A stretch of DNA of 64,000 nt from a virus. Each line of letters begins with the position of its first letter. Position 1 is the stretch's first letter. Of the stretch, positions 1 through 64,000 are shown piece by piece. Below the pieces are notes generated by a model. That model saw nothing but the letters and a program-made list of their open reading frames with translations. It was not told where the DNA came from and ran no database searches. Made by a program: the position numbers and the translations under genes. The stretch lies in IMG/VR virus record IMGVR_UViG_3300050343_000163. One strand, given 5' to 3'.

Positions 1-523
1 ATACATCCTCTTTATCAAAGATCTGATCAATACATTCAGCAATAATTTCAACTATACCATCTGTAGATGGAGTTTGACCCATAATAGATCCACTAATGAA
101 TTCAGTCCAAGAAGGATACTTCATAATAACACCAAGTTCATCATTTAGCATGATTTTAGGGTCATGTCCTTCTGGTTTGCTGACTTTAACCTCAGTCAGA
201 TTCAGATTATACTTAACTTGCGTTTTTTCGTCATCTTTGCAAGTTACATTCATCTGTACAATTTCACCAACAGATACAGCACGAATTTGAAGGAAAATAT
301 ATTCCAAATCAAACATTGCTAGATCTTCTAGTTTAATTCTTGACTGAATACAACCCTTTAAAAGAGACTTAACAGATTTTTCAATTTCTTTTTCATCTTG
401 TGTTTCTAAAGCTATTAGAAGTACCTTTTCTTCCTTTACAACAAAAGGACGATATCTCAATTTTTTCCCATTAGAAGGAATTTCCAACTCATAAGTTGGG
501 AGAACAACTTGTGGCAACGCCAT
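1..523 (-). CDS. gp26: Baseplate hub subunit, T4 gp26-like (runs off the window start)
   Basis: Manual translation from ATG at 523: MALPQVVLPTYELEIPSNGKKLRYRPFVVKEEKVLLIALE...DLEYIFLQIRAVSVGE; typical gp26 N-terminus; usual synteny. Confidence 0.85.
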   Translation of the reverse strand, partial: MALPQVVLPTYELEIPSNGKKLRYRPFVVKEEKVLLIALETQDEKEIEKSVKSLLKGCIQSRIKLEDLAMFDLEYIFLQIRAVSVGEIVQMNVTCKDDEKTQVKYNLNLTEVKVSKPEGHDPKIMLNDELGVIMKYPSWTEFISGSIMGQTPSTDGIVEIIAECIDQIFDKEDV

Positions 524-542
524 TATATTAACTCCAAGGTCA

Positions 543-550
543 TATTTATA
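543..550 (-). promoter_or_regulatory. T4-type late promoter TATAAATA for gp26
   Basis: tatttata on + strand, 20 nt upstream of the gp26 start. Confidence 0.75.
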
Positions 551-556
551 TTTAGC

Positions 557-600
557 GACTTTTTCAGACGAAAAATATCGGGAATTTTTTTCCCACTTTT
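557..600. repeat. A/T-tract element, copy 1 (related to 4344-4387)
   Basis: GACTTTTTCAGACGAAAAATATCGGGAATTTTTTTCCCACTTTT aligns with GACTTTTTTTACCAAAAAATTGGCAGAGAATTTTTTTCACTTTT. Confidence 0.55.
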
Positions 601-626
601 ATGGAACTGAAAATTGCAATTTGACC

Positions 627-1403
627 CTACTGATCCATGGGGAAGGCATTCACCATTCTTGACGCAAGATTTTTATTACCAGTCACAGCTACTTCCCTCT
701 TAAAGTTCTCTAGTCGTTGCTCATCTGTAAGAGGAGTAACACTTTGATATGGACCCAATCCATCACCTTTAGTAATTTGAGGAGCTTTTCTAACATCTCT
801 CATTATAGTATAATGTCTTTCATACTTGAATTGAGCTGTTACTTTTGTTATTTGAGAGGATCCAAATTGAAGTGGGATAGCATCAATTTGGTATGGCCAT
901 GCTTTCTCCATAACATAAGTGATTGGTTTTCTTTCAGTAGAAGAATCTTTTCCAGCCTCTGTCTTTGTAATATAAATGTCACACGCATAGTCATCTTTGT
1001 AACCGACTCTCATTACTCTATTAGGACTTAATACATTTCCTTTTTCTTTAATATTATTGTTATCCATACCACCAATAATAACATAATACCAAGCATTTAA
1101 AGCTTTCAAAATGTTTAAGTTAGCATCTAACATAAATGTAAGAGAAAATTCTGTAAACACTCTTGTGTGTGGATAATCTACAGCACCAAGACCAGTGACT
1201 AATCCAACTTGTGTTCCAGTTGCAGTATTTGAGTTAGGCAATTGTGCTTCTTCACAAAAAATCTCTAACAAATCAGGATTGAAGAAATCAGCTGGAGAAA
1301 CACCTCCCTTAGAACCTTTAAATTCTACTAGAAAGTTATTACTAAATGAAAATCCGCCTTGACGACTGACCTGAGATAAAAATGAAGTAATTCCCGCTGC
1401 CAC
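627..1403 (-). CDS. Tail-tube-like baseplate protein (gp54/gp19-like)
   Basis: 258 aa, GTG start; CEEAQLPN...YPHTRVFTEFSLTF and AWPYQIDAIPLQFGSSQITKVTAQFKYE resemble the tail-tube fold; lies between gp26 and gp4. Confidence 0.6.
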   Translation of the reverse strand: MAAGITSFLSQVSRQGGFSFSNNFLVEFKGSKGGVSPADFFNPDLLEIFCEEAQLPNSNTATGTQVGLVTGLGAVDYPHTRVFTEFSLTFMLDANLNILKALNAWYYVIIGGMDNNNIKEKGNVLSPNRVMRVGYKDDYACDIYITKTEAGKDSSTERKPITYVMEKAWPYQIDAIPLQFGSSQITKVTAQFKYERHYTIMRDVRKAPQITKGDGLGPYQSVTPLTDEQRLENFKREVAVTGNKNLASRMVNAFPMDQ

Positions 1404-1434
1404 GCTAAATACCTATGTTGGATCATTTATATTT

Positions 1435-1866
1435 ATGGCGTACTCTGGGTATTTTAAACCTAAAAACCCTCAGAAGTACCGTGGCAACCCGACAAACATT
1501 GTTTACAGGTCGCTATGGGAACGTAAGTTCATGGTGTTCTGTGACAATAACCCTTCAATATTACAGTGGGGAAGTGAAGAGATTATTATACCATACAGAG
1601 CTCCTGATGGTAAGGTGAGGCGATACTATCCAGACTTTTATATCAAAGTTCGTGAAAAGTCTGGTAATCTTGCGAAGTATATTATTGAAGTAAAACCCAA
1701 AAAACAAACACAACCACCGAATGAGAAAAATAAACGAACTGCCTCATATCGTAATGCTGTATTAACATACGCAAAGAACCAAACTAAATGGTCTGCTGCT
1801 CGTGAATATTGTGAAGATAGGCAGATGAACTTCTTAATATTAACCGAGGATCATTTAGGAGTATGA
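1435..1866 (+). CDS. gp4: Head completion nuclease (TnsA-like PD-(D/E)XK)
   Basis: MAYSGYFKPKNPQKYRGNPTNIVYRSLWE...YYPDF...IIEVKPKKQT. Confidence 0.92.
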   Translation: MAYSGYFKPKNPQKYRGNPTNIVYRSLWERKFMVFCDNNPSILQWGSEEIIIPYRAPDGKVRRYYPDFYIKVREKSGNLAKYIIEVKPKKQTQPPNEKNKRTASYRNAVLTYAKNQTKWSAAREYCEDRQMNFLILTEDHLGV

Positions 1867-1869
1867 CAA

Positions 1870-2559
1870 ATGACAACAGGATTCGCCGCTATACAGCGCA
1901 ACAACGTAAATAAAGAACCAGGATACAAAACATTATTTGAAAAAGTCTCCGCTAAAACAAACGGAGAAAAAAAATCACTTGCATGGTATAGAAATGCAGT
2001 GAAATCAGAAGCTAGTAGTTATAAGAAAAATTTTAGTAAGTATATATTAAATGAAAAGAGTGACAGAGTAGGCGCTGCTGATGAACAAGATGCAAATGAA
2101 TTGCGTCGATACACAGTAGCAGGACACCTTTATATGTTTGAGTATAAAGCAAAGATGAAGTATCTTCCTTACTATGATAGGTTTCCTTTAGTGTATGCAA
2201 TCAAAGCAGCAGGTAAAACTGAATTTTGGGGTGCTAACCTACATTACTTGTCACCAAAGAAGAGAATTATAGCTACTAAAAAATTAATGCAGGGAAGAAT
2301 TGACATTCCTAAGAGATGTTTCCATAAATACCTAAGTTCACATGTAGAAGGGTTATACCTAGATCTATCTTCAAGTGAATGGGATACTGCAATCCTATTA
2401 CCAACAGAAGATTTTGTAAAAAATGTCAACGGCATGGTATTTCCAATAGATAAATCTGAAGTATGGAAAGATACTGATGAGAATTTCTACGATAAAATCC
2501 GAGGTCAAAGACTAGTGAAAGGATATGGAACACCACAATCCAAGGAAATGAGTAGATGA
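1870..2559 (+). CDS. gp2: DNA end protector protein
   Basis: LYMFEYKAK...LPYYDRFPLV...FWGANLHYL motifs; follows gp4. Confidence 0.85.
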   Translation: MTTGFAAIQRNNVNKEPGYKTLFEKVSAKTNGEKKSLAWYRNAVKSEASSYKKNFSKYILNEKSDRVGAADEQDANELRRYTVAGHLYMFEYKAKMKYLPYYDRFPLVYAIKAAGKTEFWGANLHYLSPKKRIIATKKLMQGRIDIPKRCFHKYLSSHVEGLYLDLSSSEWDTAILLPTEDFVKNVNGMVFPIDKSEVWKDTDENFYDKIRGQRLVKGYGTPQSKEMSR

Positions 2560-3713
2560 ATAAACCTAAACAAGAAAAACAATGGTTCTGGGATTTTATC
2601 CAAGAATACGTCCTCGGGACAGGTGGTTTTGGTTCCGATGAAATTATCAAAGAGCAACAAGAGAAACAAGCAAAAGAGGAAGGATACGATAGTGCCGCAG
2701 AATTTAATGTTAATTCTAGAATTAAAAGATTAGATTCACCTAAAGAAAATTATACATCTTCCAATATTCTAAAATATCCTAATGCTCAGACTATTGGTGA
2801 GCAGAGTGACTATGTATTGTTTCAGTTTAAAAAATATAATCCACCATTTCAAAAAAGATCTAAAAAAGCATTTGGAGTCGAAGGTAATAACCTCAATATT
2901 AATACCGAGGAAAAATTAGGAAATTATCTTGGAAAACCCTATGATTACAATCAAGTTGGTGAATATACAGATGCTGGAGAGGATTATCCATCTGTCATAA
3001 TGTATATGCCAGAAGATATTTCTACTGGTTTCAGAGGTAATTGGGGTGGTAAAGCATTCAGTACAGTTGGTGCAGGTATTTTAAGAGCTGCTGGTCAAGA
3101 AGGACTAGGTGCCAAACTTGCTGGAGGTTTTGGTACACTTAATGGTGCAGCAGAAAGAGCTCTTGGTCTAGCATCTGCTGCAGTTTTACAGAAGTCTGTT
3201 CAAAAAGCTGGTGGTGATCAACTTACTAAAGATGATATTTTTGGATCAATATCTGGGGCAATCATGAATCCCAATACTGAATTGATGTTCCAAAGTGTTG
3301 ACATGAGAAACTTTGCTTTGAAATTCAAATTAGTTCCAAGAAATGCAGGTGAATCTAAAGAAATTAATAAAATCATAAAAGTATTCAAAGCATGTACTTT
3401 ACCACGCCGTGATCCTGAACAAGTAATGGGATTTAATGATCCAGGTAAACCGATAAACAAGGGAATTGTGTCTGCATTTATTGGTGTACCAAATCTTTGC
3501 AGAATTTCTTTTATGCGTGGAGCAACTGAACATAATGTTCTTCCAAGATATAAAATGTTAGCTGTTACTGAAGTAAGTGTAAATTACACTCCTGATGGAG
3601 CATATGCTACATATAGAGATGATGGTCAACCTGTTGCCATCGAATTAACACTTAATTTTCAAGAAACAAAAATCAACTTTGCAGAAGAAGTTCTCTCAGA
3701 CTCTGTTCGATAA
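2556..3713 (+). CDS. gp48: Baseplate tail tube cap
   Basis: NPNTELMFQSVDMRNFALKFKLVPRNAGES, VNYTPDG, IELTLNFQETK. Confidence 0.8.
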   Translation: MNKPKQEKQWFWDFIQEYVLGTGGFGSDEIIKEQQEKQAKEEGYDSAAEFNVNSRIKRLDSPKENYTSSNILKYPNAQTIGEQSDYVLFQFKKYNPPFQKRSKKAFGVEGNNLNINTEEKLGNYLGKPYDYNQVGEYTDAGEDYPSVIMYMPEDISTGFRGNWGGKAFSTVGAGILRAAGQEGLGAKLAGGFGTLNGAAERALGLASAAVLQKSVQKAGGDQLTKDDIFGSISGAIMNPNTELMFQSVDMRNFALKFKLVPRNAGESKEINKIIKVFKACTLPRRDPEQVMGFNDPGKPINKGIVSAFIGVPNLCRISFMRGATEHNVLPRYKMLAVTEVSVNYTPDGAYATYRDDGQPVAIELTLNFQETKINFAEEVLSDSVR

Positions 3714-4345
3714 TGTATTTTTCAATCATACCAGATCTCGCTTACGACGAGAAACCAATCAACTCTCCTTTTTCAACATCAGATTTTACAGTCGCGAAGA
3801 ATTTTTTTCGTAGATATAAAATCAATGATGATATCTTTTCCAATGTTGTTTACTTTAACAAGTATGCAATCAAAGATGGAGAACGTCCAGATGTTTTAGC
3901 TAGGAATTTTTACGGAAATCAATTTTATGATTGGGTAATTCTTTTGACTAACAACATGGTCAACGCACAGTATGATTGGCCAATGAATAACTATGAACTC
4001 TATAGAGTATTAGAGCAAGAATTTGATGATCCATACAGTCAGATCAATCATTATGAAATCAAACAATCGATGGGACACTATGCTGCTGGTTTACATGTTG
4101 ATCAAACATTTTACAATGGACAGCATAAATTAAATATCGATGGTGTCATGACATTAAAAAACGGCAATGAGATTTGTAGTCCCATTACCGTTGCAGAATA
4201 TTATCAAGAAGAAAATGATAAGAAGAGAGAAATATATCTTCTTAAAAAACAATACTTACAATCTTTTGTAGATGATTTCAGAAAACAAAATCTATACAAA
4301 AAAGACACCAACTATATTAGTCAGCGTCTAAAGAAAACTGGTTGA
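3713..4345 (+). CDS. gp53: Baseplate wedge subunit
   Basis: MYFSIIPDLAY...IKDGERPDVLARNFYG...DWVILLTNN...DWP...EENDKKREI. Confidence 0.88.
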   Translation: MYFSIIPDLAYDEKPINSPFSTSDFTVAKNFFRRYKINDDIFSNVVYFNKYAIKDGERPDVLARNFYGNQFYDWVILLTNNMVNAQYDWPMNNYELYRVLEQEFDDPYSQINHYEIKQSMGHYAAGLHVDQTFYNGQHKLNIDGVMTLKNGNEICSPITVAEYYQEENDKKREIYLLKKQYLQSFVDDFRKQNLYKKDTNYISQRLKKTG

Positions 4346-4387
4346 CTTTTTTTACCAAAAAATTGGCAGAGAATTTTTTTCACTTTT
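4344..4387. repeat. A/T-tract element, copy 2
   Basis: Similar to 557-600; sits at the convergence point after gp53. Confidence 0.55.
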
Positions 4388-4508
4388 CACAGATTTGATT
4401 ATCGAATTTCGTCTCTAGTTTTGCGACTCGTGTGAGGAGAACTAGGTTGTCTGCCTCCACCTGATCGAGACGCTTACGTAGTGCCTCGATCATTTCTTTT
4501 TTCTTCAT
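4380..4508 (-). CDS. Small coiled-coil hypothetical protein (42 aa)
   Basis: Manual translation MKKKEMIEALRKRLDQVEADNLVLLTRVAKLETKFDNQICEK; start abuts the upstream stop. Confidence 0.55.
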   Translation of the reverse strand: MKKKEMIEALRKRLDQVEADNLVLLTRVAKLETKFDNQICEK

Positions 4509-4702
4509 TAGTTAAGTTCATAACAAGCTGATCGTGCCAACTCTGGATTCTTTTTCAGTGCTCGATGCACATGACCATGAACATCTGTTTCTAAAGTATG
4601 ATGTGCATTAGTATGGACTACTTGAATCAATCCTAAGGTTCCAACAAAAGTTAAGTTTAAAACTGTAACTGGGTGAAAGATAACCTCAAACACTTTCTTC
4701 AC
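4508..4702 (-). CDS. Hypothetical small membrane protein
   Basis: 64 aa with an N-terminal hydrophobic stretch; coupled to its neighbours. Confidence 0.6.
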   Translation of the reverse strand: MKKVFEVIFHPVTVLNLTFVGTLGLIQVVHTNAHHTLETDVHGHVHRALKKNPELARSACYELN

Positions 4703-4857
4703 TTAATGAACTTATCCATACGAAGTTTAATGTAATACATTCCTACGACCCAAAGGGAGAAGAGAAACCCCTCCCCGTAGCTCATAGAATTCCATGCTCC
4801 AACTGCTCCATCTAGCATTGCTAGAGTGTCAGGCATTGCCAAGAATTCAGTTCCCAT
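4699..4857 (-). CDS. Hypothetical small membrane protein (52 aa)
   Basis: MGTEFLAMPDT...FLFSLWVVGMYYIKLRMDKFIK; starts right after the gp32 stop; the longer called ORF overlaps gp32. Confidence 0.55.
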   Translation of the reverse strand: MGTEFLAMPDTLAMLDGAVGAWNSMSYGEGFLFSLWVVGMYYIKLRMDKFIK

Positions 4858-4858
4858 A

Positions 4859-5785
4859 TTACTCTTCAGCAAGACGTGCGAAGTAGGACAGGGCATCATC
4901 ATCATCAACGACTGCTTCTTCCTTGACAGGAGAACGATGGTGACCACCAACCAGTTGATTATTACTATCGATAGTAATATCAGGGGCGTTGAAACTACCA
5001 CGACCTTCAGACTCATCCTCGAAGGACTCATCAACTGGACGGGGAGCAGGACGTGCGCTGATACCTAGCACAAGATTCAAACGACGCTCAAGATCTTCGT
5101 ATGACTTGAACTGCTCTTTAGAAGTGAATGACTCTAGTGAGTATTCTTTTTTCCACGTTGCTTCAAGTTCATCATCGTCTGCAGACAAAGCACTAACACT
5201 ATCAAACTCAGAGCTATCATAGTTCCAGTACCCTGCTACTTTTTTGATCTTCAATTTGAAGTTAGCACCTTCCCAAAGATCAAAGACATTTACTGGTGTC
5301 TCATCTTGGAACTCGGGTTGCATGGCAGCAAGGATCTTATCATGGATCTTCTTGCCATACTTATACAAGAATGTCTTACCCTCGTTCTCAGGGTGCTTAG
5401 GATCCTTTACAACATAGATGTTACTGTAGTAAGAAAGCTTACGCTTCTGCTTACGTGCAGTCTCTTTGTCCTCATCAGCACCGCTGTTCCAGAGACGGCG
5501 GTTCACTTCACCAACGGGATCCTTTTCGTTGAGTGTAGTTAAGGAGTTTTCAATGTACCAACCACCAATACCTTGGAAGGCATGGGAGTACACCTTTGCC
5601 CATGGGATGGTTTCACCATCAGGGGCAGGAAGGAATCTGATAACGGCATATCCGTTACCAGCAGCGTCAACTTCTGGTTTCCAGAACCTATCATCAACGT
5701 TCTTACCGCTGGATGACTTCTCAAGTTCCTTCTGAAGGTAGGAGAAGTTGTTCTGAGATTTACGCTTTAAGTCTGCGAATGACAT
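4859..5785 (-). CDS. gp32: Single-stranded DNA-binding protein
   Basis: DDRFWKPEVDAAGNGYAVIRFLP, YKYGKKI, GANFKLKIKKVAGYWNYD, acidic tail. Confidence 0.97.
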   Translation of the reverse strand: MSFADLKRKSQNNFSYLQKELEKSSSGKNVDDRFWKPEVDAAGNGYAVIRFLPAPDGETIPWAKVYSHAFQGIGGWYIENSLTTLNEKDPVGEVNRRLWNSGADEDKETARKQKRKLSYYSNIYVVKDPKHPENEGKTFLYKYGKKIHDKILAAMQPEFQDETPVNVFDLWEGANFKLKIKKVAGYWNYDSSEFDSVSALSADDDELEATWKKEYSLESFTSKEQFKSYEDLERRLNLVLGISARPAPRPVDESFEDESEGRGSFNAPDITIDSNNQLVGGHHRSPVKEEAVVDDDDALSYFARLAEE

Positions 5786-5858
5786 AGATTACCTCGGATT
5801 TAATCGGATTTGGTTTGTGTATTGGGTCGGAACCCAATGGTGCCCTCATCACTTGAAC

Positions 5859-5887
5859 ATAATAACAGGCAAGGGGACGGGCGTCAA
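5859..5887 (-). promoter_or_regulatory. Sigma70-like early promoter for gp32
   Basis: TTGACG-N17-TATTAT on minus strand. Confidence 0.75.
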
Positions 5888-6219
5888 CCCCCTGCCTCTA
5901 ATTGTTGCTTCATGCGTTGAACCTTTAACAATAGTTCATCAAACATGGATTCGATGGACGTGTCAGGTGTAGCTCCTAGCATGACAACCCCCTGCTTCAT
6001 GGTCTCGATGACCGATTTAGCTTCGGGATCATCACTCAGTTTAGCACGAGCATAAAAGATCTTTTGTTTTTCAATGAGAGTTTCAAGTGCATCAAAATAA
6101 TCCATCTTCCTTTCGTCTTCAAGAAGAACAAAATTCATAGCGGATCTAAAACAGAACTGCTGGAGCTCCAACATTTCTTGGATGTCACCTCTAACTATAT
6201 CAGATTTAAAGAAACTCAT
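5884..6219 (-). CDS. Conserved cyanophage hypothetical protein (DUF1825-like)
   Basis: MSFFKSDIVRGDIQEMLELQ...LIEKQKIFYARAKLSDDPEAK; usual position upstream of gp32. Confidence 0.7.
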   Translation of the reverse strand: MSFFKSDIVRGDIQEMLELQQFCFRSAMNFVLLEDERKMDYFDALETLIEKQKIFYARAKLSDDPEAKSVIETMKQGVVMLGATPDTSIESMFDELLLKVQRMKQQLEAGG

Positions 6220-6470
6220 ACTAACATTAACTTGGCACGACTTGTTTTTTTCATGAAGTTAAGTTGCTGTGCATCATGACGCAACTTTTCTTTCAATGGT
6301 TTGCTAATTAGTTTACTTACACTATCTAATTCGATTTCATTTTCCTCGCAGTAGTGAATAACAGAATCAATATAATTCATTGATGGATTGTGTAATGCAA
6401 TCTTCTCCACTTCCTGCGAAAATCTCGCAGCGGTCATAAATTTATCCTCTAATAATTGTTTTTTGTCCAT
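6216..6470 (-). CDS. gp33: Late promoter transcription co-activator
   Basis: FSQEVEKIA...YIDSVIHYCEENEIELDSVSKLISKPLKEKL...LNFMKKTSRAKL. Confidence 0.92.
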   Translation of the reverse strand: MDKKQLLEDKFMTAARFSQEVEKIALHNPSMNYIDSVIHYCEENEIELDSVSKLISKPLKEKLRHDAQQLNFMKKTSRAKLMLV

Positions 6471-7140
6471 ATCGTTCTTGGTATTCGTCGATGTAACCCA
6501 TCAACTTGATGAAATATTCTTTCTTAGGTGGAAGCACCTTGACTTGGGTCTCTCCGTTTTCACAAGCAACGATTGTGACGAGTTGTTTGACACTCAACCC
6601 GTAGTTTTCTTGAAGCATACATGCGTATGCAGTTTCTTGAACGAAATAGTCGTAGAGATATTCTTCACGCTTAGGTTGTTCTGCTGTCTTAAAGTCAATA
6701 ATAGACAACACACCATCAAACTCAGCGATACAATCTACACGCCCTGCTAGTTCTAAATGTTTAGAGTAGAGCGCAGCTTCCTGTAAGTAAATATTATTTA
6801 TACGGTCCAAAGTAGGACGACTGTGGTGAAACATCAGCACAGGAAGGGGATGTGATTTGTATTTCTTTAAGTCTAAATCGTTATTAAGATAATCTTCTGC
6901 AACTAAATGATACTTTGTGCCACGACCAGTAGCACGAGTGGACTTGGCATTTGCTGCCTTCTCACCAACACGAGCTCGCCACCTAGCAATACCCGCCATC
7001 TTTTTAGCATTGTTACCAATCACGGTGGTGACAGATGGAAATTTCATGCCTTCGGGTGTGAGATAAAGTCTTTTTCCTTCGACCATCTCAGCAGACATTT
7101 CAATAGGTTCAATGCCACCTACATGATTAAACAATTTCAT
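6442..7140 (-). CDS. PD-(D/E)XK exonuclease (cyanophage exonuclease A type)
   Basis: FPSVTTVIG, RGTKYH, LAGRVDCIAEFDGVLSIIDFKT, YFVQETAYA. Confidence 0.85.
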   Translation of the reverse strand: MKLFNHVGGIEPIEMSAEMVEGKRLYLTPEGMKFPSVTTVIGNNAKKMAGIARWRARVGEKAANAKSTRATGRGTKYHLVAEDYLNNDLDLKKYKSHPLPVLMFHHSRPTLDRINNIYLQEAALYSKHLELAGRVDCIAEFDGVLSIIDFKTAEQPKREEYLYDYFVQETAYACMLQENYGLSVKQLVTIVACENGETQVKVLPPKKEYFIKLMGYIDEYQERYGQKTIIRG

Positions 7141-7889
7141 AAACCTAAATTAATTTTGTTGATGAGATAAGATTTGACAAGACCAGAACGAACGATATCT
7201 TCTACACCGAATTCAACCAGTGAGAACTCATCCATTTTCTGTAAGATGCGTTGGAAGTCAATGATACCTGTACGCTCACTGATCTTTTGCAGATCAGTTT
7301 GTGCAGCATCACCACAGAAAATGATCTTACTATCCTGTCCAACACGAGTGATGATACTATCCAGTTCATGGAAGTTTAGGTTCTGACACTCATCAATGAT
7401 AACGATAGCATTGTCTAGTGTAGTGCCACGTATGAAACTAGTAGACCAGAAGGAGATAGTTTCCTGTGCCTTCAGGTTATCATAGAGCATTTCATATGAT
7501 GCATCGTCAGGCATCTCAAACATGGATTGAACCATGTTCTTATATGGTATCTGATAGAGAGAAGACTTATCCTCATGGTCGCCAGGTAAGAAACCAATCT
7601 CTCTAGTAGCTACTAGAGATCTAACGATGTATATTTTATCGTATGGTGTGTACTCATTCAATACATCTTTAAGTGCTTTGTACAGTGCAATGAACGTCTT
7701 ACCTGTACCTGCTACACCATATGCATATAACATCTGTCCTTTGTCCCACTCATCAAAGAAAATCTTTTGATTATCAGTGATGGGTTCAACAGGAAGCATG
7801 TATGCTTCGTCAATAGGTTTACGACGCTTGCGTTGCTTCGCAGTCATCCCTTGACCAGGTGATTTAGTTGTCTTCTTTCTAACGGGCAT
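7137..7889 (-). CDS. phoH: PhoH-family ATPase
   Basis: GVAGTGKT, IGFLPG, IRGTTLDNAIVIIDECQN, GDAAQTDL, DIVRSGLVK. Confidence 0.96.
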   Translation of the reverse strand: MPVRKKTTKSPGQGMTAKQRKRRKPIDEAYMLPVEPITDNQKIFFDEWDKGQMLYAYGVAGTGKTFIALYKALKDVLNEYTPYDKIYIVRSLVATREIGFLPGDHEDKSSLYQIPYKNMVQSMFEMPDDASYEMLYDNLKAQETISFWSTSFIRGTTLDNAIVIIDECQNLNFHELDSIITRVGQDSKIIFCGDAAQTDLQKISERTGIIDFQRILQKMDEFSLVEFGVEDIVRSGLVKSYLINKINLGL

Positions 7890-7891
7890 AA

Positions 7892-8158
7892 TTAGTAGTT
7901 GTACTTATCGGTAATGGTTTTGTTACGAGGTGCTTTAGGAATCACCTTGTTTTTCATGATGTCTTTCCATCCAGGATGGGTCCTCGCCATCTTATCTCTC
8001 CATTCTCCCACTTCACCAGAGGCAGGGCAAGTAGAGGGATCACTCCAATCTCTATCCCATTCTGGATTGTCTGTCTTCCACTGGTCCCAATCATGAACGC
8101 TAATTCTAACGTCCTTCTGTTCACCAGTCTCTTTATTAATCACTGGGTAAGTCGCCAT
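7892..8158 (-). CDS. Conserved cyanophage hypothetical protein
   Basis: Likely start MATYPVINKETGEQK; ends HPGWKDIMKNKVIPKAP... Confidence 0.7.
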   Translation of the reverse strand: MATYPVINKETGEQKDVRISVHDWDQWKTDNPEWDRDWSDPSTCPASGEVGEWRDKMARTHPGWKDIMKNKVIPKAPRNKTITDKYNY

Positions 8159-8366
8159 CGTCTCCCTCCTTTGTTTTATTAAATCCAAATGGACCTGCTC
8201 CCTTTTCTTCGAGTGCTAGCTTCAGTGCAACACCACCAATAGATTCCATAACTTTAATGACTTGCTCAGGTTTGGCATCCTCACCAAGTTCTTTGGCAAC
8301 ATACCAATACTTAGGCCAAAATGTTTGACCTGCTAATTCATAATCTTCTAACGTTAATAGTTTCAT
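8136..8366 (-). CDS. Conserved cyanophage hypothetical protein
   Basis: 76 aa MKLLTLEDYELAGQTFWPKYWYVAKELGEDAKPEQV. Confidence 0.7.
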   Translation of the reverse strand: MKLLTLEDYELAGQTFWPKYWYVAKELGEDAKPEQVIKVMESIGGVALKLALEEKGAGPFGFNKTKEGDDGDLPSD

Positions 8367-9001
8367 AACCAGTCAAGTGCCTCCGCACAAATAGGAAACT
8401 GTTCAGAGAATACACGACGTGCATCTTCTGCAATCAGCATGTGTTCTTTCTGCGTTCCATGAGCAGAACGCAATTCAATATAATGGATCCATGAACGAAC
8501 TGAGCCCGTCATGTAGATTTTTGTGGGAACTGCCAAAGGAAGCACAAATCTAGCACACTCCTTTGCCACACCGTGATCAAGCATAGTCTGGTATAGATCC
8601 ATAGAAGAAGCAAAATGCCTTTCGATAGCAATCTCAAACTCTTGCTTATGAAAAGCATCTAAATCATCAGTAGAATTCTGACGATTCTTTTTATCCTGAC
8701 GACGTAAATCAGGTAGAGGAATACGATCTGCTAGCATAGAACTATCAGCATACCGTTGAGAAAACTCTTGGAATGTAAAAGATCTATGTCGTAGAACTTG
8801 AGCTGCGATTCCTCTAGATGTCTCGATCTCAAGCGTCATGTGTGCCTGCTCAAAGACGCTCCAGTGGTTGTGCTTGATACAATACTTTAACAGACCAGAA
8901 ACCTTAGGATTATCCTGATTGTTTGGGTTCGATACTCTCGCCACGTACCCCATCATTTTCTCTGCGTCTGGTGTCACTGTTACGAGTTTCACTGAGTTCA
9001 T
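8363..9001 (-). CDS. thyX: FAD-dependent thymidylate synthase
   Basis: HWSVFEQ and RHRSFTFQEFSQRY ThyX signature. Confidence 0.97.
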   Translation of the reverse strand: MNSVKLVTVTPDAEKMMGYVARVSNPNNQDNPKVSGLLKYCIKHNHWSVFEQAHMTLEIETSRGIAAQVLRHRSFTFQEFSQRYADSSMLADRIPLPDLRRQDKKNRQNSTDDLDAFHKQEFEIAIERHFASSMDLYQTMLDHGVAKECARFVLPLAVPTKIYMTGSVRSWIHYIELRSAHGTQKEHMLIAEDARRVFSEQFPICAEALDWL

Positions 9002-9176
9002 TACTAAATCCTTTCTCCTGTTTTCTTTGTTGTTGTTTTACTTTCAGTTGTATCTTAGCACGTATAAGTGCTAATGTCATGTATTGCAATTCCTCATCTG
9101 TATACAGATCAGGTTTAATCTTTGCTTCCTTAATAGCTTTCTTTGCTAATCTTATCTGGTCTTTTAGTCGGGTCAT
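8910..9176 (-). CDS. Basic hypothetical protein; 3' end overlaps thyX by 92 nt
   Basis: MTRLKDQIRLAKKAIK...PDLYTDEELQYM. Confidence 0.6.
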   Translation of the reverse strand: MTRLKDQIRLAKKAIKEAKIKPDLYTDEELQYMTLALIRAKIQLKVKQQQRKQEKGFSNELSETRNSDTRRRENDGVRGESIEPKQSG

Positions 9177-9396
9177 AGTACGCTTTGTAGTAGGCAACAA
9201 TACCAGATGTACTTGCGTTACCTTGTGATACCCAATCGTGAATGCATTCGTAAATGCTTTGGGATGAATACCTTGGTGATCCGTCTGAGCATAACTCAGG
9301 TCCAAATTTCTTGAGTAGGATATTAAGTCCTTGTGTTCTCACGTCCATTCGTTTATCACTGTAACGCCAATCAATCTGCATATCCGTCATCGTCAT
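9130..9396 (-). CDS. Conserved cyanophage hypothetical protein
   Basis: DWRYSDKRMDVR...IYECIHDWVSQG. Confidence 0.65.
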   Translation of the reverse strand: MTMTDMQIDWRYSDKRMDVRTQGLNILLKKFGPELCSDGSPRYSSQSIYECIHDWVSQGNASTSGIVAYYKAYYDPTKRPDKISKESY

Positions 9397-9553
9397 TCTC
9401 TGAGGTTAATACTCTAGCTTTTGTTTTGTTTACATGTTCGTCCCAAGGATGAACATATTTGTATGCATCCACATTTGAATACACTTCACTCTCCAATGCA
9501 TTGACCAGAGATTTGAGGTTTTTGACAATGAGTTTTAGTCTTGCTCTATCCAT
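9371..9553 (-). CDS. Conserved cyanophage hypothetical protein
   Basis: MDRARLKLIVKNLKSLVNALESEVYS...DDDGYAD; CATAAATA just upstream. Confidence 0.7.
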   Translation of the reverse strand: MDRARLKLIVKNLKSLVNALESEVYSNVDAYKYVHPWDEHVNKTKARVLTSENDDDGYAD

Positions 9554-9574
9554 ATTTATGTTACAGATAGTAGC

Positions 9575-9610
9575 ATCATAGCATAAAAAAAGAGGGGTTG
9601 CAACCCCTCT
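9575..9610 (-). promoter_or_regulatory. Intrinsic terminator with an embedded sigma70-like promoter
   Basis: Hairpin AGAGGGG-TTGCAA-CCCCTCT plus T7; TTGCAA-N17-TATGAT. Confidence 0.7.
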
Positions 9611-9618
9611 CTAGATAT

Positions 9619-9792
9619 TTACGTTAAAATTTTTCTACATATTCGTTTACAATAAGTTTGGTTTTCTAAATCGCATTCGACTAAACATTCATAGTAGTCA
9701 TCGAGCTTTTGATTTTCCACCTCCAAAGTGTCTACAGTAGTTTCTAAATGTCTCCACTGGTTAAGTTGAGATCTGGACAATAGATTGTGCAT
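9619..9792 (-). CDS. 57-aa protein with twin CX3C motif
   Basis: Manual translation MHNLLSRSQLNQW...DDYYECLVECDLENQTYCKRICRKILT; RBS GGAG. Confidence 0.7.
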   Translation of the reverse strand: MHNLLSRSQLNQWRHLETTVDTLEVENQKLDDYYECLVECDLENQTYCKRICRKILT

Positions 9793-9937
9793 TAGTTTTC
9801 TCCATGCAATAAACCATAATAAAGGGGAGAGAAGGGTTCATTTTTCCACCTCGCATAATTCTACCACTATTTATTTTTGGTACATTCAATTAAAGAAAAA
9901 TTGCAACGAATATTATTGCCTACTAGTTTATACTCAT

Positions 9938-9965
9938 AAAAAAAGAGAGGGTCAAAACCCTCTCT
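9938..9965 (-). terminator. Intrinsic terminator after the DUF4278 gene
   Basis: AGAGAGGG-TTTTGA-CCCTCTCT followed by a T-tract. Confidence 0.8.
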
Positions 9966-9980
9966 GGATAAGTAAGTTAA

Positions 9981-10148
9981 TCACTTTTTATAAAGTTGAC
10001 CACGATAGCAGAATGTGCCATGGGTCTCTTTAGATTCTACACTACCTGTATCATACTTAACACCACGATATGTAGTGTGAAGAATCTGAGCGTCGTGTAG
10101 AGCAGATCTCTTGATGATCTGCTTCTTGATTTGATTAAGTGTGTTCAT
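9981..10148 (-). CDS. DUF4278-like small protein (55 aa)
   Basis: Manual translation MNTLNQIKKQIIKRSALHDAQILHTTYRGVKYDTGSVESKETHGTFCYRGQLYKK; repeated YRG motifs; RBS GGAG. Confidence 0.75.
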   Translation of the reverse strand: MNTLNQIKKQIIKRSALHDAQILHTTYRGVKYDTGSVESKETHGTFCYRGQLYKK

Positions 10149-10183
10149 GAGTTGACTCCTGAAGAAGTAGGGTGGTTAGTCCC

Positions 10184-10365
10184 CGTTCCTTCAGTCGTTT
10201 GCGTCCCAAGGGTAGCATTCAGGGGTTGATTCCTTCATGACCTCAATCAATTCCACCTTATATTCGGGGGGAATATTCTCGTTTGTCCTCATCCGAAGCA
10301 TAACTGCATCAGCTTGAGCACATGTGAGTGATGAATAGAATAATAATTCTAGCATGGGATGAACG
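10184..10365 (-). ncRNA. Glutamine-II (Downstream-peptide)-like aptamer, copy 2, with an ORF in its loop
   Basis: CGTTCATCCC...GGGACGCAAACGACTGAAGGAACG; outer CGTTC/GAACG and CCC/GGG pairing. Confidence 0.65.
10191..10355 (-). CDS. 54-aa peptide nested in the aptamer loop
   Basis: Manual translation MLELLFYSSLTCAQADAVMLRMRTNENIPPEYKVELIEVMKESTPECYPWDAND. Confidence 0.6.
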   Translation of the reverse strand: MLELLFYSSLTCAQADAVMLRMRTNENIPPEYKVELIEVMKESTPECYPWDAND

Positions 10366-10368
10366 GCT

Positions 10369-10415
10369 CCGTTCCGCGACTTACTTGCGTCCCACCCTAA
10401 AGTGGGATGAACGAT
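10369..10415 (-). ncRNA. Glutamine-II (Downstream-peptide)-like aptamer, copy 1
   Basis: ATCGTTCATCCCAC-TTTAGG-GTGGGACGCAAGTAAGTCGCGGAACGG; starts at the predicted TSS. Confidence 0.75.
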
Positions 10416-10421
10416 GGTATA

Positions 10422-10450
10422 AGCATACCATACTATGTATGCTTTGTCAA
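10422..10450 (-). promoter_or_regulatory. Sigma70-like promoter for the riboswitch transcript
   Basis: TTGACA-N17-TATGCT. Confidence 0.75.
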
Positions 10451-10469
10451 CCTGTATTTCTTAATACAA

Positions 10470-10742
10470 TTAGTTTCCTGCTAAGTAGAATGCTTCACCC
10501 TTAGCTTTACAAACACGACGTACCTCAGCATCATAAACAGGTATACCTAATTCTCCACCTGTAATTAAATTCTTTGCAAACTCCCACGCTTCTCTGAAGC
10601 GTCTAAATTTATAAACTTGATCATATGTTTTAGCAGACACAAGCACACCATCACTTCTCCATAGTCTCATCGTATGCCACACAAGTGGATCATCAATTCG
10701 TCTATAAAAAATTGCCCAGTTTCCTGTTTGTGATGCGCTCAT
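10470..10742 (-). CDS. Conserved cyanophage hypothetical protein
   Basis: 90 aa; coupled start/stop. Confidence 0.65.
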   Translation of the reverse strand: MSASQTGNWAIFYRRIDDPLVWHTMRLWRSDGVLVSAKTYDQVYKFRRFREAWEFAKNLITGGELGIPVYDAEVRRVCKAKGEAFYLAGN

Positions 10743-10993
10743 TATTTTTTCTTTGCAGGTTTAGCGTTTGGATCTTGCCAGAGTTTAGGATTAGCTCTAC
10801 CCTCTGTTTGGTTCATACTAATCACACTATGATACTTGTCCCAGTAATGATCAAATATCTCTGATTTCTTAGCAGATATAACAATGTCATGTTGAACACC
10901 ACCTTCAGTGTTGTACTCAATAATATAAGCAGTACATGGTAGTGATGTATCATCTGCTAATTTAGGGTCGCAATTTTCGTGAAGAATATTCAT
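10742..10993 (-). CDS. Conserved cyanophage hypothetical protein
   Basis: MNILHENCDPKLADDTSLPCTAYIIEY...GRANPKLW. Confidence 0.7.
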   Translation of the reverse strand: MNILHENCDPKLADDTSLPCTAYIIEYNTEGGVQHDIVISAKKSEIFDHYWDKYHSVISMNQTEGRANPKLWQDPNAKPAKKK

Positions 10994-10999
10994 TAGTAA

Positions 11000-11431
11000 T
11001 TAACTACGGTTTCCCCATTCGATCTGGGGGAAGGCTTCTTCGACACACTGTTTAGTAATTTTCCAGCGTTTGCCGATTTTCCTGTCCTTCATCAGACATA
11101 ATACCTCAGCTTCGCCTTTATGTAAACCCTCTAGCAGTTGAATGAATAGGTTTTCTCTACGAGTCTGAGAGACGCTTGCACCGCCCTTGAAGAAGAGATA
11201 GAGTTTACGATACTCATGTGTAAGTTTCGTATGTTCTGTCTCTTCAGGCGCTTCATTCTCCTTGTAGGGAACGTTCCCTTCAGGGAGCATAGAGATTACA
11301 CTCTCGTCAAAGTTAGCAATCAGAATTTGTCTGAGTGCTGGTGTATTATATTCCTGTAACAGTTTAATTTTTTGTGCTTTGGTCTTAGCATTGCTGACCT
11401 TTTGCAGCACTTCATTGAGTAATAATTTCAT
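11000..11431 (-). CDS. Conserved T4-like phage hypothetical protein
   Basis: MKLLLNEVLQKVSNAKTKAQKIKLLQ...RRENLFIQLLEGLH. Confidence 0.75.
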   Translation of the reverse strand: MKLLLNEVLQKVSNAKTKAQKIKLLQEYNTPALRQILIANFDESVISMLPEGNVPYKENEAPEETEHTKLTHEYRKLYLFFKGGASVSQTRRENLFIQLLEGLHKGEAEVLCLMKDRKIGKRWKITKQCVEEAFPQIEWGNRS

Positions 11432-11457
11432 GACTATTGGTATACCTTAATTATTAT

Positions 11458-11688
11458 TTATTCTTCCTCCAATTCCTCTTCATTTAAAAAGCGAACAGAG
11501 AGTAGTTCTTCATTGATCCATTGTCCTTGACTATCATACATTTCTGGGTGGAGGTTTTCATTTTCTGTTTCTCTAACGTAGAGATACTCATGCATCTTTT
11601 CATTTACTGTCCAACCAGCAAAGACACCGACACATAGAAATACAAATGATGCTGTTGCTGAGAAATAAACGAATAAAATTTCTGTCAT
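11458..11688 (-). CDS. Small membrane protein with HPEM motif
   Basis: N-terminal TM helix followed by LHPEMYDSQG. Confidence 0.65.
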   Translation of the reverse strand: MTEILFVYFSATASFVFLCVGVFAGWTVNEKMHEYLYVRETENENLHPEMYDSQGQWINEELLSVRFLNEEELEEE

Positions 11689-11703
11689 TGTTCAACTCCG
11701 AAC

Positions 11704-11868
11704 TTAAGTTTCTTTTTTGTCCCACTTAAATTCAAAGTTGAAATAAACTTCTCGTTTTAAGAGGGAAAACGCCTTCGTAATAATAAATCCCTTACGGGGT
11801 AGCATTTCTTTTTGTTTTGCCCTCCTGAGCATGAGCTCTATGCCTTTATTTATTTTAAGTTCTTTCAT
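11704..11868 (-). CDS. Hypothetical protein (54 aa)
   Basis: Manual translation MKELKINKGIELMLRRAKQKEMLPRKGFIITKAFSLLKREVYFNFEFKWDKKET. Confidence 0.55.
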   Translation of the reverse strand: MKELKINKGIELMLRRAKQKEMLPRKGFIITKAFSLLKREVYFNFEFKWDKKET

Positions 11869-12125
11869 TTTTTGGATGTGGTAACCAATCCATCTGCAAG
11901 AAACTTTTTAGCGAGTGGAACTAATCCACCAATGTATTCCCCATCAATAAAAACAACAGGAAATCCTTGTACATCTGGATAGTCAATATGAAACTGATCT
12001 TGTTCTTCTTGAGGAAGATCAGACCAAAGAATTTCATTGTAATCTGTAATATTTGCTCTACTCAATAGCTCTTTAGTTCTAGAACACCAAGTACAACCAG
12101 TAGAGGTATAGATTTTAATATTCAT
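11865..12125 (-). CDS. Glutaredoxin-like protein
   Basis: MNIKIYTSTGCTWC...GFPVVFIDGEYIGG; CXXC. Confidence 0.88.
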   Translation of the reverse strand: MNIKIYTSTGCTWCSRTKELLSRANITDYNEILWSDLPQEEQDQFHIDYPDVQGFPVVFIDGEYIGGLVPLAKKFLADGLVTTSKK

Positions 12126-12144
12126 ATGGTTTAATTCTATGTAT

Positions 12145-12170
12145 AAAAAAATGGGGCGTTTCCACCCCAT
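12145..12170 (-). terminator. Intrinsic terminator downstream of the psbD unit
   Basis: ATGGGGTG-GAAA-CGCCCCAT plus T7. Confidence 0.8.
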
Positions 12171-12230
12171 CATATCATATCTTTAAGAGGTGGTCAATCA
12201 TGAAGCGATTAGAGTTAGTTAATCGCTTCA

Positions 12231-12476
12231 TCATGCTTCCTGTAGAGACTGAACTGTGTTGTGAAGTTCTCCAATATCACGGAGACCTTCAGCACTGAAC
12301 CATGGAGCATTCGCCCAACTAAATCCTTCACCCATGGTGCTATCAGGTGCTGTGATATACCAATGACAAGCTGTGTCTGGTACATCAACCGCACACTTAG
12401 ACCAATCATCCTGCCACTGTGGGACTTGCACCCACATCAATGCAGCAAACATAAAAGTGAAGAGAGATTTAATCAT
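12231..12476 (-). CDS. Conserved picocyanobacterial/cyanophage small protein
   Basis: [27 protein letters not shown]; ATGA overlap with psbD. Confidence 0.7.
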
Positions 12477-13528
12477 AGTGCGTTACCTCTAGGTAGAACT
12501 TCTTCTGGGAATACAAAGTTCTCATGTGGTTGGTCAGCAGGTGCCATCCAAGCACGGAGTCCTTCATTCAGGAGGATATTCTTGGTGTAGAAGGTCTCGA
12601 ATTCAGGATCCTCCGCTGCACGAATCTCTTGAGATACAAAGTCGTAAGCACGTAGATTAAGAGCGAGTCCAATAATACCGATAGAAGCAGTCCAGAGACC
12701 CATGACGGGCACGAAGAGCATAAAGAAATGCAACCAACGCTTGTTACTAAAAGCAATACCGAAGATCTGTGACCAGAAACGGTTCGCAGTAACCATCGAG
12801 TAAGTCTCCTCCTCTTGTGTAGAGTCGAAAGCTTTGAAAGTGTTTGCTTGATCCCCATCTTCATAGAGAGTATTCTCCACAGTTACGCCATGAATAGCAG
12901 ATAACAATGCTCCACCTAGGATACCTGCAACACCCATCATATGGAAAGGGTTGAGCGTCCAGTTATGGAAACCCTGTAGGAAGAGTAGGAATCTAAATAT
13001 CGCAGCAACACCAAACGACGGTGCAAAGAACCAACTGGACTGTCCGAGAGGATAGATGAGAAACACACTGACAAAAACAGCGACAGGCCCAGAGAACGCA
13101 ATAGCATTGTATGGTCTAATTCCTACGAGACGACTAATTTCAAACTGTCGAAGCATGAAACCAATGAGGGCGAAGCAACCGTGGAGAGCCACAAAAGCCC
13201 AGAGTCCCCCAAGTTGGACCCACCTGACGAAATCCCCCTGAGATTCAGGACCCCAAAGTAGCAGAAGAGAATGACCCATAGCGTCAGCAGGCGTCGAGAC
13301 AGCTGACGTAAGAAAATTAGCACCCTCAAGATAAGAAGTAGCAAGCCCGTGGGTGTACCAGCTCGTGACAAAAGTTGTGCCAGTAAGCCAACCGCCAATG
13401 GCAAGATAAGCAGTGGGAAGAAGAAGTAGTCCAGACCAACCAATAAAGACAAAGCGATCTCGTTTAAGCCAGTCATCAAGGACATCGAACCACCCCCTCT
13501 GTTGTTGTTGTAATGTAGCAGTCGTCAT
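12473..13528 (-). CDS. psbD: Photosystem II D2 protein
   Basis: 351 aa; [14 protein letters not shown] ... [12 protein letters not shown]. Confidence 0.99.
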
Positions 13529-13539
13529 TGTTATTTACC

Positions 13540-13761
13540 TTAGTTGTTAAGTTCCAAATAGAATTTTGTTTGATCACTGGGTGCATTTTCGTAGAATGAA
13601 ATGTCACCATAAGTTTTGTGGTCTTTGTAACCAACCATACGACCTTTGGTATTTTGGATAGCACCCATCATAGCTATGATGAGGAAGATCGTAGGAGGAC
13701 CGAGGATAAGAGCACCACCGATCACATAGTAAGTGAGCAATTCGATTAGATCAGTAGACAT
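13540..13761 (-). CDS. Small membrane protein between psbA and psbD
   Basis: One TM helix followed by GRMVGYKDHKTYG. Confidence 0.65.
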   Translation of the reverse strand: MSTDLIELLTYYVIGGALILGPPTIFLIIAMMGAIQNTKGRMVGYKDHKTYGDISFYENAPSDQTKFYLELNN

Positions 13762-13781
13762 AAAACTTTACAGTAATGAGC

Positions 13782-13812
13782 AAAAGAAAAGGGGTCTCGA
13801 AAGACCCCTTTA
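13782..13812 (-). terminator. Intrinsic terminator after psbA
   Basis: AAGGGGTCT-TTCG-AGACCCCTT plus T-tract. Confidence 0.85.
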
Positions 13813-13832
13813 TCATACCACAGGTTGAGTGA

Positions 13833-14912
13833 TCAACCGATAGAAGGTGCGATGAGTGCAACAGGAGTTGACTCAGCAGCTGCTAGATCCAGTGGGAAGT
13901 TGTGAGCGTTACGCTCGTGCATAACTTCCATACCAAGACCTGCTCTGTTCAATACGTCCGCCCAAGTAGGGAGAACTCTACCATTTGCATCCAAGATGGA
14001 CTGGTTGAAGTTGAAACCGTTGAGGTTGAATGCCATGGTGCTAACACCAAGAGCAGTGAACCAGATTCCGACTACAGGCCATGCTGCTAGGAAGAAGTGG
14101 AGTGAACGTGAGTTGTTGAACGATGCATATTGGAAGATCAAACGACCGAAGTACCCGTGGGCAGCGACGATGTTATATGTTTCTTCTTCTTGACCGAACT
14201 TATAACCATAATTCTGGGACTCAGTTTCTGTTGTCTCTCTGACGAGACTAGAAGTAACCAAAGATCCGTGCATAGCAGAGAAAAGAGATCCACCGAATAC
14301 CCCAGCAACACCGAGCATGTGGAACGGGTGCATAAGAATATTGTGTTCTGCCTGGAAGACGAACATATAGTTAAAAGTACCAGAAATACCAAGAGGCATA
14401 GCATCAGAAAAACTCCCCTGACCGAAAGGATATACTAAGAATACTGCGAACGCTGCAGCGACTGGTGCAGAGTATGCAACACAGATCCATGGACGCATAC
14501 CTAAACGATATGAGAGTTCCCACTCACGACCCATGTAGCAAGTAATGCCAATGAGGAAGTGGAAGATTACCAATTGAAATGGACCACCGTTATACAACCA
14601 CTCATCGAGTGATGCAGCTTCCCAGATTGGGTAGAAGTGAAGACCAATTGCGTTGGAGGAGGGCACAACAGCACCAGAAATGATGTTGTTGCCATACATG
14701 AGTGAACCAGCTACGGGTTCACGGATCCCGTCAATATCGACAGGAGGTGCCGCTACGAAAGCGACGATAAAACAGATGGTTGCCGCCAACAGAGTTGGGA
14801 TCATCAGTACACCAAACCAACCAACATATAAACGGTTGCTGGTGGAGGTTACCCACTCGCAGAATAATTCCCACGAAGAGGTTGATTGTTGTTGCCTTGA
14901 AAGAGTTGACAT
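13833..14912 (-). CDS. psbA: Photosystem II D1 protein (E130 type), uninterrupted
   Basis: 359 aa; [35 protein letters not shown]. Confidence 0.99.
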
Positions 14913-14924
14913 TTGAAAAAGGGT

Positions 14925-15030
14925 AAGTATTAGTGCAGGGAAACACTGATAATATATTCCTGTTGCACCCTCAGCAGCAGGTATGAAAGACTGTTGTTTA
15001 ATGACGCTGTTTAGTCTTGGTAAGGCGTCG
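14925..15030 (-). ncRNA. PhotoRC-II-like structured psbA leader
   Basis: AGACT...AGTCT stem, TTTCATACCTG...GAGGG...CAGGAATA elements directly 5' of psbA; recalled similarity, not computed. Confidence 0.6.
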
Positions 15031-15078
15031 TAAGTATCTATGTTAGGAAAGCAAGATGCTTCGTAACATTTGTTTACC

Positions 15079-15112
15079 TATTTATAGTAACACGGTTCGG
15101 GAAACCAGTCAA
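15079..15112 (-). promoter_or_regulatory. Overlapping sigma70-like and late promoters for psbA
   Basis: TTGACT-N17-TACTAT overlapping TATAAATA. Confidence 0.75.
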
Positions 15113-15243
15113 CCCCTAAAAGATGAGTATTTGTGCTTATTTCTGAGGGGGTGCTTAGGGACCTTGTGCTTTGGGTTTCTTTTAAAGTCTCGTTTGAGAT
15201 CCTTGAGAAACTTGAGATGCTTTTTAATTTCAGAACGATGCAT
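15109..15243 (-). CDS. Highly basic small protein (44 aa)
   Basis: Manual translation MHRSEIKKHLKFLKDLKRDFKRNPKHKVPKHPLRNKHKYSSFRG. Confidence 0.5.
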   Translation of the reverse strand: MHRSEIKKHLKFLKDLKRDFKRNPKHKVPKHPLRNKHKYSSFRG

Positions 15244-15415
15244 CTTCAGCACTGTACTCAGTATAGCATGGTTGTATCTCCCAGCGTGACCAATCTATTT
15301 GTTTTTCTGATAACATTTGTTCTAATTCGTCTATTGTTAAGTCGTGTTTGATAACTTCGTTCGTTCCTTTTTTGTATATGTGGAAAGTAATGGTCTTCAT
15401 ATGAAGCAAGTCCAA
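15230..15415 (-). CDS. Hypothetical protein
   Basis: FHIYKKG...HDLTIDELEQML. Confidence 0.6.
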   Translation of the reverse strand: MDLLHMKTITFHIYKKGTNEVIKHDLTIDELEQMLSEKQIDWSRWEIQPCYTEYSAEDASF

Positions 15416-15954
15416 CCCGTTGCAATGTATTTCGTTTTGGTCTTACTAGTTATACCACGATGACAGTGTGTCCAATAAACTGGCCATATAACTAACCTGC
15501 CTTCAATACAATCTGTTGTTAGATCATAGCTAGTGAATAATGTTCCGCCATCTTCAACAGTGTTTAAGTAGAACATCCATGCCAAGACAGTAGTGTCTTC
15601 CTTTGTACTATGTTCACAATGGACATCTTTATATCCTTGCTTTGGATGATACCTTTGTATGTTGAAATCATTCTGTGGTGCCCATGGTGCTACCTTACAA
15701 CAATCCTTATGGGTCTTTACATATTTTTTAGTATTATCATAAAGACTATTGTGAATCATCTTTGTTATCTCATTCTCATATGAAAACAAAAGAAATATAT
15801 CTGTACTATCCTTTTTAGCTATGTCTACTTTAAAAGTATCAGCTGATCCAACAACGCCACGCTTTTTTTCATCGGATGATTCAAAGTAATCAATGATTCT
15901 TTTGCATTGATCAGAACTCAAAGCATTATCATATACCTCAATAAAATTTTTCAT
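15397..15954 (-). CDS. 2OG-Fe(II) oxygenase
   Basis: HCE...WMFYLNTVEDGGT...VIWP..WTHCHRG...KYIATGW. Confidence 0.9.
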   Translation of the reverse strand: MKNFIEVYDNALSSDQCKRIIDYFESSDEKKRGVVGSADTFKVDIAKKDSTDIFLLFSYENEITKMIHNSLYDNTKKYVKTHKDCCKVAPWAPQNDFNIQRYHPKQGYKDVHCEHSTKEDTTVLAWMFYLNTVEDGGTLFTSYDLTTDCIEGRLVIWPVYWTHCHRGITSKTKTKYIATGWTCFI

Positions 15955-15979
15955 AAAAAAAGAGGGGGTGTTCCCCTCT
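15955..15979 (-). terminator. Intrinsic terminator after the hli cluster
   Basis: AGAGGGG-AACAC-CCCCTCT plus T-tract. Confidence 0.75.
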
Positions 15980-15989
15980 AATTATATCA

Positions 15990-16163
15990 CTAAGATGGTG
16001 ATGGTGCAAATACAGGAGTCATAAGTCCTCCATCACTACCGTCATCATCATCATCTTGGTTTGCTAAACGTAGGAATAATTCAATCGCAACTAAACATGC
16101 CATAGGGTAAAGACACCATAATATAGCTTTCCAATATGGATATGATTCTGTTACTAGTTCCAT
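15990..16163 (-). CDS. Small membrane protein with poly-Asp tail (57 aa)
   Basis: Manual translation MELVTESYPYWKAILWCLYPMACLVAIELFLRLANQDDDDDGSDGGLMTPVFAPSPS. Confidence 0.65.
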   Translation of the reverse strand: MELVTESYPYWKAILWCLYPMACLVAIELFLRLANQDDDDDGSDGGLMTPVFAPSPS

Positions 16164-16252
16164 TAAATTATTGCCGTTGTAAGTGTACTAGTCCCCAGTG
16201 CCAACATAAAGATGTATGGCACTATCTTAAGGGGCACTGGGTGTCTATTCAT
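16163..16252 (-). CDS. 29-aa hydrophobic peptide
   Basis: MNRHPVPLKIVPYIFMLALGTSTLTTAII; TAATG-type coupling on both sides. Confidence 0.5.
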   Translation of the reverse strand: MNRHPVPLKIVPYIFMLALGTSTLTTAII

Positions 16253-16359
16253 TAGAAAATGCCAGGAATAATCTGACCAGTGGTTGCATATGCGCCAACT
16301 GCTGCTACGAAACCTAGCATTGCTGCCCAACCGTTAAACTTTTCTGCTTCTGGAGTCAT
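16252..16359 (-). CDS. hli: High-light inducible protein (35 aa)
   Basis: MTPEAEKFNGWAAMLGFVAAVGAYATTGQIIPGIF. Confidence 0.93.
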   Translation of the reverse strand: MTPEAEKFNGWAAMLGFVAAVGAYATTGQIIPGIF

Positions 16360-16407
16360 GATAGTGTACCTATTGTGTGTTAATTGTGTGTTGTTTTGTG
16401 TATTGAA

Positions 16408-16608
16408 TCAGAACCCTAGGATTCCGAAGAAAAAGAAGCTTCCTGATGTTACATAAGAAATAATGCCAGCAACAAACCCGATCATAGCTAGACGACCATT
16501 GAGTTTTTCAGCATTAGGACCATATCCATCATAGTTGTCAACATAGGACATGGAAGGTTCCTGTGCAAACATGTTAGTGCGTCCGCCGTCTTCAGTTGTT
16601 ACAGTCAT
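16408..16608 (-). CDS. hli: High-light inducible protein (66 aa)
   Basis: AEKLNGRLAMIGF chlorophyll-binding motif. Confidence 0.93.
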   Translation of the reverse strand: MTVTTEDGGRTNMFAQEPSMSYVDNYDGYGPNAEKLNGRLAMIGFVAGIISYVTSGSFFFFGILGF

Positions 16609-16635
16609 TTATCTTTTGTAAAGAAATACTACAAT

Positions 16636-16664
16636 ACTATATAGCAAACATTAAGGTTTGTCAA
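16636..16664 (-). promoter_or_regulatory. Sigma70-like promoter for the hli genes
   Basis: TTGACA-N17-TATAGT. Confidence 0.8.
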
Positions 16665-16710
16665 GCCCCTATGAAAATTAATATTGCTTATTGCGAACAT
16701 AAGTTGGTTT

Positions 16711-16718
16711 GATAAATA
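16711..16718 (+). promoter_or_regulatory. Late promoter for the plus-strand secreted-protein operon
   Basis: GATAAATA 27 nt upstream of ATG 16745. Confidence 0.55.
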
Positions 16719-16744
16719 AATATAGATCCAAAATTTTATACGTT

Positions 16745-17239
16745 ATGAAGAAATTACTTCCTATCGTGATGTTATTGATGACCGCCAGTGCTGCACAAGC
16801 AGGTGGACTTATTACTAAGCACGCTTCAAGTGTGCAACTTACAGTTGATGCCGCAAGATCAACAGCTTCAAGAATTGGTTCTTCATTTAGTATTAATGGT
16901 TCAAACATTGATACTACGGATGGTACTACAGCAGGCACAGTGTCTGCTGGCACTATTACTTCTGGAGTATATGCTCCTGGTACTATTGCTGCTACTCAAG
17001 ACACAGCAGGCGCTGCTTTCTCATTTAGTCAGTCATATACACAGGCTGATGCGGTCCCAACTGGTGCTCCTACAGTAGGTGAAGTTCCAAACTTCTCTAG
17101 TGTTGTTTCTTATAGTGCTGGATCAGCAGGATCATTAGCTGGAACTATCACTAGTGGAAATGTTATCGGAATTACAGCTGGTGGGGCTGGCACTACTGCT
17201 ACGGGACAATTTGTTTCTGAGATTACTGTCATTGACTAG
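16745..17239 (+). CDS. Secreted Ser/Thr/Gly/Ala-rich protein
   Basis: Signal peptide MKKLLPIVMLLMTASAAQA; beta-rich low-complexity body. Confidence 0.75.
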   Translation: MKKLLPIVMLLMTASAAQAGGLITKHASSVQLTVDAARSTASRIGSSFSINGSNIDTTDGTTAGTVSAGTITSGVYAPGTIAATQDTAGAAFSFSQSYTQADAVPTGAPTVGEVPNFSSVVSYSAGSAGSLAGTITSGNVIGITAGGAGTTATGQFVSEITVID

Positions 17240-17250
17240 GAGTATCAAAG

Positions 17251-17697
17251 ATGACCCTTTTTGGAAAGAGAATCACATATATTGTGATGTCTGTGGTGGG
17301 AGTAAGTCTTATTCCTGTAGGTGTATTGGCGGTCCCCGTGGTCCCAAATTTCAGCCAGGGAAGTATGACCAGTCATACGGAGACGACCAGTAAGGTAACC
17401 GAGACCATAAACAGCATGGACTATGCGACAGGATATCAATATTCTGTCACTGGATCAGGCGTAACTGCAAGTGGAAATCTGACACCAAGCACAGATTCCA
17501 ACAACGTAACTATTAATGGAGTGACATCATCATGGACTGGAGTAACCAGTACGCCAGCGTTTACACAAACAACACCAGGCGAAGCTTTTCAATTCTCAAA
17601 TACATACAACGGACCTGGCCTTCAAAATCATACGATTATAAACAGAGTAACAGAGGTTACAAGCGTAACCGACACAACAAGTATCTTCTCGCAATAA
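17251..17697 (+). CDS. Secreted Thr-rich protein
   Basis: Hydrophobic N-terminus followed by AVPVVPNFSQGSMTSHTETT. Confidence 0.75.
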   Translation: MTLFGKRITYIVMSVVGVSLIPVGVLAVPVVPNFSQGSMTSHTETTSKVTETINSMDYATGYQYSVTGSGVTASGNLTPSTDSNNVTINGVTSSWTGVTSTPAFTQTTPGEAFQFSNTYNGPGLQNHTIINRVTEVTSVTDTTSIFSQ

Positions 17698-18401
17698 AAA
17701 CACTATGTCTATCTGCCCTAACTGTAAGTGTAACTGCCCCTGTGAATGCAGAGACTGTAGGGGGTGTAAGTGCAACCGCATCCCCCGTAGCAAATAGCTC
17801 TGGCTCAGTTACCAATCAAGCTATTCAGGTTTTACAAGGACCATATATTACTAATACTTATGGTGCTGGTATTCAATGTCAAGGTGAAACTGTAAACTTT
17901 ACACCATTCATTACTGGTAGTGCATCAGCACAGAAACCATATCAAGATTTCTATGATACTCCAGTGTATGATATGAGAGATATGGATGAAGATGGAGCAC
18001 CTGATAATCCTGGTGACATATTATGGATGCAACCAACTAGAACTGGACAGAAAGATAATTACAACTTATCCGTTGGTATCAGTGCAACATGGTCTGTTCC
18101 AAGAGATAAAAAATTACAGCAGTTATGTAAAGAAGCAGCACAGTCTAACATTGCTTTGATGCAACAAGCTAATGCTAATAAAAGATTAGATTTTGAGATA
18201 GCTCGTCTTAAAAATTGTGGTGAGTTAATGAAATCTGGAATTCGATTCGCACCTAATACAAAATATGCAAGGATATGTGCAGACGTTCAAGTACAAGGTG
18301 TAAACTTTATGGTTCCACATGTACATAAGATTCCTAATGCGAAACCCAAAGTTAGCACTGATGCGTCAGTGTTAAGTCTTCCTATTTCTATTGGTGATTA
18401 G
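17694..18401 (+). CDS. Secreted protein; probable ATA start overlapping the upstream TAA
   Basis: In-frame (I/M)KTLCLSALTVSVTAPVNA|ETV signal peptide; C-terminal LDFEIARLKNCGEL...C. Confidence 0.65.
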   Translation: MKTLCLSALTVSVTAPVNAETVGGVSATASPVANSSGSVTNQAIQVLQGPYITNTYGAGIQCQGETVNFTPFITGSASAQKPYQDFYDTPVYDMRDMDEDGAPDNPGDILWMQPTRTGQKDNYNLSVGISATWSVPRDKKLQQLCKEAAQSNIALMQQANANKRLDFEIARLKNCGELMKSGIRFAPNTKYARICADVQVQGVNFMVPHVHKIPNAKPKVSTDASVLSLPISIGD

Positions 18402-18555
18402 TACCCACAATCTTCTTCCACCTATAAAACATGGCTTGTAAATGCCATGACTGTGCCAAACTTTTTGCACCCTCTTCTAAACGTCGAAGATCTCTCGGGT
18501 CGTTGGTGTACTTTTTATAATCTTCTCGCCAATCAATTTCTTTGTAATTTGTCAC
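18388..18555 (-). CDS. Conserved cyanophage small protein (55 aa, GTG start)
   Basis: Manual translation ...DWREDYKKYTNDPRDLRRLEEGAKSLAQSWHLQAMFYRWKK. Confidence 0.6.
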   Translation of the reverse strand: MTNYKEIDWREDYKKYTNDPRDLRRLEEGAKSLAQSWHLQAMFYRWKKIVGTNHQ

Positions 18556-18567
18556 GTTCTTTTAAAA

Positions 18568-19329
18568 TTATTTTTTGGGTAGTTTGAAAGGAGGTAATCC
18601 TCTCTTCTCTCTATACTTATTAGTTTGAATTTCATTAGCAGATAGTTTAGGAGGTTCTTTTCCTAATAACTTCTTAACTTTTTTAATGATCTGTTTGACA
18701 ATTGGTTTAACAACTTTCAATAGGAAAGGAGTGGCAGTCGCAGCTGCAGTTGCTACGATAGCAATTGATGCTGTTGTTGTGACTTGGTTTGTAGATGGTA
18801 TTCCTTTAATAAATTGATCAACAACAGTAATCTCTTCTTTGATTGGTATACATTCTTTTCCAACCAATCTATACTCAATAATTTTTTTAGTACCACCATC
18901 GGTAAGAGTACCGATTGGTTCCTTTAATTTTTGTGCTTCTGTAGGACACTTCACTGAAGCAGTATTAGTATCCTTTGGTATTTCAGGTGAATCTACCTCT
19001 GGTGATTCTGGTGATCTCACAGGAGGTACTTCTGCTTCTCCTGTAAACTGCAGTTCATCTTTATTATAATCAATAGGATTATAAGATGGCATTCCAGCAT
19101 CACAATATGTCCTGACACCTTTTGGGTCAGCAGTCTCAAGCATATTGTTTTCATCTACATCATGTGCTTCTACACAACCAGGCATATCGACAATCGGTAT
19201 GCCTACCTCTGTAGTTACAGGAGGATAGATAGGGATTGCTTGAGGTGGATCTAACAAATAATCAGGAGTGAAAGGGATTTTGATAGTATCAATCTCCCCT
19301 CCTCTCAATATAATTTCAGGAATTTCCAT
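18568..19329 (-). CDS. Pro-rich membrane-anchored protein with Cys pairs
   Basis: IPIVDMPGCVEAH...YCDAGMPSYNPIDY...CP...C; C-terminal TM plus basic tail. Confidence 0.7.
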   Translation of the reverse strand: MEIPEIILRGGEIDTIKIPFTPDYLLDPPQAIPIYPPVTTEVGIPIVDMPGCVEAHDVDENNMLETADPKGVRTYCDAGMPSYNPIDYNKDELQFTGEAEVPPVRSPESPEVDSPEIPKDTNTASVKCPTEAQKLKEPIGTLTDGGTKKIIEYRLVGKECIPIKEEITVVDQFIKGIPSTNQVTTTASIAIVATAAATATPFLLKVVKPIVKQIIKKVKKLLGKEPPKLSANEIQTNKYREKRGLPPFKLPKK

Positions 19330-19892
19330 CAACAATCATTAAATACACTACCAATTTGTGATCCTGCCTCAGATCCTGCTTTGTTACCTAGAAGTAACGC
19401 CCAACCACCAGCTAACCAACCCACATAGGGGATGCCAGAAAGGGCAGGAACAGCAACGCCAGCAGCAATAGCACTACCTGCCATTGCACCTTGACTCCGT
19501 GCGCCAGCGTCCGCCACGATGCACTCTACTTCTTTCGCAGACTTTCCCTGCTCATTAGTTGCACCTCCTAGGTTTCTAAACCCATCCATAGTGAATTGAT
19601 CACGACGATATTCTAGACGGTCTTCTATACCACCACCAAACAGTCCTTTCTTATTTTTTAAAAGATCTAGTGTTTGTTCAGATTCTAAGATAGCAGGATC
19701 GTTTGCTCTAAAATCAATTTGGTATCCATCTTTACCTGCTTTGATACTATAAGATGAATACTCCCCGTGAGGAATATTGATAGTAGGAACCTGTGGAGTA
19801 TTGGGTCTTCTGAATACATAACCTAACAATCCGATATGTGCTACTGCGAATAAACCTCCAACAGTAGCAGCAACAATCTTTAATTTAGTCAT
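19329..19892 (-). CDS. Membrane protein with glycine-zipper-like C-terminus
   Basis: N-terminal TM; GAMAGSAIAAGVAVP...GNKAGSEAGSQIG. Confidence 0.7.
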   Translation of the reverse strand: MTKLKIVAATVGGLFAVAHIGLLGYVFRRPNTPQVPTINIPHGEYSSYSIKAGKDGYQIDFRANDPAILESEQTLDLLKNKKGLFGGGIEDRLEYRRDQFTMDGFRNLGGATNEQGKSAKEVECIVADAGARSQGAMAGSAIAAGVAVPALSGIPYVGWLAGGWALLLGNKAGSEAGSQIGSVFNDC

Positions 19893-19894
19893 GA

Positions 19895-20143
19895 TCAGAA
19901 TGGCAATGCAGAACCACCAATGTCAGGAATAGCTCCACCAGTTTGACTAGGTAGTTCTGGCATAGAACCACCAACTAAACCAGGAAGTGAACCTGTAACT
20001 GCTTCAGTTACTGCCTTTGTAATTTTTCCTCTAGCATCTTCTACCAGTGTATCTTTATTCATATAAAGATATGTTCCACCACCCACAACTGTGAGTGATA
20101 CTACACCACTGAGAATAGCGATTGCGTTAATAATTTTTTGCAT
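19895..20143 (-). CDS. Small single-pass membrane protein
   Basis: MQKIINAIAILSGVVSLTVVGGGTYLY. Confidence 0.7.
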   Translation of the reverse strand: MQKIINAIAILSGVVSLTVVGGGTYLYMNKDTLVEDARGKITKAVTEAVTGSLPGLVGGSMPELPSQTGGAIPDIGGSALPF

Positions 20144-20148
20144 AGTAA

Positions 20149-20580
20149 TTACATTTTGTAAGTGTCATCTTTATCCGAGGTCGTAATCTTAACAGGTGCT
20201 TGTTCGATTCTAATTGTTTGTGAAGGAGCAGTTTGTGCTGCCTTCTCAATCAGTCTCTCCATCTGTTCTTTAGTGATACCACCACCATTACCACCACCAC
20301 CATCTCCTGCTTTCTTTGCTGCTTGCACACCAAAAGTAGCTAAAACTCCAGTAAAGACCGAAGCTATGAAAGTTGGATCGAGTTTCTGCTCAGGAATTCC
20401 CAAGGCAGGAGGTAGTTTAATATACGCCAGAGTAAGAATTCCACCAGACCAAACAAGAATACCAAGACGGACAAAGGTAGAGAGAATTGCAAGTTGTTCT
20501 TCCTTATCGTCTGCTGCTTCTTTCAGTTTACCAAGAATACCTTTCTTTTTAGGTTCTTCTTTCTTTACTTCTTCTGACAT
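20149..20580 (-). CDS. Two-TM membrane protein
   Basis: STFVRLGILVWSGGILTLAY...DPTFIASVFTGVLATFGV; late-promoter-like ATAAATA near 20605. Confidence 0.72.
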   Translation of the reverse strand: MSEEVKKEEPKKKGILGKLKEAADDKEEQLAILSTFVRLGILVWSGGILTLAYIKLPPALGIPEQKLDPTFIASVFTGVLATFGVQAAKKAGDGGGGNGGGITKEQMERLIEKAAQTAPSQTIRIEQAPVKITTSDKDDTYKM

Positions 20581-20607
20581 ATCTCCCACATAATACAACA
20601 GCTCTAT

Positions 20608-21750
20608 TTATCCTACCAAGTATCCCCAGAAAACAGATTCGCCACCACCTTTAAATTTAATAGTAGAATAGTTTCCATTGCGGTACATACAAACTGTATC
20701 GCCAGCAGCTAATTGCAATAGGTGAGTGGGATTATATGAATTATACATCGAATTGAAATTAGCATCAGTTCTAGTTCCACCTTCACTTTCAACCAATGTT
20801 GTAGAACCATTTACTATGAAAGTAATATACATCCAATTAGATCCACTTGTAAGATAACCGCTACTAATTCCATTAGGAGCTTCTAATTGTAATTCTGCTC
20901 CGAACAGATACGTACCAGCAACTGGTGCTGTGAATTCACTAGTAGAAGTATTAAAATTACCACCCCTATCCATATTTTCTTCGTCAAAAGGAATTTTTGT
21001 CCAACCGTCTGTCGCTACATTCCAAGTGGTTTCATTAACAGAATACCTAACAATAAATGCTGGTTGCCTTGGTTTTGTTACTTCGCCAGCAGTATCTATA
21101 CGAAGTGCTTCACCTGTAGCTACCTTAAATGATAGCGCAGAAGCGTTAGTTCCATCATTAATGCTAGGATTAAGTATTGCAGACCAGTTATTACCAGTAC
21201 CATTATAAAATCTTATTGAATAATCTGTTCTATGACTAAATGATAGTTGTCCATCAAATAAATCCAATTCAGTTCTAGGACTAGCACTACTTCCAATGCC
21301 AACATCACCAGTAAACATGGCATTGCCAGTGTTAGAAAATAATTTTATCTTAGGACTAGTAAAAGCACCAGTAGAATCAAGTTCTATATGACCAGCAGAT
21401 TTAACATTTGTATCAATTTCACCAGCAGCATTAATAGCAAAGGCTCCAGAAGCAAAACTGGCGGTGCCATCTGGTCCTAATTGAATTGCAGTGGATGCGT
21501 TGTCACCAGTAAGTCTGACTCTTAAGTAACTACTGTCTTGAATAGACATGTCAGCACCAAACTTAGCAGTGCTACCAGTCCAAACTAGATTATTATTACC
21601 ATCAATCTCTAACTTATTACTACCCTCAATCAATCTATCAGTAGGAGTAACACCCAGTCCAATCCACTTAGCTCCATCCCATTTGTATGTGATAGACCCT
21701 GCAGTAAAAGTATCATTTGTACTGGGACTAGTGGGAAAATTGATTGCCAT
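20608..21750 (-). CDS. Tail-fibre-associated protein with C-terminal C1q-like domain
   Basis: MAINFPTSP...TYKWDGAKW N-terminal module; KIPFDEENMDRGGNFNTSTSEFTAPVAGTYLF. Confidence 0.75.
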   Translation of the reverse strand: MAINFPTSPSTNDTFTAGSITYKWDGAKWIGLGVTPTDRLIEGSNKLEIDGNNNLVWTGSTAKFGADMSIQDSSYLRVRLTGDNASTAIQLGPDGTASFASGAFAINAAGEIDTNVKSAGHIELDSTGAFTSPKIKLFSNTGNAMFTGDVGIGSSASPRTELDLFDGQLSFSHRTDYSIRFYNGTGNNWSAILNPSINDGTNASALSFKVATGEALRIDTAGEVTKPRQPAFIVRYSVNETTWNVATDGWTKIPFDEENMDRGGNFNTSTSEFTAPVAGTYLFGAELQLEAPNGISSGYLTSGSNWMYITFIVNGSTTLVESEGGTRTDANFNSMYNSYNPTHLLQLAAGDTVCMYRNGNYSTIKFKGGGESVFWGYLVG

Positions 21751-21792
21751 TTGAGTTTAGATTAGAGATACCCTGATGTATTTATGATGTGC

Positions 21793-23046
21793 TTAGAGTT
21801 CTGATTCAAAGTAAAGGTATCCTGAAGTATTGCTCACATTTTTAATATTTACTCTATATCCATTTCCATTTGCGGTTGAAACTGCTGTAATTGATAAAGA
21901 TAAATGAGTTCCCTGAGGATATCCTCCATACGAAACAATATTCGCAGATCCCCCTAGCTCGTTCAAAGTATTTGGGTATAATCTATCTGTGACATCGGAA
22001 ACAGTTCCTCCATCCTGAACGTTTATGAATTTATTATAAATTTGCGGATAATTTCTCATTGCTACTGGACAAGCGATACTAGAAAATACTCTATTGCTAC
22101 TACCACCATGACCCCAACTAAAAATGTTCCAATTACCATTTTGGGGAGATGTTAAACTCCAAAAATATCTCTGACACAATGCAAGTTCATCATTATAAAA
22201 ACGATGCTCGAATTCAGTGGCATTTTTTCCTACTTCTAGCTGAACTCCAGTGATAAAATACCGATTACTAGTAGAACTCACAAAATTAACTTGATTTCCT
22301 GTTGTTAGTTCATCACTACTTACCCACTGACCGTCAATACCATCATCAAATTGAGTGCCACTTGCTAAACAAAATCTTACTCTAATTCCAATAGAGTTTG
22401 TTCTTTCCCAAGTTCCATCAGTACATCCAGGAAAGGTTAATGATACTTTCTGCCATTTAAATCCTGGATCAACCGTATATTCTCTTATGCAGGTTTTATT
22501 TACTGCATTATTTTCTAAACCAACACAATATGTTCCAGTTACATTGGATCTTACCCAAAAAGATAGAGTAACTGGTTTTGCTTTTTCAGTTCCCCATCCA
22601 AGATGGGCTGTATTGTATGCCTCAATGTTCTGAAAGAAATGAAGATTTTCAGTTGAGGATAAAGAACTATTATCAGAAGTTACGGCAAATTGAAATGCCT
22701 TTGAAAATTCTCTTACATCACTGCTAAAAGCATTACTACTAGTTGGATCTCCATCTATGTTTACACTTATAGTAGCACCAGTTGCTTCGTTGACCGCCCA
22801 ACGATCTGGTCCACCATAGCTACCACCAGTTGCATTTGGAATTACATATGAACTGGTGCCATTTCTTTGATTAATAGTCATGGCACCATTGATGATCATA
22901 TTTTTACGACCAGCACTTACAAGGTCTCTTGCCTCTTGTACTGTCACAGCACGCATCAACTCACGACCTTTCAGACCAATATTGTTAGTGAGTTCTTTTA
23001 ACTTTTCCCTGATATTAAAAGCAGGTTTGTTTACTCTAACTGTCAT
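21793..23046 (-). CDS. Tail-fibre-associated, putative carbohydrate-binding protein
   Basis: RKNMIINGAMTINQR, DRW, TLSFWVRS, ITGVQLEVG, ELALCQRYF. Confidence 0.72.
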   Translation of the reverse strand: MTVRVNKPAFNIREKLKELTNNIGLKGRELMRAVTVQEARDLVSAGRKNMIINGAMTINQRNGTSSYVIPNATGGSYGGPDRWAVNEATGATISVNIDGDPTSSNAFSSDVREFSKAFQFAVTSDNSSLSSTENLHFFQNIEAYNTAHLGWGTEKAKPVTLSFWVRSNVTGTYCVGLENNAVNKTCIREYTVDPGFKWQKVSLTFPGCTDGTWERTNSIGIRVRFCLASGTQFDDGIDGQWVSSDELTTGNQVNFVSSTSNRYFITGVQLEVGKNATEFEHRFYNDELALCQRYFWSLTSPQNGNWNIFSWGHGGSSNRVFSSIACPVAMRNYPQIYNKFINVQDGGTVSDVTDRLYPNTLNELGGSANIVSYGGYPQGTHLSLSITAVSTANGNGYRVNIKNVSNTSGYLYFESEL

Positions 23047-23047
23047 A

Positions 23048-25411
23048 TTACTGCTCTGTGATGAGTGAATCGTGTGCTGAAATCTCAGTCGTAACTGGAT
23101 CTGTTGTATTATTTATTCTACGTAGTCCCTGAAAATCAGAACGACCATCAGAAGTTCCTACGTGTAGAAGTTCAGTGGTATCATCATAAGCAAGAGCAGT
23201 CACGGCATCAGAAGAACCATATAAGGTTGCCTTAGCATTCTCTTGGAACAGAAGCTTCTCGTCCTCATACATCTTCTTGACTTGTTCTGCTGTTGGTGCT
23301 GATTTAGATATCCTAAACAGTGCTAAAGATGTAGTAGTTAGTGGTCTGCTTGTATTCGGTCTTTCGCCAATCCAAGTTTTTGCTGATGTATTACTTACAT
23401 CTCTAGTGGATGTTGTTGAGGACATAAGTTCACCATTAAAATATACTCCAAAGAAAGATCCATGTCTAACTAAAGAGTAATGACTCCACTGACCATTTGC
23501 TGCAGTTGCAATGGGAATATTAACATTATCAGTAGAACTAAATGCAGATTCTGCAAGGTATGCTGCTAGATTACTACCATTATATTCAATCTGAATAAGT
23601 TTTCCACTACCCCAAGTTCCAGTTCCACCATCTCCTCTATGTAAAATACATTCTATTGGTGTTGATCCATTAGGAGTTTTAAACCAGAATGTAATATTTA
23701 AATCACCAGTTCCAAAATCTAAATCAGAATTATAAGGTTGTTGTAGATAATTACTAGCACTAAACCCACTATAAGCAACCAACTCTGCACCAGTAGCAAC
23801 AGCACTCTTGGTGATTGTTCCAAAAACAGAAAGACCTTTGCCATTTGTTGAACGATCTTTTTCTAATGTTACCGAAATTTGATCATAGGCACTGGTCCCT
23901 CCAGATGTGCTCTTTGAAAACACAAGGATAAAAGTAGTGGTTGCTGTTGCAGTAAAAGTAGCAAAGATTGTTTTACCATCAGCATCAGATCCTAAGTCTC
24001 TCCAACCACTAGCATTCACACCTACACCTTTTAATAAACCAGCAGAACTATTTGTAGAATCGTTTTTAACCACTAATCTACCATCAGCAGTTCCTTGATC
24101 ATACTTGAGTGAAATTTTATATGTCTTACCAATTTCTGTTGTAATCGATGTATGTGCATATCCCCAACTTGCACCACTATTCGGAGCAGTTATCAGTAGT
24201 CTATTGGAATCTAAAGTTGCTGTGCCAATTGCGGCAATCCAATCATTTACATTACTATCAAAATATCCATTTGTAACAAGTTCAGTGGCATTAGTAGTAT
24301 CAGTATCAGACAGGAAAGCACCTTTGATGTCTCCGTGTTGGTATCCAGTGTTGTAGTCTGATGCGACAAAGGCAACCATTCCATTATTTTGTGATTCGTA
24401 GTCTTCAACAAAAAGACTTAAACCATTTACATTTCCAACAACACCTCCATCATTATTAGATACTATACTTGTGATATCTTCATTAGTGTCATCATTATAT
24501 AGAGCATTAAAGTTTGGTCTCATATTTGCAAAAGATCCACTCGTAGCATATGAGAAGTATGTTGCATCTGCACCCTCTTCATATACATTATTTGAAATAT
24601 CAGAAGATGGTATTACATATCTGTTAAACTGATATACATCAGTAACAGAACTAGAAGCTTGTGCTGCAAAATATAATCTTCCTGATTTATCAAAATGAAT
24701 TAGATCAACATCATTAACTGCCTTTGATGAAGTAATATCAACAACAGTCCCATCATCTTTAATCACACTCACACCACCATCAGTCGCAACGGCAATAGTA
24801 GGAACAGGAAGTTCAGTGGCACTATCAATCGGGGCATTAGGTAGCACGGTCATTGCTACATCATTACAATTTGCATTTATAATGTAGTTTGTGCTGTTAC
24901 TTGAACTCAAACCTTTACCAGAATTTCTTTCACCAATTCCACCAAGATATTCTCTATCAGCACTATTTGTTATTCTGTGTGATGTATCAGAAATAAATTT
25001 AATTAAATATAATGCCTCATTTCCTGTTGTAAGTGATAATATTCCATTTAGAGAACTAATTGCACTATTTGTTCCTGATGTTGTTCCAATTAGATTATTA
25101 CTTGTCACATATGAACCACCTTGATTAAACACCATCCACATAGGCATATCAGGGTCATCACCATCATAAATGGTTACCTTAGTTGTCTCCGCAACAATAA
25201 CAGCAACGGCAGGAAACTCTTTCCTACTACCTCTAGTTGCTGTATTCAGTGTTTCATTATACCAAGAAGTATTCTGGGTTCTCTTTCTCCAAGCACCACC
25301 ATCACTATCCTTCGCGGTGTCGTAAACAAAGACATCTACTGCAGTATCTGATATTGATGCTGATATTGTACTCAGATCATTTTCTCCTACTAAAGTACCG
25401 AAAATTGCCAT
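23048..25411 (-). CDS. Virion structural protein with LamG/concanavalin-like domain
   Basis: FGTGDLNITFWFK...GQWSHYSLVRHG...YFNG. Confidence 0.72.
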   Translation of the reverse strand: MAIFGTLVGENDLSTISASISDTAVDVFVYDTAKDSDGGAWRKRTQNTSWYNETLNTATRGSRKEFPAVAVIVAETTKVTIYDGDDPDMPMWMVFNQGGSYVTSNNLIGTTSGTNSAISSLNGILSLTTGNEALYLIKFISDTSHRITNSADREYLGGIGERNSGKGLSSSNSTNYIINANCNDVAMTVLPNAPIDSATELPVPTIAVATDGGVSVIKDDGTVVDITSSKAVNDVDLIHFDKSGRLYFAAQASSSVTDVYQFNRYVIPSSDISNNVYEEGADATYFSYATSGSFANMRPNFNALYNDDTNEDITSIVSNNDGGVVGNVNGLSLFVEDYESQNNGMVAFVASDYNTGYQHGDIKGAFLSDTDTTNATELVTNGYFDSNVNDWIAAIGTATLDSNRLLITAPNSGASWGYAHTSITTEIGKTYKISLKYDQGTADGRLVVKNDSTNSSAGLLKGVGVNASGWRDLGSDADGKTIFATFTATATTTFILVFSKSTSGGTSAYDQISVTLEKDRSTNGKGLSVFGTITKSAVATGAELVAYSGFSASNYLQQPYNSDLDFGTGDLNITFWFKTPNGSTPIECILHRGDGGTGTWGSGKLIQIEYNGSNLAAYLAESAFSSTDNVNIPIATAANGQWSHYSLVRHGSFFGVYFNGELMSSTTSTRDVSNTSAKTWIGERPNTSRPLTTTSLALFRISKSAPTAEQVKKMYEDEKLLFQENAKATLYGSSDAVTALAYDDTTELLHVGTSDGRSDFQGLRRINNTTDPVTTEISAHDSLITEQ

Positions 25412-25414
25412 GTC

Positions 25415-28400
25415 TTATGCTACCTCTGTAAGATTGAACTTGTAGGTTTTACCGTTCCTTCTATTTATCAGGAACAAGTCTTCCTCACCCTCTTGAATTG
25501 TATACTGACCCCAAGTTCCATCTACTTCATTAGCAGCACCCTCGTTAGATAGTTGAAGGTCAGCAGAGTAGATGTTCGCCCAACGCTTAGTTGCTGAACC
25601 AAGATCACTGGTAGCATCAGTAGCTGGTGTAATATTTCCTTCAATAACTAAATTAGTTGGGAGTCCATATGGATTAGTGTCAACCCATTGAGAACTAGAT
25701 CCATCATTATAATAGATAAAGAGGCGACCATCATCAGTATCATACCAAAGGTCCCCTTCACTTTGAGTTGCTGGTGGTCCACTGGATACTGCTGCTGATC
25801 CACCAAGAGCACTCCAAGATTGATTAGGAGAAGCACCAGAATATCCCTCAAATTTATTTGTCTCAGTATTATATCTCAGCATACCAACAAGTGCTGCAGT
25901 ATTTCCAGTCTCTCCAGCACGATTTGCAGTTGCACCAACTGGTAGCTTAACCTCACCTGTTCCAGTAAAGTTGAATGATGTTGCACCAGCACCAGTAGTT
26001 GCACTACCTAAAGTATATCCAGCAGTTCCACCAGCAACATCAATCTGTCCTGCTGCTGCTCCAGCATTAGGTCCGATGGTTGATGTATTTGGATCTGCAA
26101 TTTTAATTGCATTCAGTGAGAAATACTTTCCAGAAGCAAGATCAAAGTGTTCAGAAGAAACCCAAGTGTTATATGTGACACCAGCGTCTGCTCCCTTCCA
26201 GAGAATCGACTTGTCAGTGGTGCCTTTAACGATCATACCACCGTCAACAGCTGCAGCATCAGAAGGACCAATGGCAGTTAATGTAATCTGTCCACTACCA
26301 GTGATGTTGTTAGAAAGAACAGCAGCGTTAGCAGTGATAGAAACAATTGTTGTGTTTGGCGGAACTGTAAATCCATTTGTAGAAGTTGTAACTTCCATGC
26401 CAGGAATCAAACCTGCAGTGGGGTTGATTGCAGTAATGTTTGCAGTGCCAGTAACAGCAGTAGCTACAAACTGTCTACTTACAACGTATGCAAGTTCAAT
26501 ATTTTTATCAGCAATTCTTACAATATTAGATTGAGTAATTGTCTGTTGTCCTAGAACATTCAAATTACCTTTAACTGTTAGATCAACGTCAACAGTAACA
26601 TCATTATTGAAAGTAACATCAAAGTTTGAATCACCTCTGACCCATGCTTGACCACCTGAACCAATAACAAGTTGGTTGTCTCCACTAATATTAGGTGGAC
26701 GGAATGTTACATCACCAGAGTTTTCATTGTATGCAGGACCAATAAGAACGTTACCGTCACCAAAAACATCGAAACCAGCATAGTGTCCAATACAGACGTT
26801 GTGATTTCCATCAACGTTTTGCTCTAATACATTGTTACCAATACCTATGTTCTTACTTCCAGCAGTATTGACCAGTAGTACATCTTTACCCAGTCCAATA
26901 TTGTTTGCGCCGATACCATTTGCTCTTAAAACCCTGTGTCCAAAAGCTGTATTGGATGCACCTGAATTTGTTGTGAATAATGTTTCATATCCATAACCAG
27001 TATTTTGAGATCCAGAAGTAACGCTGTTGAGTGTTCTTACACCCATTGCAGTGTTTGTATTGACAGCACTACCACCACGTCCAACTCTCATTGGATCAGT
27101 ACCAGTTCCTCTGATTAACAGGTCAGCATTTTCAGAGTTAAACTGTGCATTACATAAAAGATTATCAGTTGAAGCACCACCTACTGTCAGGTCTTCGTTT
27201 ACAGTTACACTTTGATTGAATGTTGTTGTACCACCAGCAGCACCAATTGTAATGATGCTAGCTGCACCTGCCATGGTTAGATTAGTTACACCAGAATTCA
27301 ATAAATTAAATCCAGGTGATGTTGTCGTAATACCAGTTAAGATTGTTGGGTTTGTTTGGAATACTAACTTATCAAGACCAGTAGTATCTGTAATCAAACC
27401 ACGTAACTGTGTGGATGTTGTTGATGCAAACGATGCTAAAGTATCTGATGTAAATGCAACGTTACCACCCTGTCTAAAGTTTACACTAATAGAAGAGGTA
27501 CTGTTATCAGATGTAAGAACAAGATCTCTATCAACATCCAGTGTTTTACTTGTAGCAATATCTAAAGTTGCAGATGCAGTAGAAGCAATCTCAAGTCCAT
27601 TGATCGATGTAGCTGTAGCTGCTCCAAGAATAGGTGCAGTTAATGTTGGTGCTGTAAGAGTTTTGTTAGTTAGAACTTGCGTCTCACCTTCAGTAACAAA
27701 TCTTTTCTCTACGGAACCATCCCACGATCTCCAGTATCCAGAAGACTCATTCCATTGTAGAGAAACATATGATGTAATGTTACCTGAAGAATCAGATGTC
27801 CTGTTAAGAGTGATACCACCATTAGCACCAGTAAGATTAACACCCTTTCTTAATTCAATATCATTATCTTCCACTTGTAAAGTAGAAGTGTTTAGAATTG
27901 TTTGAGTTCCCTCAACAACTAAGTCTCCATTAATTGTGACTGTAGATCCATTGTCAGTAATTAAAGTATCTGTTAACTGTAGGTTACCTGCATCCCATTT
28001 CATTACAGTGTTACCACTGAAATTACTATAGTTTTTAATTCTAAAATCTACTCCAGAAAGAATTACACCACCAGAAGCAGTTAGCGTAGCACCTGTATCG
28101 TCGTTAGCAGATGTGAATGTAAATGTAGTGACACCAGCAACTGTTTGTGAGCTAACACTAGTTGCTCCAGCACCTGAGAACTGGAAGTCACCAGAAGAAA
28201 CTACTCCGTTATTAGCACCTAGTTTGGTAATAGTATCTGTGTCTATACTTGCAACAGAGATAGTGTTACCAGCTTGTGATACTGTAACATTTGTACCACC
28301 AGTAATTGTTGTATCACCAGTTACGAATGATCCTGCGCCGCCACCCTTGAGTCTAGTGATAGTATCAGTAGAATCATATGTAATAGTAGGATCACCATTA

Positions 28401-29200
28401 CCATCAATACCTTGAGCTACTGTACTTGCACCAGTAGCTAAGAAAGTAAAATCTGCATCAGCAAATACCTGACCAGTAGTTGCTCTCAGTCTAGTGATAG
28501 TATCAACATAACTAGACGTAATTGTAATTGTTTTTGTTGCTGCGTCCTGAGAAATAATAGAGGATCCTGCAGCTGCAATAGTAATATCACCACTCTGTGC
28601 TGTACCACCAGTAGCAGATTGTAGTGTAGTTACAGTATTGTCATCTTCCTGATGACCAGAAATTGTGATAGCCTCACCACTTCTATCAAGGAATAAACTA
28701 AGTGCTTTGTTACCAGCGGGAACAGATGAAGGAACTCCAACTGCAAGAATAACATCATCATCAACACCTGCACCAGCGTTACCACCAGATGTTAATCTAA
28801 GAATTTTTTGAGAAGCACCAGAACCATCTTGAGCAGAGATAGCGTAGGTAGTATTGTTGTCTGGAGTAGTTACTGTTCCGCCTAGAGCAATAGCGGTTCC
28901 GTTTACAGTAATCTGTGAGTTAATTAATGAGTTGTTTGGTATGTTGGTTAATGTGTTGAGCGTACCAACAATAGTACAACCTTCAAATGATTTATTTGTG
29001 AGAGTTTGTGTTTGTGTAAGGTATACGTTACCTGGCGTTCCCCAGAAAACTGACGTTCCATCACTCGTCAGATATTTACTGTTACCAGTGTCTCCACTGA
29101 TAACAAAATTGTTACCTGTAAGGTCTAAATTATCTCCAGAAATCAGTTCTTCAATCTTTTGTGAAACTGGATTTACAATTAACGGAAAGCGGTCAGCCAT
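25415..29200 (-). CDS. Long tail fibre protein (1261 aa)
   Basis: G/T/S-rich repeats, NTAMG/NIGIG/NVCIG repeats, GDLWYDTDDGRL, and the C-terminal RWANIYSADLQLSN...WTIQEG-type fibre end module. Confidence 0.8.
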   Translation of the reverse strand: MADRFPLIVNPVSQKIEELISGDNLDLTGNNFVISGDTGNSKYLTSDGTSVFWGTPGNVYLTQTQTLTNKSFEGCTIVGTLNTLTNIPNNSLINSQITVNGTAIALGGTVTTPDNNTTYAISAQDGSGASQKILRLTSGGNAGAGVDDDVILAVGVPSSVPAGNKALSLFLDRSGEAITISGHQEDDNTVTTLQSATGGTAQSGDITIAAAGSSIISQDAATKTITITSSYVDTITRLRATTGQVFADADFTFLATGASTVAQGIDGNGDPTITYDSTDTITRLKGGGAGSFVTGDTTITGGTNVTVSQAGNTISVASIDTDTITKLGANNGVVSSGDFQFSGAGATSVSSQTVAGVTTFTFTSANDDTGATLTASGGVILSGVDFRIKNYSNFSGNTVMKWDAGNLQLTDTLITDNGSTVTINGDLVVEGTQTILNTSTLQVEDNDIELRKGVNLTGANGGITLNRTSDSSGNITSYVSLQWNESSGYWRSWDGSVEKRFVTEGETQVLTNKTLTAPTLTAPILGAATATSINGLEIASTASATLDIATSKTLDVDRDLVLTSDNSTSSISVNFRQGGNVAFTSDTLASFASTTSTQLRGLITDTTGLDKLVFQTNPTILTGITTTSPGFNLLNSGVTNLTMAGAASIITIGAAGGTTTFNQSVTVNEDLTVGGASTDNLLCNAQFNSENADLLIRGTGTDPMRVGRGGSAVNTNTAMGVRTLNSVTSGSQNTGYGYETLFTTNSGASNTAFGHRVLRANGIGANNIGLGKDVLLVNTAGSKNIGIGNNVLEQNVDGNHNVCIGHYAGFDVFGDGNVLIGPAYNENSGDVTFRPPNISGDNQLVIGSGGQAWVRGDSNFDVTFNNDVTVDVDLTVKGNLNVLGQQTITQSNIVRIADKNIELAYVVSRQFVATAVTGTANITAINPTAGLIPGMEVTTSTNGFTVPPNTTIVSITANAAVLSNNITGSGQITLTAIGPSDAAAVDGGMIVKGTTDKSILWKGADAGVTYNTWVSSEHFDLASGKYFSLNAIKIADPNTSTIGPNAGAAAGQIDVAGGTAGYTLGSATTGAGATSFNFTGTGEVKLPVGATANRAGETGNTAALVGMLRYNTETNKFEGYSGASPNQSWSALGGSAAVSSGPPATQSEGDLWYDTDDGRLFIYYNDGSSSQWVDTNPYGLPTNLVIEGNITPATDATSDLGSATKRWANIYSADLQLSNEGAANEVDGTWGQYTIQEGEEDLFLINRRNGKTYKFNLTEVA

Positions 29201-29248
29201 TTAACTACCAACAAATACTAGTGCTCAGGTTTATTTATGTATTATCCT

Positions 29249-31438
29249 TTAAGGTCCAACCGCAGGTTGGAATAAAGTGTTCCTACGTGGGTATGCTAAT
29301 GAGTTTTGATTTAGTTTTCTTCTACCCTTAAAATCATCAGCTACTCCAGCGATACCACCACCTGACCAGTCACCTGTGCCCTGCCACCTAGTAAATTTAT
29401 ACTCAATAGTATTATTTAATGTGCCTGCTGCACATGAATCATCAGCAAATGATCCTGGTGGTGGAGTAGAGAAATCATCTACCTGAATAATACCAAGCAT
29501 ACTAGCATGAACACTACATTGATAGTAGTAAGTTCCTGCAGCTGCAGGAGTCCAAGCAACAGTTGTTGTTCCCGTAGCTCCATTGTTAGGAATAGTAGGA
29601 TTGTTTACATCCGCTCCGCCAGGAGACTGTCTCACTTTGAATGGGTGAATACTACCAACTCCACTCAAATTAAAGTTAATTGTATCACCTACGAAAATCC
29701 TAACAGTAATATCGTTACCACTAATAGTTCCGTCTCTAGTTTGACCGTTAAGAGTATAGTAAGCAGAACTTGGTGCTGTAACAGTCACATCATATGTAAG
29801 AGCAATAGATCCACCCCCAATACCTGTGTCAAAAGTCATTAAGTTTTCTTGATGACCTCTTTCAATAACACCAAAAGCATCTTCTTGAGTAAATCTATTC
29901 TTTCCAGTAGCAGCACATGCGATGATACCAGCAACTTGTGGACTCGCCATGCTAGTACCACTAATAGGATACATCCAGTCGCCAGTTCCTTGACTATATT
30001 TTACATCAACTAATCCAATACCTGCATAGTCACCAGTAATTGTAGCAGGGTTTGGCCAGGAAGAAAGAATATTTTGTCCAGCAGCGAAGATATCTACACC
30101 AGTTCCATAGTTAGAAAAACTAGCTCTCCTCTGATTTGCATACTTACTTACTGCACCAACAGAAATAGCGTTGGGAGATGATGATGGAGATGAACCTCTA
30201 TTGTAATATAATTGACTACCACCATTCACTCCACTAATTCTGACATAGTTATTCCAATCTGCTTCACCATCACGAACAACATTAAAATTATCATTACCTG
30301 CAGCTGAAATAATGACAACTCCATCTTTAATAGCATCCTCAACGTCTGCATTGATTGAGGTGTAGTGTACAGGAAATTTTGTTTTATATTGTCCAATACC
30401 AAAATCAACTTCAATACCGTATATGTTCCAACCAGATGGTCCTGGATTAGATGAGTTATAAATCACACCTTGGTATTGGATTTCAATGATGTCAGCAATA
30501 CTAAAACCGTTTGGGAATGTTTCACTATTAGCAGAGATTCCATATCCCCAACTATGATTAGTGATAGTAGGTCTTCTAATTCCTAGGTTATCATCAATTG
30601 CTTTACCAGTATGAAATGCTCTGAGGTAATCAAAAATTAACAGTCCTGGTATAGATTGACCCGAAGGCATTGTTCCAAGAACTTGTAGACCATATATGTT
30701 TGCTGCTGACGCCCACCCATAGTTACCACCAGCTACTGTTCCAGCAACGTGTGTACCGTGTTCAACAGTATTTGTTCCATTAGTGTAATAAGTTACAGAT
30801 CCAGTAGGTAATGTCTGTCCGTCATCATCAATAGATCCTACTGCAGCATTAAGATTATTAAACCATTGATATTCTACAAATCTATTTGTAGTTCCTGCTC
30901 CTTGTAGTGGTTGTCTATTAACTCTATTCAACCACTCACCACAATCACTAGACACGGGATCATCACAGATAACTACATCAACTTCAGAACCATCATTGTG
31001 CCAGATAACATCATCTCCAATTTTTTCTGTCGCACCTGCTCCAAAATTATTCTTATCTCTATTAGGAAATCCAATACTGTATACACCAGCATGATGATAT
31101 AGTCCCCAGTTGGTATCTACAGATGGATCAATTGTAACAGGTGCAATAGTATCATCTTTCCAATATTGACCTGTTAATTGAATAGTAGAATGATTTAAAC
31201 TAGTGGGATATGAATGGCGAACCATCTCGTATCCAGCATCCTCAGGATTTAATTCTACATCCCACACTCTAGGATCTTGTTTTAATTCTTCTGCTTGTTC
31301 GGAAGTCATCCAATAATGAGTGCATCTACTCATTGGACGCTTCATGTTTAGACGAAAACCATTCTCTACCATCTCTGAATAGAAAGCTTCTAAGTCTTCT
31401 CTCTTATGAAGAGTGACGATGTAGATTTTTTCCGACAT
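29249..31438 (-). CDS. Subtilisin-like (S8) serine protease with prodomain and cupredoxin-like domain
   Basis: VVICDD, HGTHVAGT, AAGND, GTSMASP; HPF...YYYQCSVHASM. Confidence 0.85.
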   Translation of the reverse strand: MSEKIYIVTLHKREDLEAFYSEMVENGFRLNMKRPMSRCTHYWMTSEQAEELKQDPRVWDVELNPEDAGYEMVRHSYPTSLNHSTIQLTGQYWKDDTIAPVTIDPSVDTNWGLYHHAGVYSIGFPNRDKNNFGAGATEKIGDDVIWHNDGSEVDVVICDDPVSSDCGEWLNRVNRQPLQGAGTTNRFVEYQWFNNLNAAVGSIDDDGQTLPTGSVTYYTNGTNTVEHGTHVAGTVAGGNYGWASAANIYGLQVLGTMPSGQSIPGLLIFDYLRAFHTGKAIDDNLGIRRPTITNHSWGYGISANSETFPNGFSIADIIEIQYQGVIYNSSNPGPSGWNIYGIEVDFGIGQYKTKFPVHYTSINADVEDAIKDGVVIISAAGNDNFNVVRDGEADWNNYVRISGVNGGSQLYYNRGSSPSSSPNAISVGAVSKYANQRRASFSNYGTGVDIFAAGQNILSSWPNPATITGDYAGIGLVDVKYSQGTGDWMYPISGTSMASPQVAGIIACAATGKNRFTQEDAFGVIERGHQENLMTFDTGIGGGSIALTYDVTVTAPSSAYYTLNGQTRDGTISGNDITVRIFVGDTINFNLSGVGSIHPFKVRQSPGGADVNNPTIPNNGATGTTTVAWTPAAAGTYYYQCSVHASMLGIIQVDDFSTPPPGSFADDSCAAGTLNNTIEYKFTRWQGTGDWSGGGIAGVADDFKGRRKLNQNSLAYPRRNTLFQPAVGP

Positions 31439-31439
31439 A

Positions 31440-32492
31440 TCAAGCCTCGATTGTGATGTACGTAAGGGTTACCTGTATATTATTAGTAGAACCACTTCGG
31501 TTTACAATCTTTGCGTAAGTAGTATTCTGACCAGCACCACCAGAGTTAAAACAAACAACTCCTGGTGTAATCAATTGAGTAGTATTACCAGTTGTGATTA
31601 CCTCTGCAAGAACTCCTGATCCTGGTAAAGGATCATTAGTAATAGCTCTAGTAGAATCATTTGTTCTGCTAGTAGTATCACTATAAAGAGTTACCCATGC
31701 AGCATGTGATGTTGCGATAGAAAGTAATGCATAACCCGAAGGTGTTGTAATAGAAACATCAGAAGAACCTGCATTAGCAATCGATTGTGTTACAGATGCT
31801 GTAGTTCTTGATTGCAATCCACCAGCAGTCCATGTTACACCACCAGCTCCATCACTCGTCAAGACTTGTCCACTAGTACCATTAGTTGATGGATAGGTTA
31901 GACTACCAGCAGTAAGAACACCATTAATAGTTACACCAGTAGAAGTAGTTGCAAGTCTTTCAACTTCTGTAGTGAGACCAGTAGCATAATATAATTTAAT
32001 TCCACCTGTGGTTCCAGCACTAGTGTTTGTTTTCAACAAAGAAGATCCTTGATAACTTTGGATCTCTACATCACCAGCAGCACGTAAAAGGATTGCACCT
32101 CCAGTAAATGTATTCTGGAATGTTATGTCATTTGTTCCACTAGGAAGGATGGTTTGAGATGTACCACCAATATCAAGTCGTCCAACCTGAACTGTATTTG
32201 TTGTAGTAGCACCTCTACCAGTTACAGTATCAAGAGTGTCTGCTTCTGCTGTTAGGTAACCAGAAAGATTAGGAGGAGTGTAAGTAAATACACCATTACT
32301 ATTGTTATATGAAAGAGATGTGCTACCTGCAGATGCATTGGTAACACTAAACAAAGTTCTGTCAGTTGCACTAGCACCAGCTCCTGCTGCTTCCCACGAC
32401 GATCCATTCCATACGTAAATAATACCCGCTACGTTATAGGTGTATGAACCGTCAGTTGCCTGCCCTGCTGTTGAGGGAAAATTGATTGCCAT
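31440..32492 (-). CDS. Tail-fibre-like protein
   Basis: MAINFP...YVWNGSSW module; EADTLDTVTGRG; YPSTNGTSGQVLTSDGAG. Confidence 0.75.
   Translation of the reverse strand: MAINFPSTAGQATDGSYTYNVAGIIYVWNGSSWEAAGAGASATDRTLFSVTNASAGSTSLSYNNSNGVFTYTPPNLSGYLTAEADTLDTVTGRGATTTNTVQVGRLDIGGTSQTILPSGTNDITFQNTFTGGAILLRAAGDVEIQSYQGSSLLKTNTSAGTTGGIKLYYATGLTTEVERLATTSTGVTINGVLTAGSLTYPSTNGTSGQVLTSDGAGGVTWTAGGLQSRTTASVTQSIANAGSSDVSITTPSGYALLSIATSHAAWVTLYSDTTSRTNDSTRAITNDPLPGSGVLAEVITTGNTTQLITPGVVCFNSGGAGQNTTYAKIVNRSGSTNNIQVTLTYITIEA
32203..32254. repeat. 52-nt near-identical repeat shared by two fibre genes, copy 1
   Basis: 51/52 identity with 34191-34242; encodes part of TAEADTLDTVxGRGATT. Confidence 0.85.
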
Positions 32493-32524
32493 TTCTTATG
32501 ATGCTCCTTCCGTATTATTTAGAA

Positions 32525-34681
32525 TTACCATGTTGTAAGTGCTGCTCTCTTCCAAGTATTATTAGAGATGCAGATGTAAACATAACCAGAATCATATCTA
32601 ATGTCACCAGGAGTTCCAGTATCTGTAGCAGAAGATGGAGCAGATGAAGATGCAATTCTATCTTGAGTTAGTGGTGGATTAGTGTCAACCCATTGCGTCG
32701 TATCAGTATCCTGATAATAAATCTTGAGGCGACCAGTATCACTCTCCCACCATAAATCACCAGCGGTTGCAGCAGGTGGTGTGTCAGAGATAGTAACACT
32801 AGCTCCACTTCCTCCACCACCAGTAGTGACAGATCCATCTGCCATCAAATACTCAGATGATGTACCACCACTCTTGACAAAAGAACCTGAAGTGAGAGCA
32901 CCAGTGACTGTTACGCCAGTGGAACTAGTCTCTAATTTTTTCAAGGATTGATAATATAATCCCGCAGTTCCAGTTGAACTACCTACGAAAGTAATATGCG
33001 AACCACCCGTACCACCAGAATACAATCCAAGTGTAGTGCGAGCAGCAATGTTTAGACCACCACCACCAGTGCCACCGTTGTTGTCAATATTTCTAATATA
33101 TGCTTCATTACCTGAAGCAAAAATTTTGAGGTAATTGTCATTCCCAGCAGAAATATTTAAATCTCCACCGTTGGAAACATCACCTATCGTGATCGCATTA
33201 TTAGTTTGAGCACCTCTACCTGTTACAGTAGCAAGTGTATCAGTTTCAGAACTGATGTAGTTAGGTGTCCAGTTTACCCAGTTAGTACCATTGTATTGTA
33301 GTAGTTGACCATTAGATGCACCAGTGATGTTGACATCAGTGTGATTAGAAACTGCACCATATCCAACTAGGTAACCTTGCGATCCATGATTACCCCATGC
33401 ATATGCAGAGTTCCAATTAGTAATTTGTGCAGAAGTTACTGCTGCTGCATCAGAAGCAAGGAATACAGGGTCAGTTTCTGTTGTTAGATAGCTAGAGAGA
33501 TCAGGTGGTGTGAAAGTAAATGCACCACTACCAGAGTTATAAGAAAGAGATCCACCACCAGATGCAGTTGCAGTTGAAGCAGAAAGATCTGTTAGTGCAA
33601 GACCACCTCCACCACCACCAGTGAGATCATTAGCTGCTTTCCATGAACCAGAAGATTGTTCCCACTTAAGAACTTGACCATCAGTAGGTGCAACAGTAAG
33701 GTCTACATCACCAAGATCTGCCATGGAAGAATTGACATCTAGCAATTCAGTCCAAGCACCAGCATGTGCAAAGTATCCTTTACCTGTACCATGTACATGT
33801 GCAAACATACCATGATAAGTAGATGCACCAGGAAGATCTCCTAGGGTATCATAGTTGTTAGCATATAATATTTTGCCAGTAGTAGTTAAATTACCACTAC
33901 CCATTTCAATAGAACCATTAATGGTTACACCACCAGCGGTAGTTTGAAGTCTTACAACTGCATTGTCTCCTGCATTTGTAGTGTGAGAAAGATTTACACC
34001 ACCACCTTCAGTTATTCCACCAATAATGTTGACATCAGTAACGCTCTTAATATCAAAATCACTGAACGTATTGAGATGTTGTAATGTAGATTTGTGTGTA
34101 GCATTAGTGTGGAAGAGTTGAACATCATTAGAAGATCCAGAAGAAAGAGTTCCACCTCTTACACCACCATTAGCAATAATTTTAGTAGAAGTAGTAGCAC
34201 CTCTACCAATTACAGTATCAAGAGTGTCTGCTTCTGCTGTTATATATCCAGCATTAGCATGATTACCCCACCCATATGCTGTGTCCCAGTTAGGAGAAAT
34301 AGATGCTGGAGTAAATGTAAACTCACCATTCGCACCATTATATGAAAGACTACCACCACCAGAAGCAGCTGCTGTGGTTACACTAGGCAGTGGAGGAACA
34401 GAGGGTTTGTTAAGAATAACTGCAACACCACCACTAGCATTCCAATCTGAGTTTACCTGTGCTGCAGGAATACTAGGTCTGTTAGTTAGACTATTATAAC
34501 TTCCATCAAAAGGTGTTACCCAAGCGATAGAAGATCCAGTTGTGCTGAGGATTTGTCCCGAACTTCCTGCACTACCTGCTGCTTGAATGGGTTTACCAGC
34601 AGGAATATTAAGACCTTCCTTAAGATCTATAGGCGCATTATCACCATAATTGGCGATTTCATTTGCAAGAATTTTTGACAT
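32525..34681 (-). CDS. Tail fibre protein
   Basis: Repeated W(N/D)TAYGWGNH and ETDTL modules; GDLWWESDTGRL; C-terminal GDIRYDSGYVYICISNNTWKR. Confidence 0.8.
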   Translation of the reverse strand: MSKILANEIANYGDNAPIDLKEGLNIPAGKPIQAAGSAGSSGQILSTTGSSIAWVTPFDGSYNSLTNRPSIPAAQVNSDWNASGGVAVILNKPSVPPLPSVTTAAASGGGSLSYNGANGEFTFTPASISPNWDTAYGWGNHANAGYITAEADTLDTVIGRGATTSTKIIANGGVRGGTLSSGSSNDVQLFHTNATHKSTLQHLNTFSDFDIKSVTDVNIIGGITEGGGVNLSHTTNAGDNAVVRLQTTAGGVTINGSIEMGSGNLTTTGKILYANNYDTLGDLPGASTYHGMFAHVHGTGKGYFAHAGAWTELLDVNSSMADLGDVDLTVAPTDGQVLKWEQSSGSWKAANDLTGGGGGGLALTDLSASTATASGGGSLSYNSGSGAFTFTPPDLSSYLTTETDPVFLASDAAAVTSAQITNWNSAYAWGNHGSQGYLVGYGAVSNHTDVNITGASNGQLLQYNGTNWVNWTPNYISSETDTLATVTGRGAQTNNAITIGDVSNGGDLNISAGNDNYLKIFASGNEAYIRNIDNNGGTGGGGLNIAARTTLGLYSGGTGGSHITFVGSSTGTAGLYYQSLKKLETSSTGVTVTGALTSGSFVKSGGTSSEYLMADGSVTTGGGGSGASVTISDTPPAATAGDLWWESDTGRLKIYYQDTDTTQWVDTNPPLTQDRIASSSAPSSATDTGTPGDIRYDSGYVYICISNNTWKRAALTTW
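34191..34242. repeat. 52-nt near-identical repeat, copy 2
   Basis: See 32203-32254. Confidence 0.85.
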
Positions 34682-34721
34682 ACTTCCAGTCCTGAAGACA
34701 GTTACACTAAGCTAGAAGTAT

Positions 34722-35297
34722 TTATCTAAATGGAGGACCGCCGTACCACCCAACTAATGATTTTCTACTGCCAGAGTTAATCCGTCTAACTCTATGCATA
34801 CAATCTGAGGGAAATATAATAGCATCGCCACAATCCATTTTAAAACTAAACATTTTTCTACCAACATACAGTTCAAACTCTCCACCTTCATACTCTTCTT
34901 TAGGAGAGAGACACATGCTGATACTTAATTTTCTTATATGATTAATTGGTTGCTCATAGAGTGCTGGAGAAATGTCAGTGTGCCAATGATAATGTGATTC
35001 TTTTGTATCATACACACATAGGTGAATAAAATCCGCCCAGTTATGAAGATCGAAATGAAACAAATTTGTATTGGCACAATTGACAAAATGCGAGAGCATT
35101 CCTGATACCCAATGATCTGAAGGGATGCCTTGGGTCAGGCAGTTCCTAATAGTCTTATTACTTTCTCCTGAATCTTTACCAGATTCAGTAACTCTAGCTT
35201 CCTCTAGTTTTAGTTTAGATAATTGATTAACAATAACTTCACTAACAGAACTATCGACTGCTGTAGGTAAGTAATAATAATTAAGAACTTTGCTCAT
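34722..35297 (-). CDS. 2OG-Fe(II) oxygenase (PKHD/prolyl-hydroxylase type)
   Basis: YHWHTD, RKLSIS, YEGGEFEL, FPSDCMHRV, RKSLVGW. Confidence 0.9.
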   Translation of the reverse strand: MSKVLNYYYLPTAVDSSVSEVIVNQLSKLKLEEARVTESGKDSGESNKTIRNCLTQGIPSDHWVSGMLSHFVNCANTNLFHFDLHNWADFIHLCVYDTKESHYHWHTDISPALYEQPINHIRKLSISMCLSPKEEYEGGEFELYVGRKMFSFKMDCGDAIIFPSDCMHRVRRINSGSRKSLVGWYGGPPFR

Positions 35298-35302
35298 AGG
35301 TC

Positions 35303-35382
35303 TACCATGCACGCCACCTGTTTTAGTTTAGATGCAAAACAGGAAATCATCCACACGGAAGGGGTCTTTGGATCCACCAGAA
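35303..35382 (-). ncRNA. wcaG-like RNA motif
   Basis: Two UGGYG elements (TGGTG, TGGCG) around CCCCTTCCGTGTG and a CCTGTTTT/AAAACAGG hairpin, in the 5' UTR of the oxygenase. Confidence 0.6.
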
Positions 35383-35388
35383 TAAGTT

Positions 35389-35757
35389 TTAAGTCGTTTC
35401 GGGACTATCAATATCACCAAAAGTAACAACATCACCACTATAATTTCCAATCTTAATCGGGAAATCAAGAACATTATCAATACGATCCAGATCTTTTCCT
35501 GGTTTTACATTAGTAATGTATGGTGATGTAAGATCAAACATGGATGACGAATAGTTAGGATCGTTTAAACGATCATAATAACTATCACTGTCATCAGTAA
35601 AGCGAATAGTATTACTCACTTTCTTTTGCAAACCACGAACCGAATTGAGTTGTTCAAACAGTTCTGTAAGGTATGCATCTTCACCCTCTGCGAGAGCGTT
35701 GATCAATGCCTGACGAATAGCTTCTTCTGCTTTTTCTAATTGTGATGTAACGCTCAT
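35389..35757 (-). CDS. Hypothetical protein
   Basis: 122 aa ORF; helical N-terminus. Confidence 0.65.
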   Translation of the reverse strand: MSVTSQLEKAEEAIRQALINALAEGEDAYLTELFEQLNSVRGLQKKVSNTIRFTDDSDSYYDRLNDPNYSSSMFDLTSPYITNVKPGKDLDRIDNVLDFPIKIGNYSGDVVTFGDIDSPETT

Positions 35758-35766
35758 AGTAACCTC

Positions 35767-36009
35767 TTAAGTAGTAACACGATCTCTGACATAACAAGGT
35801 ACACCTTCTGGATCTAACCATTTGGTGTACTCAAAATCTTCCAAAACATAATCCAGTTGAATGGAGTTATCAAGCAAGTACATATCAAAGTACCGCTTTT
35901 TCCACTCATGATATTTTTGGATACGGTAGTCAGGTTTACCGTTGATCTCTAGCGTACCGCACTGGACATAGCGGTAGGGATATCGCTCAAGAATAACAGT
36001 TGGTTTCAT
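35767..36009 (-). CDS. Conserved cyanophage hypothetical protein
   Basis: Likely start MKPTVILERYPYRYVQCG; ends EDFEYTKWLDPEGVPCY. Confidence 0.7.
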   Translation of the reverse strand: MKPTVILERYPYRYVQCGTLEINGKPDYRIQKYHEWKKRYFDMYLLDNSIQLDYVLEDFEYTKWLDPEGVPCYVRDRVTT

Positions 36010-37046
36010 AGGACGAAAGTGACGAGTGCTGCGTATGCAATAAGTATAGCACACAATCGAGACAAGACAACGTAGTATTTCCGAATTGGTGTACCGAAAT
36101 ACTGCTGTCCAATCATGAGACACTTGTGTGCAGGTGAGATCAGGTAACCAGAATACTCAGTGCAGAGGAACCACACGAGATACTGAGGACCGAAGATCGA
36201 TACTAGCACAGAAGTCATGCCAGCATACTTGCCAGATGAACCCATGATGTAAGCAGCAACCATAGCTACTAGAGAAGCAGGAATAAGCATTCCAGGAGTT
36301 GCTGCATTGAGATAGTCCATGACAGGTCCTTTGACCAGTCCAACCACACCACCAAGAGCAAGGACAATAGTTGCAATAATAGCAAACTTACCATCCAACC
36401 ATCTACCCCACTTCCAATCCTTATATACAATCGAATAATAAATTGACATACCAAGGAACCAAGGGAAGAAGAATGGTGCTCCTGCTTTTCCTGTATTGAG
36501 TAGCAAGATAACAGTAGCAATCAGTGGTGCCCAACCAGTTAATGCACGACGCCAGTTAAAGTCTCGTACATATTCTAGGTTAGGAACAACAGACGAAGCT
36601 GGAACCTTAGTAAAGATATACCACCATGTGTATGTCAAGGTGATAATCAAAGGAACGATAGTATATCCTAGGAATGTTCCATAAGATACACCCATCACTG
36701 CCATTGGCAAGACAACCGTCTTCTCTAATGGCGACCACCAATAGTAATGGTGAACAGATAGATAATCAATCACACCAAAGTCAGAACGCCTCTGTTTATC
36801 AGGTGGTGCAATAGCATCTAGGAGTGGTGCTGATAGAGCAACACGTCCTGGAATAGGAAGTATACCACCTAACAGTGAGGTTATAATAACAAGGACACGA
36901 TTGTCCTTGATGTATTTCTTAGCTAACGAATAAACATCTTCTAGAGCACTATGTTCTCGGATGAATCCACCCAAGATCATGATGCCAAAGATGTACCCCA
37001 TGTAGAGTTCATTCGTAGCAATAGATTCTAATGTTTTAACTAGCAT
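36006..37046 (-). CDS. Multi-pass membrane transporter, DUF401/IT-superfamily-like
   Basis: About 9-10 hydrophobic segments; GGILPIPGRVALSAP and HHYYWWSPL motifs. Confidence 0.7.
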   Translation of the reverse strand: MLVKTLESIATNELYMGYIFGIMILGGFIREHSALEDVYSLAKKYIKDNRVLVIITSLLGGILPIPGRVALSAPLLDAIAPPDKQRRSDFGVIDYLSVHHYYWWSPLEKTVVLPMAVMGVSYGTFLGYTIVPLIITLTYTWWYIFTKVPASSVVPNLEYVRDFNWRRALTGWAPLIATVILLLNTGKAGAPFFFPWFLGMSIYYSIVYKDWKWGRWLDGKFAIIATIVLALGGVVGLVKGPVMDYLNAATPGMLIPASLVAMVAAYIMGSSGKYAGMTSVLVSIFGPQYLVWFLCTEYSGYLISPAHKCLMIGQQYFGTPIRKYYVVLSRLCAILIAYAALVTFVL

Positions 37047-37251
37047 CGTCGTGTGTTGTCATCATGTTTTCCCAATCTTTATCAGTAACCTGATCTGTTA
37101 GTTCTTTGTATTCATCAGCAGGGACTGCCATGACAGCAGTTCCATCTGGTTTACGAACTATAAAGGATTCACCTGCTTCAATGCGATCCATATATGCATC
37201 GAATTCTTTTTCAAATTCAGCAAACGGAACTTCAATTATATTTGACAACAA
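37036..37251 (-). CDS. Phd/YefM-like antitoxin-fold protein
   Basis: FAEFEKEFDAYMDRIEAGESFIVRKPDGTAVMAVPADEY. Confidence 0.65.
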   Translation of the reverse strand: MLSNIIEVPFAEFEKEFDAYMDRIEAGESFIVRKPDGTAVMAVPADEYKELTDQVTDKDWENMMTTHDDAS

Positions 37252-37478
37252 ATTTTCTCCTTTTGCATATGTTTAATAGATTCCTGACACCCACCTAGAT
37301 GAAGATCATCTAGAGTGACTTGTGGAAAGGTTGATCCCTCACCAAATTTAGCATAGAATTCTTCTTTTGTAAAGTCACGATTAAGTTCATATGATACGTG
37401 TTGGAGTTCTTCAATCTCCATCACTTTTTTCATCTTTACGCAATATGGACAACCAGATTTTGAATAGATTATAATCAT
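37236..37478 (-). CDS. nrdC: Glutaredoxin
   Basis: YSKSGCPYC, STFPQV, LGGC. Confidence 0.9.
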   Translation of the reverse strand: MIIIYSKSGCPYCVKMKKVMEIEELQHVSYELNRDFTKEEFYAKFGEGSTFPQVTLDDLHLGGCQESIKHMQKEKICCQI

Positions 37479-38122
37479 TTTTGTAGTTGTTTAAAGTCTT
37501 CTTCAAAAATTGCTAGACCAGAATCGGTCAACACATGGTTATACATTTTATCAAACACAGCTGGTGGCAACGTACATACGTTAGCGCCATACAGGAAGCA
37601 ACGAGAGACATGGTGAACATCTCTCAAACTAGCAGCAAGGATCTCAGTCTTTACGCCATGAGTAGAATACAGACCAGAGATAGCACGAACAAGTTCAACC
37701 CCACTGATAGAGTTATCATTCAAACGACCCACAAATGGAGAAACATATGAGGCACCTGCTTTTGCTGCCATGATTGCTTGAGCAACACTGAAGCACAAGG
37801 TAACGTTAGTTCCAATACCATCATCACTAAGAACTTTACATGCAGATAACCCATCTTTAGTGAGGGGCAATTTGATAGTAACATTTTCTCCAACCTCAAT
37901 ATATTGTTGGGCATTACGAATCATTTCCAGATCAGTATCACCCTCAACTTCAGCAGAAATACTTTCAAACTTAAATTCAGAAACAAGTGTCCTGATAAAA
38001 TCAAGGTAGTTTACACCAGACTTACGAACTAGTGTAGGATTTGTAGTGATACCATCGACTAGACCAGTCTCATAGCGTTCAGCAATAGCATTATAATCAG
38101 CAGTGTCTAGAAAAATTTGCAT
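37475..38122 (-). CDS. talC: Transaldolase (TalC type)
   Basis: IFLDTAD, GITTNPTL, TNVTLCFS, YVSPFVGR, LAASLR. Confidence 0.96.
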   Translation of the reverse strand: MQIFLDTADYNAIAERYETGLVDGITTNPTLVRKSGVNYLDFIRTLVSEFKFESISAEVEGDTDLEMIRNAQQYIEVGENVTIKLPLTKDGLSACKVLSDDGIGTNVTLCFSVAQAIMAAKAGASYVSPFVGRLNDNSISGVELVRAISGLYSTHGVKTEILAASLRDVHHVSRCFLYGANVCTLPPAVFDKMYNHVLTDSGLAIFEEDFKQLQK

Positions 38123-38140
38123 AATAATCAAAAATGTTTT

Positions 38141-38353
38141 TTATATAGTAACTGTAGGAAGAAGCTCTTTACGAAGAAATTTTTCCTCCAGATTGTAGAA
38201 TAATTTATGTTTTGTAGTGAGTACATAATAACCAATAATGTCGGTACTGTCACAATTGTAACCATAACCTTTAACTTTCTCACAAACACCATCAATATAG
38301 AAGCATTTGTTTGTCATTAGGTATGAATGATACCGTTCATCAAGATTGATCAT
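38141..38353 (-). CDS. Conserved cyanophage hypothetical protein
   Basis: MINLDERYHSYL...KVKGYGY...GYYVLT. Confidence 0.65.
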   Translation of the reverse strand: MINLDERYHSYLMTNKCFYIDGVCEKVKGYGYNCDSTDIIGYYVLTTKHKLFYNLEEKFLRKELLPTVTI

Positions 38354-38601
38354 TAACGTTCCTCGAATTTAATACGACGCACTTTTCTTTTACGTCGTTC
38401 CTCTTGATATTTTAGGTCATCAGATGTAAGAATCCCGTTATATTTAATACTTTCTTTATGTTTTGTAAGAACTACTTGATTTAAATCAATAGCTCCAATA
38501 TGATCATCCAAAACTCTCATCTGATTTGGACAACCACAGAACTGAATCCTGCTAGTGCTTGTCAGTTCTTTGTTGCATAGTTTGCATCTTGCCGTTAACA
38601 T
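38353..38601 (-). CDS. Cys-containing hypothetical protein
   Basis: RCKLCNKEL...FCGCPNQM. Confidence 0.65.
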   Translation of the reverse strand: MLTARCKLCNKELTSTSRIQFCGCPNQMRVLDDHIGAIDLNQVVLTKHKESIKYNGILTSDDLKYQEERRKRKVRRIKFEER

Positions 38602-38631
38602 TGTTAAGCATTTAACCTCTCTGTGAAGTGA

Positions 38632-38703
38632 TGGGTGAAGAGGGGATCGAACCCCCGACCGCCTCCGTGTAAAGGAGATGCTCTACCGCTGAGCTATTCA
38701 CCC
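38632..38703 (-). tRNA. trnV: tRNA-Val(TAC)
   Basis: GGGTGAATAGCTCAGCGGTAGAGC...TTTACAC...GGTTCGATCCC...CACCCA cloverleaf. Confidence 0.95.
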
Positions 38704-38706
38704 TAA

Positions 38707-38788
38707 TGTCGGTAAGAGGACTTGAACCTCCACGTCATAAGACACTAGAACCTAAACCTAGCGCGTCTACCAATTCCGCCATACCGAC
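38707..38788 (-). tRNA. trnL: tRNA-Leu(TAG)
   Basis: GTCGGTATGGCGGAATTGGTAGACGCG...TTTAGGT...long variable arm...GGTTCAAGTCC. Confidence 0.95.
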
Positions 38789-38791
38789 TAA

Positions 38792-38864
38792 CGACTCAGG
38801 TTGGGGTCGAACCAACGACCGACTGCTTAGAAGGCAGTTGCTCTATCCACTGAGCTACTGAGTC
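38792..38864 (-). tRNA. trnR: tRNA-Arg(TCT)
   Basis: GACTCAGTAGCTCAGTGGATAGAGC-ACTGC-CTTCTAA-GCAGT...GGTTCGACCC. Confidence 0.95.
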
Positions 38865-39414
38865 ATTTGATTATTATATCACATGAAAACGTTTTTCTCA
38901 ACGTATCACTCTTATGTTTAGAAACTCCATGAAGAACATTGGAAGGAAAAAATAATATATCTCCTGCTTTAATTTGTGGAGTCCATAGATCTGTAAAACC
39001 TAATGTTTGTCTCAATTTAAATGAGACATCTGAACTATACCTATCCCTAAAATAAAATTCCGAAAAGTTTTTTCCGTGATTTAAGAATAATACACATGAT
39101 ATATCTGAAGGGACATGATCATGTATCTCTTGGTAAGAACCTTCTTGATAACTATTTAACCATGCTTCATCAATTACAAAATTTAATTTTCTTTGAAGAG
39201 TATCTGCAAATTTATTGATGCTTGGTTGTAGTAATTCAGTATACTTATCTGTATCTAATCTTTTTGTAGATACATCACACTTAGCAGACCATGCATAATC
39301 ATTAACACCAAGTACAACTTCTCTATTTAATTCTGCTATTAATTTTTCATGATTAACTGCTTGAAATTGAGCAAAGAAGTTGTAATTAAATATCGAGTAT
39401 ATCACGATTGCCAA
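38863..39414 (-). CDS. 2OG-Fe(II) oxygenase (TIGR02466-like)
   Basis: AWLNSYQEGSYQEIHDH...GDILFFPSNVLHGV...RKTFS; start uncertain. Confidence 0.85.
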   Translation of the reverse strand: MAIVIYSIFNYNFFAQFQAVNHEKLIAELNREVVLGVNDYAWSAKCDVSTKRLDTDKYTELLQPSINKFADTLQRKLNFVIDEAWLNSYQEGSYQEIHDHVPSDISCVLFLNHGKNFSEFYFRDRYSSDVSFKLRQTLGFTDLWTPQIKAGDILFFPSNVLHGVSKHKSDTLRKTFSCDIIIK

Positions 39415-39791
39415 TGATAATGAAAGAAGTTACCTTTAGGATCACACATAGGATCTTCTGCAGCTACACGATAAGGCAACATACGTTGTCCTTTAAAATT
39501 AGTTCTATCTCCAATGATATTATATGCCGTAAGCATCTTATTTGTATCCAACAAACGAGTGATGGTAGAAGTCTTAGCAGATGGACGACGGTATAAGAAA
39601 CCTTCGTATTGTCCAGGAGCATATACTACATCAGCAACAGTATTAGGATACCTAGGTGATTTGACTCTATTTAGAATAGAGACTGCAACACAGTATTCAT
39701 CCATTGTATTAGTCGCTGCCTCAACTTGCACTGCTCTCGCAAGGTGGTCGTAGTCAGCAGGCGTCAACGCCAGAATCATTTCCAAAATCAA
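39402..39791 (-). CDS. Cell wall hydrolase, SleB-like
   Basis: LARAVQVEA...VAVSILNRVKSPRYPNTVADVVYAPGQYE. Confidence 0.85.
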   Translation of the reverse strand: MILEMILALTPADYDHLARAVQVEAATNTMDEYCVAVSILNRVKSPRYPNTVADVVYAPGQYEGFLYRRPSAKTSTITRLLDTNKMLTAYNIIGDRTNFKGQRMLPYRVAAEDPMCDPKGNFFHYHWQS

Positions 39792-40233
39792 AATAGTCTT
39801 TCCTGTAGTAACGTCCGAGTATGTTTGAATTATAGTAGGCAGGGGTGCCGTCTGTCAAGGCTTTTGTCAAAACGTCACAGAGGAAGAGCTGACGAGTTTC
39901 CTCATAGTTGACCCTTCCAGGTGTCCTGTGTAGGGAGAGGATTTCTCTAGCAAAAGACTCCCGTCCATACTGTTTAACATCTTCTTTAAGCTCTGGACAA
40001 CTTCCGTAGTATTTTCTCCAGTCACTTTCACTAGTAACTCTTCGCCGCTTGGTAGTTTGACCCACAGCTCTAGGCTTTCGTTTTTGCCAGAAGTATTTTC
40101 TACCGATGTAGGAACGGTTGGTGGTGCTACAGGTAATCTTGTAAACAAAACCATAGTTGTCCCCAATAAGAGACCCGTCAAAGACGCTGCCATGATAGAT
40201 CCAGGCATTCTCATATTCTTTAAATTTTTCCAC
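39754..40233 (-). CDS. GIY-YIG-family endonuclease
   Basis: YGFVYKIT...SYIGRK...WRKYYGS...FAREIL...YYNSNI. Confidence 0.8.
   Translation of the reverse strand: MEKFKEYENAWIYHGSVFDGSLIGDNYGFVYKITCSTTNRSYIGRKYFWQKRKPRAVGQTTKRRRVTSESDWRKYYGSCPELKEDVKQYGRESFAREILSLHRTPGRVNYEETRQLFLCDVLTKALTDGTPAYYNSNILGRYYRKDYFDFGNDSGVDAC
39829..39858 (-). promoter_or_regulatory. Sigma70-like promoter for SleB/oxygenase/tRNA unit
   Basis: TTGACA-N18-TATAAT inside the 3' end of the GIY-YIG gene. Confidence 0.65.
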
Positions 40234-40258
40234 ATGATCATCATATCATCTCCAATAT

Positions 40259-40948
40259 TTAGGGTCCGTCAAACAATACTTTATTAATATATTGGTCTGC
40301 CCAACGAGTACCAAAATAATTTTCTAAAATTTTTCTAGTTTTGTCATTTTTCTTTTGATTATTACAGTAATCTGACTGTGCTACCCATCTTTGTTCTGCT
40401 CCACTGTTATCCATAGTTGATTTCCAAACAGCACCAACAAATGCATCTAGATATTCGTCAACTACATGGCAAAATGTATCAATTTCATGATCATCATCTA
40501 GTCTTGCGAACTTACAGTACGGTGAAAAAATTGTACCCCATGCAGGAATCTCCCTGTTGTGTCTAAAACTATAGTATCTACTGATATCAGCAATATCTTC
40601 ATAGATTGGATGACATAGATCATCAACAGGAGAAATATCTGTGATAGCAGCAGTAACAATATTTTTGTTAGCTATAATATCAGCACCAAAAATAGGCAAA
40701 TCAAATTCAGGATCTGGATACCAAATACAATGTAGGATATCGAGTGGTCCTAGACTAGCAATTTCCATATGTACCTTACGTAATCCAGTACACATGTGCA
40801 TATCATTTTCGATGGTCAATCTACCATCTTGTGTTTCTTTATAGACTTCTTTAAATTCATCATCAACATCTAATTCCTCTATGTTAGGTAGAGTATTTTG
40901 ATGTTTACGAATAATACTAGCTAAGTCATTAATTATTTGTCTTCCCAT
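40259..40948 (-). CDS. pcyA: Phycocyanobilin:ferredoxin oxidoreductase
   Basis: GLRKVHMEIA...LDILHCIWYPDPEFDLPIFGADI...IPAWGTIFS...NQKKNDKTRKIL. Confidence 0.9.
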   Translation of the reverse strand: MGRQIINDLASIIRKHQNTLPNIEELDVDDEFKEVYKETQDGRLTIENDMHMCTGLRKVHMEIASLGPLDILHCIWYPDPEFDLPIFGADIIANKNIVTAAITDISPVDDLCHPIYEDIADISRYYSFRHNREIPAWGTIFSPYCKFARLDDDHEIDTFCHVVDEYLDAFVGAVWKSTMDNSGAEQRWVAQSDYCNNQKKNDKTRKILENYFGTRWADQYINKVLFDGP

Positions 40949-40950
40949 TT

Positions 40951-41577
40951 TTAAGCATAACTGAAAAAGAATTCTTTAATCAAGGTTTGAGATTTTTCCT
41001 TGCCAAATCTATTGGACAAATACCCAGATATAGGATCAAGTCTTATCATGTATCTGTCAAAATCAACATACTGTGTAGTATCAGTACCAATTGGTTGATG
41101 CTCATCTAGCATGTTTTTATAATATTGAATATATTTTGTAAACAAAGGAAGATGTTCATCTACCTCATCGGGTTTACAATATCTAACAATAAGATTGTCA
41201 GAAAAATGATTGCCTGCTTCAAAAAATCTATACGTTCCTTCTACTTTAGGTAGATCTGATGTATAAAACAAGTATTTTTCTACAGGGTGTTGAAAATCAA
41301 ACACAATAACAACTCTCTTGTCACTCATTCCCATAAGATCCATACCAAAACAGGGTAAGTTTGATCCTGTTCTGGGATACAATATGTTGTTATAAATGCT
41401 GCAAGATTTATCATCCCAAATTTCAACTTGTCTTGATTTGATTAGATGTTTACCTGAATACAAATCAGCAGTCAAGTTCACATCCTTATCATTAGTCCAT
41501 TCAGCATGTCGCTGAACAAATTTCATATCTGGAAAAACGTTTGCAAGAGATGTTTTGTAATTTTTCCAAAGGTCCAT
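40951..41577 (-). CDS. pebS: Phycoerythrobilin synthase
   Basis: IYNNILYPRTGSNLPCFGMDLM...VFDFQHPVEKYLF...YRFFEAGNHFS...RYCKPDEVD. Confidence 0.92.
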   Translation of the reverse strand: MDLWKNYKTSLANVFPDMKFVQRHAEWTNDKDVNLTADLYSGKHLIKSRQVEIWDDKSCSIYNNILYPRTGSNLPCFGMDLMGMSDKRVVIVFDFQHPVEKYLFYTSDLPKVEGTYRFFEAGNHFSDNLIVRYCKPDEVDEHLPLFTKYIQYYKNMLDEHQPIGTDTTQYVDFDRYMIRLDPISGYLSNRFGKEKSQTLIKEFFFSYA

Positions 41578-41579
41578 AG

Positions 41580-42761
41580 TTATAATTTAAATCCTGCAAA
41601 AGTATCTTTCTTTACGTCTTGTTTAATACTACCAATTAGGTAAGATTCAACCTCTGTCTCCTGTGGAGCTACCTGCATACCCTTAGAGGATAACCAGTGT
41701 GCAGTCCAAGGAAGAGGGTTGTTGGTAATAGGAGTATCAAAGATTGCATTGAGTCCGATAGACTTCAAACGACGATTAGCAGTCCACTCAACGTATTTCT
41801 GTAGTAATTTATCATTCAAACCAATGATAGATCCATCTTTAAACAGATACTCTGCCCACTGCTTCTCTTCTTCTACAGAATCACGGAACATTTGATAAAC
41901 ATTCTCTTCCTCTTCCTTAGCAATTTCCCTCATTTCAGGGTCATCGTCTTTTTTCCAGTTGTTAAGAATGTTTTGAGTAACAGTCATGTGTTGAGATTCA
42001 TCTCTCGCAATAAGACCAATGATCTTAGCTGATCCTTCAAGGAGTTTAAGTTCACCGAAAGCAAAAGAACAAGCGAAAGATACGTAGAATCTAATGCCTT
42101 CAAGAATGTAGACATTAGCGACTGCTCTATATAGATTTCTCTTGAGATCGTTGATTTCCCACTTTGCTGTTGGGGAATCTTTCCAAGTATCCTTCCACAT
42201 GCTACCAGTTCCATATCTCTGAGCAATATTAATAAACTCATCGTATGCTTTAGTAACTGATTGTGCTCGTGAGAGGATCTTCTCGTCGTCTAGAATGTGG
42301 TCAAAGACAACAGAGGGGTCTGGATATACATTTTTAATAATATGTGTGTATGAACGACTATGAATCATCTCCATGGTCTGCCAGATGTTCATACATCCTT
42401 CTAGCTCGGGTAAAGAACAATAAGGCATGAAAGCCATGCCAGGACCACGACCTTGTACAGAGTCCAAGAGGATTTGATATTTGAGATTGCTAGTAAATAT
42501 GTGTTTTTGTGCATTGTTTAATGTTTGATAATCTGCTCTATCTTTCTGCAGAGATACTTCTTCAGGTCTCCAGAAAAAACCAAGTTGATTTTGTGTCAAC
42601 TTATCAAAAATGGGATACCTAAATTTGTCATATCTCTGTACTCCCAGAGGAGGACCAAAGAACATAGTTTGTTTAGTTGTATCTACTTGATCAGTATTGA
42701 ATACTGTCATGCCTTCTACACTACTCATGGGTTCGTTAGTTCTAAATTTTGCAACTGTCAC
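41580..42761 (-). CDS. nrdB: Ribonucleotide reductase class Ia beta subunit (GTG start 42761 or ATG 42728)
   Basis: FFWRPEEVSL, LDSVQGR, ILEGIRFYVSFA, RDESQH, APQETE. Confidence 0.97.
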   Translation of the reverse strand: MTVAKFRTNEPMSSVEGMTVFNTDQVDTTKQTMFFGPPLGVQRYDKFRYPIFDKLTQNQLGFFWRPEEVSLQKDRADYQTLNNAQKHIFTSNLKYQILLDSVQGRGPGMAFMPYCSLPELEGCMNIWQTMEMIHSRSYTHIIKNVYPDPSVVFDHILDDEKILSRAQSVTKAYDEFINIAQRYGTGSMWKDTWKDSPTAKWEINDLKRNLYRAVANVYILEGIRFYVSFACSFAFGELKLLEGSAKIIGLIARDESQHMTVTQNILNNWKKDDDPEMREIAKEEEENVYQMFRDSVEEEKQWAEYLFKDGSIIGLNDKLLQKYVEWTANRRLKSIGLNAIFDTPITNNPLPWTAHWLSSKGMQVAPQETEVESYLIGSIKQDVKKDTFAGFKL

Positions 42762-45057
42762 AATCTTCTTCCTCTGTTTCCAAAATGTTTGTAAGTAAAT
42801 CTTCGATACTCTGTTTCTTTTCGTCTGTAAATTCAGGTTCTTCTCCTTTTTGATCGTATGTATTTTGATAGTAGGAAGTCTTCCATCCATACTTATATGT
42901 TTTAAGAAGGTCACCTGCCATAACTGATACAGGTACTTCATTATTGTCATAATTTTCTGGGTTATAGCTCCAGTTGCCAGAAATTGCTTGGTCAAAGAAT
43001 TTTTGCATGGCAGATACAATTTTAATGTACCCATCATTATCCTTCATATCCCACAGCAATGTATAATTGGTTTTTAATGTGCCGTATTGTGGAACAATCT
43101 GCTTAAGAGGTCCTTTCTTTGATTTTTTAGTGGACAAGAATCCTCTAGGTGGTTCGATTCCATTGGTTGCGTTTGACACAACGGAACTACTCTCTGAAGG
43201 CATTTGTGCGGACAGTGTTGAGTGCCTAAGACCGTGGGTGACGATAGATTCTCTAAGATTTTCCCAATCATGACTTAAATCCGCCCCACAGAACTCATCA
43301 ATGTCACGCTTGTAAGTGTCGATTGGGAGGATACCATCTGCATACTTTGTTCTATCGAAATAACCACACTTACCTTTTTCTTTGGCAAGGGTGTTACTTG
43401 ACTTGAGTAGATAGAACTGGAAAGATTCAGACAAGTCGTGGACTGATTTCCATGCTGCAGGGTTGTCATATTTATATCCATGTTTTGCTAGGTAGTGTGA
43501 TAGTCCGATGTAACCAATACCAAGAGAACGACGATTGATAGTGCTACGTTTTGCAGCTTCTACAGGATAGTTCTGATAGTCAATTAATTCCTCTAGACCA
43601 CGGACTGCTAGGTCACAGAGATTTTCCAATTCATCTAACTTGTTGATCTTACCAACGTTGATAGCAGATAGAATGCACAATGCAATCTCTCCTTCACCAT
43701 CAATATGGTTAAGTGGTACAGTAGGTAGGGTAATCTCTTGACAGAGGTTACTCATATTAATCTTGTCTTTGAAAGAAGAATGCTCGTTGCAGTGATCAAT
43801 ATTCATGATATAGATACGACCAGTCTCTGCTCTCTCCTTAAGCAATGAAAGAATTAATTCCTGTGCCCCGATAGTCTTTCTCGGAACAGCATCATTGAGT
43901 TCATGCATCCGATATAGAGTGTCAAAGTCATCAGTACCAAAAGCATCATAGAGACCTGGTACGTCATGCGGTGAGAATAAGCTAACCTCTCCATTCTCAA
44001 TGAAACGTTCGTAGAAAAGTTTTGAAATTTGGATTGAGTAGTCAAGTTTCCTCACTCGATTGTCTTCTGTACCTTTGTTGTTCTTGAGAACAAGGATGTC
44101 TTCTATTTCTTGGTGCCAGATTGGGAAGTGGACTGTTGCCGATCCTCCTCTGATTCCGTTTTGTGTACAGCATCGTACAGTCGATTCAAATTTTTTAAGG
44201 AAAGGAACAACGCCAGTGTGCTGTACTTCTCCGCCTCGGATTTTAGCGTTGATGCCCCTGATACGACCTGCGTTGATACCAATGCCAGCCCTCTGAGCGA
44301 CATAGCGACCGATGGCCATATCACTACTAAAAATACTATCCAAGGTGTCGTCAGCATCAACCAGAACGCAAGACGCAAACTGCCGAAGAGGCGTTCTAAC
44401 ACCTGCCATGATTGGCGTTGGGATGTTGATTTTGTGTTTGCTGATTGCGTTGTAGTATTTTTGGACATATTCAAGACGATTGTCTGTGTAATTTTGGAAT
44501 AGTGTTACTGCAATCATCATGTACATGTACTGGGGTGATTCGTAAACCACACCAGAGCTACGATCCTGAACAAGATATTTATCCACTACCTGACGTAAAC
44601 CAGCATAGGTGAATATCATATCACGTTCATGATCAATCCAAGAATTGATCTTGCTCCACTCTTCCTTTGTATATTTACCTAGGATATCTTTATCATAAAC
44701 TTGTTTGTCAGTGCAGTGACATGCATGATCATAAACACTAGGAAGACCTTGGACCCATTCGGATCCAAAAACCTGTTTGTAGACAGCATAAAGTAGAAGA
44801 CGAGCAGCAACAAACTGATAGTTAGGAGAATCTAAATTAATCAAATCACTTGCCGAACGAATCAAAATTTCTTGAATGTCTTTGGTTTCAATTCCATCAA
44901 AGAATTGTAGACCAGAGTTCATCTCTACCTGAGAGGCACTCACACCGCTCCCTAACCCTTCGCAAGCTTCTTCTACTACCTTGTGAATCTTATCTAGGTT
45001 GAGGGCGGTCTCAGACCCGTCACGCTTGCGAACTTTAATTCCATGTCCGTTTGTCAT
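42742..45057 (-). CDS. nrdA: Ribonucleotide reductase class Ia alpha subunit, uninterrupted
   Basis: ATP-cone, PTPIMAGVRT, QFASCVL, SNLCQEI, KTSYYQNT. Confidence 0.98.
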   Translation of the reverse strand: MTNGHGIKVRKRDGSETALNLDKIHKVVEEACEGLGSGVSASQVEMNSGLQFFDGIETKDIQEILIRSASDLINLDSPNYQFVAARLLLYAVYKQVFGSEWVQGLPSVYDHACHCTDKQVYDKDILGKYTKEEWSKINSWIDHERDMIFTYAGLRQVVDKYLVQDRSSGVVYESPQYMYMMIAVTLFQNYTDNRLEYVQKYYNAISKHKINIPTPIMAGVRTPLRQFASCVLVDADDTLDSIFSSDMAIGRYVAQRAGIGINAGRIRGINAKIRGGEVQHTGVVPFLKKFESTVRCCTQNGIRGGSATVHFPIWHQEIEDILVLKNNKGTEDNRVRKLDYSIQISKLFYERFIENGEVSLFSPHDVPGLYDAFGTDDFDTLYRMHELNDAVPRKTIGAQELILSLLKERAETGRIYIMNIDHCNEHSSFKDKINMSNLCQEITLPTVPLNHIDGEGEIALCILSAINVGKINKLDELENLCDLAVRGLEELIDYQNYPVEAAKRSTINRRSLGIGYIGLSHYLAKHGYKYDNPAAWKSVHDLSESFQFYLLKSSNTLAKEKGKCGYFDRTKYADGILPIDTYKRDIDEFCGADLSHDWENLRESIVTHGLRHSTLSAQMPSESSSVVSNATNGIEPPRGFLSTKKSKKGPLKQIVPQYGTLKTNYTLLWDMKDNDGYIKIVSAMQKFFDQAISGNWSYNPENYDNNEVPVSVMAGDLLKTYKYGWKTSYYQNTYDQKGEEPEFTDEKKQSIEDLLTNILETEEEDCDSCKI

Positions 45058-46043
45058 ACTTTTTTCCAATCGTTAAATTTAAGGGTTGCGGTTAATCCCT
45101 GATAGACGTTTGATTCTACCAAAGTTTGAACATCATGTCCAGCTAAGTGCATGTCATTGATGTCTTTTTGTTGTATAGTTTTTGGCCAGATGATTACTTT
45201 ATCTCCTCTGTCAATTGACTTGGAGATTCTGGCGACGATTTCTCGATTGCGTGGTTCGTTATCATAAATCCAAATATGATTGCTCCAACCAAACGTCCTA
45301 ATATCAATATCGGAACCAGCCATGGCAACCGAGTTTTTAATAAACGTTGAGTCAAAGGGTCCTTCTACAATGTAAATTGATTCGTCTGTGTTAATCCTAT
45401 CCTGTCCAAAGATTTTTGGTTTGTCTTCATCGAGCATGATCGTAATGTATCTTAGTTTTGCCTGAGGGGCGAGCGATCTGCCTTGGTATCCAAACAGGTT
45501 ACCTTCTTTGTCTTTAAACGGGATAATAATACGTGGTGAATCTTGTCTTAAGGTATCAAATGTCTTCTTTCTCTTATTTGTCCAATCTTTAAACTTTGGA
45601 CAATAGTAAAAATAATCTAAGTCTTTGATACCACGTTGCTCAAGATAAACTCGTGCTGGGTGAGAATTATTTAGCTCTGAAATCTTCTCAAGATCTATAT
45701 CTTTTTTAACAAATTTTGGTTTGGAAAAAATGAGTTTAGGATTTGGAGTTGCAGTACCCTTGCCAGTGCTACCTTCTTTAAATTTCTCCATGATATATTG
45801 ATCATAGAGATGTGTATCTTGATCTTTTAAAAAATTAGCAAGAGATCTACCTACGCCACAATTGTGACATTTATAAGTAAAATTGTTTTTAATCTTAAAC
45901 AAATACCCCCTCGCTTTGTTGCGTCTCTTTTGCGAGTCACCACAGTAAGGACACCTGAAATTATACAGGTCTGCCTTCTTACGACTGAAAAGAGTCAAGC
46001 GAGGGGATATTAAATTTATGTACTTAACGTCAAGATAACTCAA
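45054..46043 (-). CDS. gp61: DNA primase
   Basis: NFRCPYCGDS...YKCHNCG zinc finger; IVEGPFDS TOPRIM. Confidence 0.96.
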   Translation of the reverse strand: MSYLDVKYINLISPRLTLFSRKKADLYNFRCPYCGDSQKRRNKARGYLFKIKNNFTYKCHNCGVGRSLANFLKDQDTHLYDQYIMEKFKEGSTGKGTATPNPKLIFSKPKFVKKDIDLEKISELNNSHPARVYLEQRGIKDLDYFYYCPKFKDWTNKRKKTFDTLRQDSPRIIIPFKDKEGNLFGYQGRSLAPQAKLRYITIMLDEDKPKIFGQDRINTDESIYIVEGPFDSTFIKNSVAMAGSDIDIRTFGWSNHIWIYDNEPRNREIVARISKSIDRGDKVIIWPKTIQQKDINDMHLAGHDVQTLVESNVYQGLTATLKFNDWKKV

Positions 46044-46428
46044 TGAGAGAGGTTTGCACTGCGCTCATATTAGCAGAAGGTTGAGCAGGTGTCAATGACC
46101 TAAGCAATGCTTGACCTGGCACACTGACCAAGAATGAGATCACAGCGAGTCCACCAAAGATAGACCACATCTTTTTCTCCATCATTCTGAGTCTATCATC
46201 TACAAGACGGATGTCTCTCTCACATCCTTTCTTGATAGCATCAGTTTCTTTGTTAAGATCTGAATGGATTCTATCTATCTTTTCAAATAGAATTCCATCG
46301 ACTTCACCTTGTTTAGCTAGTTTTTCATTATGTACAGCAAGCAATTGACCCATCTTTACAGAATTTTCCTGTAAGGAGTCTACAACTTTTTCTAACCTTT
46401 CTAGGATAGCTGAGTTGATGTCTGACAT
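46030..46428 (-). CDS. Coiled-coil protein with C-terminal TM helix
   Basis: LLAVHNEKL...RLRMMEKKMWSIFGGLAVISFLV. Confidence 0.7.
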   Translation of the reverse strand: MSDINSAILERLEKVVDSLQENSVKMGQLLAVHNEKLAKQGEVDGILFEKIDRIHSDLNKETDAIKKGCERDIRLVDDRLRMMEKKMWSIFGGLAVISFLVSVPGQALLRSLTPAQPSANMSAVQTSLIELS

Positions 46429-46434
46429 ATCCTT

Positions 46435-47139
46435 TTAGACGTTGCGAACAGCGAAATCTAGAGCGGATTGATAAGAAGCAGCATTTTTATTCAGCATATA
46501 CTGAAACTGTGGCTTATGTGTGTCGTCTAGTTGTGCATAACAAGCAGCAATTCTCTTAGCAGAGAAGTTATCTAGGTTTTGTACTCCACCATCAGAGAAC
46601 TGGATCTTAGCAAATGAACCTTCGCCTGCGGGGTTAAGTTCAGATGTTGCAACATCAAGTGCAACTTGGATTACATCTTGGTTTTCATTCATAGTATTAG
46701 TAGTCACTTCAGTTTGTTCTTTTTTAAGTTTTTTTGTTTGATCAGACGCTTTCTTTTTAAAATCAGAAAGACGTGCTTTCATTAGCGTATCCATTTCTTT
46801 GGTTTTACGCATCATTTTTTCTTTTGCTTCTCCACGTTTCTTCTGGAGATCTTTTTGACGACCCAGTTTCTTACCCTGAGTAATCTGTTTTTGAGCTCTC
46901 TCAGTATCTGTAGACAGAGCTTCGGTTACGTTTGTGTCTTCTTTCATTTTTCTTTTTTGGATACGGTCGAAGAGAGAGCGAGCACCTTTAGAGCGCCCGT
47001 CAATATTTTCATTACCTTTTTTATATGCACGATGTTGTCTAGGATTTACCATGACAAATGCAGGTGGTAACTGGAGACCAGAACCATCCCCTGCGGAATT
47101 AATCATTTCTTCTATATTAGGTTTAGTTCCTTTAGACAT
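46435..47139 (-). CDS. Hypothetical, probably virion/internal protein
   Basis: GLQLPPAFV...DGRSKGAR; K/E-rich middle. Confidence 0.7.
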   Translation of the reverse strand: MSKGTKPNIEEMINSAGDGSGLQLPPAFVMVNPRQHRAYKKGNENIDGRSKGARSLFDRIQKRKMKEDTNVTEALSTDTERAQKQITQGKKLGRQKDLQKKRGEAKEKMMRKTKEMDTLMKARLSDFKKKASDQTKKLKKEQTEVTTNTMNENQDVIQVALDVATSELNPAGEGSFAKIQFSDGGVQNLDNFSAKRIAACYAQLDDTHKPQFQYMLNKNAASYQSALDFAVRNV

Positions 47140-47468
47140 TCCTGGTCAACATCCTCATTAAGTTTGGGTGGTAATCTATTTAGAAACAACATGAACGCCT
47201 TGATTACAGACCAATATGTTGCTTCTATTCTGTAAAATAGCAGTGGGGTTGCTGCATCATCAAAAACATTATATAAAACTATCACATGATTAAGTAATAG
47301 GTGAGTCTTTAACTCTCCCGTTGTCTCGTATCTCTTCAGTAGTCTTTTAATATACTTAAATCTCTTTAAGTCTTCTTCAAAATCTGAATAAGTTACGGAC
47401 AACGGGTTGTTATAATTTTGAATTGCAAAGAATAACCAGTTTTCATGGTTCAGTTCACTTATATTCAT
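47112..47468 (-). CDS. Conserved T4-like phage hypothetical protein
   Basis: FEEDLKRFKYIKRLLKRY...LLLNHVIVLYNVF. Confidence 0.75.
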   Translation of the reverse strand: MNISELNHENWLFFAIQNYNNPLSVTYSDFEEDLKRFKYIKRLLKRYETTGELKTHLLLNHVIVLYNVFDDAATPLLFYRIEATYWSVIKAFMLFLNRLPPKLNEDVDQECLKELNLI

Positions 47469-47471
47469 TCA

Positions 47472-48089
47472 TTAGCTACCGAATGTTAGTGTTGCTGCAC
47501 CATTAGACATTACTTCTTCAGTACCACCCGCAGAGGTGATCTTGACTCTAAACTTGTTACCGTCCAGAGTATCGCCAGCGAGACCACTGTAAGCAAGAGT
47601 TGCTGTCGTGAAGTCTGCATAAGTAATACCTGTGTCTGTGCCAGCAGCGATGTTAACCCAACGCTTACCAGTTGCAGTTTGACGCTGCCACTGATATGCA
47701 AGTGCTCCAGGTGTTCCTGTTGTCGTAGTGGTGAGGGTGTAAGTACCAGCACCCGAAGAAGATGTAGAGTTAGCAGGTTGAACCGTAATGGTTACTGCCG
47801 ATGCTACGTCTGCTGCGATAGTGTCATCAGTTTGTGTCTCGTTAGAATTGAGATCAGGGTTAGCGATATTCACAAGTTGCTCTGCTTTATGGCGAGTGTT
47901 GCCATCCGCATCAGTATATGTGAAATAGGACCACCAACCAGGAGCGGTGATACCACGGGATCTAGTTTCTGCTAGTTGCGCCTCAGTTTTGTCAACAAAG
48001 ACAGTTGTTTTTGCTTGACTTGACGCTGCAATGCCCACACCAGCTTTGGTTTTGTTTGCATTGCTGTCAGTTCTTCCGTAAAGGGACAT
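47472..48089 (-). CDS. Virion structural protein with Ig-like C-terminus
   Basis: MSLYG...GITAPGWW...RHKAEQLV; ITVQP...YQWQ...FRVKITS. Confidence 0.75.
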   Translation of the reverse strand: MSLYGRTDSNANKTKAGVGIAASSQAKTTVFVDKTEAQLAETRSRGITAPGWWSYFTYTDADGNTRHKAEQLVNIANPDLNSNETQTDDTIAADVASAVTITVQPANSTSSSGAGTYTLTTTTTGTPGALAYQWQRQTATGKRWVNIAAGTDTGITYADFTTATLAYSGLAGDTLDGNKFRVKITSAGGTEEVMSNGAATLTFGS

Positions 48090-48125
48090 TGACGTGTGCT
48101 CCGAATATTACTATTATCTAATGTT

Positions 48126-48154
48126 TATTTATAAAAAGGGGGATTGCTCCCCCT
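48126..48154 (-). promoter_or_regulatory. Terminator hairpin followed by TATAAATA late promoter
   Basis: AGGGGG-AGCAAT-CCCCCT-TTTT-ATAAATA. Confidence 0.7.
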
Positions 48155-48160
48155 AGAGTA

Positions 48161-48361
48161 TTACTCTTCTCTTGCTTTAATAGCAGCGGTCACAGTTTCA
48201 AGTAGTTTGTCATCCATATCGGTCTTAGTCAGTTTAACTGCCTTACCGAGAATAACTAAACAGATATCAATCAGTTTTTCTCCAAGTTCCTCGTTTTCAG
48301 GGATCTTGGAAACTGCGTCTGAAATTACTTTTGTTGCGAGTGGTAATAGAAAGGATAGCAT
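48161..48361 (-). CDS. Conserved cyanophage small protein
   Basis: MLSFLLPLATKVI...AVKLTKTDMDDKLL. Confidence 0.7.
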   Translation of the reverse strand: MLSFLLPLATKVISDAVSKIPENEELGEKLIDICLVILGKAVKLTKTDMDDKLLETVTAAIKAREE

Positions 48362-48388
48362 AATCTTAAATCATATTGCATAGCCTAT

Positions 48389-48751
48389 TTATTTCTCCCA
48401 CTCGTCTAAGATATCAGTAATCTTTGACATGAATTGTTTGAAAGTTAATAAAGTACCAGAACGATAGTCACGGCGTGCTTTTTGAACACCACCCTCAAAT
48501 GATTCTTTTACTTTTCTTTCTTCAATAGGATCAAATCCTCTTCCTTTTACAACAGAAGACCACGGTGCATACAAAGGACCTTGATAGTTCTTTGCTTCAT
48601 TAGTTGCGCGGGTGGTCATCCCTTTCTTACCATCAGGAATATTAGGCATCACTTCTACATTACCAGATTTTTTATTCTTTAGTTTAGATTTTACCTTCTT
48701 TTCCTTTTCATCGCAACCGCACTCTTCACGGAACTTATCAAAGGATTTCAT
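48389..48751 (-). CDS. Putative internal head protein
   Basis: N-terminus MKSFDKFREE resembles the T4 capsid-targeting sequence. Confidence 0.6.
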   Translation of the reverse strand: MKSFDKFREECGCDEKEKKVKSKLKNKKSGNVEVMPNIPDGKKGMTTRATNEAKNYQGPLYAPWSSVVKGRGFDPIEERKVKESFEGGVQKARRDYRSGTLLTFKQFMSKITDILDEWEK

Positions 48752-49545
48752 TTTTTCTTCTTCGTCATTGAGATGATTTTAGTGACCTTCTTACGACGTG
48801 CATGTAAATACTTGTCAGACTTATCTACATCACCATCGTTATCGATGTCAGCATCTGCCTTACCAACTGGGTCGAGTTTCTTCTCAGTTAGTTCAACCTC
48901 TTCTTTCTTAGCAGTCTTTGCTGCTTTCTTGAATGCATCCTTAGCAGGATAGTCTTCACTACCTGCTTTTGCAGGTGCTTCCCCACGCTTTCTCTTAGCA
49001 TGGATATTAGCATAAAGTCCTTTCTTTGCTTCTTCTAGCTCTTCACCATCATGCTCAATGACCTTACCGTCAGCATCTTTTTGATGATGCTCTGTTACTT
49101 CCTCTTCCTTTACACAGTTAGGAACTTCTTTACCACCTTTCTTCTTAGTTCCCTTTGCCTTATATCCTTTCCAGCATGTAGAAGCACCAACGTTATCACG
49201 AGCTGCTGCCATACCTTCAGTAGCATATCTCCTCTTCTCTAGGACATAAACTTCACCATCAATTTCAACCTCCTCTCTTTCTAAAACTTCGTACTCTTCC
49301 TTAGTAGCTAGTTGTGCTTTAGGTGACTCCTTCTTAGGTCCCTTTTTCTTTGTCGTAATTTTTTCCAGTTCAGCACCATTGGATTGTGGATCCATTCCAT
49401 CAAAAGGAGCTTCGGATAAATGCAAGTCAGGCATCTCAGTGTTCTGGAAGCAATCGCCACCCATCCACTTACCATACTGTTCCATCAGTCCAGATGAAAA
49501 CTCGTCACTGTGTCTTACTTTATTAATAGGATCTGGCTTCTTCAT
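48748..49545 (-). CDS. Putative internal head protein (E/K-rich, DxDxDG loop)
   Basis: CWKGYKAKG...VPNCVKEE, KKGLYANIHAKRKRG, DADIDNDGDVD; TATAAATA upstream near 49572. Confidence 0.65.
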   Translation of the reverse strand: MKKPDPINKVRHSDEFSSGLMEQYGKWMGGDCFQNTEMPDLHLSEAPFDGMDPQSNGAELEKITTKKKGPKKESPKAQLATKEEYEVLEREEVEIDGEVYVLEKRRYATEGMAAARDNVGASTCWKGYKAKGTKKKGGKEVPNCVKEEEVTEHHQKDADGKVIEHDGEELEEAKKGLYANIHAKRKRGEAPAKAGSEDYPAKDAFKKAAKTAKKEEVELTEKKLDPVGKADADIDNDGDVDKSDKYLHARRKKVTKIISMTKKKK

Positions 49546-49548
49546 TTC

Positions 49549-49776
49549 TTAAAGGGAGGTTCTTCTCGTATTATTTATAGATCTAATGTTCTTAATCCAT
49601 TCACGAAACATATTTCCTTCTTCAGAAATAATGATAGCGTAGTTGCCACCTGCTCTATGAATGTGTCCTTTGTCTCCTGTACGTGATGACATAACAATAT
49701 CACCTTCTTTGAAAACTTCATCCTGCCGTTGTTGTTGACGGAGTGCTTCTTCACGCAACTTCTTAAAATCTTTCAT
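49549..49776 (-). CDS. Small beta-barrel-like protein with CTS-like N-terminus
   Basis: MKDFKKLREEA...FKEGDIV...GHIHRAGGNYAI. Confidence 0.65.
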   Translation of the reverse strand: MKDFKKLREEALRQQQRQDEVFKEGDIVMSSRTGDKGHIHRAGGNYAIIISEEGNMFREWIKNIRSINNTRRTSL

Positions 49777-50336
49777 TTAAAATTCTTAGGTAGTGCCATT
49801 GCAATCTCTGCCATAAGAGCACGACAATCACGATCATTTAATGCTCTGGGAATACCCTTTCTGAATGTATCAAAGTCACCAGCATGTGCTGCACGTCTCA
49901 TCTTAGTTCCAGAAATGGCAAAGGTATCGCCATCAGCGTCTCTACTTCCAGAAGATTGGATATCAATTTTACGGAATGAGAAATCTTTACCATTATATTT
50001 ATGGAGGAACTGCATAGCAGCAACTCTGTCAGAACCTACAAGGAATATAACTTCATTGTATCCTGCAAGCATAATGTCCTGTAAAATTTTAACTGGATCT
50101 CTAGGACCACTATAAATTTTACCTTTATGTTCAGGAAACATCTTATCCATATAAAACTTTTTACGATCTGGTGGCAATGGATTGCTACCTTTTGTATCTA
50201 CAGTTTGTGAAATGTAGATACGATAATCATGTAACCCTGCAGCTGCTTTTACGCCAGCAAAGTTATCTTTGTGTCCTGTAGTAGGTGGTTGAAACCTACC
50301 AAATGTAAAATAGCACTTGTTACAATTTAACGCCAT
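49773..50336 (-). CDS. Cytidylyltransferase-family (HIGH-like) nucleotidyltransferase
   Basis: FTFGRFQPPTTGH, LVGSDRV, ISGTKMR. Confidence 0.88.
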   Translation of the reverse strand: MALNCNKCYFTFGRFQPPTTGHKDNFAGVKAAAGLHDYRIYISQTVDTKGSNPLPPDRKKFYMDKMFPEHKGKIYSGPRDPVKILQDIMLAGYNEVIFLVGSDRVAAMQFLHKYNGKDFSFRKIDIQSSGSRDADGDTFAISGTKMRRAAHAGDFDTFRKGIPRALNDRDCRALMAEIAMALPKNFK

Positions 50337-51520
50337 TGCTTCTGAAGAGTAAAGTTGTTGTATGCAAACTCCATACGGTTAACAAACTTAATCATACTGC
50401 CATCCTTATGCAGAACATATCCTTCAGGAGTTGTGACCTTATATCCTTTCTCTGTCTGGACAAAAGTCCTGAACTCTTCTAGGTGGTCAAGTTTATCTAT
50501 AACCATTTGCTTCACTGCTTGCAATTCTTTGTACAGTGTTAGCATTGCTTTGAACTTGTCATTATTTTTCTCAACATATAATTGACTGCCATATACAAGT
50601 TCTCTTTTCTTAGTCAGGTTTGCAACTGTTTTGATCTTGGCAAGTTCTTTACTTGTTTTCTCTTCATAGAAATTGAGCATGGAATACATTGTTTCATCAA
50701 TGTTTCCAATAGAACGAGCATTCTTAATTTCATTATTGAAGAACTGTTTTAAGTATGATGCAATATGAAACTTAGCATCTCCAGTAGTTCCTGTTTTAGT
50801 AACCAACTCATCTAAAAAATCTCCACATGTACTACACATGCGTTCAATAGTGGAGATATAACGATCAAACTTACCCATCTCTGCACGAGAAAAACCAACT
50901 CTATGCATTGGTGTATCATTTTGAATTACTAAAGCTTCAGTAGATCCTTTTACTTTTGCACCAGCTCTTGCTTGCATGTCAGCAACTACGTCTCCAGTAT
51001 AATGAGTATGAAATACTACACCAACTTTTGCAGTGCCTGCTGCCTTACCAATAGGATGATCTACTGGAATACCATAAGTAATAGTATTTGGTCTGAATGT
51101 ATACAAATCTTCTCCATTAATTCGTTCCCTTCTAATATCAGAAGTAAATAAAAGATCACCTTGTACCACACCTTCAATACCTAAAGTAGAAAAATAACGA
51201 AGAGAGAATTTTAATTTTTCTGCTAGGTCACCATCATACCACCCATCAATCTGTTCTTCACTATAGCAAAGTTTAGGAGCAGTCTTTGCAAATACAGATT
51301 TGGTGCCAACAAAAAACATTCCTGTCTGAGGATCTGTGCCACAAATAACTGAAGGAGCACCGTCCCATTTTGTTTGCATAAAACCACCACTCTCTTGATG
51401 ACCCAACATTTTCTTAAGTTCTTTTAAAAAAGACACAGCAGCTTTACAACCCTCAACTCCATAGTTGAGCATTTCATCTTCTAGATGTTCTAAATGTTTT
51501 AGCTGTTTAATGTTTGACAT
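50327..51520 (-). CDS. DUF6267-like protein with covalent nucleotidyltransferase (ligase) motifs
   Basis: HLEHLED, TKWDGAP (KxDG), QGDLLF, PEGYVL, IKFV. Confidence 0.7.
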   Translation of the reverse strand: MSNIKQLKHLEHLEDEMLNYGVEGCKAAVSFLKELKKMLGHQESGGFMQTKWDGAPSVICGTDPQTGMFFVGTKSVFAKTAPKLCYSEEQIDGWYDGDLAEKLKFSLRYFSTLGIEGVVQGDLLFTSDIRRERINGEDLYTFRPNTITYGIPVDHPIGKAAGTAKVGVVFHTHYTGDVVADMQARAGAKVKGSTEALVIQNDTPMHRVGFSRAEMGKFDRYISTIERMCSTCGDFLDELVTKTGTTGDAKFHIASYLKQFFNNEIKNARSIGNIDETMYSMLNFYEEKTSKELAKIKTVANLTKKRELVYGSQLYVEKNNDKFKAMLTLYKELQAVKQMVIDKLDHLEEFRTFVQTEKGYKVTTPEGYVLHKDGSMIKFVNRMEFAYNNFTLQKQWR

Positions 51521-52761
51521 TACTTCTTATAATAATCTCCATTGGTATGTGTAGGATAAACTCCACCTTGTTTGTTTCTAATATTAAATTTGAAATTATA
51601 TGATTTAGTTTCAAATAACATATCAATACGTTTACCTTTACCAGTAGCACCACCATAATTAATCTCAACTGTATTGCTAACAAGAGAAGCAGCTTTGTTC
51701 ATGTAGTCTCGATCGATCTCATAAAATTCTAAATGAGATCCTGTATAATGCGCCATCCAATATCCATAACCAACTCCACTCTTAATCATATCCTGTAATG
51801 CTGTCTTACCAGAAGTTGATAGTTTAGTATCATCAACATGATTTTCTACTGTAGGACCACTTTTAGTTCCGTAGTTAGCAAATACATCTAAAAATTTTTG
51901 TTGATCTATACCAAACATTTCTAGAAATTCTTGACCATCATCAGGCACTTCACCTAGTTTTAATTTTGCTTCTGGAAATAAAGCTAGATTATCTTTACCA
52001 CTACTACGTACACCACAGTTAAAGAAAGATAATGTGCTTCCAAACTTTACTGAGATGTATACTGGTTTGTTAGCAACTGTCAGTGTAATATCTGTGATAG
52101 TCTTTCCAATATCATTTGTAGTTGAACCACCAGCAGAGATAACAATATTACTTCCTTTCTTTTTAAGAGGACGTTTCTGATTCTTTTCACCCTCGCCTTT
52201 TGCGAAGGTAGGTCCTTCTCCAAATTTTTTGACCATGGCATCAATAATCATATTGACATGATCTGGATATTTTTTAGGTTTTTTACCAGAACAATAATCA
52301 ATTAAGGATTGAGTAAGATCATCTTCATAAACATTACCCATATTAATTTTTTTACCACCTTTGATTTGTCCACCAAACTCACTAGTTTTTGTAAAGTCTT
52401 CTAAGTCTAAGTAAATATCAACACTACTTACAGCACGAGACACATTTTTTCCAGCAGGAAAATTGCATGTAAATTCAATATTGTTTTTACCACGAAGACC
52501 TTCTCTACACACAGCATCAAAAAGCATCTTTGCAGAATTTTCTTTACCAGCATTTCCTTTGATACTATGAAAATCTTGAAAGGGTGAAGTTACATACTTA
52601 CCTGCATTTTTACGAGTGACTGTAAATCCTGCTACCTCAACAATACCAATGTCTGTTGAGAAAAGATTTTCTTTTCCATTACGTCTTAAAGCTTTATCAA
52701 ATAAGGTATCCATACGATCAAGATACCTTCCACCATTTCTGAAAAAATCTCCTGCTTTCAT
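51520..52761 (-). CDS. Putative PD-(D/E)XK endonuclease-fold protein
   Basis: KTSEFGG...GNVYE...TDITL...YISVK; CTAAATA upstream. Confidence 0.5.
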   Translation of the reverse strand: MKAGDFFRNGGRYLDRMDTLFDKALRRNGKENLFSTDIGIVEVAGFTVTRKNAGKYVTSPFQDFHSIKGNAGKENSAKMLFDAVCREGLRGKNNIEFTCNFPAGKNVSRAVSSVDIYLDLEDFTKTSEFGGQIKGGKKINMGNVYEDDLTQSLIDYCSGKKPKKYPDHVNMIIDAMVKKFGEGPTFAKGEGEKNQKRPLKKKGSNIVISAGGSTTNDIGKTITDITLTVANKPVYISVKFGSTLSFFNCGVRSSGKDNLALFPEAKLKLGEVPDDGQEFLEMFGIDQQKFLDVFANYGTKSGPTVENHVDDTKLSTSGKTALQDMIKSGVGYGYWMAHYTGSHLEFYEIDRDYMNKAASLVSNTVEINYGGATGKGKRIDMLFETKSYNFKFNIRNKQGGVYPTHTNGDYYKK

Positions 52762-52782
52762 ATGAAAAAACCTCCCGTCTAA

Positions 52783-52980
52783 CTATTTAGAGGAGAGGTC
52801 GAGATAATCTTTTTCATTTTGATATGGGTGTGTTTGTCCTGTCCACAATTCATATCCTTCTTTAAGTTCTGGCAAGAGCCACTGGTCCACCCGAACACAT
52901 TGTTCCCAGTTGACAGGATGAGCACAATTCACAACTACCACAGTAAAGAATGCTCGTAAGTGGATCCAGAGACTGAGCAT
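52783..52980 (-). CDS. Conserved cyanophage small protein
   Basis: VVVNCAHPVNWEQCVRVDQWL. Confidence 0.65.
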   Translation of the reverse strand: MLSLWIHLRAFFTVVVVNCAHPVNWEQCVRVDQWLLPELKEGYELWTGQTHPYQNEKDYLDLSSK

Positions 52981-53393
52981 TATCTATCGTCAACAGCACG
53001 AACTTCTGAGTTGTGAACATTGAACTCACCACCAGGATAACGCTTCTTCAGTTTGTTGACGTTGGTTTCAATTACCTCATCGAAGGATATATCAAGTGCC
53101 ATTGTAGCTTGAGCAACGTACCACATAACATCACCCAACTCAATGATAAGATGCTCACGATTATCTTCGTTCCACGGTTTTCCTTGGAAGACCATCTTCT
53201 TAATGATCTCAAGGAACTCACCACCCTCAGCATTAATTCCAACCCCAGCAGTAAGAAGTCTCTCAATATTGGCACCTTGTCGATCAAGATCACCAATACG
53301 ATCAGCAAAGTCAACAAAGTTTGTAGAAGCGTCTGAAGTAACTGCTGAAACAAATTCTTCATAGCGTTCAAATTTAATAGTCATACGTTCCAC
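52980..53393 (-). CDS. mazG: MazG nucleotide pyrophosphohydrolase
   Basis: GINAEGGEFLEIIKK...ELGDVMWY...NVNKLKKRYP. Confidence 0.93.
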   Translation of the reverse strand: MERMTIKFERYEEFVSAVTSDASTNFVDFADRIGDLDRQGANIERLLTAGVGINAEGGEFLEIIKKMVFQGKPWNEDNREHLIIELGDVMWYVAQATMALDISFDEVIETNVNKLKKRYPGGEFNVHNSEVRAVDDR

Positions 53394-54766
53394 TCGGCAA
53401 ATTTAGATAGTCTAGATTGTGTGTCAGCAAATTGCTGGAAGTCCTCACCAGGAGCTTCTTCATTGATACCAATAGCTGAGGCATCATCAGCAACATCATA
53501 CAGCCTCATCTTCGATCTGTCAATTCCCACCATGAATTTTCGTGAGGTAACGATGTCTGAGTATCTGTTTTTAAGTTGTTTGACCATGATGCGACCTTGT
53601 TGTTCCAACTCCTCAGTAGAGATAAGGGCAAACATAAAATCAGCAGTGGCAGGAAGACCAAAAGACTCAGAAGTATCGGTAAGATCTGGATCGCTATTGC
53701 CAAAACCAGAACGAGTGGTCTGAGTAGCACTAACAATAGGGACGTTATGTTCCACAGCAAGACCCCGAAGCTCCTCAGCAATCGCCTTAACATAGGTATA
53801 CGAGTTAACAACGGCACCTTTGTACCTCACGCTTGCACATATATTTAAATAATCAATGAATATAAGATCTGGTTTAAAATCTTTTTTTAATCTGAGATCG
53901 CTTAGAAGTCCTTTAAAATGTCCCACATGTGCAGAAGCTGTTGGATACTCCTTGATAATAAGTTTGCCCTGAGTTTTCCTAGCGATCTCATTAACCTTAC
54001 TGGTAAAAAGAACCTCAGGTAATTCTGTAATATCTTTTACAGCAACGTTTAAAAGATTTGCGTCAATTCGTTCAGCAATCTTTTCCTCTGCCATCTCACA
54101 TGTAATGTAGAGAACGTTGTACCCCTGTGAGAGAGCGGCACCAGCTGCATGGCACATGAATAGAGACTTCCCGACACCTGTACCAGCAAGAGCGACATTG
54201 AGAGTCTTGTTAGAGATACCACCTTTCGTGATAAAGTTAAACTTTTCAAGATCAAAGGGAACCTTCTCTTCTTTGCGATGGTAGAATTCATATCTGTCTG
54301 TTGCTTGTTCAATATAATCATGTCCTATGTGTTCGTCGAACGATACCGCCAAGGCTTCTTGGAGTATGGAGGGTATCGCATCTCTCGAAAGTTTTTTATC
54401 GCCTCCATCTGCGATCTTGATCGAGGACATAAGGGCGAGATAGATTGCTCTGTCTTGACACCATTTTTCTGTTGCATCGAGGAGCCACTCTTGGTCAACC
54501 CATTCGTCTGATAAGGAGGATACTGTCTGTACCGAACTTTGAAACGATTCGTCAGTAAGGTCATTACGATTTTGTAAGTTAATCGTAAGAATTTCTTTAG
54601 TAGGAACTTTGTCGTACTTAGAAGAAAACTCGGCAATCTCCTCAAAGATAATCTTCTCATGATAATTCTCGTAGTATTCTGCTTTGAGAAATGGGACTAC
54701 CTTTCGATAATACTCCTCGTTATGTAGGAGGTTTCTGAGGATAGTTTCTTCAATCCGTTCAATCAT
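53381..54766 (-). CDS. gp41: Replicative DNA helicase
   Basis: ALAGTGVGKSL, FIDYLNIC, SATQTTRSG, ESFGLPATAD, KQLKNRY. Confidence 0.97.
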   Translation of the reverse strand: MIERIEETILRNLLHNEEYYRKVVPFLKAEYYENYHEKIIFEEIAEFSSKYDKVPTKEILTINLQNRNDLTDESFQSSVQTVSSLSDEWVDQEWLLDATEKWCQDRAIYLALMSSIKIADGGDKKLSRDAIPSILQEALAVSFDEHIGHDYIEQATDRYEFYHRKEEKVPFDLEKFNFITKGGISNKTLNVALAGTGVGKSLFMCHAAGAALSQGYNVLYITCEMAEEKIAERIDANLLNVAVKDITELPEVLFTSKVNEIARKTQGKLIIKEYPTASAHVGHFKGLLSDLRLKKDFKPDLIFIDYLNICASVRYKGAVVNSYTYVKAIAEELRGLAVEHNVPIVSATQTTRSGFGNSDPDLTDTSESFGLPATADFMFALISTEELEQQGRIMVKQLKNRYSDIVTSRKFMVGIDRSKMRLYDVADDASAIGINEEAPGEDFQQFADTQSRLSKFAEWNV

Positions 54767-55616
54767 TAAAATTTAACCTAGCAAAGGATTTTTCACTTAA
54801 CCTTGTTTGAATTAGTTTACCATAGTCTTCATGTAATTCGCAACCCAAATAATGTCTTTGTAATGATTTGGCAACCAAGGCAGTAGTACCAGATCCCATA
54901 AATGGATCTAATACAAGATCACCTTCTTCACTACCAGCTTTGATACATGGTTCAATTAACTCTGGTGGATACACAGCAAAGTGTGCTCCCTTGTATGGTT
55001 TAGTTTTAATTTCCCATACAGTTTTCTTACGCTTCAACCCCTTACCATCCACAGTTGATTCTTTGATAGCATTAACATCAAAATAATAATTTTGACTTTT
55101 ACTAAACAAGAAAATATACTCGTGAGATTTAGTGCATCTATCTCTCACACTCTCTGGCATTGGATTAGGTTTATTCCAAATAATATCTTGTCTTAGATAC
55201 CATCCGTCTGCTCTCATAGCAAAAGCAAACATCCAAGGAATACCAATAAGATCTTTTTCTTTAAGACCTTCTAGTTTGTTACCTCGTCTGGCACATGTGC
55301 TAGGTAAATCTTGGTTAGTTTTAGATACTGATTGTTTATGAATAGCTTGACCTTTACCTGGTCTATAGTTGTAATAACTATCACCAAGATTAACCCAGCA
55401 TGTTCCATCATCAGTAAGACAATTTCTTACCTCACGAAAAACCTTTACAAGATTGTCAACATATTCTTCTGGTGTTTGTTCCAGACCAATCTGATCTTCT
55501 TCACCACCATAGTTACGTAGACCATAGTAAGGTGGTGAGGTAACACACATCCTAGCTTTACTATCAAACTCTTTAAGAGTTTCACGACAGTCACCGTAGA
55601 GAATAGTATCCTTCAA
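54759..55616 (-). CDS. Beta-class amino-methyltransferase (N4-C or N6-A)
   Basis: TSPPY catalytic motif precedes the DPFMGSGTT SAM-binding motif; HFAVYP. Confidence 0.9.
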   Translation of the reverse strand: MKDTILYGDCRETLKEFDSKARMCVTSPPYYGLRNYGGEEDQIGLEQTPEEYVDNLVKVFREVRNCLTDDGTCWVNLGDSYYNYRPGKGQAIHKQSVSKTNQDLPSTCARRGNKLEGLKEKDLIGIPWMFAFAMRADGWYLRQDIIWNKPNPMPESVRDRCTKSHEYIFLFSKSQNYYFDVNAIKESTVDGKGLKRKKTVWEIKTKPYKGAHFAVYPPELIEPCIKAGSEEGDLVLDPFMGSGTTALVAKSLQRHYLGCELHEDYGKLIQTRLSEKSFARLNFND

Positions 55617-56302
55617 TTGATGCTCTCCTTAACAAATAGTTCTTCCATTTTACCATGATTCATACGGAATGCAGTACCACGATTACGAAGAGATTTGCCA
55701 ATCATCTTCTGTGTACGCATACGAATATCAATAGCAATCATATTATTCTCGATTGCAGTGCGAAACAAGTTCTTGTCAGTACCAATGAAACGGTATGCTT
55801 CATTGTAATGGAAGTATTCTACACCGTCACGTTTCTCAACGTCAGCAAATACTTTCACACATGCAGGAAACTTCTTAGCAAACTGATTAATCAATGTGTC
55901 CCAATCCCACATAACAATAATAACATTGCCATGACAGATAGCACAGTAGTCATCAGTGGTCACGATCTGAAGACCACGCTTATTAACAGTTTTAGTTACA
56001 GTAGATTGTCCACTCAACTCACCAATCTTTGTGGTGTGAGGGAAACCATATGTTTCAATATAATCTCTCTGGGGTACAACCCAATCACCCTCTTTAGCGA
56101 ACAGTGTTTGCTTACCACCAGCACCTTTACGTGCTGTCTTTAACTCATTGCCATCAATATCTGGTCCTGCAATGTTATTCTCTTCCAGTCCCAATTCTTG
56201 CTCGAAGGTGTGACCCACACCAGTGTTACCTGTACGGTGGGTTTTAATGTAACCACGTTCTTTGATCGCATTAAATTTTTGCTTGAACGTTATGAGATCC
56301 AT
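55613..56302 (-). CDS. Type II restriction endonuclease, MvaI/BcnI family
   Basis: Start MDLITF with RBS GAGG; GNTGVGHTFEQELGLEENNIAGPDIDGNELKTAR...TLFAKEG; RNRGTAFR. Confidence 0.8.
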   Translation of the reverse strand: MDLITFKQKFNAIKERGYIKTHRTGNTGVGHTFEQELGLEENNIAGPDIDGNELKTARKGAGGKQTLFAKEGDWVVPQRDYIETYGFPHTTKIGELSGQSTVTKTVNKRGLQIVTTDDYCAICHGNVIIVMWDWDTLINQFAKKFPACVKVFADVEKRDGVEYFHYNEAYRFIGTDKNLFRTAIENNMIAIDIRMRTQKMIGKSLRNRGTAFRMNHGKMEELFVKESIN

Positions 56303-56329
56303 GGGTAATCCTCGATGGTTGATAGACAT

Positions 56330-56362
56330 ACTATACAATGAAAAAGGGGGTCTTGCAACCCC
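56330..56362 (-). promoter_or_regulatory. uvsX terminator with embedded sigma70-like promoter for the REase
   Basis: GGGG-TTGCAAGA-CCCC plus T5; TTGCAA-N17-TATAGT with extended TG. Confidence 0.72.
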
Positions 56363-56376
56363 ATGTAGACAGCTTG

Positions 56377-57390
56377 TCAATTGCCATAGGTGAATTCTTG
56401 TTTAGCTGCTTCTTCTAGTTTTGCCATCACTTCTTCAGTGAAATACTTCTCAGGACTTGAGAGAATAGATTTAGGATAAACAGAAGATTCACCAACCTTA
56501 ATACGATTACCAACCCGCTGGAAGACCCCGTATTGTTCACCCAACTCCAATAACCCGTAATATTTGTCCAGTCCACGGTCGTCAAAAAATAGACGTGTCT
56601 CAATCTTACTACCCTCCTTAGTTAAACGTGATTTCTTTGCTTCACACTTGATGATGTTACCTACCAATTCAGTACCATCTTTCTCTTTCTTTTTACCAAG
56701 ATAGATGATAGTAGATGCAGCATACTTAAGACCTGTACCACCACCCATTTCTTTCATCGGAACATAGGAACCGATAACATCATATGTATGGTTGGTAACA
56801 ATCATAGGAACTTGTGCTTGACCCAGTTTAAGTGTAAGCACACGAAAGGCACCCTTGATCAACTGACTCTTAGTCATGTCCCTGACCTGCTTATCGTTAG
56901 CAACGTCTTCCATCTCCTTGTTAGTTGAAAGCATACCAAGAGAATCTAACACAAACATCATAGGTTCACGTTTGTCTTTAGGTTCTTTCATATACTTGTC
57001 AACGATACGACAAGCTTGAGTCCTGAACTCTTCAATAGTTGAGACAGGAAACAAAACCATGCGTTGAGAATCAATACCACGCGACTCAATCATGTCACGG
57101 GAAATGGCGGATTCAGTTTCAAAATAAATGACGCCACCTGTAGGATTATCGCGGAGGAAATTACGAACGACACTAAGAGCAAAAAAAGTTTTTCCAGTGC
57201 TTGATTCTCCTGCAAGAGCGGTGACTTTGTTTGAAGGAAGACCTCCATACAACGAACCACTAACCAAGGCGTTAAAGATATAACTGCCAGTATCAACGTA
57301 ATCAGTAATGTCGCCAGCAGCGACTCCTTCACTAACCAAACCAGCAAATTCATTGCCACTATCTTTAATTACAGAATTTAAGAATCCCAT
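56377..57390 (-). CDS. uvsX: RecA-like recombinase
   Basis: [32 protein letters not shown]. Confidence 0.97.
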
Positions 57391-57554
57391 TGTGTTGCTT
57401 CGTCCTCGTAAAAGTTTACATAATTATAATTTTTGCTCATTAGTCTAGCAAAACCAAGAGCAGTTTTGTAGTCCTCAAAGCACTTAATGTCCTCGGGTCC
57501 TACTTGACCGACAAGATGGTTAGTCCATGTGACTACAAAGACTTTCTTATTCAT
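57378..57554 (-). CDS. Small hypothetical protein (58 aa)
   Basis: Manual translation [29 protein letters not shown]...; ATGA overlap with gp43. Confidence 0.6.
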
Positions 57555-60040
57555 TCAAAGAAACTCCCAATGCTGATAGTCTTTTGATGCTGCCATCCAA
57601 TGCATTGTAGCACATTCTTCAGAGGTTCCAAGAAACTCTTTTCAAATTGTGTTTGGTAATCCACATACTTCTCAATACCAAACTCTTTTGGTAATTCACC
57701 AAAGAAGCTAATTACATTCTCATGTAATGGGTTTGGTGTTTTGAGATACATGAACTTAACCTTCTCACCTTCCTGTATCAAGGCATGTTTATTTTCTACC
57801 TTATGCTTTTTCACATAATGATTATACAGGAGAGCACCCCTCACATGGATTGGGGTTCCTTTGGAATAGATCTCCGTAGGGTGACGGTACTTGGCAAGGT
57901 TGTTAACTCCTCTGGGAAAGGCAACTTCTTCGTAGGGACGTTCCCTCGTTTCTGTTCGCACAACATTGATGAAAGTGATAAGTTCATCATTTGTGTTGCC
58001 GATAATAATCTTAAACGCTGCATATAACTTGTCTCTAAAATACGCTGGTGTCGATGACCTAGCGGTTTCAAGACCCATGATTTTCATCTTGGGTTCTTTA
58101 TATCTAACACCCTCACTGTCCCATACGTTAAGAATGTAACGCTTCTTTGCAGTCCAGATACCACGATCAGCGATGTTCTCACGCTTCATACTCATCTTTT
58201 GTTCATACGCCGATACATACGACGCAAGTTCTTGATATGAACGTTCGATAAAAGGTTCCAGTTTCTCTTCACAGATCTTGTCAAGTAAACCAACAACTGC
58301 TGCTTTATCACCAGACTTATGACCAAGAAATTTATTAACAAGAGGTCCGAGATTAAGATAGATTGAGTCAGTGTCGGATGCAATGACATAATCCTCCTTT
58401 TCAGTGGAGAGCAGTTTATTTAGGTATTCATTCATGCGGTTTTCAATCCAACGAATTGATACCTGACCTGAAAGAGTAATAGCTTCTGCATTAGCAAGAC
58501 GATAATACCTGAAGTGTTCGTTGCCGATAGCACCATAAGCAGAGTTCAAAGAGATCTTCTTTGCCATCTGAATATTATTACAACGGGCGATCTCTTTCAT
58601 GAGTTCAACAGTAGGAGTCTTCTCGTACTGTTGCTTTGCTTTGATCATCCGCTTCTTGAAGATGACACGAGAGTCATACATCTTCTTCATCATCTGAGGA
58701 AGAAACCCATGCTTCTCTTTTGTGTACTGTGCGCCATTAGCACACACAGCATACTCGCCGTCAATGTTTATCTCCTTACGAAGTATTCTATCAACCGTAG
58801 CTTCTGGATGTCGTTTGTCCTTGAGAGTTTCGGGAGAAATGTTGTACTGCATAATGAGGTGAGGATACAAAGAGTTGAGATCAAAAGACACAACCCAATC
58901 ATAGAATCCAGGCTTCGGTTCTTTGACATATGCCCCCGCATACTTTTCAGATTTATCGTTTTGTGTCTTAGGAGGGATAGCAATCTTACGCCTAAGAAGT
59001 TCACAGTAAATGTAGTTGTCCCACATACGAACCTGTGAGAATACATCCTCATAGTTTACCTTAGCATCATATGCCATGGTGTATGCAAGTTCAATCAACT
59101 TCATCTTGTCATCTAGTTGATCTACCAGACGAACGTCATGGATGTTGTAATCAATAAATTTTTGCCAGTCCTTCTCATAGAACTCTTTGAATGTATCAAA
59201 CTCAGAGTGATCTAGTTTCTTAGATCCAAGTTCAACAAAAGCAATATGATCTAGACGATACGATTCTTGGTTAGTATAAGTAAACTTCTTATACAACTCA
59301 AGATAGTCTAGAGTAGAAATTCCAAGAGTGTCAACTGCTAATTGTTTTCTACCTTTAATATAAATCTCACGCTGAGAAACAAGTTTCCAAGGAGACAATA
59401 GCTTCACAAACTTATCACCAAGAATACGTTCAATACGATTACATATGTAAGGCATATCAAACAACTGCACGTTCCATCCAGTAATTACATCTGGAAAATT
59501 CTCCTGCCAGTATTCAAGGAATGCACCCAACATACCTTCCTCTGATCGGAAATGCAAGTAGTCCACCATGGGGTCTTTGTTATTGTATGGACGTGCCCCA
59601 AACACAATAATTCGACCAGTGAAACTATCCTTGATGGATATAGCAAGGATTTCTTGATCGGCAGTTTCAATATTAGGAAATCCGTTTTCAGCAGCGGTTT
59701 CAATATCGATGGTAAATACACGGATCTTTGTGCTGTCAAACTTAAGTTCCTCTTCAGGATGCTGCTCAGCTATGTATTGATATAAAAATCTAGAGTTACC
59801 ATATATTTTAAATTCCTCTACCTCCTTATACTGTTTTATAAAATCTCTCGCTTCAGTGATAGAACCAAACTTATGTGGTTCCACACAATCTCCTTCTAGT
59901 GTACGCCACTCTGAATAATTTTTACTAGGCAAATACAGCGTAGGGTTGAAAGGAACCCTCACGCTGTAACGATTGCCATTCTCATAACCACGCACAAGCA
60001 GACGATTACCTGCTTGCTCAACACTAGTGTAAAAATTCAT
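57551..60040 (-). CDS. gp43: Family B DNA polymerase, uninterrupted
   Basis: DIET, SFDLNSLYP, KISLNSAYG, SDTDS, KKRY. Confidence 0.98.
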   Translation of the reverse strand: MNFYTSVEQAGNRLLVRGYENGNRYSVRVPFNPTLYLPSKNYSEWRTLEGDCVEPHKFGSITEARDFIKQYKEVEEFKIYGNSRFLYQYIAEQHPEEELKFDSTKIRVFTIDIETAAENGFPNIETADQEILAISIKDSFTGRIIVFGARPYNNKDPMVDYLHFRSEEGMLGAFLEYWQENFPDVITGWNVQLFDMPYICNRIERILGDKFVKLLSPWKLVSQREIYIKGRKQLAVDTLGISTLDYLELYKKFTYTNQESYRLDHIAFVELGSKKLDHSEFDTFKEFYEKDWQKFIDYNIHDVRLVDQLDDKMKLIELAYTMAYDAKVNYEDVFSQVRMWDNYIYCELLRRKIAIPPKTQNDKSEKYAGAYVKEPKPGFYDWVVSFDLNSLYPHLIMQYNISPETLKDKRHPEATVDRILRKEINIDGEYAVCANGAQYTKEKHGFLPQMMKKMYDSRVIFKKRMIKAKQQYEKTPTVELMKEIARCNNIQMAKKISLNSAYGAIGNEHFRYYRLANAEAITLSGQVSIRWIENRMNEYLNKLLSTEKEDYVIASDTDSIYLNLGPLVNKFLGHKSGDKAAVVGLLDKICEEKLEPFIERSYQELASYVSAYEQKMSMKRENIADRGIWTAKKRYILNVWDSEGVRYKEPKMKIMGLETARSSTPAYFRDKLYAAFKIIIGNTNDELITFINVVRTETRERPYEEVAFPRGVNNLAKYRHPTEIYSKGTPIHVRGALLYNHYVKKHKVENKHALIQEGEKVKFMYLKTPNPLHENVISFFGELPKEFGIEKYVDYQTQFEKSFLEPLKNVLQCIGWQHQKTISIGSFFE

Positions 60041-60294
60041 TCAAGACATTCAATATAACGAGCAAGGAGTACCTTGCTTGGATTAGTCACTACAGTAATG
60101 TCAGAAGATCTAACATTAAACTCAGTCTCCGATGAGTGAGATGCCCAAGGAGTTAGTTGACCTTCACAGTCTACCAGATAAGGTTTGATTAACCACACAT
60201 CAGGGTCACCTGATAAAGTGTCCCCCTCAGTAGGTTCTACCTGAGCGATGATCCACTCATTCGCTAGCTTCAGCAGGTTCGCTTTCAGTTCCAT
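60037..60294 (-). CDS. Small beta-fold protein, paralogue 3
   Basis: LIKPYLV...LTPW...FNV...TNPSKVLLARY. Confidence 0.65.
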   Translation of the reverse strand: MELKANLLKLANEWIIAQVEPTEGDTLSGDPDVWLIKPYLVDCEGQLTPWASHSSETEFNVRSSDITVVTNPSKVLLARYIECLE

Positions 60295-60670
60295 CAGTTA
60301 CCTCAAAGAAAATATCTTTTTGTTCAAGTCCGACCTCCTTGAGTTTTTCAGTGTAGTTATCAAGAATATTATTATCTGGATATACAACACTAATAATGTG
60401 TTCCCCACTAATTCTATGTTCTTCTACAGGAGAAAAAGGACACCAACGAGTATAGTTGATAGGGATAGTTCCATTTGTATTAACATCTCCAAGTGACAAA
60501 ACATATGGATATAGCATACGATATCCAACTACTTTTTTATCTTCGTCACGAACATCTCCAAAGAGGCAAAGAACACTCTGACTCGTGGTTAAATTAACAA
60601 TCCTAATATTGTGATTAGTTCTTAGTGGTTGCTGTTCAGTTTGTTCTGTTGATTCAATTTGCTCAGTCAT
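60257..60670 (-). CDS. Small beta-fold protein, paralogue 2
   Basis: LYPYVL...RWCPFS...HRI...VYPDNNILDNY. Confidence 0.7.
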   Translation of the reverse strand: MTEQIESTEQTEQQPLRTNHNIRIVNLTTSQSVLCLFGDVRDEDKKVVGYRMLYPYVLSLGDVNTNGTIPINYTRWCPFSPVEEHRISGEHIISVVYPDNNILDNYTEKLKEVGLEQKDIFFEVTDGTESEPAEASE

Positions 60671-61014
60671 AATACCTCTGGATTAATAGTTTCACCTTCT
60701 TTCTTTTCTTTAATTTTATTTTCATATGCGTTTTGCAATCCTGGTTCAGGAGTGCTAATTGTCATCACACTATCATATGGAATTTTAAATTGCCAATCTG
60801 GAGTGTAAGGATTCCATTTACTAAACCTGACTTGGTATTCCATACCATGCTGTTCAGTAAGATATTGAGGAGTGCCATCATCAAGGTTTAAGATGTAAGG
60901 TTCTTCCATCAAAAGACAAACACCTTTACGGTCTTCACCTTCTTCATCAAAGATTTCTTTTAACTCAGTAATGATTCGATCTCCCGTTTTCAATGTAACG
61001 ATAGATACTGCCAT
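60667..61014 (-). CDS. Small beta-fold protein, paralogue 1
   Basis: LKTGDRII...EEPYIL...KWNPYT...FKI...STPEPGLQNAY. Confidence 0.7.
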   Translation of the reverse strand: MAVSIVTLKTGDRIITELKEIFDEEGEDRKGVCLLMEEPYILNLDDGTPQYLTEQHGMEYQVRFSKWNPYTPDWQFKIPYDSVMTISTPEPGLQNAYENKIKEKKEGETINPEVL

Positions 61015-61034
61015 AGCTATAAGCGTTTAATTTT

Positions 61035-61076
61035 ATTATACCACCAAAAAAAGGAGGAGTCAACCTGTTTGTTGGC
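61035..61076 (-). promoter_or_regulatory. hsp20 terminator with embedded sigma70 promoter
   Basis: TTGACT-N17-TATAAT; the -35 lies in the 3' arm of a GAGGAG...CTCCTC hairpin followed by T7. Confidence 0.78.
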
Positions 61077-61107
61077 AGGTGCTCCTCGCGGCGACGATAT
61101 GATTTAT

Positions 61108-61515
61108 TTAGAAGTGTTTTTTACGCTGTTGTTTTTCTGGTAGTTCTTTTTTCAATGTGATTATTAATAGACCATTATTGAATTCTACGGTCTCGACTTC
61201 TACATCGTCTGACATCTGCCAGTTACGTGCAAATGTTCTATATGAAATTCCTTTATGTGCGTAATTTTTTTCTTTATCTGCTGGTGCTTTTTTAGCGGAT
61301 ACTGTTAAGACGTTTCGTTCCGTCTCCACATTTAGATCCTCTTCTGAAAATCCAGCAAGAGCGACCTCCAATATTGTTCTACCACCAGGTCCATTAATGA
61401 CATTGTAAGGAGGGTAGCTTGTTCCTGCTCCAGCAAGAGATTCAAGTCTGTGGAATGTTTCATCGAACCCGAGTGAAAATGGGGAAAGTTGTTGCCATGC
61501 ATAATTGTTAACCAT
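61108..61515 (-). CDS. hsp20: Small heat shock protein
   Basis: SYPPYNV, LEVALAGF, HKGISYRTFARNWQMSD, NGLL. Confidence 0.95.
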   Translation of the reverse strand: MVNNYAWQQLSPFSLGFDETFHRLESLAGAGTSYPPYNVINGPGGRTILEVALAGFSEEDLNVETERNVLTVSAKKAPADKEKNYAHKGISYRTFARNWQMSDDVEVETVEFNNGLLIITLKKELPEKQQRKKHF

Positions 61516-61622
61516 TGTCCTTAAATAAGCGACGTTTATATGTGACCCGTTAGGCATCACACTCCTATTTAACGATAACAGTTTAAACGTTAATAACGGT
61601 TTTCCTTATTAAAAATTGCGGT

Positions 61623-62054
61623 TTACTCTACCTCTTGTTTCTTACGACCGATATTATATTTGGACTCAAGCGTCCATTCACCTTTCTCCTTAAAGGAGAG
61701 AACTTTAATTTGATTGAGTGGTGCTAGGTCAGCAATTTTTTCCTGACTCTCTGTATTAATATTAACCAATCCCCAGTCAACTAAAAGTTGAACGATACGG
61801 TTACGACGTTGTGCATCATTCAAAGAAAAATTTGTGTTCTTGCCATCAAGGGCAAACAACTCTTTGAAGTGTACAATAAAATATCTTCCTTGCTTATGGA
61901 GAATGTGGCAGGATTGATAAATCTTTTTTTCTTTACGTGATGCAACACCAATCCTTGTTAATGTTTCTCTCACTTTTAAAAAATCATCTGGTTCATTTAG
62001 GACGACTTCAACCATATCGGTTTGTCTCCATTGAATCTCAATTTCACCGCTCAT
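61623..62054 (-). CDS. regA: Translational repressor
   Basis: DDFLKVRETLTRIGVAS...QSCHILHKQGRYFIVHFKELFALDG. Confidence 0.97.
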   Translation of the reverse strand: MSGEIEIQWRQTDMVEVVLNEPDDFLKVRETLTRIGVASRKEKKIYQSCHILHKQGRYFIVHFKELFALDGKNTNFSLNDAQRRNRIVQLLVDWGLVNINTESQEKIADLAPLNQIKVLSFKEKGEWTLESKYNIGRKKQEVE

Positions 62055-62433
62055 GTTTACCACCTTTACTCAATGCTTTTGTAATATGATTTAATTGATC
62101 CTTGGTGAGAATTCTAAGAGCTTGTAGAGCTTTATCGTCATTATAACCATAATACTCTTTTACTAACTCAAGATAGTCAATAGAATCTTTTCGTGCCCAA
62201 GGAGAAAAACGTTTCCTAGGTTTCACACTATTTAGTAAAAAATCATACTGTAACTTCTTTGGTAGATGAGGATTCTTATTCAGTTCATTGACATAAAGAA
62301 TAGTATCAGTAAAAGAAGACAGACATCTGTTAACAATATATGGGGGATACTTTCTCTCAGCATCTATATCGTCATCAAGAATATTCTTTTTGGATTGGTT
62401 GATTGAGTAGAGATAGTCTTTCAGTTGGTACAT
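62044..62433 (-). CDS. gp62: Clamp loader small subunit
   Basis: YPPYIVNRCLS...LQYDFLLNSVKPRKRFSPW...YYGYNDDKA. Confidence 0.93.
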   Translation of the reverse strand: MYQLKDYLYSINQSKKNILDDDIDAERKYPPYIVNRCLSSFTDTILYVNELNKNPHLPKKLQYDFLLNSVKPRKRFSPWARKDSIDYLELVKEYYGYNDDKALQALRILTKDQLNHITKALSKGGKHER

Positions 62434-62599
62434 TGTCGTTCCAGTGTCTTACGTTTCCAGCGATGATAAAACAGTTAGTAATTAATAACTGAGTAAAAAT
62501 GATAGTTCTAATGGTGCATATGATATTATCATATCTCTTAGTTTTATTATCATTGAATGATCCTAAGGAGTATTTCCAGATCTTCCAAAGTTCTTTCAT
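62375..62599 (-). CDS. Conserved cyanophage small protein
   Basis: IWKYSLGSF...TNCFIIAGNVRHW. Confidence 0.65.
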   Translation of the reverse strand: MKELWKIWKYSLGSFNDNKTKRYDNIICTIRTIIFTQLLITNCFIIAGNVRHWNDNVPTERLSLLNQPIQKEYS

Positions 62600-62602
62600 A
62601 GA

Positions 62603-62746
62603 TCATTTAAATGTTGCAGTGACGCCCACTACAGTACAACCAGGATTACGAGCAAGAGCGACCTTGCGAGCATCTTGATAATCAACAGCGATCACCTCTT
62701 CCTTGAAGACGGTGCCTGCTTTGTATAGGGTGACTTCACACTTCAT
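62603..62746 (-). CDS. Conserved cyanophage small protein (47 aa)
   Basis: Manual translation MKCEVTLYKAGTVFKEEVIAVDYQDARKVALARNPGCTVVGVTATFK. Confidence 0.65.
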   Translation of the reverse strand: MKCEVTLYKAGTVFKEEVIAVDYQDARKVALARNPGCTVVGVTATFK

Positions 62747-63575
62747 AATTAAAAAGGACTAGTTCCTTACGAGCTGCTTGATCTGTATTATAACTCCCCA
62801 CGCTCCTCATGGTGTAAGTGTGTGCAAATTCAGCAGCTGTCCACTCATCGAAACGATCTCTGATAAGTTGTGATGAATTATAAGACACAAGTTGTGGACC
62901 AATAAATCGATCACACTTGACAGCAAAATGATCATGGTTAAAACCACTATGCATATTACCTTTCTTACCATAGAGATTAGAACCAATCTCATAAGGAGGA
63001 TCTAGATAAGTGAAAGCATTCTTATCATCAGTAAGAAGTTGTTCGTAACTGAGGTTAGTGATCTCCCACTTAGAAATCATTCCTGAATATTCAGGGAGTT
63101 TATCAATGCCTCGCATCGAGAAATTGCTATCTGACGCTTGCTTGCTGAAGGAACTGGATTCAGTGAGACCAGAGAAAGAGCACTTATTAACAATATAAAA
63201 ACACACAGCAGCAGATAGGTTGGATGTTGAATCATCGTTTAGTTTCTCCTTAGCTTCTAGAAATAATAGTTTTGCTGATACTGGTTCTGGGTGACGATTC
63301 TTGAGTTGGACTAACTGGTCACGAAGTTCTTGTCCTTGATCTTGAAGCACTCGCCAAAAGTTATAGAGTGGTCCATACAAATCGTTTACCCAGATGTTTA
63401 GGTGTGGATACCTTTTGCCAATTTCTAATGCTACAGATCCACCACCAACAAATGGTTCACGATACTCAGTGTAATCTTTCAGGTTAGGAATGTACTGAAA
63501 GAGTTTACTCAGGGCACGACTCTTCCCGCCTGGATACCTGAGGGGTGTCTTCAATGACTTCAATGTCTGGGGCAT
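62736..63575 (-). CDS. dam: DNA adenine methyltransferase (Dam/D12 class)
   Basis: LRYPGGKS, EPFVGGGSV, YLDPPY. Confidence 0.9.
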   Translation of the reverse strand: MPQTLKSLKTPLRYPGGKSRALSKLFQYIPNLKDYTEYREPFVGGGSVALEIGKRYPHLNIWVNDLYGPLYNFWRVLQDQGQELRDQLVQLKNRHPEPVSAKLLFLEAKEKLNDDSTSNLSAAVCFYIVNKCSFSGLTESSSFSKQASDSNFSMRGIDKLPEYSGMISKWEITNLSYEQLLTDDKNAFTYLDPPYEIGSNLYGKKGNMHSGFNHDHFAVKCDRFIGPQLVSYNSSQLIRDRFDEWTAAEFAHTYTMRSVGSYNTDQAARKELVLFNYEV

Positions 63576-63762
63576 GGTATTTAAGGTATTCGCGAAAGAT
63601 CATTTTCATTTCACGCTCTGTCATTCCACAATGAGCAGCAGCGTGGGGTAGGTTCATTGTAGCATGAAACAATGCTTCATTTGCTTCCTGAACATTTTCT
63701 GGTGTTGTTTTGACTTTGGATGTATGCCCAGTGTCTTGCTGATTCGTTTTCAAGTCTTTCAA
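63505..63762 (-). CDS. Conserved cyanophage hypothetical protein (start uncertain)
   Basis: KTTPENVQEANEALF...NLPHAAAHCGMT. Confidence 0.6.
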   Translation of the reverse strand: MKDLKTNQQDTGHTSKVKTTPENVQEANEALFHATMNLPHAAAHCGMTEREMKMIFREYLKYHAPDIEVIEDTPQVSRREESCPE

Positions 63763-63820
63763 TCATTTCCTCCATCATTAATTGTTTAGGTTCTTTTTCA
63801 ATAAATTTGAGTAGTGTCAT
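63677..63820 (-). CDS. Small hypothetical protein (47 aa)
   Basis: MTLLKFIEKEPKQLMMEEMIERLE...; ATGA overlap with gp44. Confidence 0.45.
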   Translation of the reverse strand: MTLLKFIEKEPKQLMMEEMIERLENESARHWAYIQSQNNTRKCSGSK

Positions 63821-64000
63821 TTGAATTCACAACCCATCATGATCTCTGTTAAACATGCTAACAGGTTGATCTCTTGATCAGGAACAATAGGAATACTGTT
63901 CATGTATTTGGCGATGATAAGAACTGCTTCAGGAATAGAAGCAGGTTTCAATACAACATACAAGCTATCGTAAACTTTACGCATCACCATTGTAGGATCG
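63817..64000 (-). CDS. gp44: Clamp loader large subunit, 3' end only
   Basis: Manual translation ...IPEAVLIIAKY...DQEINLLACLTEIMMGCEFK*. Confidence 0.9.
   Translation of the reverse strand, partial: DPTMVMRKVYDSLYVVLKPASIPEAVLIIAKYMNSIPIVPDQEINLLACLTEIMMGCEFK

Follow-up and report, generated by a model that had tools for sequence, protein, structure and literature searches.

The 64,000-nt stretch analysed here as a whole (positions 1..64000; hereafter the window) contains no CCGG at all, and this void is independent of the restriction nuclease that the phage itself encodes. BLAST matches to S-CAM4 and ACG-2014j, together with Pfam matches, assign the stretch to a T4-like Synechococcus cyanomyovirus (Kyanoviridae), and the Pfam-identified genes include psbA, psbD, gp32, uvsX, gp41, gp43 and those of the baseplate and tail. 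We consider it likely that the lineage purged CCGG to escape an endonuclease that cuts the unmethylated sequence, with no involvement of its own nuclease–methylase cassette. In this proposal, every CCGG would have been lost from the T4-like marine cyanophage lineage and kept out by purifying selection on the choice of synonymous codons, and the absence would be the classical footprint of escape from an endonuclease cutting unmethylated CCGG; the cassette between uvsX and gp41 would consist of an MvaI-like nuclease, most probably CCWGG-specific, and an N4-cytosine-type methylase.

First, the void is exact and lies far outside expectation. The count of CCGG in the 64,000 nt is 0, in the presence of 231 CCG and 163 CGG trinucleotides, where a second-order Markov model predicts 27.5 (Poisson P(0) ~1e-12), a first-order model 47, and base composition 90. 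When 83 ORFs were subjected to 300 synonymous-codon shuffles that preserve protein sequences and codon usage, CCGG occurred 49.0 +/- 6.8 times, with a minimum of 25, versus 0 observed. The site count thus falls far below composition, Markov and codon-preserving nulls alike, which is the pattern by which restriction-site avoidance is recognized. These numbers confirm the original prediction that CCGG is missing from the entire window and that dozens would be expected (27.5 to 90 depending on the null model; 0 vs 27.5 as the Markov comparison), and the zero count entails its further claim that every flanking context is empty, CCSGG included. The five words that it had named as present do occur: GGCC 10, GCGC 21, CGCG 9, GATC 296 and CCWGG 48 times. 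Among its examples of CCWGG, positions 7582 and 16262 are right, and the CCAGG placed at 3442 actually starts at 3441. GGCC, CGCG and GCGC stand at 0.40, 0.34 and 0.51 of expectation, respectively; none is at zero, but being depleted themselves they are unsuitable as neutral controls. GATC is not depleted (296 observed, 314 expected), and the window encodes a Dam-like D12 N6-adenine methyltransferase (62736..63575, minus strand; PF02086, E 1e-32; DPPY at residue 192).

Second, in each of the three reading frames the void is produced by choosing among synonymous codons according to their neighbours. NCC codons occur in 0 of 407 instances before Gly versus 419 uses elsewhere, the CCG codon in 0 of 225 before a codon starting with G versus 25 elsewhere, and the CGG codon in 0 of 124 after a codon ending in C versus 19 elsewhere. 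The depletion is also specific to palindromes: at or below 0.1 of expectation are 1 of the 16 four-base palindromes and none of 120 non-palindromes and, among six-base words, 5 of 43 palindromes and none of 1634 non-palindromes. The same palindrome specificity is found in S-PM2, Syn9, S-WAM2 and P-SSM2. Could CCGG instead have decayed by mutation, through C5 methylation by an enzyme of the host or a phage followed by deamination, without any selection? Of 401 host-family genomes, 44 do encode C5 methyltransferases, but the products of such deamination, CCAG/CTGG and TCGG/CCGA, stand at 1.02-1.06 of expectation and show no surplus, and the phage records searched yielded no C5 methylase. Furthermore, the disappearance of CCGG is complete in each of the three codon frames and across several genomes of 180-200 kb, and at 15 aligned sites where S-CAM4 has CCGG the replacements in the window are varied rather than mainly C-to-T. 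We therefore regard mutational decay as hardly credible. The evidence supports selection rather than mutation behind the loss of CCGG, as first proposed, with synonymous choice in three frames, confinement to palindromes and no signature of deamination.

Third, the window encodes a restriction nuclease of its own, which invites a simple explanation that does not hold. Between uvsX (56377..57390, minus strand; PF00154), the RecA-like recombinase that forms the upstream flank, and the gp41 replicative helicase downstream (53381..54766, minus strand; PF03796 DnaB_C and synteny) lies a cassette of two genes. The first encodes a Type II restriction endonuclease of the MvaI/BcnI family (55613..56380, minus strand; 255 aa as listed, with relatives aligning from residue ~22), which matches PF15515 at E 5e-38 and 131.7 bits, where the curated cut-off is 25, over profile positions 2-227 of 227. 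The second, whose start overlaps the nuclease stop codon, encodes a beta-class DNA methyltransferase, probably N4-cytosine (54759..55616, minus strand; PF01555, E 9e-57), in which SPPY, a mark of N4-cytosine methylases, at residue 27 comes ahead of FMGSG at residue 239. In 18 relatives a methylase homologue of 61-75% identity is the only gene between uvsX and gp41, and in S-CAM4 (L013) and L036 uvsX directly adjoins gp41 with no insert. A homologue search with the methylase returned thousands of marine sequences bearing generic names only, uninformative on specificity. Searched against PDB, the nuclease matches MvaI at E 4e-17 and BcnI at E 4e-6, and its E60, D74, E79 and K81 align with the MvaI catalytic residues E36, D50, E55 and K57. 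Although the central-base contacts allow no call between W and S at the target centre from sequence, the nuclease is probably specific for CCWGG, and the adjacent methylase would protect the genome at that site.

Since the BcnI site contains CCGG, the original prediction connected the void with this enzyme, suggesting that the nuclease cuts CCGG or CCSGG and that the site-free genome is immune by design. A PF15515 nuclease is indeed encoded, and a CCGG-free genome is necessarily free of CCSGG; nevertheless, the connection fails on several counts and is in our judgment very improbable. The void is just as deep in relatives without the gene, as given by observed over expected CCGG for S-PM2 (0/92), Syn9 (1/138), S-WAM2 (0/123), S-RSM4 (0/74), P-SSM2 (0/67) and G004 (1/59), and PF15515 had no match in the whole or partial isolate genomes of the first five; such equal depletion is the outcome that the prediction itself had taken to speak against the link. 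Conversely, several carriers have CCGG at normal levels (L096 8/8.9, L097 18/15, L101 13/12.9, L107 9/11.4). Across loci, void and CCGG-present cases number 11 and 8 with the nuclease and 27 and 8 without it, showing no association (Fisher p = 0.21), and a homologue of the nuclease is found by tblastn in only 1 of 50,697 GenBank phage records. A CCSGG enzyme would in any case account only for sites flanked by C or G, and this one is nearer to MvaI, its carriers purging CCWGG rather than CCGG. Known members of the PF15515 family cut five-base CCWGG or CCSGG, not CCGG (PMC1874612, PMC3089477). Because a presumably cognate methylase is present, immunity by design would be unnecessary. Nor is the genome so immune, since CCWGG, the apparent target of the enzyme, occurs 48 times in the window; the target would be absent only in the trivial case that it is CCSGG. 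The CCGG void is independent of the phage's own nuclease.

What, then, connects the void and the cassette? Pro-Gly must be encoded as CCN-GGN, so once CCGG is banned every Pro-Gly becomes a CCWGG site, and indeed all 38 Pro-Gly pairs in the window are CCWGG, accounting for 38 of its 48 sites. As Pro-Gly always creates either CCWGG or CCSGG, a CCGG-free phage cannot also be CCWGG-free; only the avoidable CCWGG can be purged, and the remainder would be left to methylation. In the avoidable frames, observed over expected CCWGG is 16/84 (0.19) at loci with the nuclease (>=80% identity), 7/45 (0.16) at methylase-only loci and 254/355 (0.72) at loci with neither, these loci not being phylogenetically independent. 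In G005, avoidable CCWGG number 2 versus 61 expected, and 98 of 98 Pro-Gly pairs are CCW-GGN. The locus L112 presents the opposite arrangement: it carries a solitary PF15515-family nuclease, has CCWGG at 0/19, encodes 12 of 12 Pro-Gly pairs as CCS-GGN and has normal CCGG, and no methylase was found by tblastn in the locus or among the five neighbouring ORFs scanned. The best explanation is that void and cassette are connected only indirectly, via the forced Pro-Gly CCWGG. This coding constraint, which rules out a genome free of CCGG and CCWGG alike, accounts for CCGG-free cyanophages carrying a methylase of presumed CCWGG type, itself abundant in ocean metagenomes, whereas another lineage has abandoned the CCGG ban.

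Fourth, the distribution of the void among relatives speaks to its age. The nearest record, G001 (44 kb), has CCGG at 0/18 in its first 40 kb, and the nearest named relatives, S-CAM4 and ACG-2014j, have normal CCGG. In the uvsX tree, void rows number 34 out of 44 and include every deep branch, and the tolerant rows fall into three nested groups, namely, the S-CAM4/ACG-2014 clade, L068/L071 and S-SM2. This is best explained by an ancient void that extends across nearly all Kyanoviridae and was relaxed at least three times. As for how the tolerant phages might be protected, no C5 methylase was found in G001-G005; a PF01555 methylase was considered as a shield and rejected, as S-CAM4 has one and the equally tolerant ACG-2014e has none, and Pfam gave nothing for the 317-aa ORF that adjoins this S-CAM4 gene. 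Beyond the family, other phages of the same hosts have CCGG close to expectation (observed/expected: P-SSP7 27/32, Syn5 186/197, P60 145/148, P-SS2 232/235, S-TIM5 187/191), so that only the T4-like cyanophages have undergone the purge, with podo-, sipho- and non-T4 myoviruses keeping CCGG. A purge of RGCY runs parallel to that of CCGG and is likewise confined to T4-like cyanophages. The CCGG ban is best understood as one case among many, these genomes having purged different palindromes in different lineages.

Fifth, which enzyme imposed the ban? We infer that the phages encounter an endonuclease cutting CCGG when they infect, and that it most likely comes from a Type II system of the host pan-genome. 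Host-family genomes do contain a variety of further Type II systems. The original prediction had offered a host MspI/HpaII-like system as one alternative. In the 401 genomes sampled, RE_HpaII (PF09561) had no match, nor did Endonuc-MspI (PF09208), although the MspI search is weak because its control matched none of the control genomes, and CCGG enzymes of unclassified families may occur. The neighbours of the C5 methyltransferases found in 44 of these genomes were considered as CCGG enzymes and set aside, as they resemble BglI, EcoO109I and IceA, none of them of CCGG type. Host DNA has CCGG at 0.88-0.98 of expectation, about 5-7 sites per kb, and so gives no mirror signal of self-avoidance. 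S-PM2, recorded as isolated on WH7803, is void, and ACG-2014j has normal CCGG. The isolate name of the latter, Syn7803US103, may imply isolation on WH7803, a reading of the label in a record that names no host; if so, WH7803 does not itself impose the ban.

If a host enzyme were widespread, the podo-, sipho- and non-T4 myoviruses, which keep CCGG, should be under the same pressure. Because only T4-like cyanophages show the purge and no known CCGG enzyme family was found in the host-family genomes sampled, the agent could also be borne by Kyanoviridae: a CCGG nuclease circulating in their gene pool would shred host DNA, with its 5-7 CCGG per kb, or exclude co-infecting phages, the family itself being immune by sequence. 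Kyanoviridae do carry restriction nucleases, as illustrated by the cassette of the window and the solitary nuclease of L112, and neither HpaII nor MspI family enzymes were detected in the 401 host-family genomes. On the other hand, cyanomyoviruses have a generalist lifestyle, which could equally explain why they alone have purged CCGG, and no candidate emerged among the ORFs of S-PM2, Syn9 and S-WAM2 that are absent from the S-CAM4 clade. That phyletic search left five distinct ORFs, three of them short ORFs of S-PM2 and two shared by S-PM2, Syn9 and S-WAM2, a 416-aa SF2 helicase and a 64-aa membrane ORF; these two were followed up, and the membrane ORF does not track the void, being present in the tolerant L068 and absent from the void L039 and L040. 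We consider a phage-borne agent unlikely, if well above the other alternatives; if true, sequence would do for these phages what base modification does for T4. Escape from an endonuclease of host origin remains the preferred reading. Either way, a ban so old, so complete and so specific to one family implies that some activity cutting CCGG exists among marine cyanobacteria and their phages.

Finally, how does the window compare with known systems? The void itself is textbook restriction avoidance, accompanied by a clean negative, in that the phage's own restriction enzyme is not its cause. Restriction-site avoidance was reportedly treated in earlier work by Sharp in 1986 and in studies of Anabaena/Nostoc cyanophages. 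The avoidance of restriction sites, that is, of short palindromes, in virulent dsDNA phages has been surveyed (Rusinov et al., 2018; PMC6286503). Literature searches turned up no account of marine cyanophages avoiding CCGG; neither PMC6286503, in which cyanophages go unmentioned, nor PMC2984593 speaks of it. As in known phage site avoidance, a short palindrome is missing from the window far beyond composition, only palindromes are affected, the loss is synonymous, and several other palindromes have been purged in parallel. Two differences stand out, as 401 host-family genomes yielded neither of the two known families of CCGG nuclease and the purge is limited to one phage family among those of the same hosts.

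The cassette, in turn, is best compared with the MvaI system, in which the nuclease cuts CC/WGG and N4-methylation falls on the inner cytosine (structure in PMC1874612). The phage nuclease shares the PF15515 fold and all four catalytic residues, keeps equivalents of the base-contacting D207, R209 and R230, and is partnered by an adjacent beta-class SPPY methylase. It differs in that the match is partial (phmmer E 4e-17, two stretches, ~60% of the protein), in that Arg stands where MvaI has H223 and H225 (RNRG for HDHG), and in that the system is phage-borne, between uvsX and gp41, with a specificity predicted from sequence statistics. BcnI, a monomeric enzyme that cuts the five-base target CC/SGG (PMC3089477, PMC3203586), belongs to the same family, but the match to it is much weaker (E 4e-6), and carriers of the phage enzyme deplete CCWGG, some of them keeping CCSGG (L096 6, L101 4). 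Faced with the trade-off at Pro-Gly, the window keeps the CCGG ban, retains the forced CCWGG and carries a methylase and a nuclease that are probably of CCWGG type.

First, CCGG is altogether absent from the window, which comes from a T4-like cyanomyovirus (Kyanoviridae) infecting marine Synechococcus. Besides genes for baseplate and tail proteins it carries, among others, psbA, psbD, gp32, PhoH, ThyX, uvsX, gp41 and DNA polymerase B. S-CAM4 and ACG-2014j match it best at the nucleotide level, at ~77% identity, and the nearest record is a 44-kb metagenomic contig with a 99% identical uvsX. A small TnsA-like PD-(D/E)XK endonuclease ORF (1435-1866, + strand; PF08722, E 5e-24), lying between the tail-tube gene and baseplate genes on the opposite strand, looks like an inserted mobile nuclease. 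An exact count bears out the original prediction, made by eye, of total absence: there are 231 CCG and 163 CGG but 0 CCGG in 64,000 bases. This is highly significant against the 27.5 expected from a second-order Markov model (Poisson P(0) ~1e-12), and the expectation rises to 47 with a first-order model and to 90 from base composition. Shuffling synonymous codons among 83 ORFs 300 times, with protein sequences and overall codon usage kept, yields 49.0 +/- 6.8, with a minimum of 25. The contrast words said to occur are all found (GGCC 10, GCGC 21, CGCG 9, GATC 296, CCWGG 48), the three composed only of G and C being themselves low, at 0.34-0.51 of expectation.

The void is selection on the DNA word and not mutation bias, as the original prediction held in naming selection. 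Codons of the form NCC (Ser, Pro, Thr, Ala) never precede glycine (0/407), with 419 uses before non-glycine codons; the proline codon CCG, used 25 times, never precedes a codon starting with G (0/225), and the arginine codon CGG, used 19 times, never follows one ending in C (0/124). Codon choice thus depends on the adjacent codon, so that the void is made at the codon level. The deamination products of methylated CCGG are not in excess in the window (CCAG/CTGG 1.03-1.05 and TCGG/CCGA 1.02-1.06 of expectation). In the 43 kb that can be aligned to S-CAM4, all 15 of the CCGG sites in that phage meet a different word in the window, in nine cases one base away.

Second, does the void follow the phage's own nuclease, as would be expected if the genome were immune by design to an MvaI/BcnI-like enzyme that it encodes? 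Such an enzyme is indeed present, as a family nuclease (55613-56380, - strand; PF15515, E 5e-38) next to an N6_N4 methylase (54759-55616, - strand; PF01555, E 9e-57), between uvsX and gp41. At this junction (window 53381-57390; L001, L003-L005, L013, L021 and L036), relatives have no insert, the methylase alone, or both genes; the methylase stands alone there at 18 loci. Thousands of its close homologues occur in ocean metagenomes, where the family is very abundant, and the nuclease is found by tblastn in 1 of 50,697 GenBank phage records. Two loci (L004, L021) have a methylase sharing 94-95% identity with that of the window but a nuclease sharing only 54-58%, which suggests that the nuclease gene may have been exchanged or is diverging fast. 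Own-nuclease immunity as the cause of the void, one of the two explanations offered in the original prediction, is ruled out from both sides, and by the criterion named there, equal depletion in relatives lacking the enzyme. Among seven isolates searched for a PF15515 match, none has one, and five of these are void: S-PM2 (0 observed/92 expected, in 196 kb), Syn9 (1/138), S-WAM2 (0/123), S-RSM4 (0/74) and P-SSM2 (0/67), as is an 84-kb contig without the nuclease (G004, 1/59). Conversely, four nuclease-bearing loci have normal CCGG (L096 8/8.9, L097 18/15, L101 13/12.9, L107 9/11.4). Over loci with at least five sites expected, void and present number 11 and 8 with the nuclease and 27 and 8 without (Fisher p = 0.21), with no association between void and gene. 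The nearest named relatives, also nuclease-less, are near-normal (S-CAM4 117/120, ACG-2014j 118/120, ACG-2014e 87/109). A uvsX tree has void phages on 34 of its 44 rows, all deep branches (P-SSM2, S-PM2, Syn9) among them; the tolerant rows form three nested groups, implying at least three changes of state. The simplest reading is that the ban is old and was later relaxed a few times.

Third, the void is one among many palindrome purges, and is a case of restriction-site avoidance, an already known phenomenon; a search of the available literature found no paper describing a CCGG void in marine cyanophages. Of the four-base words in the window, 1 of 16 palindromes and 0 of 120 non-palindromes lie at or below 0.1 of expectation; of the six-base words that could be tested, 5 of 43 palindromes (AGTACT, GCATGC, GGTACC, GTGCAC, TTCGAA) and 0 of 1634 non-palindromes do. 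Absent outright against the Markov expectation (codon-shuffle expectation in brackets where computed) are AGTACT 0/11 (22), GGTACC 0/7 (10.6), TTCGAA 0/6 (13.4), GTGCAC 0/8, GCATGC 0/7 and GACGTC 0/5, most of them missing in relatives too. The rule is common to other cyanomyoviruses, but the purged sets differ: CTAG in S-SM2 (0/291), GCGC and CGCG in P-SSM2 (0/57 and 0/28), TGCA in G004 (39/416) and GTAC in S-WAM2 (43/576). S-SM2 keeps ACCGGT (12/10) and has no TCCGGA (0/7.4). Separately, RGCY words are strongly depleted in all Kyanoviridae sampled (the window, G002-G005 and seven isolate genomes), with AGCC+GGCT at 33/161 and GGCC at 10/25 in the window and AGCT at ~0.3 of expectation in S-CAM4 and G005 (95 kb) too; they are at expectation in P-SSP7, Syn5, P60, P-SS2, S-TIM5 and host genomes.

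What cuts CCGG may be sought in the hosts or in the phages themselves. Marine Synechococcus genomes hold CCGG at 0.88-0.98 of expectation (~5-7 sites per kb), and neither Pfam family of CCGG enzymes (RE_HpaII, Endonuc-MspI) was detected in 401 sampled host-family genomes, the MspI search being run without a positive control. C5 methylases occur in 44 of the 401, with BglI-, EcoO109I- and IceA-like neighbors; the hosts hold varied Type II systems. One genome (G134; contig 31, L323) has a chromosomal N6_N4 methylase and MvaI/BcnI-family nuclease adjoining lycopene cyclase, the nuclease sharing just 29% identity with that of the phage. CCGG is at expectation in other phages that infect these hosts (P-SSP7 27/32, Syn5 186/197, P60 145/148, P-SS2 232/235, S-TIM5 187/191). 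A CCGG-cutting agent carried inside the Kyanoviridae gene pool fits, but a search for phage genes tracking the void left only an SF2 helicase and a 64-aa ORF in all three void genomes (S-PM2, Syn9, S-WAM2), and the ORF fails on independent lineages. That conserved hydrophobic ORF (64-66 aa; 62393-62590, - strand; no Pfam match) occurs in most cyanomyoviruses sampled and is missing from the S-CAM4/ACG-2014 clade. Cyanomyoviruses are generalists, and we rate it more likely that these generalists are the phages exposed to the host restriction pan-genome.

Finally, the gain of this analysis is a constraint on Pro-Gly pairs that ties the CCGG ban to a CCWGG-type methylase. Pro-Gly is always CCN-GGN, and every such pair is therefore CCWGG or CCSGG; since CCSGG contains CCGG, the ban leaves only CCWGG. 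All 38 pairs in the window are coded CCW-GGN, accounting for 38 of its 45 coding-sequence CCWGG sites, while the two frames that can avoid CCWGG hold only 7 sites against 22 expected. The pattern is stronger in G005, a carrier (98 forced sites; 2 avoidable against 61 expected), and is not seen in the cassette-less void genomes S-PM2 (69 against 64) and G004 (32 against 31). Over all loci, in groups that are phylogenetically non-independent, avoidable-frame CCWGG stands at 16/84 (0.19) with a nuclease of at least 80% identity, 33/76 (0.43) at 55-80%, 7/45 (0.16) where a methylase homologue is the sole gene between uvsX and gp41, and 254/355 (0.72) with neither gene. Among close relatives, two loci lacking the cassette (L008, L009) have CCWGG at expectation; five bearing it (L001-L005) have about half. 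A viral contig (L112) carries a solitary family nuclease (9980-10681, E 2e-37), no methylase being found in the locus by tblastn or among five neighboring ORFs scanned. It has CCWGG at 0/19, Pro-Gly 12/12 as CCS-GGN and CCGG at 39/39, and appears immune by design to CCWGG cutting. Were CCWGG cutters, own or foreign, to press on CCGG-free phages, the Pro-Gly sites could not be purged and protection would depend on the methylase; this dependence is our reading.

The cassette nuclease is most likely a CCWGG cutter, and the methylase of CCWGG type. Of the solved structures, MvaI (CC/WGG; E 4e-17) matches the nuclease more closely than BcnI (CC/SGG; E 4e-6) does. The MvaI active site (E36, D50, E55, K57) aligns with E60, D74, E79 and K81, and residues corresponding to D207, R209 and R230, which contact bases, are conserved; arginines take the place of H223 and H225. 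In the methylase, SPPY lies close to the N-terminus and FMGSG close to the C-terminus, the pattern of beta-class, N4-cytosine enzymes such as M.MvaI. The base that M.MvaI itself modifies is the inner cytosine of CCWGG (PMC1874612).
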